Position numbers and translations under genes: made by a program. The notes under the pieces are model-generated. The model worked only from the letters and a program-made list of their open reading frames with translations, was not told the DNA's origin and made no database searches. From assembly GCA_034658555.1 (NCBI GenBank), contig JAYEFH010000195.1, forward strand, positions 3,345 to 35,128: DNA of 31,784 bases. The letters run 5' to 3'. Positions 1-31,784 of this stretch are shown piece after piece; position 1 is the first letter of the stretch, and every line of letters starts with the position of its first letter. Source of the stretch: Thermodesulfobacteriota bacterium (GTDB taxonomy: Bacteria; Desulfobacterota; Dissulfuribacteria; Dissulfuribacterales; UBA3076).

Positions 1-128
1 TCCATCTGACTCTGCATGTGGTCAAAGCGCACCTCAAAATACCTGGAAGTGGGAATGATGTTGGCTACCAAAACATCCATGGTTCTTTTGTCCAGAGTCA
101 AACCTTCTTCGTTTTTTTCTTCAGACAT
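1..128 (-). CDS. Hypothetical protein, N-terminal 42 codons only (runs off the window edge)
   Basis: Hand translation from ATG at 128 gives MSEEKNEEGLTLDKRTMDVLVANIIPTSRYFEVRFDHMQSQM, open to position 1. GGGGAG RBS at 140-135, 6 nt upstream. Absent from the ORF track because it is truncated. Confidence 0.6.
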   Translation of the reverse strand, partial: MSEEKNEEGLTLDKRTMDVLVANIIPTSRYFEVRFDHMQSQM

Positions 129-156
129 ATAAATCTCCCCTTTAACCTTTTATATG

Positions 157-249
157 GTAGCCGTTCACGGATTGAAACTTGAAATTGGAAAAAACAGTGC
201 AAAAGCATGAAGAGCAAATTTCTAATTTCAATGTTCCGTGAATGCTTAC
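157..249. mobile_element. MITE-like element with 14-bp imperfect terminal inverted repeats and internal inverted heptamer arrays
   Basis: Left end GTAGCCGTTCACGG (157-170), right end CCGTGAATGCTTAC (236-249). Inside, ATTGAAACTTGAAATTGGAAA is mirrored by TTTCTAATTTCAAT. No coding capacity. Confidence 0.65.
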
Positions 250-508
250 AGATATTTGTCGTGGAACTCGGAGGCATCCGGGACACCGCATGGCACTGGA
301 TTCGTGCCAAAGTCGAGAACTGGATCAACCTTTGGCATTGGCGCTTACAACACTATTACCCCCGATTTTGGTGCAACCTTGTCCGCGGTTGAAACCCTGC
401 AAAAGCCTGTCGGCTGCCAGGGAGAATGAATGGTTACAAAATAACAAATATCATGAGTCTGTCTCTGATGCAATTTTTTTATTATATATCGAATTGAATG
501 CTGATATC

Positions 509-574
509 GAAACTGGAAATTTGAAATTAGGTAACCCATTTACATCTTTGTATTTTTCCCAATTTCAAATTTCA
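509..574. repeat. Inverted pair of short heptamer arrays
   Basis: GAAACTG-GAAATTT-GAAATTA (509-529) faces CCAATTT-CAAATTT-CA (559-574). Confidence 0.4.
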
Positions 575-653
575 TTGCCAAAACACAAGATCAACAAAGT
601 GTAAACTACTTTTGACCTGTCGTGAAGGATGCCAAAAATTCGCATCCAAAAGC

Positions 654-680
654 TCAAGTTTTTTAATAAAATGCCGCTAA
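654..680 (+). promoter_or_regulatory. Putative sigma28 (FliA) promoter for fliD-fliT-flaG
   Basis: TCAA(G)-N15-GCCGCTAA versus consensus TAAA-N15-GCCGATAA, upstream of fliD, a usual sigma28 target. Confidence 0.65.
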
Positions 681-771
681 CAATATTAAGAAAGAGTAGG
701 CAAAGCGGAAACCGCCGGGAGAAATAGGACTGCCTGGGGTTAAACCGCCCAAAATCAAAAGAGGAGTGATT

Positions 772-2187
772 ATGTCTATTTCAGTCAGCGGCCTTGTGTC
801 GGGTCTTGATGTGAACAATATTATCAGCGAGCTTAAGGCCGTGCAACAGAGGCCGATACTTCAACTGCAGCGACAGGAGGCCGATTATCAGGTAAAGTTG
901 ACTGCCTACGGTGCGTTGCGTGGCGCATTAGACAGCATGAAATCCGCTATAGGGAATCTGGATGATGCAAGTGATTTCACCAGTTTTTCAGCTACCTCGG
1001 GAGATACCGACCTTTTCACAGTATCCGCCGGTAAAAATGCCGTAACAGGTTCGTATGACATTACAGTGCAGAACCTCGCTAAAGTTCACAAACTTACGAG
1101 TGGGGGCTTCACGGAGACGGAAGCAGTGGGTGGGGGTACCATCCACATCAGGCTCGGCGATGCCGCGGCTACGGACATCTCTGTATCCGCCACGGATAAG
1201 ATCGAGGATGTGGCCCAGGCGATAAACGATGCGGATGCGGGCGTCAATGCCGCGGTTATCTTTAACGGCACAGAATACTATTTGACCCTGACCGGCGAGG
1301 AGACAGGGGTAGCAAACCTCATCAATTTAACGGTAACGGACGACGATCTAAACAACACGGATACAAACAACCTTTCCAGGCTGGTCTATGAGGCGGCGGG
1401 CACCACCAAGAACCTTATTAACACCCAGCCCGCAGAGGATTCCATGATTACCGTGGACGGTGTGTCCGACATCAGCAGGAACACAAACGTGATAGATGAT
1501 GTTATTAAAGGCGTAACCATTACTCTTGAATCAGCGCCCACCACTGACAACGAGGCTGTTCTGACGGTAAGCAGAGATACCTCTGAGATCGTTCCCAAAA
1601 TTGACTCTTTTGTCAGCGCATATAACAAGACGCTTGATTTATTTGATACCTATCAAAGCTATGATCAGGGCAACGAGACTGCGGGCGTTCTGATGGGCGA
1701 TGCCACCACAAACAGTATACGCAACAGTCTCGAAAACTTGACCACAGATACCATTCCGGGTGTTGAATCATTCAGCCGGTTGGCAGATCTTGGCATTGCC
1801 CTGAATAGCGAAGGGCGGCTGGAAGTCAATTCTTCAGCCCTTAATAGTGCAATTGATGACCATCTTGAAGATGTAGTTCAGTTCTTCGCTCAAACTGAGG
1901 AAGGCTCTGAGGGCTTTGCGGTCCGCATGTTTGATGGTCTGGAGGACATACTCGATTCCAGAGACGGCAGCCTTGCCGTGAGGAAAGACGGTATCCGGAA
2001 CAGTATAGATCACATTAATGACCAGATGGAGCGCGTAGAGATGCGTATTTCGGCATGGGAGTCGCGTACAATGGCCCAGTTTAATGCGATGGAAGTGCTG
2101 CTGAGCCAGTACCAGTCGACCGGCGATTATCTGAGCCAGCAGATCGTGGGTCTGCAAAATTTGAACAATTACGTGTCAAACAGGTAA
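772..2187 (+). CDS. fliD: Flagellar filament cap protein FliD
   Basis: N-terminus SISVSGLVSGLDVNNII, YDITVQNLAKVHKL, C-terminal coiled coil ending QFNAMEVLLSQYQSTGDYLSQQ. GAGGAG RBS at 761-766 favours ATG 772. Confidence 0.95.
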   Translation: MSISVSGLVSGLDVNNIISELKAVQQRPILQLQRQEADYQVKLTAYGALRGALDSMKSAIGNLDDASDFTSFSATSGDTDLFTVSAGKNAVTGSYDITVQNLAKVHKLTSGGFTETEAVGGGTIHIRLGDAAATDISVSATDKIEDVAQAINDADAGVNAAVIFNGTEYYLTLTGEETGVANLINLTVTDDDLNNTDTNNLSRLVYEAAGTTKNLINTQPAEDSMITVDGVSDISRNTNVIDDVIKGVTITLESAPTTDNEAVLTVSRDTSEIVPKIDSFVSAYNKTLDLFDTYQSYDQGNETAGVLMGDATTNSIRNSLENLTTDTIPGVESFSRLADLGIALNSEGRLEVNSSALNSAIDDHLEDVVQFFAQTEEGSEGFAVRMFDGLEDILDSRDGSLAVRKDGIRNSIDHINDQMERVEMRISAWESRTMAQFNAMEVLLSQYQSTGDYLSQQIVGLQNLNNYVSNR

Positions 2188-2195
2188 GAGATGGG

Positions 2196-2263
2196 GTAAC
2201 CGTTCAGAGGTTCAAGGTTCAGGGGTTCAGAGTTTCATGTCCACCAAAAATCTGAATCGTTGA
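2196..2263. repeat. MITE/REP-like element (GTAACCGTTCAG end plus GGTTCA(A/G) array, degenerate right end)
   Basis: GTAACCGTTCAG at 2196-2207, then aggttcaaggttcaggggttcagagtttc, then ctgaatcgttga as a degenerate inverted end. Confidence 0.5.
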
Positions 2264-2274
2264 TTCGTGAGTTC

Positions 2275-2312
2275 TTCCTGCCCACTCGCCAAGCTTGCGA
2301 GGCAGGCAGGAA
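2275..2312. repeat. REP-like nested hairpin related to CCTGCCTGCCGGCAGGCAGG
   Basis: Outer stem TTCCTGCC/GGCAGGAA, inner stem CTCGC/GCGAG. Related to the palindrome at 14711-14730. Confidence 0.55.
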
Positions 2313-2360
2313 TGGAGAAGGCATCAGAGGACAGTTAACGAAAACAAAAAGCAGGAAAAA

Positions 2361-2690
2361 ATGCAACTGCATGAATCGCTATTTAGGAAGCTTATTGATA
2401 TTACCTCAAGGGTTAAGACTGCCATTTACGATGGAGATGCTGAGGCCATTAAACTGCTTGCCAGGGAGCATAACTGCGTAATGGATAAGCTGAACAGGGC
2501 AGGCTTCAGTAAAGATACGGATCTGTTTGATCTGGTAAGAGAGGCAAATAATCAAGTTGGTGGGATTATTGGCGAGATCAGGAAAAGGCGGGATGAGATA
2601 AGCCGGGGATTAAGGACCTGTGTTGAGAGAAAGAAAATGGCCGGTGCCTATGCCAAAAACGCCGGGCCTGCAAGATTTCTCCATCACTAG
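2361..2690 (+). CDS. Small helical protein, probable FliT-like cap chaperone
   Basis: 109 aa, amphipathic helical, ends KKMAGAY. Directly downstream of fliD. GCAGGA RBS before ATG 2361. Family call rests on position and size. Confidence 0.5.
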   Translation: MQLHESLFRKLIDITSRVKTAIYDGDAEAIKLLAREHNCVMDKLNRAGFSKDTDLFDLVREANNQVGGIIGEIRKRRDEISRGLRTCVERKKMAGAYAKNAGPARFLHH

Positions 2691-2717
2691 GTACAAATAA
2701 ATCAAAAAGGAGTTAAA

Positions 2718-3071
2718 GTGATAATGGAAGCTGTACAAAATATTAGTAGCTTTAATCCTGCGAAAAATAGAGCAAGTCCTGCCAGAGTCGGGGCGGAAAA
2801 AACCGTGCCCCGGCAGAACGAGTCAATACCAAAGGACACACGTGAGACGGAGGTTTCGCCATCCCTGTTGGACCAAGTGCAGGAAAACATAAGCGCAAGG
2901 CATAATATAAATCTTCAGTTTTCAGTGCACGAGGCAACAGGCCGGACCATAGTAAAGGTAACGGACCAAGAGAGCGGAAAACTCATTAGAGAGATTCCTC
3001 CGAAGCAAGTCCTGGATCTGGCTGACAGACTTGAGGAAATGATAGGTCTGTTTTTTGACAAAAAGGTCTAA
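2718..3071 (+). CDS. flaG: Flagellar protein FlaG
   Basis: C-terminal FlaG signature NLQFSVHEATGRTIVKVTDQESGKLIREIPPKQVLDLA...GLFFDKKV. AGGAG RBS. Confidence 0.92.
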   Translation: MIMEAVQNISSFNPAKNRASPARVGAEKTVPRQNESIPKDTRETEVSPSLLDQVQENISARHNINLQFSVHEATGRTIVKVTDQESGKLIREIPPKQVLDLADRLEEMIGLFFDKKV

Positions 3072-3079
3072 AGAGTTGG

Positions 3080-3147
3080 ACCCTGTAAACGCTTACAGTC
3101 CGGTGGATTGCGGTAAAACGGCCGTTGTAATCCCGTGAACGGTTACG
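3080..3147 (+). repeat. Interspersed ~68-bp repeat, copy 1
   Basis: 64/68 identical to 14790-14857. Shorter copy at 24479-24535. Ends CCCGTGAACGGTTAC. Confidence 0.9.
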
Positions 3148-3156
3148 TATATAGTC

Positions 3157-3215
3157 TCTGAACGAAAAAACCGTTCAGACACAATTTTGAATGCTAAATT
3201 TTGAATGTTGAATTT
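3157..3215. repeat. TCTGAACG/CGTTCAGA hairpin with TTTTGAA-type heptamer tail; possible bidirectional terminator between flaG and cheX
   Basis: 8-bp stem at 3157-3164/3172-3179. The block is an inverted copy of 7579-7632 and lies between convergent genes. Confidence 0.65.
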
Positions 3216-3267
3216 AAAATCGGCCCAATAATATCAGATACTTAACTATAAGGATAACCCCTTATCA

Positions 3268-3735
3268 TTATTTTTTCTCACCCATACAGACATCAACAAA
3301 AAAGGGACCTTGTTCTGTTTCAAAAGGTATAATAATACTTGGGCCACCCATGACATGGGAAACCGAGTGACCCTTACCTGCGACTACAGTGGGGATTGCA
3401 GCCGAAAGACTCAAGCCGATCGGTTCAAGGTTCTTTCTGGCCGCACCCGAGACCATATTTGTGAGTTCACCAACGGCATCTTTGATGTCATCATTGATCT
3501 CTTTGCTCTCTTCACCCAACATATTTGATACAATCTTCAATATGCATTTTTCGGAAAAACTCAGAGCCATTGAACCGGTTGCCGCCCCTGTGAAGCCTAT
3601 TATTCCGGAAACATCGCCCTTGGCCAGATCATCCTTTTTGAGATAGGGTTTACCCGGTCTCGATTCAACAAAAGCCATGGTTTTTAAAACATCTATCGTC
3701 GCTTCTAAAAAAGGATTGATAAATCTGACATCCAT
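3268..3735 (-). CDS. cheX: CheY-P phosphatase CheX
   Basis: MDVRFINPFL start, GDVSGIIGFTG, and DAVGELTNMVSG with the E-x2-N catalytic motif. AGGAG RBS 8 nt before ATG 3735. Confidence 0.92.
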   Translation of the reverse strand: MDVRFINPFLEATIDVLKTMAFVESRPGKPYLKKDDLAKGDVSGIIGFTGAATGSMALSFSEKCILKIVSNMLGEESKEINDDIKDAVGELTNMVSGAARKNLEPIGLSLSAAIPTVVAGKGHSVSHVMGGPSIIIPFETEQGPFFVDVCMGEKK

Positions 3736-3763
3736 GTTCTGCACTCCTTCTAAACAACCTAAT

Positions 3764-4150
3764 TTACAATTTTTCTACAATTTTCCCAATTTTTTCATTC
3801 AGGACCTCGGCAGTAAAAGGCTTTACAATATAGTTACTGACACCTGCCTTGACCGCCTCCATAACGTTTTCCTTGAGGGACTCTGCCGTAACCATTAGAA
3901 ATGGCAAACTGCTTAAATTACTATCCGTCCTTACAGCCCTCAAAAGATCAATGCCGGTCATATTGGGCATATTCCAGTCGGAGATGACAAAATCTATCTT
4001 TTGCGATTTCAATACCTTTAGAGCAGAGGTACCATCTTCGGCTTCGGTGAAATCTTGATATCCAATCTGTCTCAAAAGGTTTTTAATGACCTTTCTCATC
4101 GTGCCAAAATCATCAACTATCAATATTTTCATATTCTTATCAAGATCCAT
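3764..4150 (-). CDS. cheY: Chemotaxis response regulator CheY
   Basis: Single receiver domain: KILIVDDFGTMRK, ISDWNMPNMTG, MVTAE, YIVKPFT. Confidence 0.95.
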   Translation of the reverse strand: MDLDKNMKILIVDDFGTMRKVIKNLLRQIGYQDFTEAEDGTSALKVLKSQKIDFVISDWNMPNMTGIDLLRAVRTDSNLSSLPFLMVTAESLKENVMEAVKAGVSNYIVKPFTAEVLNEKIGKIVEKL

Positions 4151-4227
4151 AGCAATTACCTGCATCCTTCATAATAAACCAAAAATAGTTTACCCTTCTA
4201 AGGGTAATATACCTCAAAAAATATGAC

Positions 4228-6417
4228 CTACACCTCACTCAATTCAAACAGACCTTCCGCGTCCAATATCAATCCTACATTACCATCTCCCAGGATAGCG
4301 CCGCTGGAGATCCCGGGGATATCTTTCAAACTTTCACCGAGGCTCTTGATCACTACTTCCTCTTCACCAACAATCTCATCCACCATGATGCACTTAGACC
4401 TGTCTTTACCCTCAACCACTGCTACTATGGCTTCCCATGGATTTTCATGATCACACTTTATCCCGAAAAATTCATGTAATCTTACCAATGGCATAAGGTC
4501 GCCCATTACATTTATCATTTCACCCTTGCCAACCACATTGTTGTAAAATTCTTGTAAGGGGCGCAACAGTTGTCTGATAGCGCCGGTAGGGATGATATAT
4601 TTTTCTTTACCCACCCTCACAGTTATACCGTCAATAATGGCCATTGTAAGTGGGAAAAACGTCATTATACTGGTTCCCTTACCACAAACACTGTTGATTT
4701 CTATCTTCCCACACAATTTTTCCACTGCCTGCTTTACCACATCCATCCCGACTCCCCTGCCCGAGACATCCGTTACCTCCTTGGCAGTGGAAAGACCAGG
4801 ATGAAAAATCAATTTGTAGATATCCTGATCTGAAAGGCCTTGCGAACTATTAATAACTCCATTTTGAATGGCCTTTTTCAGTATCTTATCCTTATCCAGC
4901 CCCTTTCCGTCATCAGATATCTCGATTACAACACTGCCGCCTCTATGGTAGGCTTTGAGTTGAACCAGACCTTTCTCGGGTTTATCTGATGCTATCCGTT
5001 CCTCCCCGGACTCTATGCCATGATCCACTGCATTCCGTATCATATGCACAAGGGGGTTATATATCTCGTCCACCATATTCTTGTCTATGTCCGTATCCTC
5101 GCCCTCCAGAACTACGCCGATTGATTTCCCGACCCCTTTAGAGAGATCTCTTACCAGACGGGACATCCTCTGAAAGGTCTGTTTGATCGGTACCATCCTC
5201 AAGCTGGTGGACGTCCTTTGAAGCTCTGATGTAATACCGGATAGTTGGGAGATGTCCTTAGCCAACTTCTGGTCCACATTCGATTGAATAATAGGATTTT
5301 GCCTGATCATCGACTGGGTAATCACCAGTTCACCGACCATATCAATAAGATCGTCCAGCTTTTTCACATTTACCCTTATTGTAGCGGTATCCATGGCCTG
5401 TTTTGTCTGTTTTCTCAGGGCGTTCGATACCTGTTTCGGGGTGACCTTACCTTCAGCTATCAAGGTCTCCCCTATTTTTTTCTGAGGGTCTGCCTGCGCA
5501 ACTTCCAGGCTTTTTCCCACGGATTCCTGCGTTATGGCGCCATCTTCAACCAGCATCTCTCCCAGTAGTTCCCCTGTCTTCTCCATATTAGGGGTCCCGG
5601 GTTCATCAATAGCCTTTATCCGTTTCCTTAAGGCGGGAATATCTATCTCAAGTGGTCCTGGTGTCCCGCCTTCCATGTCGTCTTGTAACCTGATTATCAT
5701 TGCCTTTAGGGCATCGGCTCCATCCAGGACTACATCTATAATATGGGAGGTCACGGATATTTCGTCATTTCTTGCCTTGTCCAGAAGGGTCTCCAGGTCA
5801 TGGGCAACGTCGCGGACCTGTTCCAGATTGAGAAAGGCAGCTACCCCCTTGATAGAATGAAACGGCCTGAAGATGGCATTGATATGATCTTTGTTCTCAG
5901 GCTCCTGTTCCAGATTCAATGTATTTACTTCGATCTCATTGATATATTCCAGGCTCTCAATAATAAAATCCCTCAACAAGGACTCGTCCTGCACCTCGCC
6001 CTTTTCTGATGGTTGTGATTCCTCCTGAGATGCCTCGGTCTCAGGTGCGTCTTTTGTTATTTGATCCCCTGTAAGTGCGGCAAGCGACTCCATAAAACCA
6101 TTGATATCACCTTCATAACCGCCGGTATTCCTGAAAGTGTCAGCAATCTCCTGCATCAGTGGGATGCCCTTTTCAAGGATATTAAACCCCGCCGCTTTAT
6201 CCTCTATACTATCAAGGACGATTTTCTCCAGAAGACTGCTCAATCCACCTGCCATTTTTTTCAACTGACCTATCTCCAAGGCATCTGCTTCCTTTATTAA
6301 GTTATCCAGATTATTAAGGAGTTTGCCCGCAGTCGGTATATCAATTTCCCCGGTCTCCAGTAACAAAAATTCAGAGGCCATGCCGTCAATCAAATTCATC
6401 AAAGAATCATATTCCAT
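4228..6417 (-). CDS. cheA: Chemotaxis histidine kinase CheA
   Basis: Hpt FRPFHSIKG, dimerisation LDDLIDMVGELVI, HATPase_c HMIRNAVDHGIE / SDDGKGLD / GRGVGMDVV, C-terminal CheW-like domain. Confidence 0.96.
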   Translation of the reverse strand: MEYDSLMNLIDGMASEFLLLETGEIDIPTAGKLLNNLDNLIKEADALEIGQLKKMAGGLSSLLEKIVLDSIEDKAAGFNILEKGIPLMQEIADTFRNTGGYEGDINGFMESLAALTGDQITKDAPETEASQEESQPSEKGEVQDESLLRDFIIESLEYINEIEVNTLNLEQEPENKDHINAIFRPFHSIKGVAAFLNLEQVRDVAHDLETLLDKARNDEISVTSHIIDVVLDGADALKAMIIRLQDDMEGGTPGPLEIDIPALRKRIKAIDEPGTPNMEKTGELLGEMLVEDGAITQESVGKSLEVAQADPQKKIGETLIAEGKVTPKQVSNALRKQTKQAMDTATIRVNVKKLDDLIDMVGELVITQSMIRQNPIIQSNVDQKLAKDISQLSGITSELQRTSTSLRMVPIKQTFQRMSRLVRDLSKGVGKSIGVVLEGEDTDIDKNMVDEIYNPLVHMIRNAVDHGIESGEERIASDKPEKGLVQLKAYHRGGSVVIEISDDGKGLDKDKILKKAIQNGVINSSQGLSDQDIYKLIFHPGLSTAKEVTDVSGRGVGMDVVKQAVEKLCGKIEINSVCGKGTSIMTFFPLTMAIIDGITVRVGKEKYIIPTGAIRQLLRPLQEFYNNVVGKGEMINVMGDLMPLVRLHEFFGIKCDHENPWEAIVAVVEGKDRSKCIMVDEIVGEEEVVIKSLGESLKDIPGISSGAILGDGNVGLILDAEGLFELSEV

Positions 6418-6420
6418 AAT

Positions 6421-7470
<1,050 letters not shown>

Positions 7471-7471
7471 C

Positions 7472-7558
7472 TAAGCGTTTAGCTGTTAGCGTTTAGCTTT
7501 GAAAAATCAAGATATTACGTTAAACTACCAGCTAATCGCTAAATGCTAATCGCTCAAT
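7472..7558. repeat. Inverted heptamer arrays (TTAGCGT/TTAGCTG facing GCTAATC/GCTAAAT)
   Basis: Four units at 7472-7499 and four complementary units at 7531-7558 around a ~30-bp spacer. Confidence 0.75.
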
Positions 7559-7578
7559 TTAAGTTACTTCCTTTTTGA

Positions 7579-7632
7579 AATTCAAAATTTAGAATTCAAA
7601 ATTGTGTCTGAACGGCCTCTTCGTTCAGACAC
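7579..7632. repeat. GTGTCTGAACG/CGTTCAGACAC hairpin with TTCAAAA-type heptamers
   Basis: Perfect 11-bp stem at 7604-7614/7622-7632. Inverted copy at 3157-3215 and related copy at 13383-13416. Abuts the cheD stop codon. Confidence 0.8.
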
Positions 7633-8141
7633 TATGTATTTATATAGGGATACCAGTCACCATGGCGGAGCTTTACTGTCTTGTAAACGACGGCCTCATT
7701 ACTGAAGGTGTTGTAGACAAGCTTTCGACCAACGGCACCGCCCACATCTTCCGAGACGATCTTGACATTGAATCTCTCTAAAACCAACCTGGCAATCCCG
7801 ATATTTTCCTCTGCTATCTCCATGCATTTAACAGATTGTAATGATGCTCCTCCAAATATTTGGGCCCTGATTGATTTTTTATCCGCAGCCTCCTCCTCCA
7901 GAAACATCTTTATGAGGTAACTGACTGCCGCATCACCGTACCGGGCAGTCGCCCCCCTTTTTTTATCAATAGTAGTTGGATATAAGTAATGCACCATGCC
8001 GCCATAATTTTTCTTGGATTCCCATAGAGATACCGCCACGCACGACCCCAGGACAGTAGATATGATGGAAGATCCTCTGCTCAAGAATATGTATCCGGGC
8101 CTGAGATAATACTTGTATGTCTGAATATTTTCTTTTTTCAC
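7632..8141 (-). CDS. cheD: Chemoreceptor glutamine deamidase CheD (second paralog)
   Basis: STVLGSCVAVSLW, GGMVHYLYP, AQIFGGA, EDVGGAVGRKL. GTG start with no clear RBS. Confidence 0.88.
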   Translation of the reverse strand: MKKENIQTYKYYLRPGYIFLSRGSSIISTVLGSCVAVSLWESKKNYGGMVHYLYPTTIDKKRGATARYGDAAVSYLIKMFLEEEAADKKSIRAQIFGGASLQSVKCMEIAEENIGIARLVLERFNVKIVSEDVGGAVGRKLVYNTFSNEAVVYKTVKLRHGDWYPYINT

Positions 8142-8158
8142 AATCGAGACATACGAGG

Positions 8159-8605
8159 CTAAAGCCTCACTATCACCCCGATTTTCCCATTATCAGAGTC
8201 AAAATCCATCCTGCAGATATCTTCCCCCGATTCAAGGCCTTCGGGTCGGCCCTCTTTAAAATTCGGCGTGAACAGATTAAATGCCTCTGTACTATCAATT
8301 TTGCTCAGGAAATTTCCGCAGGCCATATTGACTGCTTCCTTTGAGCAGTCTTCCATATCCTGCCCGGTAATCTCATTTTCCTCCAGCCCCAGCATGTTTT
8401 GAACCATGGCCCTCGCTATATTCCCGGAAAGCAAGATCCTGACATCGCCGCTCATGGTACCCTCAAAACTTATGGCAGCCTCCATATCATAGTCATCATA
8501 CCCGACATACAGAGGCTCCAGAAAAATATAAAACATCTTCTCAAAAACCTCAAAAATCGAAGGTATCATCGTTTCCCTTATCTGCTTCATATTCTCCTTC
8601 ATCAT
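8159..8605 (-). CDS. CheX/CheC-family phosphatase-like protein
   Basis: AISFEGTMSG, MVQNMLG and DCSKEAVNMACGN (E-x2-N). Start uncertain (8605, 8602 or 8590). Confidence 0.72.
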   Translation of the reverse strand: MMKENMKQIRETMIPSIFEVFEKMFYIFLEPLYVGYDDYDMEAAISFEGTMSGDVRILLSGNIARAMVQNMLGLEENEITGQDMEDCSKEAVNMACGNFLSKIDSTEAFNLFTPNFKEGRPEGLESGEDICRMDFDSDNGKIGVIVRL

Positions 8606-8981
8606 TTACCCCTATGACATCGTAAAGGACTTTTTTTATCTCTTCAGGTAAAAAAGGCTTTTTTATGAAGTCCCTTGCTCCCAGATCAAAAATACCCTGA
8701 ATACGTTTTTCACTGCCTTCCGTACTTATTACTATAGTGGGAATTGCCTTAAAAAGGCTGTCCTTCTTCAGCTCCCCTAAAAGCTCTAACCCATTCATCT
8801 CAGGCATATTTATATCCAATATAATTACATCCACCCAACCCTTTGCCAACACATCCAGCGCCTCTTTCCCGTTGCCGGCCTCAAGACACTGATCCATCTT
8901 AAAACCTGACAGTGAAATGCTCTTCTTTATAACGGCGCGCATTGATCTTGAGTCATCCACAATCAGTACATTGAAAGACAT
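8550..8981 (-). CDS. Single-domain CheY-like response regulator with acidic C-terminal tail
   Basis: VLIVDDSRSMR, IILDINMPEMNG, VISTEG, FIKKPF. GGAG RBS. Confidence 0.9.
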   Translation of the reverse strand: MSFNVLIVDDSRSMRAVIKKSISLSGFKMDQCLEAGNGKEALDVLAKGWVDVIILDINMPEMNGLELLGELKKDSLFKAIPTIVISTEGSEKRIQGIFDLGARDFIKKPFLPEEIKKVLYDVIGVNDEGEYEADKGNDDTFDF

Positions 8982-8993
8982 AGTAACTCCTTA

Positions 8994-9011
8994 GTAACCG
9001 TTCAGGGTTAC
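8994..9011. repeat. Minimal 18-bp member or footprint of the GTAACCGTTCAG element family
   Basis: GTAACC-GTTCAG-GGTTAC. Its right end contains the TAA stop of the HDOD gene (9008-9010, minus). Confidence 0.6.
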
Positions 9012-9862
9012 TTATTATCTACCAGGTTGAGCAATTCCTTTGCCTCATCGAGGTCTTTCAACAGCAGGACAATACTTTCCTCAAAGTCCCTCTGGCGAAG
9101 CCCGAATTTATTGATAACCTCTTCCAGGCCTCTGTAGGCCAGGCCGTCCGCTCCGCCGCCGATTCCCATCATCATGCATGCCTGGTCTGCAAGATAGATA
9201 AGCCAGGGGATGCTATCGTCACCTTTTTCCATCAAATCTGGTCGATGGTGATAGGTAATGGCATCTTTTATCCCTTTGGGAAAGTTCCAGAGAGACGCTA
9301 TTTTTCCGCCAAGTTCCGCATGATCAATACCGATTACCTCGTTTTCCGCCTCAAGAAAAGAGTATCCATGATTCGAGACAAGGTCCATGATTTCCTGAAA
9401 TGACTCGTGAACAAATTCTCCCAGAACAACCTTCCCGATATCATGGAGCAGGCCTGCTGTGAAAAGCTCAGAATTTTCACGATTATAGATCTTTTTGTCC
9501 AGGATTTGGGACATCAGGGCCACCCCAACAGAATGTTCCCACAGTTTTGTCGCCTCCCAGTAGTACCCCTTGACCTTCTTATAGTATCTTGAGGTCCCTG
9601 CCGCATAGACTACATGGAGGATGTTTTGCCGTCCCAGATAGACAACTGCCTCACGCAGGGAATTTACCTTGTACCGAATACCGAAATATGGTGAATTGCA
9701 CATCCTGAGGATATTTGCCGTTATTGACTGATCGTATTTAATGACATTGACCAGATCAGGCACTGAAAAATCGGGATCGTTGATCACCTTTGAAACCCTA
9801 TGGACCGTTGTCGGAAATGCAGGGAGATTATTAATAGATTTCAGGATTTTGTCGCTGATCAT
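9008..9862 (-). CDS. HDOD domain protein
   Basis: LPAFP, DQSITANILRMCNSPYFG, WEHSVGVA, AGLLHDIGK, IGIDHAELG, ITYHH. Confidence 0.92.
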   Translation of the reverse strand: MISDKILKSINNLPAFPTTVHRVSKVINDPDFSVPDLVNVIKYDQSITANILRMCNSPYFGIRYKVNSLREAVVYLGRQNILHVVYAAGTSRYYKKVKGYYWEATKLWEHSVGVALMSQILDKKIYNRENSELFTAGLLHDIGKVVLGEFVHESFQEIMDLVSNHGYSFLEAENEVIGIDHAELGGKIASLWNFPKGIKDAITYHHRPDLMEKGDDSIPWLIYLADQACMMMGIGGGADGLAYRGLEEVINKFGLRQRDFEESIVLLLKDLDEAKELLNLVDNK

Positions 9863-9877
9863 AATAACCCCTGGTAG

Positions 9878-10360
9878 CTACAATTCCTCAAATACATTAG
9901 CAGCATTCTTAACAAGGACCTTGCCGGTAGAGATATGCAGTTGGACGGTCCGATTGTGATTTTTGCCGGTGTCTTCGCCATCTATGATGACATTATTTTT
10001 CCAGAACATCTTCCTTAAAGCGGTTATATTCTTTTGACCGATCCGAAAGTAGTTCATATTGTCCATGATATTGGCCCCTCCGGCAATTTTTACGATCATC
10101 CGCTTTTTTTTAGCCCCCAGCTTGTAACAGGATTTAAACAGGAGAGGTATTCCCGTATCGGCAAACATCGCCGGATTGTTTTTGGCCTTGTTACTGTCAA
10201 TCGATGAATCAGGAAGCATGTAGTGTAAAAGTCCTCCAACCTTTACGCTGGGATCATAAACGGCGACACCAATACATGAACCAAGGGCGTAAGTAATCAG
10301 TACATCCCCTATATTCCCGCCTACCTTCATATCTGAGATTCCAACTATGATCTGTTTCAT
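9878..10360 (-). CDS. cheD: Chemoreceptor glutamine deamidase CheD
   Basis: IVGISDMKV, TYALGSCIGVAVYD, GGLLHYMLP, KIAGGA. Alternative start at 10375. Confidence 0.92.
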   Translation of the reverse strand: MKQIIVGISDMKVGGNIGDVLITYALGSCIGVAVYDPSVKVGGLLHYMLPDSSIDSNKAKNNPAMFADTGIPLLFKSCYKLGAKKKRMIVKIAGGANIMDNMNYFRIGQKNITALRKMFWKNNVIIDGEDTGKNHNRTVQLHISTGKVLVKNAANVFEEL

Positions 10361-10442
10361 AGAATTATTGGGCATCCTTCATTTATCAGTTTACACTTTT
10401 CCCGAAAAAGCGTGTATTATCTAATTGAATGCCGACCACACC

Positions 10443-11255
10443 TCATTTGCGATAGACAGTGGGCTCATCATATTTGAATCTGTGGGCTAATCCGGTCAAA
10501 CTCTCAGAATGACCTATAAATAAATAACCGCCTTGTTTTAGATAGTCGCAAAACCTGTTAACCAAACCGTTTTGAGTCTTCTTATCAAAATATATCATTA
10601 CGTTTCTGCAGAATATGACATCAAAAGTATTGTTAAAAACCGGTTTGTCCATGAGATTGAATCTTTTAAACTCTATAATATCCTTCAAACTCTTTTTTAC
10701 CCTATAATGTCCTTCCCAACGTTCCTGGCCAAGCTGGAAATATTTTCTAAGCAAAGGGCGCGGGACATCTTTGAGCCGGTCTTCCGAATACACACCGGCA
10801 ACAGCCGTTTGTAGTGTTCCTGTGGAAATATCCGTAGCAAGTATCTTCAGGTCCACACTGTGTCCACTGATTGCCTCACTCAACATAATTGCAAGAGAAT
10901 ACGGCTCTTCACCTGTTGAACAACCCGCGCTCCATACCCTCAGCTTTGGTCTTCGTTGCGTGCCCAACAATTCAGGCAGGATCTCTTCGAGTTTAAGGAA
11001 GTGTTTTGCCTCCCTGAAAAAACTGGTGAGATTAGTGGAGAGGGAATTGATCATTAAAATCAGCTCATCAGATCCCTCTTTCGTCCTTACAAATCTCAGA
11101 TATTCGTCAAATGATTTGAATCCTCCTTTTCTCAGATTTTTGCCCAGACGGGCACTTACAAGTGCTTTCTTTCCCTCATGCAGATTGATGCCGCACAGTT
11201 CATAGACCAGGCGACTGATATTTTTAAAATCCTTATTTGTTAATTCATCAGTCAT
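10443..11255 (-). CDS. cheR: Chemotaxis methyltransferase CheR (in-frame upstream GTG at 11339 and TTG at 11345 possible)
   Basis: STNLTSFFREAKHF, VWSAGCSTGEEPYSLA, ILATDIS, IFCRNVMIYFD, GYLFIGHSESL. Confidence 0.95.
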   Translation of the reverse strand: MTDELTNKDFKNISRLVYELCGINLHEGKKALVSARLGKNLRKGGFKSFDEYLRFVRTKEGSDELILMINSLSTNLTSFFREAKHFLKLEEILPELLGTQRRPKLRVWSAGCSTGEEPYSLAIMLSEAISGHSVDLKILATDISTGTLQTAVAGVYSEDRLKDVPRPLLRKYFQLGQERWEGHYRVKKSLKDIIEFKRFNLMDKPVFNNTFDVIFCRNVMIYFDKKTQNGLVNRFCDYLKQGGYLFIGHSESLTGLAHRFKYDEPTVYRK

Positions 11256-11262
11256 TATTTTA

Positions 11263-11354
11263 GGTAGAGGGTAGAAGGTAGAAGGTAGAAGGTAGAAGGT
11301 AGAAGGTAGAAGGTAGAAGGTAGAAGGATATCCTTCCACTTTCAACCTTCAGCC
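11263..11354. repeat. Tandem heptamer array GGTAGAG + (GGTAGAA)x8 + GG, palindromic centre, short inverted arm
   Basis: Units counted directly over 11263-11327. GAAGGATATCCTTC palindrome at 11323-11336. Complementary units ccttcca-ctttcaa-ccttcag-cct follow. Confidence 0.95.
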
Positions 11355-11361
11355 TAATAAC

Positions 11362-13356
11362 TTAAAAATCTTTAAAATCATCATCCATAGGGATTACCTC
11401 GTCAGGTTTGACTTCCCTTGTTTTGGGGACTACAAGTGCCTTGGATTTTGTTGCAGATGGCGTGATGACCTTTCGGATGGCACCGACTGCCGAGCCGGCT
11501 CTTTTGCCCGTACTCCCTGCTCCATATTGCCTGTTGCTTACTCCACCCCCGCTGCCACCGACCAGCACCATCAGATCACCAACCATTTTTTTCATCTGCT
11601 CGGCCTGGGCGCTCAACTCCTCTGATGCAGAGGCGGTCTCTTCGGCATTGGCAGCGTTTTGCTGCGTTACTTTGTCCATTTCAGTCACGGCATTGTTGAC
11701 CTGACCGATACCCTGGGCCTGTTCATTAGAAGCCGCGGCAATTTCACCAACTAGCTCCCCTACCTTTGAAGAGCTGTCAGCCACTGTGCCGAAGACCTCA
11801 CTCGCCCTGCCCACGAGCCCTGAGCCGTTCTTGACCTTGGTGACAGTATCCTCAATCAGCACAGCGGTATTTTTGGCCGCCTCAGCAGACCGCATTGCAA
11901 GATTTCTGACCTCCTCGGCCACCACGGCAAAACCAGCCCCGTGCTCACCGGCCCTGGCCGCCTCAACCGCCGCATTAAGTGCGAGCAGATTGGTCTGGAA
12001 TGCGATCTCGTCAATAGTCTTGATTATCTTGGAAGTCTCTTCGCTGGCATGTGATATCTCTCCCATGGAAGTGGTGAGTTTGGACATGGATTCATTGGCG
12101 CTGACAACGGCCTGCCCTGCCTCTTTCATCAGGCTGTCCGCCTGCTGGGCATTGTCCGCGTTCTGTTTGGTCATGGAGGACATCTCCTCAAGGGAGGAAG
12201 ATGTTTCCTCAATAGCTGAGGCCTGCTCGGCCGCGCCTTCTGCAAGAGACTGGCTGGCGGATGAGACCTCACCGGACGCACAGGCCACCTGGTCAGCCCC
12301 CTCGCCCATCATATTCGCAATGTTGGACAATGAATTTACCAGACCACGGGCGATAAAGAAGGCAAGGGCAATGCCCAGGACAAATGCCATAAGGCCCACA
12401 ATTGTGACGATGGTCTTTAGCCTGCCGGCGTGGCCGAGCAGGGCTTCCTGCGTAACCATGTTCTTTTCTACGGTCTCAGAAACCTGGTGTACTATCTCCT
12501 GGCATTTTTCCAGGTTCTTTTCCGTAACTGTGACAAATATGTGTGCTGCCTCATTCTGGCCCTTTTCAAATTCTCTCACGAGGTCGCGTGCTTCTTTTAA
12601 AATGCCGCATACTATCTGGAGATTGGGTACAATCTCTTCATTTACTATGGCCATTGCCCCGTCATAATCATTGGCTGCAAGCTTGGCGTTCACGAGCTTG
12701 CCTCCCTCGTGTATAAGCCGGTGCGGTTCCTTTATCCTCTCAATGAACGGCGCAAATTCGGGAAACTCTCTTGCCAGGGCATCGGCCTCGCCGCCATAGA
12801 GCCACTTGCCAAGACCGCACTGTCTGTGATCAAGCTCTACAGACACTGCATCCTTCTTAGCAAGGATCTCATTTATCACAGTCATCATCCAGATACGGTG
12901 GGCCCTTTCCACCCGATAGAATATTGTCATTTCTTCCGCAACATTGAGCTTGTTCATGTTTTTGGCAATGTCAGCCGCAGATTCGTGAACCAGCCTGTGC
13001 GGCTCCTCCAAAGACTTGAACAGGGGAGCAAGGACCGGGATCTCAGACTCGGCGTTTTTCCGCTCTTCCCCGTAAAGCCACTTTCCAAGCCCGCACTTAG
13101 TATGATCCAATTCAATCTTGAGCTCCTTGACATCCGGGTTGGTCATGTACTCTGAAAGATGAGCTAACCAGTTGAGATGGTCGATCTCCTTTTGCTTCAT
13201 TTCGCCTATAATCCCTTCACCCTGGATCATGTCGACTGCATCATTCACAATCCCGCCGACACCGGTGTAACTCGTTATGGCAATACCTGCCAAAAAGACC
13301 AGAATAATGCTGAACCCAAATGCAACCTGCTTTCCTACTGTCATATTTTTGAACAT
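11362..13356 (-). CDS. mcp: Methyl-accepting chemotaxis protein with two CZB domains between TM1 and TM2, no evident HAMP, C-terminal DFKDF
   Basis: TM1 about aa 10-33, TM2 about aa 316-336. Two H-x2-W / CxLGKWLY / H-x3-H sets. Signalling tip [34 protein letters not shown]. Confidence 0.95.
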
Positions 13357-13382
13357 GATCGTTATTCCTTTTTTAAATTTAG

Positions 13383-13416
13383 AATTGTGTCTGAACGGAT
13401 TTTCCGTTCAAACAAT
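13383..13416. repeat. TGAACGG/CCGTTCA hairpin between cheW and mcp
   Basis: AATTGTGTCTGAACGGA-TTT-TCCGTTCAAACAAT, sharing AATTGTGTCTGAACGG with the copy at 7600-7615. Confidence 0.7.
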
Positions 13417-13418
13417 AG

Positions 13419-13934
13419 CTAAGCCGCCTTTTGCAGGACTACTATCTCTTCATCATTCAATACCCTGTCAATATCGAGTAGTATCTTTACACCGTCTTTG
13501 ACCTTGGCCATACCCATAATATACTCGGTGCTTAATATGCTCCCAAAGGTCGGGGTATTTTCTATTTCTTCGTCTTTGATATTCAAAACCTCAGAAACAG
13601 AATCCACCACTATACCCACCATGACCTTCTTGCCTGATATACCTGTAATATCAACCATGATTATACATGTACGATCACTGTATTCGAGCGGCTCTATAGT
13701 GAATTTCAAACGGAGATCAATCACTGGAATAACCTTCCCCCTGAGATTTATAACCCCTTTTACATAGTCCGGTGTCTGGGGCACAAAGGTTATGTTCATG
13801 ATACCTATAATCTCTTTTACCTTGAGGATCTCCAGGCCATACTCTTCGGCATCAAGCTCGAAGGTAAGATACTTCCCCTCCCTGCTTGCTGAAGACATTG
13901 TGCCTCCTGTCGTTTCTTTTGACTCAACCTGCAT
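13419..13934 (-). CDS. cheW: Chemotaxis coupling protein CheW
   Basis: KYLTFEL..EEYGLEILKVKEIIG, VPQTPDYVKGVINLRGKVIPVIDLR, VGIVVDSVSEV. AGGAGG RBS. Confidence 0.95.
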   Translation of the reverse strand: MQVESKETTGGTMSSASREGKYLTFELDAEEYGLEILKVKEIIGIMNITFVPQTPDYVKGVINLRGKVIPVIDLRLKFTIEPLEYSDRTCIIMVDITGISGKKVMVGIVVDSVSEVLNIKDEEIENTPTFGSILSTEYIMGMAKVKDGVKILLDIDRVLNDEEIVVLQKAA

Positions 13935-14083
13935 TGTCTATGCCCTCCTTACATTTATCATAACCGTTCACAGGGATACGCCGAATGATCACTGCAAGCG
14001 AAGTGAAGCAATTTTTCCCTTTTTCAAAGAAAAAATCGGATCAAATGCAACGAGTTCATCCGACGCAACTAATGTATTATTTA

Positions 14084-14112
14084 TGATCGACACGATGGGG
14101 GGGAAAACTTTA
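14084..14112 (-). promoter_or_regulatory. Possible sigma28-like promoter for the che operon (over-long spacer)
   Basis: Minus strand TAAAGTTT-T-C7-ATCGT-GTCGATCA. The spacer after TAAA is 17 nt versus the canonical 15. Confidence 0.3.
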
Positions 14113-14189
14113 ATTTAATAGATGAGTTTTTTGCAAAACTGAAGATTCTATTCGAGGGCAAGAAGCGAGGAAAGTAAAGGCCGATGGTT

Positions 14190-14216
14190 TAAGTGTTTTT
14201 ACGTTGTAGTCGATAG
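14190..14216 (+). promoter_or_regulatory. Putative sigma28 promoter for fliS
   Basis: TAAG-N15-GTCGATAG, about 70 nt upstream of the fliS ATG. Confidence 0.55.
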
Positions 14217-14286
14217 TTTATTAAGGATGAGAGTATCATGAATTTGAATTTAAAAACTTTCAAGCAGAGAAATCAGAGGAATACTG

Positions 14287-14679
14287 ATGGCAAATATTAA
14301 CAGTGCATTGAGTCAATATAATCAGGTAGCTGGACAGGTCGGACTTGATGACGTCGATTCCCACCGGCTGGTTCAGTTACTGTTTGAAGGATCACTGAAC
14401 AGAATCGCTGAAGCCAAGGGACATATGCTCCGTGGCGAAATTGCCGAAAAGGGAACACGAATCAGCAAGGCGATATCAATCGTAGAAAGCCTCAGAACCA
14501 GTCTGGATAAAGGGGCCGGAGGCGAAATTGCTGAACACCTTGACAATCTTTACGAATATATATGCAAACGGCTTCTGGAGGCCAACATGACAAACAATCC
14601 GCAATTGCTTGATGAGGCAGCCGAGTTGCTCGGAGAGGTGAAAAGCGCCTGGGGTACTATTCCCGAAGAATTGAGGTAA
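14287..14679 (+). CDS. fliS: Flagellin export chaperone FliS
   Basis: SHRLVQLLFEG, ISKAISIVESLRTSLD..GGEIAEHLDNLYEY, RLLEAN, EVKSAW. GAGGA RBS. Confidence 0.95.
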   Translation: MANINSALSQYNQVAGQVGLDDVDSHRLVQLLFEGSLNRIAEAKGHMLRGEIAEKGTRISKAISIVESLRTSLDKGAGGEIAEHLDNLYEYICKRLLEANMTNNPQLLDEAAELLGEVKSAWGTIPEELR

Positions 14680-14806
14680 GCGTTAACAGGGTACCGTATC
14701 TGCTTTGTTGCCTGCCTGCCGGCAGGCAGGTCGGGCACTTGAAGTACAGGGAGTACGTTCTGCGTACCCGTACGCCTCGCATCTGCAACACCCTGTAAAC
14801 GCTTAC
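14676..14806. mobile_element. 131-bp MITE-like element with 17-bp terminal inverted repeats and an internal 20-bp palindrome
   Basis: GTAAGCGTTAACAGGGT versus ACCCTGTAAACGCTTAC (16/17 complementary). CCTGCCTGCCGGCAGGCAGG at 14711-14730. The left end supplies the fliS TAA. Confidence 0.75.
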
Positions 14807-14857
14807 AGTTCGGTGAGTTGCGGTAAAACGGGCGTTGTAATCCCGTGAACGGTTACG
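14790..14857 (+). repeat. Interspersed ~68-bp repeat, copy 2
   Basis: 64/68 identical to 3080-3147, same orientation. Overlaps the right end of the 14676-14806 element. Confidence 0.9.
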
Positions 14858-14884
14858 AAATTGGAAATTTGGCTTTCAAACACC

Positions 14885-15337
14885 TTACCACTGCGATGAT
14901 TTTCTCGTCGTACTCATTGCCTGGGCAATATCATCGCATTCTTTTTGTTCTTTCTTGTTCTGTTTGTATAACTCCTGGATGTGAAAACGCTTGATGACCT
15001 TATTGAGAACCTCCAGGCGTGTTTTGCTGGCAAGCCATAGATTCCTTTTACATTCCACATGCCGCCTGCTGTTTTCAAGCTGTTTTCCCTGTAAACAGAT
15101 AGTCTGGTTGAGGACCGCCAGAAAATTCTGGAATCCCAGGAGCTGGGATACCGCAATTCCGTTGGCTCCCTGCTCCTTGAGAAGGTTCGAATATTCCCCC
15201 TGGAAATCTTGTAGCTGCAGAAGACGGGCCTGGTGTTCCGCCATTTGGCGTTGAGAACCGCCTAATACAAGGGCTGCATCATTTTCCCGACTCTCGGCAA
15301 TTTTTGCTATACATTTTATTCTATTCGAACGGGTCAT
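14885..15337 (-). CDS. fliJ: Flagellar export protein FliJ
   Basis: About 150-aa coiled coil directly after fliI, with QLQDFQGEY, FQNFLAVLNQTI and EQKECDD. Alternative GTG at 15352. Confidence 0.88.
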   Translation of the reverse strand: MTRSNRIKCIAKIAESRENDAALVLGGSQRQMAEHQARLLQLQDFQGEYSNLLKEQGANGIAVSQLLGFQNFLAVLNQTICLQGKQLENSRRHVECKRNLWLASKTRLEVLNKVIKRFHIQELYKQNKKEQKECDDIAQAMSTTRKSSQW

Positions 15338-15372
15338 TACAGTACCTGTCACAGACTATTCACACAAACCAT

Positions 15373-16740
15373 CTAGGAAGGAGAGCTTTTCACGGTTTCA
15401 GTCAAACCCTGGATGCTTTCTTCCATCGACACCGGTTCGTGCATGTCCTGTTTGAGAAAATTCAGCAATTTGGGGTGAAATTCTATAGCTTCATCAACTT
15501 TGGGATCAGAACCCTTGTGATATGCTCCAACCGTTATGAGATCCTGGTTCTGCCGATAAACTGTATAAAGTTCTTTAAAACGCTGGGCCATTCGCCTATG
15601 TTCCGGATTCGCGATGTCGACCATCACTCGACTTACGGATGCCTCTATATCTATTGCCGGATAATGCCCTGTGTCTGCCAACTCCCGGGACAAGACAACG
15701 TGACCGTCAAGGATTGCCCTGGCGGCATCCACTATCGGATCGTTCTGGTCATCGCCTTCGGCCAAAACTGTATAAAAGGCCGTAATTGAACCATCGCCTT
15801 TGTCACTTTTCCCTGCACGCTCCACAAGGTGAGGCAATTTGGCAAAAACTGAAGGAGGATATCCTCTGGTGACAGGCGGTTCTCCTATGGCAAGACCGAT
15901 TTCGCGCTGGGCCTGGGCAAAACGGGTGAGCGAATCCATGAGCAGTAGGACCTGCAGGCCCTTGTCCCGGAAATACTCGGCTATGGAAGTGGCCATAAGT
16001 GCGCCGTGCAGCCGCATGAGAGGCGGATTATCTCCAGGTGCCGCCACCACGACGGCCCTAGACAGGCCCTCTTCACCCAGGTTGTTCCGGATGAATTCCG
16101 CAACCTCTCGGCTACGTTCGCCGACCAGGCCTACTACAATGACATCGGCCTTGGTATATTTGGTCATCATTCCCAGCAGCACGCTCTTGCCGACTCCACT
16201 GCCCGCAAACAGCCCCATTCGCTGACCACGCCCAATATTCAGCAGGGCATTTATGGCACGTACACCCACATCAAGGGGTTCACGAATAGGGGCGCGGGCC
16301 AGAGGATTCAATGTGCGACCGGTAAGTGGCATTTGAGCATCAAATTGAACAGGTCCCTTTCCATCAAGAGGACGGCCTGCGGCATCCACCACGCGTCCCA
16401 GCAGAGCGTCTCCCACCGGAGCTGAGCAGACCTGCCCGGTGGGAATTACCCTGGCATCGGGAGCCATTCCCTGAATATTGTCCGTCGGCATCAGAAAAAG
16501 TTTTTCTTCGGAGAACCCGACCACCTCCACTTCGATGCAGTGGTCGTCAGATGCAGACACCAAACAACGTTCACCTATAACCGCCCGGCACCCGACAGCC
16601 TCCAGGGTAAGACCCACCATCCGCGTAAGCGTACCCTCCACAACCAGTGAAGACGACGTCAAACGTTCTGAAAATTCAGAAAGGCGTCGACTCCAGATGC
16701 GGGTTCTGGGAAACTGAGGGATGACTGCCTGGGTTAACAT
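15373..16740 (-). CDS. fliI: Flagellar export ATPase FliI
   Basis: GQRMGLFAGSGVGKS (Walker A), LLLMDSLTRFAQAQREIGL (Walker B), GEPPVTRGYPPS, DGHVVLSRELA. Confidence 0.96.
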   Translation of the reverse strand: MLTQAVIPQFPRTRIWSRRLSEFSERLTSSSLVVEGTLTRMVGLTLEAVGCRAVIGERCLVSASDDHCIEVEVVGFSEEKLFLMPTDNIQGMAPDARVIPTGQVCSAPVGDALLGRVVDAAGRPLDGKGPVQFDAQMPLTGRTLNPLARAPIREPLDVGVRAINALLNIGRGQRMGLFAGSGVGKSVLLGMMTKYTKADVIVVGLVGERSREVAEFIRNNLGEEGLSRAVVVAAPGDNPPLMRLHGALMATSIAEYFRDKGLQVLLLMDSLTRFAQAQREIGLAIGEPPVTRGYPPSVFAKLPHLVERAGKSDKGDGSITAFYTVLAEGDDQNDPIVDAARAILDGHVVLSRELADTGHYPAIDIEASVSRVMVDIANPEHRRMAQRFKELYTVYRQNQDLITVGAYHKGSDPKVDEAIEFHPKLLNFLKQDMHEPVSMEESIQGLTETVKSSPS

Positions 16741-16824
16741 GGCTTGTCCTGATTACCGATGAGATGATGATAATTCCATCAGCTATTGTCGTGTCAACGA
16801 TACTCTGTCATTTCGAAGGAGTCT

Positions 16825-17601
16825 TCACGACGGAGAAATCCTGGACTTCTTCCTGCGGTCGAAATGACATTTCTCGTCTGACATGACACTAGTCATTTCA
16901 GTATCTTTAAAAAGTGAGGCCACCATCTTGTTGATACGTTTTTCCACACTTGCATCTATATGAGAGACATCGGTTACAACTTTACAATCACCCCTGTTCA
17001 TTTCGGTTGATTCGACAATCTCAACTTTTTGTTTATCGACGAAAAAACCTGGAGAATTGCTTACCATATCTGCATCATCAGGATGCAAATATAAGTGGAT
17101 GTGGCGGGAAGAGGACGGCAATGCCTCCAAAGCCTTCTGTACCACCTTCAGTATCAGGTCGGGATCCGTTCTTATTTCCCTGTAAATAACCTGTCTTGCA
17201 ATGGCCAGACTCAGAGTAACAAGCTCCTGGGCCATCTGTTGGTCGAGTACCTCAAAGGGCTTGTTAAGGGCTGCCATGAGTCGTTCCAGGCGTTTGGTCT
17301 GTTTCTGGATTTCAACCTGTCCTTCGGCTATGCCTGCCTTTTTGCCCTCCACGAGGCTATCGTGATATCCTTGGGCAAATCCTTCCTCATAGGCCTGTTT
17401 CGACAATTTATCATTGGACTCCTCATCTGAAATCCATTGACTACCTTGCCATTCTGTACCAGGATGCCCGTTTTTATCGATTAGCTGTGCGTCCCAGCGA
17501 TGAAAATCCGCCAGATTTTCACGGGGAATTATTCTCGCAACCCCGGATGACTCGCGACCGTTCTTGAGGGACCTAGATATATTCATCTTCACTACCGCCA
17601 C
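16825..17601 (-). CDS. fliH: Flagellar assembly protein FliH
   Basis: AYEEGFAQGY..GKKAG GxxxG repeats, IARQVIYREI, LHPDD, RGDC. Lies between fliG and fliI. Likely start 17586. Confidence 0.88.
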   Translation of the reverse strand: MAVVKMNISRSLKNGRESSGVARIIPRENLADFHRWDAQLIDKNGHPGTEWQGSQWISDEESNDKLSKQAYEEGFAQGYHDSLVEGKKAGIAEGQVEIQKQTKRLERLMAALNKPFEVLDQQMAQELVTLSLAIARQVIYREIRTDPDLILKVVQKALEALPSSSRHIHLYLHPDDADMVSNSPGFFVDKQKVEIVESTEMNRGDCKVVTDVSHIDASVEKRINKMVASLFKDTEMTSVMSDEKCHFDRRKKSRISPS

Positions 17602-18586
17602 TTCCCCGGGCTATCATGCCTTGTTCGATCAAGCTTCTGACGATTACCATAATTTCCTTTTGCATTTTCTCGACCTCGCTGACTTTTTCAGGTTTATGCG
17701 TCTCAAGATCATCTTTTAATATTTCGGCTGCATTCTCGGACATGTTTTTGAAAATCTTTTGCTTGACAGCTTCACTCGCCCCTTTTAAGGCCACAATCAG
17801 TATATCCGACTGGACCTCCCGAAGAAGGTTCTGCATGCCACGATCATCTATGTCTACAAGGTCCTCAAAGGAGAACATGTTGTCATCAATATCCTGACTG
17901 AGGTTGTCGTCTATTTCCTTTATTTGCCCAAGAATCTCTTCTCCCAACGAGGAAGACGCATAATTCAGGATTTCCGCAGCTGCCTTGATGCCTCCTACGC
18001 CGGATGATTTGAAACTTACGTTGGCGGAAAATTGTTTCTCAAGGATTTCATTCAGTTCACGGCGCACAGAAGGCTGAATTCCTTCAAGTGTGGCGACACG
18101 CATTATCACATCTGTGCGGATCTGATCAGGAAGGTTACTCAGGACCGCTGCGGCCTGGTCTCTACTCAGACTGGAAAGCGTAACGGCTATAACCTGAGGA
18201 TGCTCCCGGCCCATAACCTCGGCGATGGAACTGCCATCCATCCATTTGAGCATATCCAACCCCTTGCTGCCGGACCCGGAAAGAACGCTGTCAATGAAGC
18301 CCTCAGCCTTTTCTTCACCGAGGGCCTTGTAAAGGACATCTCGGATATATTGATCTGAACCAATACTTAATGCCGTCTTGTTTTCTATTTCATTAATAAA
18401 ATCGATCAGTACCGAGTCAATCTGGTCCTTGCTTACATCGGAAAGGGCAGCCATTGCAGTAACCAGTTTTTGGACTTCTTTGGGCTCCATGTATTTAAGA
18501 ATCTCTGCAGATTCGTTTTGACCAAGCGCCATCAGGAGGACAGCTCCACGCTCGATTCCGCCCATACTGACAGCGCTATTCAGCAT
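17573..18586 (-). CDS. fliG: Flagellar rotor/switch protein FliG
   Basis: AVLLMALG, EHPQ motif, GGIKAAAEILN, MFSFEDL, ALKGAS. Confidence 0.95.
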   Translation of the reverse strand: MLNSAVSMGGIERGAVLLMALGQNESAEILKYMEPKEVQKLVTAMAALSDVSKDQIDSVLIDFINEIENKTALSIGSDQYIRDVLYKALGEEKAEGFIDSVLSGSGSKGLDMLKWMDGSSIAEVMGREHPQVIAVTLSSLSRDQAAAVLSNLPDQIRTDVIMRVATLEGIQPSVRRELNEILEKQFSANVSFKSSGVGGIKAAAEILNYASSSLGEEILGQIKEIDDNLSQDIDDNMFSFEDLVDIDDRGMQNLLREVQSDILIVALKGASEAVKQKIFKNMSENAAEILKDDLETHKPEKVSEVEKMQKEIMVIVRSLIEQGMIARGSGGSEDEYI

Positions 18587-20186
18587 TGTTTCCTATCCAG
18601 CTTTTCACGACTTGTGCGACGCGGCCGGGATCCTCGGATGCAATTGATTTTGCAGCATTGAGCTTTTCTTCGTACCCGGAACCAGCTTTTGGAAGCATGG
18701 GAGTCTGCTCTTCTGAGCTGACAGGTATGGGTTCGTCCGGCAATTCTTCCGGTTGAGTTCCGGCCGCGCCCAGCGCGGCGAGGTTGCGTAGGATAGGACG
18801 AATTACCATGCCGATAATGATTAGCACCATCAGCCCCGCCAGGACCTGTTTGCCCAGGTTCCATACCCATGATTGTTTCCAGATAGGAGGCTCAGGTAAT
18901 GGTTCCGGGGGCGGCGGTACGGCAAAGGCCTCGTTGATTATGTTTATGGTGTCCCCTCTCTCGCTGTTGAAACCCACCGCCTCTTTGACAAGGCCGGTTA
19001 TGCGGTCCTTTTCCTTCTCTGTGAGTGGAGAAGAAACAACTTCGCCCGTGTCGTTTACAGTCTTCCGATAACCCACTACAACAGCTACTGAAATCTTTTT
19101 GATCACGCCGTTTGCAAAACGTGTGTGTTTGATGGTCTTGTTCGGTTCATAGTTAGTCGTAATGGATTGGCGGCTGGTCTGCGGCAAGGTTGAGCTTTTT
19201 CCTTCACCGGTGACGGCGATTTCCGGGGCAATTGCCTCGCCCGGCGGTTGATTGGAAAGAGCGCCGGGAATGCCAAGAGGTCCGGTACCCAGCTTTGTTT
19301 CCGTGGTACTCTGCTGACTGAGTATAGAGGATTGTTTTTCAGGAGAATATTGTTCCTGGGTCTGCTCTATTTCGGTAAAATCGATATCCGCAGTTACCCT
19401 GGCTTTTACTCCGTCCAAGCCGACAACCGGTGTCAGGATGTCCTTGATGCGCCTTTCAAGGCTCTTCTCCAGACGTCTGGTATATTCAAATTGGTTCGCA
19501 TTCAGGCCGGCTTCCCTGGATTCATCTCCCGAGGTCAATAGGTGCCCTTTCTGATCGATAATAGCAATCCTTTCCGGGTCCATATTAGGTATGCTGGCGG
19601 CAACCAGGTGTAAAATTGCAGCTACCTGACCAGCCTCCAGGTTACGTCCGTTGTAAAGGTCCACCAACACTGAAGCACTGGGCTTCTTGCGATTCCGGAT
19701 GAAGGCGGACTGTTTTGGAATGGCAAGGTGAATACGTACACTCCGTATGTCTTTCAGGGAGGAGACCGTCCGGGCAAGTTCTCCCTCCAGCGCCCGCTGA
19801 TATCGAGCTGTCTCCATGAACCGGCTGACACCCAGCCCCTGTTTCTTTTCCAGAAATTCGAAACCGATTCCAGCTCCCTTGGGCAGTCCCTCGGCAGCCA
19901 GCTTGAGACGTGCCTCATGGACCTTATCGGCTGGAATCATGATGGCCCCTGAAATCTGTTCCAAATCAAAAGGGATATCGGCTTTCTGAAGGGCCTCGAC
20001 TACCTGTGCTGAATCCCTGGCCTCCAGATGGCCGTAAAGCACACGATAGCCGGGTTTCTGTAACCACAGGAAAAACCATATACTCAGAACTATTATAGCA
20101 GACAGAACCACGACAAGAATGATTTGCTGAGTGATCGGCAAATTTATAAATCCATTCATGGACAAAGCGGTTCTACTTTCTGCCAC
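18576..20186 (-). CDS. fliF: MS-ring protein FliF
   Basis: N-terminal TM, LAAEGLP, GFEFLE, RYQRALEGELARTV, RKKPSASV, GFNSERGD, second TM, DPGRVAQVVKSWI. GTG start with AGGAG RBS. Confidence 0.96.
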   Translation of the reverse strand: MAESRTALSMNGFINLPITQQIILVVVLSAIIVLSIWFFLWLQKPGYRVLYGHLEARDSAQVVEALQKADIPFDLEQISGAIMIPADKVHEARLKLAAEGLPKGAGIGFEFLEKKQGLGVSRFMETARYQRALEGELARTVSSLKDIRSVRIHLAIPKQSAFIRNRKKPSASVLVDLYNGRNLEAGQVAAILHLVAASIPNMDPERIAIIDQKGHLLTSGDESREAGLNANQFEYTRRLEKSLERRIKDILTPVVGLDGVKARVTADIDFTEIEQTQEQYSPEKQSSILSQQSTTETKLGTGPLGIPGALSNQPPGEAIAPEIAVTGEGKSSTLPQTSRQSITTNYEPNKTIKHTRFANGVIKKISVAVVVGYRKTVNDTGEVVSSPLTEKEKDRITGLVKEAVGFNSERGDTINIINEAFAVPPPPEPLPEPPIWKQSWVWNLGKQVLAGLMVLIIIGMVIRPILRNLAALGAAGTQPEELPDEPIPVSSEEQTPMLPKAGSGYEEKLNAAKSIASEDPGRVAQVVKSWIGNNAE

Positions 20187-20209
20187 CTGCTATCTCCTGA
20201 AATTTTATT

Positions 20210-20242
20210 AGGTGAATAGGTTGAAGGTTGAAGACCTTCTAC
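20210..20242. repeat. Short AGGTTGA-type heptamer array with CCTTCTA counter-unit between fliE and fliF
   Basis: AGGTGAAT-AGGTTGA-AGGTTGA-AGA-CCTTCTA, related to the cheR array. Confidence 0.45.
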
Positions 20243-20566
20243 TTAAACTGGTATGCTCATAATATCCTGGTATGCTGATACCAGCTTGTTGCGTACTTTG
20301 GTGATAGCCTGAAAAGAGATATTCGCCTTCTGCAGAGCAATCATCACTTCTGAAAGGTCTATATCCGTGTTTCCGGCTTCGAACGTCTTAGCCAAATTCA
20401 TGGCATCCTTTTGTGTCTCATTAACCGAATCCACTGCATTGCTCAGGATTGAGGCAAAATCAACGCCTTCCTTTCCGCCGGTCTGATTGCTCGGTCCTCC
20501 CTTGCTCGCTTTTGCCATGGATTGAAGCTGTGCCAAAACTTTGGCTACGTCTACATTATTAGTCAT
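20243..20566 (-). CDS. fliE: Hook-basal body protein FliE
   Basis: DFASIL..AVDSVNETQ, DLSEVMIALQKANISFQAITKVRNKLVSAYQDIMSIPV. Confidence 0.95.
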   Translation of the reverse strand: MTNNVDVAKVLAQLQSMAKASKGGPSNQTGGKEGVDFASILSNAVDSVNETQKDAMNLAKTFEAGNTDIDLSEVMIALQKANISFQAITKVRNKLVSAYQDIMSIPV

Positions 20567-20641
20567 AATATTTTCCTGAATTCATTGCCTTATCATCGTC
20601 GGCAGTCAATCTTTTACAGTTTTTCTGTCTGTATTTTTAAT

Positions 20642-20657
20642 TGCATGTTCTGTGCCG
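20642..20657 (-). promoter_or_regulatory. Putative sigma54 promoter for fliEFGHIJ
   Basis: CGGCAC-AGAAC-ATGCA, with GG and GC separated by 10 nt. Confidence 0.65.
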
Positions 20658-20689
20658 CAAAGGTCTTCATGCCGGCATATTATTCAGCA

Positions 20690-22069
20690 TTACCCTGGAA
20701 TCGGGATGCCGACTTCTCGTATCCTGGCGAGCTTGTAACGAAGAGTTCGTTCACTGATACCCAGATGTTCGGCCGAAGTCTTCCGGTTTCCCATGAAACG
20801 TTTAAGTGTTTCCAATATCAAGTTCTGTTCCTGAGTTTTCAGGTCCCACAACGGGGCCTGCGGACCCGGGTGTCCTGATGTGCCGGGGGCAGGCTTGTCC
20901 GGCATTTGCGATATAGTCGGTTCAATGTACAGGGCATCTGCTCTGATAACTGCATCTGTATTCATGATTGTTGTCCTCTTGATCGCATTGTCCAGTTCCC
21001 GGACGTTGCCCGGCCAGGACTGTACCATAAGACATTTCCCGGCTTCAGCAGACAAATGCTGGATAGGCCGTCCCTTGACATAAGCCACGTTTGCAAGCAA
21101 CCAATCTGCAATGGGAATTATGTCTAGAGGACGTTCGCGCAATGGTGGTATGTGAATTGGAAATACATTCAGGCGGTAGAAAAGATCTTCCCGGAAATGA
21201 CCGGCCGCCACCTCTTCACGCAAATTCCTGTTGGACGTGGCAATGATCCGCACCTCAAGTGGGATAACTCTGTTGCCTCCTAACCGTTCGACTTCTCGTT
21301 CCTGCAGGACTCTAAGTATCTTTGCCTGCAGATTCGTATTCATTTCCGAAATTTCATCGAGGAGCAGTGTGCCGCCATTGGCCAATTCGAATTTGCCGGG
21401 ACCGTGTTTGTAAGCCCCTGTATAAGCACCCTTCTCATGGCCGAATAGAACGGCTTCCAGCATGGTATCAGGTATGGCGGAACAGTTAATGGCCACGAAA
21501 GGGCCACCTGCTCCATGTGAATTGCGATGGATGTAACGAGCGAGTACTTCCTTTCCCGTACCGCTTTCGCCGGTAATCAAAATGGTTGCGTCACTGGGGG
21601 CTGCCTTGTGGGCCAACGCCACAATTTCCTTCATCCGTGGATCAACGGCGATAAATTCCTTTTCGGCCACGTCTGATCGCAAGACGAATCGGCTCACCAT
21701 AGTTATGAGGACAGCAGGTTCGAAGGGTTTTACCAAGTAGTCTACGGCACCGTTGCGAATAGCCTCTACAGCCCTGGAGATAGTCCCATAGGCCGTCATC
21801 AGCAGTACAGGGAGCTTTGGACGCCGCTCCTTTATTCGTCTCAGCAGTTCATGACCGTCCATACCTTCCATCCGGACATCACTTATCACCATCCCGACCC
21901 TTTGATCTTCGAACTGATCCAGGGCCATGCGGCCATCTTCGGCTGCAATCACCGGATACCCCGCCATTTTCAGGGTATCGCATACTGCTTCCCGAAGAGA
22001 TGGATCATCTTCAACCACGAGTATGGTGGTTGAACCGTTATCTGAAGCAAGCCGTTTGAACGTTGTCAT
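20690..22069 (-). CDS. fleR: Sigma54-dependent response regulator FleR/FlrC type
   Basis: Receiver (LVVEDD, ISDVRM, LLMTAYG, YLVKPFE), AAA+ ([21 protein letters not shown]) and HTH (LGISERTLRYKL). Lies between fleS and fliE as in Pseudomonas. Confidence 0.88.
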   Translation of the reverse strand: MTTFKRLASDNGSTTILVVEDDPSLREAVCDTLKMAGYPVIAAEDGRMALDQFEDQRVGMVISDVRMEGMDGHELLRRIKERRPKLPVLLMTAYGTISRAVEAIRNGAVDYLVKPFEPAVLITMVSRFVLRSDVAEKEFIAVDPRMKEIVALAHKAAPSDATILITGESGTGKEVLARYIHRNSHGAGGPFVAINCSAIPDTMLEAVLFGHEKGAYTGAYKHGPGKFELANGGTLLLDEISEMNTNLQAKILRVLQEREVERLGGNRVIPLEVRIIATSNRNLREEVAAGHFREDLFYRLNVFPIHIPPLRERPLDIIPIADWLLANVAYVKGRPIQHLSAEAGKCLMVQSWPGNVRELDNAIKRTTIMNTDAVIRADALYIEPTISQMPDKPAPGTSGHPGPQAPLWDLKTQEQNLILETLKRFMGNRKTSAEHLGISERTLRYKLARIREVGIPIPG

Positions 22070-23327
22070 TTTTCTTCTCATGAAAGACCATTCCAATTGA
22101 TGTCGAGCCCTTAATACAACTGGGTAGGGCTTCTTGAATATTACTCACAGGTAAACACAGACCAAATGTTGATCCTTGGCCGGACGCCGACTCAACCCAA
22201 ACAGAACCGCCGTGTGCTGCGGCTATTGCCCGGACTGCGGCTAACCCCAGGCCCGTGCCCTGGGAGCGAGTAGTGAAAAAAGGATCAAAGAGACGCGCTT
22301 GCAATTCCATTGGAACGCCCGGGCCGTCATCAGTCAGAGATATATTTAAAGTATTGACACCATTTTTTTCGGCCTTTAACAGCAGTCCCCCACCTTGGCC
22401 GCAAACATCTATTGCATTTATGATGAGATTCTGGAATGCACTCAAAAGGGCTTCTCGATTACCCCTTATGGAGACACTTTTTGCTTTTTCGTTTATTTTT
22501 ACCTCCAGATTGCAACCTCCGGATAATACATGCGGCTCAGAATTCCGACAGATAGCTTGAACAAGATCGTTTACTGCTATTTCGTCGTCTATGGGACCTC
22601 CTCCACGAGCAAAAAGGAGCATATCGTTCACCAGCCTGTCGAGATGACGAAGCCTGGACAAGACATTTTTCGAAAAACGGCCCCTATCAGCATCTGAAAT
22701 ATGTTCTGAAGTAAGATGAGATACATATAGCAACGCGGAAGCAAGAGGGGTGCGAATCTGATGAGCCAGAGATGCCGCCATCTCTCCCATAGATGAAAGA
22801 CGCCTGTGGCGATTGAGGTTCTCCTGTAATATCCTTGTTTCAGTAACATCATTGATGAGGAGTATCCGTCCCGGTTCAGACCCAAGAGAAGCGGTGGCAA
22901 TATTGAGATGACGGCCGTCAGTGGTAGTCACTTCATGGACTCCTTCGTTGCAGGACACAAGAGTGCGCATGGCGACCTCATTCCACCGTTTTTCTCTCGG
23001 AGACTCACCAAGTATTTCAACGGCTACCGGATTACATTCCTGGACGACTCCGTCCCCATCAAGAACAATCACACCGCCTGGTAACAAATTGAGTAACTGT
23101 TCCAGGCGGTTAGCCAGGCTTTCCTTTTCCGCCAACTGTTTTAGACGTTCACTTTTTGCAGAAGCCAGCTCAGCGGTCAGGCGGGTCACCTGATTCTGTA
23201 ATTCCCTGTATGAAGCTTCCAGTTGATCGGCAACCTCGCTGAAAGTAAGGAAGGCGCTTTCGAGTTCCTGAGGTCTGTTTTCTTCCGAATAGTTACCGGA
23301 GGACAAGACGGGTGTCATTTCGGTCAT
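22038..23327 (-). CDS. fleS: PAS-domain sensor histidine kinase FleS/FlrB type
   Basis: ELESAF..F...QL..SYR coiled coil, LANRLEQLLNLLPGGVIVLD, H-box GEMAASLAHQIRTPL, FFTTRSQGTGLGLA. No TM segment. Start uncertain. Confidence 0.88.
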   Translation of the reverse strand: MTEMTPVLSSGNYSEENRPQELESAFLTFSEVADQLEASYRELQNQVTRLTAELASAKSERLKQLAEKESLANRLEQLLNLLPGGVIVLDGDGVVQECNPVAVEILGESPREKRWNEVAMRTLVSCNEGVHEVTTTDGRHLNIATASLGSEPGRILLINDVTETRILQENLNRHRRLSSMGEMAASLAHQIRTPLASALLYVSHLTSEHISDADRGRFSKNVLSRLRHLDRLVNDMLLFARGGGPIDDEIAVNDLVQAICRNSEPHVLSGGCNLEVKINEKAKSVSIRGNREALLSAFQNLIINAIDVCGQGGGLLLKAEKNGVNTLNISLTDDGPGVPMELQARLFDPFFTTRSQGTGLGLAAVRAIAAAHGGSVWVESASGQGSTFGLCLPVSNIQEALPSCIKGSTSIGMVFHEKKNDNVQTACFR

Positions 23328-23340
23328 GCCGTTATTCCAT

Positions 23341-24426
23341 TCACAGTACTGTTTCTGAACGTCTGACTTCGGATTTCGAGAAACCATATTTTTTCATCTT
23401 TTCGCCAAGGGTAGTCCGTTGCAGGCCCAACTGCTGAGCGGCATGAGCCACTATCCAGGCGGATCCGTCCAGAGCTTGTCCGATAAGCATCTTTTCTATT
23501 TCAAAGAGATATTTTTTCAGATCTATTCCCCCCGGAGGCAAACTGCTGTTCTTGAAAGTATTCAGCGAAACAGGGAAAGGCCCTGATCCTGAAAACTGAT
23601 AAAAGGCCTCGGGTTGTTGCCGTATAACTCCCGGCATCCTGTACCTCCCCGGCATGTCCTCATAACCGATCTTTTTGCCCGGAAATAGCGCTGTCATCCG
23701 TTCCACCAAGTTTGAGAGTTCACGCAGGTTCCCCGGCCAGGGATACCTGGCGAGAGAAAGGATAGCCTCGGCGGAAAAATCTATTCTTTCCTTGTACATA
23801 TGCTTAAGCCTGGAAGAAAACTCCTCGATAAGAATCTCAATATCTTCGGTACGTTCACGCAGGGGAGGTATTACTATCGGAAACACATTCAAGCGGTAAA
23901 AAAGATCTTCCCGGAAAGTGCCTTTCTCTATCGCCTCTTCCAGGTTATGATGAGTTGCGGCGATGATTCGAACATCAACCTTTATGCTTTTTGTGCCTCC
24001 AACCCTTTCAAAAGTACGCTCTTGGAGAACGCGCAACAGCTTTACCTGCATATTAAGGCTCATATCACCGATTTCATCCAGGAACAAAGTACCGCCGTCT
24101 GCTATCTCAAAGCGGCCCCGGCGAGCGGTAATTGCTCCTGTGAATGCGCCCTTTTTATGTCCGAAGAGTTCGCTTTCTAAGAGATTTTCCGGTATGGCGC
24201 CGCAATTGACAGGCACGAAGGGCTTTTCAATTCGGGGTGATTTTAAATGAAGCATCCTTGCCGCCAGCTCCTTGCCGGTGCCGGACTCGCCAAGAATCAG
24301 CACAGTGGTTCCTGAATCGACCACCTTTTCAATAAGCCTTTTTAACTTGACCATGGCAGGGCTGTTCCCGATAAAGTTCATTAACGGGTCAGAGGATGGC
24401 GTATCTTTACTCGAACATTTATCCAT
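23341..24426 (-). CDS. fleQ: FleQ/FlrA-like sigma54 enhancer-binding protein lacking the N-terminal regulatory domain
   Basis: [42 protein letters not shown], tail [41 protein letters not shown]. In-frame stop at 24532-24534 leaves no room for an N-domain. Start (24426, 24474 or 24381) uncertain. Confidence 0.8.
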
Positions 24427-24478
24427 AGCGCTTTTCAGATAATAGATAACTCCGTGCTCTGGTATTCTTATCAATAGG

Positions 24479-24535
24479 ACGCTTACAGTTCGGTTGGTAC
24501 TGTAAAACAGGCGTTGTAATCCCGTGAACGGTTAC
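24479..24535 (+). repeat. Interspersed repeat, copy 3 (57 bp)
   Basis: ACGCTTACAGTTCGGT...GGCGTTGTAATCCCGTGAACGGTTAC, matching copies 1 and 2 apart from substitutions and one indel in the middle. Confidence 0.85.
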
Positions 24536-24546
24536 AACTTCTCAAA

Positions 24547-24562
24547 CGCAAAAAAGATGCCA
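24547..24562 (-). promoter_or_regulatory. Putative sigma54 promoter for fleQ-like/fleS/fleR
   Basis: TGGCAT-CTTTT-TTGCG, near-consensus. Predicted +1 is about 24536, at the edge of repeat copy 3. Confidence 0.7.
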
Positions 24563-24732
24563 GATGGAATGAAATCTCTTCCCATTGTTTTTCCGGACTT
24601 TCAGTAGAAAATCTGAAAAAATGCGCTTTAATGCCCACTGAAAACCGGGACAAAAGCTAAAACTGATTTTTATCGGATATCTTCCGTAAATATTCCAGCT
24701 ACTGTCACTCATCTCTTAACCGAATTGAGAAA

Positions 24733-24771
24733 ACGCCAAATTAATGGCGTAAGAAGTGTCAAAAAAAAGGC
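24733..24771. promoter_or_regulatory. Candidate upstream activator sites between divergent sigma54 promoters
   Basis: ACGCCA-AATTAA-TGGCGT inverted repeat (24733-24750) and GTCAAAAAAAAGGC (24758-24771), which resembles the FleQ box GTCaNTAAAtTGAC. Confidence 0.4.
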
Positions 24772-24853
24772 ATGCTCCATGGCGGTATTTAATATGGTTG
24801 CCAAAAAAACGGCAAAAGAGGGCAGTAAAGTGTTCAGTCTCCCTGATCCAGTC

Positions 24854-24869
24854 CGGCCTGGCTTTTGCA
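24854..24869 (+). promoter_or_regulatory. Putative sigma54 promoter for the fliK-like/flhB-like pair
   Basis: CGGCCT-GGCTT-TTGCA with correct GG-N10-GC spacing. Confidence 0.5.
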
Positions 24870-24937
24870 TTTTTATAGCTGTTTCCCTCCGCATCAGAAG
24901 CAAAATGATACAAATTTGTCCTCGTACCTGGAAGTTA

Positions 24938-26143
24938 ATGACATTAATTGGAAGAACCCCCATATGTGCAGACATAATTACTTCCAATGGTCCTTCTAGA
25001 AGGATACTGACACTTCGTATTGGTGAGATAGTGCAGGCCTTGGCGCTTACCAGCACCAGGCAGGGAAATGTGGCTCTCCGGATAGGCAACAGTGTTCTAA
25101 AAGCCAATACCTATATCCCAATCGAGAAAGGCCAAAGATTGAGCCTTGAGGTAATAAAGGTCAGCGACCGGATTACTCTGAAATTACAACAGGGTCAGAT
25201 AGAACCTGATCTTTTCATATCAACAATCATGAAGGCCATGCCTTACCAGCGAGGTATGTCTTCCCTGCTTGCGAACCTGACCCATATTGCTGACAAAGGT
25301 CACCCTTTTCTTCCTCCAGGACTGAGACAGGCGGCAGAAAAAATAATCAGGCAATTACCTCATTTCAGCAACTTGACAGGATCATTGGCTCTCAAGAGAG
25401 CGATAATGGCATCCGGCATCTTTCTCGAAGCGAGACTTGCCCGGCAATCAGGCGCCATGCAATCACGGGATCTTGCCGGTGATTTCAAGGCATCGTTACT
25501 GGTTCTCTACAATTTGGTTTCCAAAATTGTCGGCAAGGAGAGAAGACGACATAATAATCAATTTCCAGTAAGGGATACAACTACATCAAAATCATCGCAG
25601 CTCAAGCCTCCTTTGCGGTGGTCTTCTCCCAAGGCCCAGGCAAGCTCCATTGCCACGATTCAGGATCTGTCAGGAAAGGCTGTGTTTAAAGAACTCAAGG
25701 GCCAGATTGAATCCGTACTTGCGCGTATACAGCTTAATCAACTGGCTTCACTGGACCGCGAGGGAGATTGCAAGCATATCTGGCACCTGGAATTGCCGGT
25801 AAGAAACGCTGACCGGCCGGACATCTTTCATCTGCGTATAGAAAAGGAAGCCCATGGAACCAAAAATAGTGGAGCAGAAAACTGGACTGTATCATTAGCC
25901 TTTGATCTGGAAGGGTTTGGTCCTGTCCATGCCAGGGTCACCGTCACAGGCCTACACGTGTCCGCAACTTTCTGGTCCGCACGGGAAGCCACTGCTGATC
26001 TCTTCCGGGAACACTTTTCCACACTATCGGACAATTTGGAACAAACAGGACTTTCGGTCGGCAGCCTAATATGCCATATCGGTGCCCCGACGTGTACTGG
26101 TCGAACTCCTGACTCCCGGATATTCCTCCATGAGAAGGCATGA
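24938..26143 (+). CDS. FliK-like protein with C-terminal Flg_hook-type domain
   Basis: N-terminal LRIGEIVQA..ALRIG..L...PIEKGQRLSLEV. C-terminal WHLELPV..FHLRIE..WTVSLAFDLEGFGPVHARV..VSATFW..L...GL.V. ATG 24938 chosen because it lies downstream of the sigma54 motif; the ORF is open from 24725. Confidence 0.75.
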   Translation: MTLIGRTPICADIITSNGPSRRILTLRIGEIVQALALTSTRQGNVALRIGNSVLKANTYIPIEKGQRLSLEVIKVSDRITLKLQQGQIEPDLFISTIMKAMPYQRGMSSLLANLTHIADKGHPFLPPGLRQAAEKIIRQLPHFSNLTGSLALKRAIMASGIFLEARLARQSGAMQSRDLAGDFKASLLVLYNLVSKIVGKERRRHNNQFPVRDTTTSKSSQLKPPLRWSSPKAQASSIATIQDLSGKAVFKELKGQIESVLARIQLNQLASLDREGDCKHIWHLELPVRNADRPDIFHLRIEKEAHGTKNSGAENWTVSLAFDLEGFGPVHARVTVTGLHVSATFWSAREATADLFREHFSTLSDNLEQTGLSVGSLICHIGAPTCTGRTPDSRIFLHEKA

Positions 26144-26221
26144 AGAAACAGGTTTGTTGGCAATCTCTCATTAAATGATTATTGGGAGAAAGCAATCCGA
26201 CTGAAAGCGAGGACGGTACTG

Positions 26222-26503
26222 ATGGCAGCAAAGAGATTAAAGATGGAGACAGTGGCCCTAAAATACGAAGGAAAACGAGCTCCTCGCGTCACTGCCAAAG
26301 GGACAGGCGAAGTTGCAAAGAAGATTCTTGAACTGGCTGAGAAACACCGGATACCACTCTATCAAGATCCCAAACTGGTGGAATTGTTGTCCAATGTAGA
26401 TTTGGGGGATGAAATTCCTGTCTCATTATATGTTGCAGTGGCTGAAGTCATTGCCTTTGCCTACCGGATCTCGGGAAAAATACCTTATGATGGAATCGAA
26501 TAA
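26222..26503 (+). CDS. Stand-alone FlhB C-terminal-like protein (EscU/YscU/HrcU family)
   Basis: VALKY..KRAPRVTAKG.GEVAKKILELAEKHRIPL, L.L.DEIP..LYVAVAEVIAFAY. 93 aa with no TM domain. Confidence 0.9.
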   Translation: MAAKRLKMETVALKYEGKRAPRVTAKGTGEVAKKILELAEKHRIPLYQDPKLVELLSNVDLGDEIPVSLYVAVAEVIAFAYRISGKIPYDGIE

Positions 26504-26534
26504 TGACTATAGAAGCAGGATCATACGGCCGTTT

Positions 26535-27212
26535 CTAATATGGCCAGAAAGGACTCAAGAAAAAACGTGCCAGCCATCCGATAGCGTTGACATCAGCCGT
26601 AGCCCCTTTTCCACTGTATGAAATATCAGCATTGGCAACCTTTGTTGAAAGGACGCTATTGTCCGGCTGGATATCTTCCGGACGGACTATTCCTGAAATT
26701 CGCACAAAATCGCCTCCTTGATTAATAGTGATGTTTTTCTCGCCTTCAACAACTAGGTTCCTGTTTGGCAATATATCCACAACGATCACTGTAACACTGC
26801 CTGTGAGACTGTTGCTTTGACTGTTATCGCCCTTGCCGGAAAATTTGTGGCTTGAACCCAGCACCGAATTCAGGGCATAGCCGAACAACTTTACTGTCCT
26901 ACTAAAGAAGGTTGGGCTACCTACGCTTATGTCTGTCTCTTTCCTGGCATTGGTACTTGCTTCCTTTTTTGCATCAGTCTTTTCGGTCAGGATAATGGTA
27001 AGGATATCTCCAACCTTCCTGGCTCTCGAATCCTCAAAAAGGGAAATTGCGTAACTTGGTCTATATATCGAACCATCCGGGATAGGGACCGGTTGCGTGG
27101 GAACGGACTTTGCCGTGGTAACCGGGGCGTCTCCCTGGTGAATGGAGGCACAGCCTGCAAGCAGTAAAATTATCAGAAGAAAGCCGAATATCTTATCAGC
27201 TTTTTCTTTCAT
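26535..27212 (-). CDS. flgH: L-ring lipoprotein FlgH
   Basis: Lipobox LLAG-C, LFEDSRARKVGDILTI, GEKNITINQG, SGIVRPEDI, GWLARFF. Confidence 0.95.
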   Translation of the reverse strand: MKEKADKIFGFLLIILLLAGCASIHQGDAPVTTAKSVPTQPVPIPDGSIYRPSYAISLFEDSRARKVGDILTIILTEKTDAKKEASTNARKETDISVGSPTFFSRTVKLFGYALNSVLGSSHKFSGKGDNSQSNSLTGSVTVIVVDILPNRNLVVEGEKNITINQGGDFVRISGIVRPEDIQPDNSVLSTKVANADISYSGKGATADVNAIGWLARFFLSPFWPY

Positions 27213-27247
27213 ACAGGAAAGTCCTTCGAGTTGCTAATCAATCCGCA

Positions 27248-28036
27248 TCAGAGGTTATTGGAGAGATATTGAAGCATATTATCCGCTGTTTTAAGACACT
27301 TGGAATTCATTTCATAGGCACGTTCCGCCTCGATCATGTTGACCAATTCCTCGGAGGCGTTGACGTTGGAAGTCTCCAGGTAACCCTGTATCAGTCTTCC
27401 AAATCCCTCAGAGCCGGGAGGGGCAGTCTGGGATGTTCCACTGGCGGCACTCTCAAGGAACAGATTTCCTCCAATAGGCTGAAGACCGCCCGGGTTGACA
27501 AAATCGGCAATTTCCACGGCGCCTATCTCCACGGGCGTCGCTTGCCCGGCTTCCAGGACGGAAATCGTTCCGTCCTCGCCGATGGTCACACTCTGAATAT
27601 TGGGAGGAATAATGATGGAGGGCTCCAGCGGGTAACCGTTGGGAGTAACAATTTCTCCTTCAGAATTTAACTGAAACGCTCCGGCCCTGGTATACCCAAT
27701 GGTGCCATCAGGCATAAGAATTTGGAAAAAGCCCCTGCCATTGATGGCCATATCCAGTGAAGCCTCCTCGGTCTTAACAAGCGCACCTTGAATATGCATG
27801 GTGACAGTGGCTACCGGTCGAACACCTGTACCACACATCAAACCTGAAGGAAGCTGGTAGTCCTGAGAGGACTGAGCTCCGACCTGACGTAGGTTTTGAT
27901 ACAACAGATCTTCAAAAACAGCCCTTGAATGTTTAAAGCCATCCGTGTTGACATTGGCCAGGTTGTTGGCGATCGTCGAAATGCGAAAATGCTGTGCGTC
28001 CAGTCCGGTTTTGGCTATCCACAATGCCGCATGCAT
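27248..28036 (-). CDS. flgG: Distal rod protein FlgG
   Basis: ALWIAKTGLDAQ, ANNLANVNT.GFK, FEDLLYQ, LPSGL..GTGVRP, LETSNVN..EELVNMI. Confidence 0.96.
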   Translation of the reverse strand: MHAALWIAKTGLDAQHFRISTIANNLANVNTDGFKHSRAVFEDLLYQNLRQVGAQSSQDYQLPSGLMCGTGVRPVATVTMHIQGALVKTEEASLDMAINGRGFFQILMPDGTIGYTRAGAFQLNSEGEIVTPNGYPLEPSIIIPPNIQSVTIGEDGTISVLEAGQATPVEIGAVEIADFVNPGGLQPIGGNLFLESAASGTSQTAPPGSEGFGRLIQGYLETSNVNASEELVNMIEAERAYEMNSKCLKTADNMLQYLSNNL

Positions 28037-28054
28037 AATAAGTTTTCTCCTCGG

Positions 28055-28792
28055 TTAAATCCTCAAGAGTTCAGCGGTCTTGGCGTCGTTTTCCTGTGCT
28101 GTGTGCATGATCTTGATTTGCATTTCAAATTTGCGGGACAAATCTATCATGTTTACCAGGGCGCTTACCGCATTTACGTTGCTTGACTCCAGCGTTCCCG
28201 AAACAAGCTTCACTGAGGCATCGGCAGGGAGTAGTTCCTGTCTATCCGACCTCATTAGGCCATCTTCACCTTTCACCAGTTCAGTCAGGGGCATCTTGAC
28301 CAGCTTGATTCTGTCAAGCACTACCATGGAAGACGCTTCCTGCCCAAGCGGAAACACGGAAATAGTCCCGTCCCGGCCAATCTCCATTTTCTCGGCAGGT
28401 GGCACGGAAATGGGGCCGTTATCTCCGAGCACAAGCAATCCGGTGTTTGTAATAAGCAATCCATTATTCGAAATCTGGAGATTGCCTGACCTGGTATAGG
28501 CTTCGGTGCCATCGGTTGACTGGACGGCAATCCATCCGTTACCATCAATGGCTACATCCAGTTCACCACCCGTATTGATAAGATCACCAGGGGCAAAACT
28601 GACCCCCGGATGTTCCGCCATGGCGTAAACCCGGCTGGGATAACCGGGACCGAAAACCTGTACACTTCGAAATTGCACCAGGTCTTCACAGAAACCTGTG
28701 GTGCCGACATTGGCCAGATTATTGGCGTTGATCGCCTGAGCCTCCATAATTTCCCTGGCACCGGTCATTGCCACGTAGAGCATTCTGTCCAT
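28055..28792 (-). CDS. flgF: Proximal rod protein FlgF
   Basis: MDRMLYVAMTGA, ANNLAN..TTGF, TGGELDVAIDGNGW, AYTRSGNL, LESSNVNAV. Confidence 0.95.
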   Translation of the reverse strand: MDRMLYVAMTGAREIMEAQAINANNLANVGTTGFCEDLVQFRSVQVFGPGYPSRVYAMAEHPGVSFAPGDLINTGGELDVAIDGNGWIAVQSTDGTEAYTRSGNLQISNNGLLITNTGLLVLGDNGPISVPPAEKMEIGRDGTISVFPLGQEASSMVVLDRIKLVKMPLTELVKGEDGLMRSDRQELLPADASVKLVSGTLESSNVNAVSALVNMIDLSRKFEMQIKIMHTAQENDAKTAELLRI

Positions 28793-28818
28793 TTTTTCCT
28801 CTTCTCACATAAAATTGG

Positions 28819-30030
28819 CTACCGTATGTTTAACAATGTCTGCATTAGGGTATCAGCAGTGGAAATCACCTGGGCATTTGCCTGGAAATTGCGCTGAGCC
28901 GTAATCAGACTTACAAGCTCCCCGGTCAGGTCCACATTGGATGCCTCTATGGATCCTCCTTGAATCATCCCCAATCCTGCGGTCCCGGGGTCCCCGGTGG
29001 TGGGAGCGCCTGATGCCGGTCCTCCCGCCCATGTATTGTTGCCAAGCTGGATAAGTCCCCGTGGATTCAGGAAATCAGTCAACACAACCTGGCCTATGGT
29101 TTTTGTTTCACCGTTCGTATATCGGCCAAAGATGATCCCGTTTTCATCCACAATCACTCCGGCCATGTGACCGGTTGAATATCCATCCTGGGCCAATTCG
29201 TTGACGCCGAATTCGCCGTCGTACTGCGTCATCTGTAAAAAGTTCAGAGTGAGTGAAAGGGACGGCTCTGAGATGTCAATTGTAGAATTCTCTGCAGGGC
29301 TCTCAAGGTGGCCATTTTCATCAAAGCTCAGGCTTATGGGACTGCCCGTGGCCGCTTCATCACTGTCATCGATTAATAGATGCGTTGTCCACTCACCCTC
29401 GTCGTCTTTTCTGAAATAAAAGGACATGGCGTGCGTCATCCCCAGGGAATCATAAATGGTTATGGTGGTAATATTGTTCCATGTAGCAAGATCATTCTTA
29501 TCAAAGGGTGCAGTATGGGATATTGCGCCGGCGTCCAGATTGGCACCTATTGATACATTGCTTGTAGCCTTGGGGTCTAAATAGGCCTGAGATGTGCGCA
29601 TTGGCCCGAGTGCGTCCAGCACGTCGCCATGAGTAGTGGACGTTCTGCCGATGAGGCGCTCTCCCTGGCTGTTGACGATATAACCTGCCGAATCCAGCAT
29701 GAATGCGCCGGCCCTGCTGTACACTGTGCTGCCGCTGTGGTCCAGGAGCTGAAAAAAACCATTCCCGCTAATGGCCATGTCCAGGCTATTATTGGTGTAG
29801 ATGATGTTGCCCGGGGCAAATTGCTGGTCGACGGCGTTTATGCGTACACCACTACCGATCGCCCTGGAGGAAGAACCGAGTGATGAAGCAATGACATTGC
29901 CGAATTCAGTACGAGACCCCTTAAAGCCGGCAGTGTTGCTGTTTGCGATATTGTTACCGATGACGCTTATTTCCGCCGCAGATGCCTGTAGTCCGCTCTG
30001 ACCGATTCGCATAGGTGCTGCTGAACTCAT
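28819..30030 (-). CDS. flgE: Hook protein FlgE
   Basis: SGLQA....VIGNNIANSNTAGFK, LDMAISGNGFF, YSRAGAF, QDGY..G, IEASNVDLTGELV.LI.AQRNFQANAQVI. ATGA overlap with flgD. Confidence 0.95.
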   Translation of the reverse strand: MSSAAPMRIGQSGLQASAAEISVIGNNIANSNTAGFKGSRTEFGNVIASSLGSSSRAIGSGVRINAVDQQFAPGNIIYTNNSLDMAISGNGFFQLLDHSGSTVYSRAGAFMLDSAGYIVNSQGERLIGRTSTTHGDVLDALGPMRTSQAYLDPKATSNVSIGANLDAGAISHTAPFDKNDLATWNNITTITIYDSLGMTHAMSFYFRKDDEGEWTTHLLIDDSDEAATGSPISLSFDENGHLESPAENSTIDISEPSLSLTLNFLQMTQYDGEFGVNELAQDGYSTGHMAGVIVDENGIIFGRYTNGETKTIGQVVLTDFLNPRGLIQLGNNTWAGGPASGAPTTGDPGTAGLGMIQGGSIEASNVDLTGELVSLITAQRNFQANAQVISTADTLMQTLLNIR

Positions 30031-30725
30031 GATTCTGACTCCTTGGATCCAATTTCTCTGACTTGCAAGATATCCATCGGTCCCAGACCCGCCAAATTAA
30101 GCAGAATGCCCATGGTGGCATGATCCAATATTATGCTTTCCACCTTGGCTGAGATCAAAGTTTCCACAGGCTGGTTTTTGCCGTCAATTTCCATCTCGGC
30201 GATTATTTTGTAGGTCCCGGGAGTAACAGGGTTGCCTTGGTCATCCAACCCGTCCCACTCGAAACGGACCATGCCGCCTTCACTGGGGTCCAATTTTAAG
30301 CTTCTGATCATCTGACCGGACTGCTCAAGAATTTTCACTGTTACTGAAGTGGTCCCGGCCTGCGGTTCCACCGCGCCGCTTACGCTTTCCGCTTCTCCAA
30401 TCTCAATGGAATCAGCAGGAACAAGGACGGTATTTCCTGCCAGGTTGGCAGCCTGTAACGTTTGATTTGATGCTAAAACAGAGGCCAGCATATTGAAAGA
30501 TTCCTGCAGATCGTTGATTCCTCTGACAGTGCTGAATTGAGCAAGTTGCCCGAGAAATTCTCCGTTTTCTTTGGGTGATAGAGGATCCTGGTACTTGAGC
30601 TGAGTTACCATCAGCTTCAGAAACTGTTCCTGTCCCAGGTTGCCGTATCCTGCCTCAGAGCCGGATGGAATTCCCATGCCGGCTCCGGAGAATACTGAAT
30701 CACTGATATTGTTGACACCGTTCAT
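30027..30725 (-). CDS. flgD: Hook capping protein FlgD
   Basis: LGQEQFLKLMVTQLKYQDPLSP.ENGEFLGQLAQFS, F.WDGLD..G, PGTY. Confidence 0.95.
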   Translation of the reverse strand: MNGVNNISDSVFSGAGMGIPSGSEAGYGNLGQEQFLKLMVTQLKYQDPLSPKENGEFLGQLAQFSTVRGINDLQESFNMLASVLASNQTLQAANLAGNTVLVPADSIEIGEAESVSGAVEPQAGTTSVTVKILEQSGQMIRSLKLDPSEGGMVRFEWDGLDDQGNPVTPGTYKIIAEMEIDGKNQPVETLISAKVESIILDHATMGILLNLAGLGPMDILQVREIGSKESES

Positions 30726-30751
30726 TTCTGTCCTCCTTCAATAAGACCGGT

Positions 30752-31165
30752 TTACTGCCCAAGGGTCAGGGTCTTGAGAAGCATCTGCTTGCAAGTATTC
30801 ATCACCTCGACGTTTGTCTGGTAAGTGCGGGACGCCGAAATCAAATTAGCCATTTCCTCCACTACATTCACGTTTGGTCTGAAAATGTATCCAGCTTCAT
30901 TGGCCATTGGGTGGTCGGGAGCATATTCCATACGAAGAGGCGCGTTACTCTCTACAATTCCCATCACCTCCACTCCAACAGAAGAATCATCATCGCTCAA
31001 TGAATCCATTACTGCTGAAAATACCGGATGTTTTGCACGGTAGGTCCCTTCTGTATTACTGCTTATGCTTCCTTCATTAGCCAGATTGCTTGCAATAACA
31101 TTCAGTCGCACGGATTGTGCGCTCATTGCTGAACCGGCGATTTCAAAGACCTTAGAGAATGACAT
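30752..31165 (-). CDS. flgC: Proximal rod protein FlgC
   Basis: GSAMSAQSVRLNVIASNLAN, YAPDHPMAN..GY, PNVNVVEEMANLISASRTYQTNVE. Confidence 0.96.
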   Translation of the reverse strand: MSFSKVFEIAGSAMSAQSVRLNVIASNLANEGSISSNTEGTYRAKHPVFSAVMDSLSDDDSSVGVEVMGIVESNAPLRMEYAPDHPMANEAGYIFRPNVNVVEEMANLISASRTYQTNVEVMNTCKQMLLKTLTLGQ

Positions 31166-31168
31166 GGA

Positions 31169-31570
31169 CTACTCTCCTTTGATAGCGGTAAGTAATGTCC
31201 CTATACGGCTCTTTAAAAAGGCCAGGCCGGCCTGATATTGGAGCGCATTGTGGGCAAAGGCGGCTTTTTCCACCTGAGAGTCTACTGTGTTTTCGTCAAG
31301 TGATGGTTGAACCGGGTTCCGGTAGAGCAGATCGGGTAAATTCCCTTGGCTTTCCGGGCGAATATGGCCTTTATGAATAACGGCCATATGGAAAAGGTCG
31401 CCGGCCTCCTTTGCCCTGGAGAACGCTTCCTTGAAATCAATGTCACGCGCTTTATAATTCGGGGTATCGGCATTAGCGAGGTTTGACGCAATAATCTGAG
31501 TTCGAAGCGCTCTTAGCCTTAAGGCAATGGGATGAGTCCCAAACGCACTGTCTATTATCTTGTCTGGCAT
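31169..31570 (-). CDS. flgB: Proximal rod protein FlgB
   Basis: IASNLANADTPNYKARDIDF, LYRNPVQPSLDENTVD, N.LQYQA.L.FL. Confidence 0.96.
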   Translation of the reverse strand: MPDKIIDSAFGTHPIALRLRALRTQIIASNLANADTPNYKARDIDFKEAFSRAKEAGDLFHMAVIHKGHIRPESQGNLPDLLYRNPVQPSLDENTVDSQVEKAAFAHNALQYQAGLAFLKSRIGTLLTAIKGE

Positions 31571-31626
31571 AATGTCTCACCTCGGTTTTGAGTTTCGATA
31601 AAATAGGCAATTTGATGATATCTAAA

Positions 31627-31642
31627 AGCAATGTTTGTGCCA
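31627..31642 (-). promoter_or_regulatory. Sigma54 promoter for flgBCDEFGH
   Basis: TGGCAC-AAACA-TTGCT, an exact consensus match, 57 nt upstream of the flgB ATG. Confidence 0.85.
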
Positions 31643-31692
31643 GACAGTGAATCAGCAATTTCAGGAACGGGAGATAAATAAGTTGAACAAAA

Positions 31693-31784
31693 ATTAACAG
31701 GATTTTTTGTTGTATTCAAGGCGCGAGGAACGAGCATAACTGGATAGTATAGGAATTCCCATTTTTGGACAGGATTAACAGGAT
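31693..31784 (+). repeat. ACAGGATTA-type 9-mer repeat units (array probably continues beyond the window)
   Basis: ATTAACAGGATT at 31693-31704 and ACAGGATTA-ACAGGAT at 31769-31784. Confidence 0.45.

Follow-up and report, generated by a model that had tools for sequence, protein, structure and literature searches.

The closest known counterpart of the genes described here is the polar flagellar regulon of Pseudomonas, Vibrio and the sulfur-oxidising Gammaproteobacteria (FleQ/FlrA, FleSR/FlrBC and FliA, with FlhF/FlhG and MotY); its gene order, together with DUF2802 and MotY, is characteristic of polar flagella in Gammaproteobacteria. The transfer of a whole flagellum is already known. In Rhodobacter (Cereibacter) sphaeroides the complete fla1 set was gained horizontally and coexists with the endogenous set (Poggio et al. 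2007, J Bacteriol 189:3208, cited in PMC12363192). It resembles the present case in that a complete set was imported with its regulators and operates in a host with chemosensory genes of its own; it differs in that two sets coexist there, whereas only the foreign set was found here, and in being a class-to-class transfer, where ours would be phylum-to-phylum. The imported fla1 set is reportedly of the gammaproteobacterial type. The flagellum of Enterobacteriaceae came from an ancestral betaproteobacterium (Ferreira et al. 2021, PMC8042155), and there too, across a whole clade, a foreign system substitutes for the ancestral polar flagellum; that replacement stayed inside Pseudomonadota and has the support of motor structures, whereas ours is known from sequence alone in a few uncultured species. 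In Rhodobacterales, horizontal operon transfer of flagellar gene clusters (PMC12363192) explains patchy alternative cluster types among close relatives, a pattern similar to ours, although those clusters are often plasmid-borne and stay within Alphaproteobacteria, and the genes described here are chromosomal, occupy at least two regions and are interleaved with native genes. The present case would add another example of such a transfer.

The 31.8-kb stretch of DNA analysed here (the window) sits on the longest contig (C195) of a 2.1-Mb MAG that comprises 404 contigs and is 75% complete, with a CheckM-type contamination of 1.8%. The host RpoC shows 96% identity to its counterparts in Thermodesulfobacteriota MAGs and 83% to those in Dissulfurimicrobium and Dissulfurirhabdus, which identifies the host as a Dissulfuribacterales-like member of the Thermodesulfobacteriota and rules out a gammaproteobacterium, one of the points on which an earlier note on this DNA had made its own reading depend. 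With a probability that we put at about 85%, a lineage of these uncultured bacteria horizontally acquired a complete polar flagellar regulon of the gammaproteobacterial type, comprising about 50 genes.

Genes in the window were called by Pfam and NCBIfam scans. The foreign filament-cap module (766..3071, plus strand) consists of fliD (766-2187; FliD_N/FliD_C), an unknown ORF (2295-2690) and flaG (2718-3071; FlaG). FliD and FlaG show 30-36% and up to 40% identity, respectively, to the genes at the same position in 50 named gammaproteobacterial loci, that is, fliD-fliS upstream of fleQ, and no counterpart of fliD-flaG was found next to the che operon in relatives of the same genus. The product of fliS (14287-14679, plus strand) is 47-53% identical to FliS of the gammaproteobacterial loci and 93% identical to that of the sister contig L037. 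Next comes the export and rotor module fliJ-I-H-G-F-E (14885-20566, minus strand), for which identities to gammaproteobacterial proteins reach 73% (FliI), 56% (FliG) and 49-51% (FliF), compared with 51%, 41% and 38-39% for the native proteins of the same genus or phylum.

The regulatory module (20690..24474, minus strand) encodes a FleR-like sigma54 response regulator (20690-22096), a FleS-like PAS histidine kinase (22038-23387) and a FleQ-like sigma54 EBP (23341-24474), with identities to the gammaproteobacterial loci of 53-61%, 40-52% and 53-58%, respectively, and the same fleQ-fleS-fleR order. Against the native histidine kinase and response regulator of relatives in the same genus, the FleS/FleR-like pair reaches 30% and 45% identity. 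Pfam recognised only AAA+, lid and HTH_8 domains in the EBP and neither an N-terminal receiver nor a FleQ domain, with about 34 residues ahead of AAA+. Only 250 nt lie upstream, and they contain a REP element; the short form is kept in the sister contigs (343-346 aa, 95% identity). On the other side of this gap are fliK for hook-length control (24725-26143, plus strand; Flg_hook), a small ORF resembling the FlhB C-terminal domain (26222-26503, plus strand; Bac_export_2), which is 59-63% identical to proteins of three gammaproteobacterial loci, and the rod, hook and L-ring module flgH-G-F-E-D-C-B (26535-31570, minus strand). The latter matches Thiohalobacter sp. and Gammaproteobacteria HGW-1 in order and at 42-68% identity; FlgE aligns over its full length with gammaproteobacterial genomes (43-48%) and over partial length only with relatives (up to 39%). 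Both gene orders reported in the earlier note, fleQ-fleS-fleR-fliE-F-G-H-I-J (24474 down to 14885) and flgB to flgH, were thus recovered by the scans, and the former recurs in five named gammaproteobacterial loci; four of the five protein motifs it listed are exact, and the one from the MCP is off by one residue.

The remaining flagellar genes lie elsewhere in the genome. Contig C359 carries motAB, flgIJKL, fliL-R, flhBA, flhF, flhG, fliA, motY and flgAMN, including the flhA-flhF-flhG-fliA cluster together with the T-ring protein MotY (18162-23957), the flagellin gene is on contig C55 and the host RpoN gene on contig C11. FliF, FlhA and FliM occur once each, and Flagellin_N twice (flagellin and flgL). 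The search for a second, native flagellar set, which the earlier note had advised, found none in the assembled genome; because the MAG is 75% complete, unassembled DNA could still hold remains of the native set or a che cluster of the gamma type. Compared with the gammaproteobacterial regulon, the orders fleQ-fleS-fleR-fliEFGHIJ, flgBCDEFGH and fliLMNOP(Q)R-flhB-flhA-flhF-flhG-fliA are alike, as are the position of fliD/fliS near fleQ and the presence of MotY, DUF2802, FlgA, FlgM and FlgN, and the closest sequences are those of Thiohalobacter, Thiotrichales, Chromatiales and Methylophaga. The differences are the carrier, here a member of the Thermodesulfobacteriota; a master regulator without the FleQ N-terminal (receiver-like) domain; the separation of flgI-L from flgB-H, which are contiguous in the window while flgI-J and flgK-L are differently arranged on C359 (all eleven are consecutive in the gammaproteobacterial references); the lack of a cheY-cheZ-cheA cluster after fliA; the inversion of the fleQ-fliJ block relative to fliD/fliS; and a non-gammaproteobacterial che operon between flaG and fliS.

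Overall, the foreign genes show 41-73% identity to, and share their order with, those of sulfur-oxidising and Pseudomonas-type Gammaproteobacteria, whereas against the native flagellar genes of relatives in the same genus they reach only 24-55%. In two of these relatives (G002, contig C14, and G012, contig C27) about 4 kb separates the same che operon from HK-RR-flgB-flgC-fliE-fliF-fliG-fliI, whose products are 25-51% identical to window proteins, and another contig of G012 (C3) carries flgD-flgE-motAB-fliLMN-fliPR-flhBA-flhF at 24-55% identity. The native order HK-RR-flgB-flgC-fliE-fliF-fliG-(fliH)-fliI, which contains the flgB-flgC-fliE-fliF arrangement that had been expected of this kind of host, is absent from the window. 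In a tree of FliF and FliG built from 37 own-phylum rows, 35 gammaproteobacterial rows, the window and two sister contigs, the own-phylum rows are split from all the others by a branch of length about 1 with an SH-aLRT support of 100, and the AU test rejects a clade of the window with same-genus natives (delta lnL 162, p = 1.9e-5). The phylogeny of the flagellar genes is incongruent with that of the host, and their distribution among close relatives is patchy. The horizontal acquisition suggested earlier is supported by identities, synteny, tree and AU test alike.

The donor is less certain than the transfer. On the gammaproteobacterial side of the tree the window clade takes a basal position, on a long branch (0.62) and un-nested among the 35 sampled rows, and the AU test does not reject its placement as sister to all of them (p-AU 0.74), so the donor may fall outside the sampled Gammaproteobacteria. 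It is even conceivable, though in our judgement unlikely, that the transfer was real but came from an unsampled non-gammaproteobacterial lineage, possibly outside Pseudomonadota, with the same FleQ/FleSR/FlhFG/MotY-type polar flagellum; top identities of only about 50% (FliF) and about 70% (FlhA) fit such a source, and host-like GC3 would suit a donor of similar composition. However, all named best matches of FliF and FlhA among 5.8 billion proteins are from Gammaproteobacteria or Pseudomonadota: those of FliF, after three near-identical metagenome contigs, at 48-51%, and FlhA at 68-71% to Thiohalobacter, Thiotrichales, Sedimenticola and Thiogranum (45% to the native type). The best 80 loci among GTDB species genomes are all gammaproteobacterial and share the synteny fliD-fliS-fleQ-fleS-fleR-fliE..J, and the gene order, DUF2802 and MotY also point to Gammaproteobacteria.

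Vertical descent, with the gammaproteobacterial-like set as an old second flagellar system lost in all sampled relatives, would account for the modest identity to the nearest gammaproteobacterial proteins, for the basal position of the clade and for a codon usage that is fully host-like. The GC3 of the foreign genes (0.51) is close to that of the background (0.49 +/- 0.02), and their RSCU distance falls inside the background range; since both match the genome, there is no compositional signal of transfer, and the comparison of codon usage between blocks that had been proposed as a check did not bring out a foreign component. No integrase, transposase or other mobility gene and no tRNA was found among the annotated genes at the block borders. 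Neither compositional anomaly nor border mobility genes are required for old transfers, and very many independent losses would be needed under vertical descent: a search of 20 further genomes from the family did not find the flagellar type; of 69 genomes from the class, the host MAG alone has MotY_N; among 400 genomes from the phylum, no FliF match exceeds 39% identity or 327 bits (524-569 bits for gammaproteobacterial matches); and flagellated relatives have a different set at the che locus. We regard this explanation as very improbable.

Smaller still is the chance that a gammaproteobacterial flagellar contig was mis-joined to or mis-binned with a Thermodesulfobacteriota genome. The MAG is fragmented, repeats occur at the native-foreign junctions, and the flaG|cheX junction lies inside a repeat, at which independent Logan contigs break (3177-3186) without bridging it. 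Yet two separate contigs each carry native and foreign genes in alternation: C195 carries the che operon and a native PGM (93-95% identity in 8 same-genus genomes), and C359 a native glgA (78-92% in 12). The cheW|fliS junction is bridged, as an 886-nt Logan contig of run X1, made by another assembler, spans 13830-14715, and Logan contig depth is 25-33 over both native and foreign parts. The host-like codon usage and low contamination also speak against an artefact.

The repeats themselves connect the foreign block to its host. A REP-like element of a genus-specific family, with a 68-nt unit, occupies the flaG|cheX junction (3080..3210); this unit recurs at 14790-14857 (94%), within the REP element that interrupts the foreign block between fliS and fliJ (14676..14857), and partly at 24502-24535, in the copy upstream of the EBP gene (24479..24562). 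The family is present on 33-66 contigs of the MAG (33 for the copy upstream of the EBP gene and 66 for the flaG|cheX element) and in same-genus genomes G010 and G013, and in 0 of 80 gammaproteobacterial loci; in the argument against a chimera the family is counted on 46-66 contigs. The fliS-fliJ insertion has no match in sister contig L037, and in a cold-seep relative (run X4) position 14675 is joined to 14857 through 26 other letters. Host REP elements were inserted into the foreign block after its arrival. The earlier note had placed host repeats in this block at 24479 and 20210; its observation is limited to the 24479 site, because the array at 20210 does not recur across the genome. Linkage, REP copies and the bridging contig show that the foreign block is physically integrated in the recipient chromosome, and a chimera, by which the earlier note would have been overturned, is unlikely.

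The chemotaxis operon (3268-13934, minus strand) is of another origin. Pfam assigns its genes to cheW, MCP, cheR, cheD, HDOD, REC, cheX, an extra cheD, cheB, cheA, cheY and cheX; the MCP has two CZB domains and no HAMP match in the Pfam scan, and no CheZ was found in the whole MAG, which agrees with the composition described before. The operon is conserved in gene order and at 65-94% identity in five relatives (G002, G004, G012 and G013 of the same genus, and G020 of the same family), where CheA shows 80-89%, CheB 85-94%, CheW 83-88%, HDOD 81-91% and CheY 82-90% identity. It is a native operon inherited by the host lineage, as its host-type appearance had led the earlier note to propose. Foreign flagellar genes flank it on both sides, as they would had it arrived with them in one transferred motility island, but that idea is already contradicted by its identity and synteny in same-genus genomes with a native flagellum (G002, G012) and in G004 and G013, in which no flagellum was found, as well as by the gammaproteobacterial loci compared, whose CheA is only 36% identical and which have no counterparts of CheX, CheD and HDOD.

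We propose that the imported set was fitted to the machinery of its new host. It comprises fliD/flaG/fliS, a headless FleQ-like EBP, FleS, FleR, fliEFGHIJ, fliK and flgB-H in the window, with the genes on C359 and the flagellin on C55; the native flagellar set would be gone, at least from the assembled 75% of the genome, and the inherited che operon retained. Host RpoN together with the imported EBP, FleS/FleR and FliA could form a four-tier sigma54/sigma28 cascade, FlhF/FlhG would direct polar placement of the flagellum, and the stator ring would include MotY. Rotation would be under the control of the native pathway from CheA to CheY, CheX serving as the phosphatase in place of CheZ. In CheY the phospho-acceptor residues DD, the D57-equivalent, T and K are all in canonical contexts, and the imported FliM starts with MATEDILSQEEIDSLL and has an intact CheY-binding motif (LSQEEIDSLL), to which CheY-P may bind as the switching input of the motor. 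On these features native CheY would steer the foreign motor through foreign FliM, in a flagellum that is presumably expressed and functional.

Somewhat tentatively, we further suggest that a single genus of uncultured sulfur bacteria holds all three states of replacement (a native flagellum by the che operon; none found, with che kept; and a foreign flagellum around che), that the motor is steered by a distant native CheY, and that the master regulator adapted to its new host by losing the N-terminal input domain. The locus would represent a clear, though precedented, case of a whole-organelle swap between phyla and, if this interpretation is true, a natural experiment on how a machine of about 50 genes is plugged anew into a foreign signalling and transcription network.

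Motility genes, assigned from the ORF listing and from Pfam and NCBIfam scans, run uninterrupted across the window. On the plus strand lie fliD (766-2187), an unknown ORF (2295-2690) and flaG (2718-3071), followed on the minus strand by a twelve-gene chemotaxis operon from cheW (13419-13934) to cheX (3268-3744), which comprises cheW, an MCP gene with two CZB domains, cheR, cheD, an HDOD gene, a single-domain receiver gene, cheX, a second cheD, cheB, cheA, cheY and cheX. Then come fliS (14287-14679, plus strand), fliJ-I-H-G-F-E (14885-20566, minus strand), three minus-strand regulatory genes encoding a FleR-like sigma54 response regulator (20690-22096), a FleS-like PAS histidine kinase (22038-23387) and a FleQ-like sigma54 enhancer-binding protein (EBP) lacking its N-terminal domain (23341-24474), fliK with a gene for a small FlhB-C-terminal protein (24725-26503, plus strand), and flgH-G-F-E-D-C-B (26535-31570, minus strand). 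This layout confirms the gene orders claimed in the earlier note from the sequence alone, and the peptide motifs cited there are present, except that the MCP motif is off by one residue. Scanning the window for Rfam families and tRNAs gave no hits. A heptamer array, (GGTAGAA)n, occupies 11262-11334 between the MCP and cheR genes.

The window covers positions 3345-35128 of C195, the longest contig of a metagenome-assembled genome (MAG) of 2.12 Mb in 404 contigs (74.8% complete, 1.8% contamination, 46% GC). A search of the MAG for rpoB found none; RpoC on contig C43 served to identify the host instead. It shares 96% identity with proteins labelled Thermodesulfobacteriota bacterium and 83% with those of Dissulfurimicrobium sp. 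and Dissulfurirhabdus thermomarina. By these identities the host belongs to the Thermodesulfobacteriota (Desulfobacterota), is Dissulfuribacterales-like and is not a gammaproteobacterium. Besides the ordinary RpoC, contig C235 (5414-9514) encodes a second RpoC-like protein of 1366 aa with Rpb1 domains 1, 2, 3 and 5 and a C-terminal TerB-C domain.

The che operon is native to this lineage, as the earlier note had proposed. Four same-genus genomes have CheA at 80-89% identity and one same-family genome has it at 82%, and a tblastn comparison of all window proteins with the contigs of those relatives showed that they carry the same operon (CheB 85-94%, CheW 83-88%, HDOD 81-91%, CheY 82-90% and CheX 82-89% identity), the cheR region being its least conserved stretch (66-71%). 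Against the gammaproteobacterial loci named below, CheA reaches 36% identity only, and no counterparts of CheX, CheD or HDOD were found in them. The second cheD (7632-8141) is preceded by REP-like repeats at 7472-7638, the whole site (7453-8141) lying between cheB and cheX; three same-genus genomes (G004, G012 and G013) lack a gene at this position, which identifies this cheD as inserted into the native operon. Two of them, G004 (contig C55; 97% complete) and G013 (contig C30; 92% complete), keep the che operon, and searches of both found no FliF, no FlgE and no FliI at E <= 1e-80; the operon may thus have another output in these genomes, or their loss of the flagellum may be recent.

The flagellar genes point elsewhere. 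A single FliF query found no match among GTDB genomes, an alignment of distant hits being needed; in the resulting profile scan with one genome per species, the 80 best loci are all gammaproteobacterial, among them Methylophaga, Chromatiales, Thiotrichaceae, Thioalkalivibrio, Thiohalomonadaceae, Sedimenticola, Pseudomonas, Marinobacter and Neptuniibacter, and the gene order in the gammaproteobacterial loci is fliD-fliS-fleQ-fleS-fleR-fliE-F-G-H-I-J. In a collection of 5.8 billion proteins, the top three FliF matches are near-identical metagenome sequences (86-88%); the next best have 48-51% identity (524-569 bits), and every one of these bearing an organism name is from Gammaproteobacteria or Pseudomonadota. 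Maximum identities to the gammaproteobacterial loci exceed those to native proteins of the host's own phylum for FliI (73% versus 51%), FliG (56% versus 41%), FliF (49% versus 38%), FliE (58% versus 46%), FleR (61% versus 45%) and FleS (52% versus 31%). Five gammaproteobacterial genomes match FlgE along its full length at 43-48% identity, whereas relatives reach at most 39% over partial length, and flgB-H is found with its order kept at 42-68% identity in Thiohalobacter sp. and Gammaproteobacteria HGW-1.

The order flgB-flgC-fliE-fliF, which the earlier note expected of a deltaproteobacterial-type flagellum, is present in two same-genus genomes, G002 (contig C14) and G012 (contig C27), where about 4 kb past cheX the genes run histidine kinase, sigma54 response regulator, flgB, flgC, fliE, fliF, fliG, (fliH) and fliI. 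Window proteins are 25-51% identical to this native cluster (FliF 30%, FliG 32-34%, FliI 50-51%). A second native region in G012, flgD-flgE-motA-motB-motB-fliL-M-N-P-R-flhB-flhA-flhF, is 24-55% identical to proteins of the host genome. FliF does not exceed 35% identity in 40 relatives of the order, apart from 38% for a partial match, and its best match in 400 genomes across the phylum has 39% (327 bits). Any FliF at all is found in 3 of the 17 other genus members, and within the 21-genome family the window's type of FliI occurs in this genome only. By these comparisons, the window's flagellar genes are evidently not native.

A maximum likelihood tree of concatenated FliF and FliG (75 rows, 897 columns, LG+C20 PMSF) agrees with the identities and synteny in assigning the flagellar core to the gamma type, as originally proposed. 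A branch with SH-aLRT support of 100 and a length of about 1 separates all 37 own-phylum rows, among them the two natives from the same genus and seven genomes of the same order, from 35 named gammaproteobacterial rows together with the window and two sister contigs; forcing the window clade onto the same-genus natives costs 162 lnL units and is rejected (p-AU 1.9e-5). The clade sits in a basal polytomy on the gammaproteobacterial side on a branch of 0.62, and its placement as sister to all sampled Gammaproteobacteria is not rejected (p-AU 0.74), a test that grouped the own-phylum rows with the window and so bears only on nesting inside the gammaproteobacterial rows, not on native versus foreign. 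The tree therefore shows the genes to be gamma-type, without placing them inside a known gammaproteobacterial order.

The remainder of the set lies on two other contigs of the MAG. The 26-kb contig C359 starts with glgA, followed by motA, motB, genes for a PilZ protein and a second FliK-like protein, flgI and flgJ, then flgL and flgK on the opposite strand, and then a DUF2802 gene, fliL, M, N, O, P, (Q), R, flhB, flhA, flhF, flhG, fliA, motY, flgA, flgM and flgN. The PilZ-domain gene (4398-5015) directly follows motAB, and the second FliK-like gene (5116-6372) precedes flgI, giving the genome two Flg_hook-domain proteins. FlhA is 68-71% identical to homologs from Thiohalobacter, Thiotrichales, Sedimenticola, Chromatiales, Thiogranum and a scaly-snail endosymbiont versus 45% for the native type of relatives. 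The MotY N-domain is found in one of 69 genomes of the class, namely this one, and a flagellin on contig C55 is similar to the flagellins that precede fliD in gammaproteobacterial loci. The combined gene content of the window, C359 and C55 indicates that the imported system is a complete polar flagellum of the FleQ/FleSR/FliA, FlhF/FlhG and MotY type. FliF, FlhA and FliM occur once each in the assembled genome, and a check for a second, native set found only the foreign one.

Such a mixture could be produced by a chimeric assembly, and four lines of evidence (linkage, repeats, depth with bridging, and independent copies) say that it was not. First, eight same-genus genomes have the phosphoglucomutase found upstream of the window on C195 at 93-95% identity, and twelve have the glycogen synthase at the start of C359 at 78-92%, so native and foreign genes alternate on two contigs. 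Second, a 68-nt REP-like element occurs at 3080-3147, 14790-14857 and 24502-24535; its families are spread over 33-66 contigs of the MAG and recur in same-genus genomes G010 and G013 at 88-97% identity, and in none of the 80 gammaproteobacterial loci. Host repeats had been reported inside the gamma-like block, and the copies at 14790-14857 and 24502-24535 are of this kind. Third, in the best-matching sequencing run, independent Logan contigs have an even depth of 25-33 over native and foreign parts alike, and an 886-nt Logan contig (13830-14715) leads from cheW into fliS. No Logan contig bridges the flaG/cheX junction, which lies inside a repeat; runs X2 and X3 gave short pieces only, and the listed pieces of run X4 cross no native/foreign junction. 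Fourth, two contigs from other metagenome assemblies (ERZ9811299 and ERZ23495601), namely the sister contigs ERZ9811299 NODE_1850 and MARL16-1 scaffold_2134, carry the same block from the EBP, kinase and regulator genes through fliE..J(-fliS), with 86% identity to the window in FliF and 94% in FliI.

In an X4 contig from a roughly 95% identical cold-seep relative, 14675 is joined to 14857 by 26 other letters and the fliS-fliJ spacer holds no REP, so the element entered the foreign block after its acquisition. The REP at 14676-14857 is a datable host-repeat insertion. The REP copies at 3113, 14823 and 24502 were considered as the cause of the inversion of the fleQ-fliJ block and rejected, because they are direct copies and inversions do not arise from direct repeats. 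At the borders of the foreign DNA, the annotated genes and the tRNA scan revealed no integrase, transposase or tRNA. Phosphoglucomutase neighbours vary among relatives, and the sole marker found by synteny is a 147-aa pyruvate kinase C-terminal remnant after phosphoglucomutase (C195, 2493-2936), where same-genus genome G008 has a full 484-aa gene; this remnant probably marks the left border.

In GC3 and relative synonymous codon usage, the foreign genes deviate from the genome background no more than the native che genes do; the two blocks are thus alike in the codon comparison suggested earlier, which implies long residence or a compositionally similar donor. G002, whose GlgA and CheA are 90% and 87% identical to those of this genome, keeps the native cluster at its che locus, so the replacement happened within the genus, which makes an unsampled donor somewhat likelier than great age of the transfer.

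The imported genes may well be served by host factors. Since the host genome encodes RpoN and the native cluster of relatives is headed by a sigma54 kinase/regulator pair, the sigma54-dependent imported cascade would find its sigma factor in the host. The EBP lacks an N-terminal FleQ or receiver domain, with a host REP copy within 250 nt upstream of its gene; the short form (343-346 aa) is kept in the two sister contigs from other metagenomes at 95% identity, so it has been retained in three lineages and does not reflect a recent break. FliM starts with LSQEEIDSLL, the canonical CheY-P-binding motif, and the active site of the native CheY has its usual residues. CheZ, which the earlier note missed in the che block, is absent from the whole assembled genome, and besides the CheA of the operon there is just one more, a 1056-aa hybrid on contig C219, with a similarly built match on contig C31 of G013. 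With 25% of the genome missing, the foreign switch would therefore have no visible input other than the native Che pathway, in which CheX would act as phosphatase and which is predicted to steer it.

Acquiring an entire flagellum is considered difficult, as about fifty genes for structure and regulation have to come in at once and fit the transcription and chemotaxis of the host (PMC12363192). Documented cases are few and mostly within Pseudomonadota. The fla1 set of R. sphaeroides is described as horizontally acquired and coexisting with an endogenous set (Poggio 2007, as cited in PMC12363192), the flagellum of Enterobacteriaceae is of betaproteobacterial origin (PMC8042155), and flagellar gene clusters spread by horizontal operon transfer in Rhodobacterales (PMC12363192). 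Whole-flagellum acquisition is therefore already known, and this is a further instance of it. It differs from those transfers in that phyla were crossed, the foreign set is the only one found, its genes are interleaved with the native che operon, which was kept, and the master regulator is truncated. For metagenomics the case is a warning that the type of flagellum is no guide to taxonomy and that binning or contamination checks can be led astray by flagellar genes. The native che operon now lies amid foreign genes, and close relatives that have the ancestral arrangement allow a before-and-after comparison.
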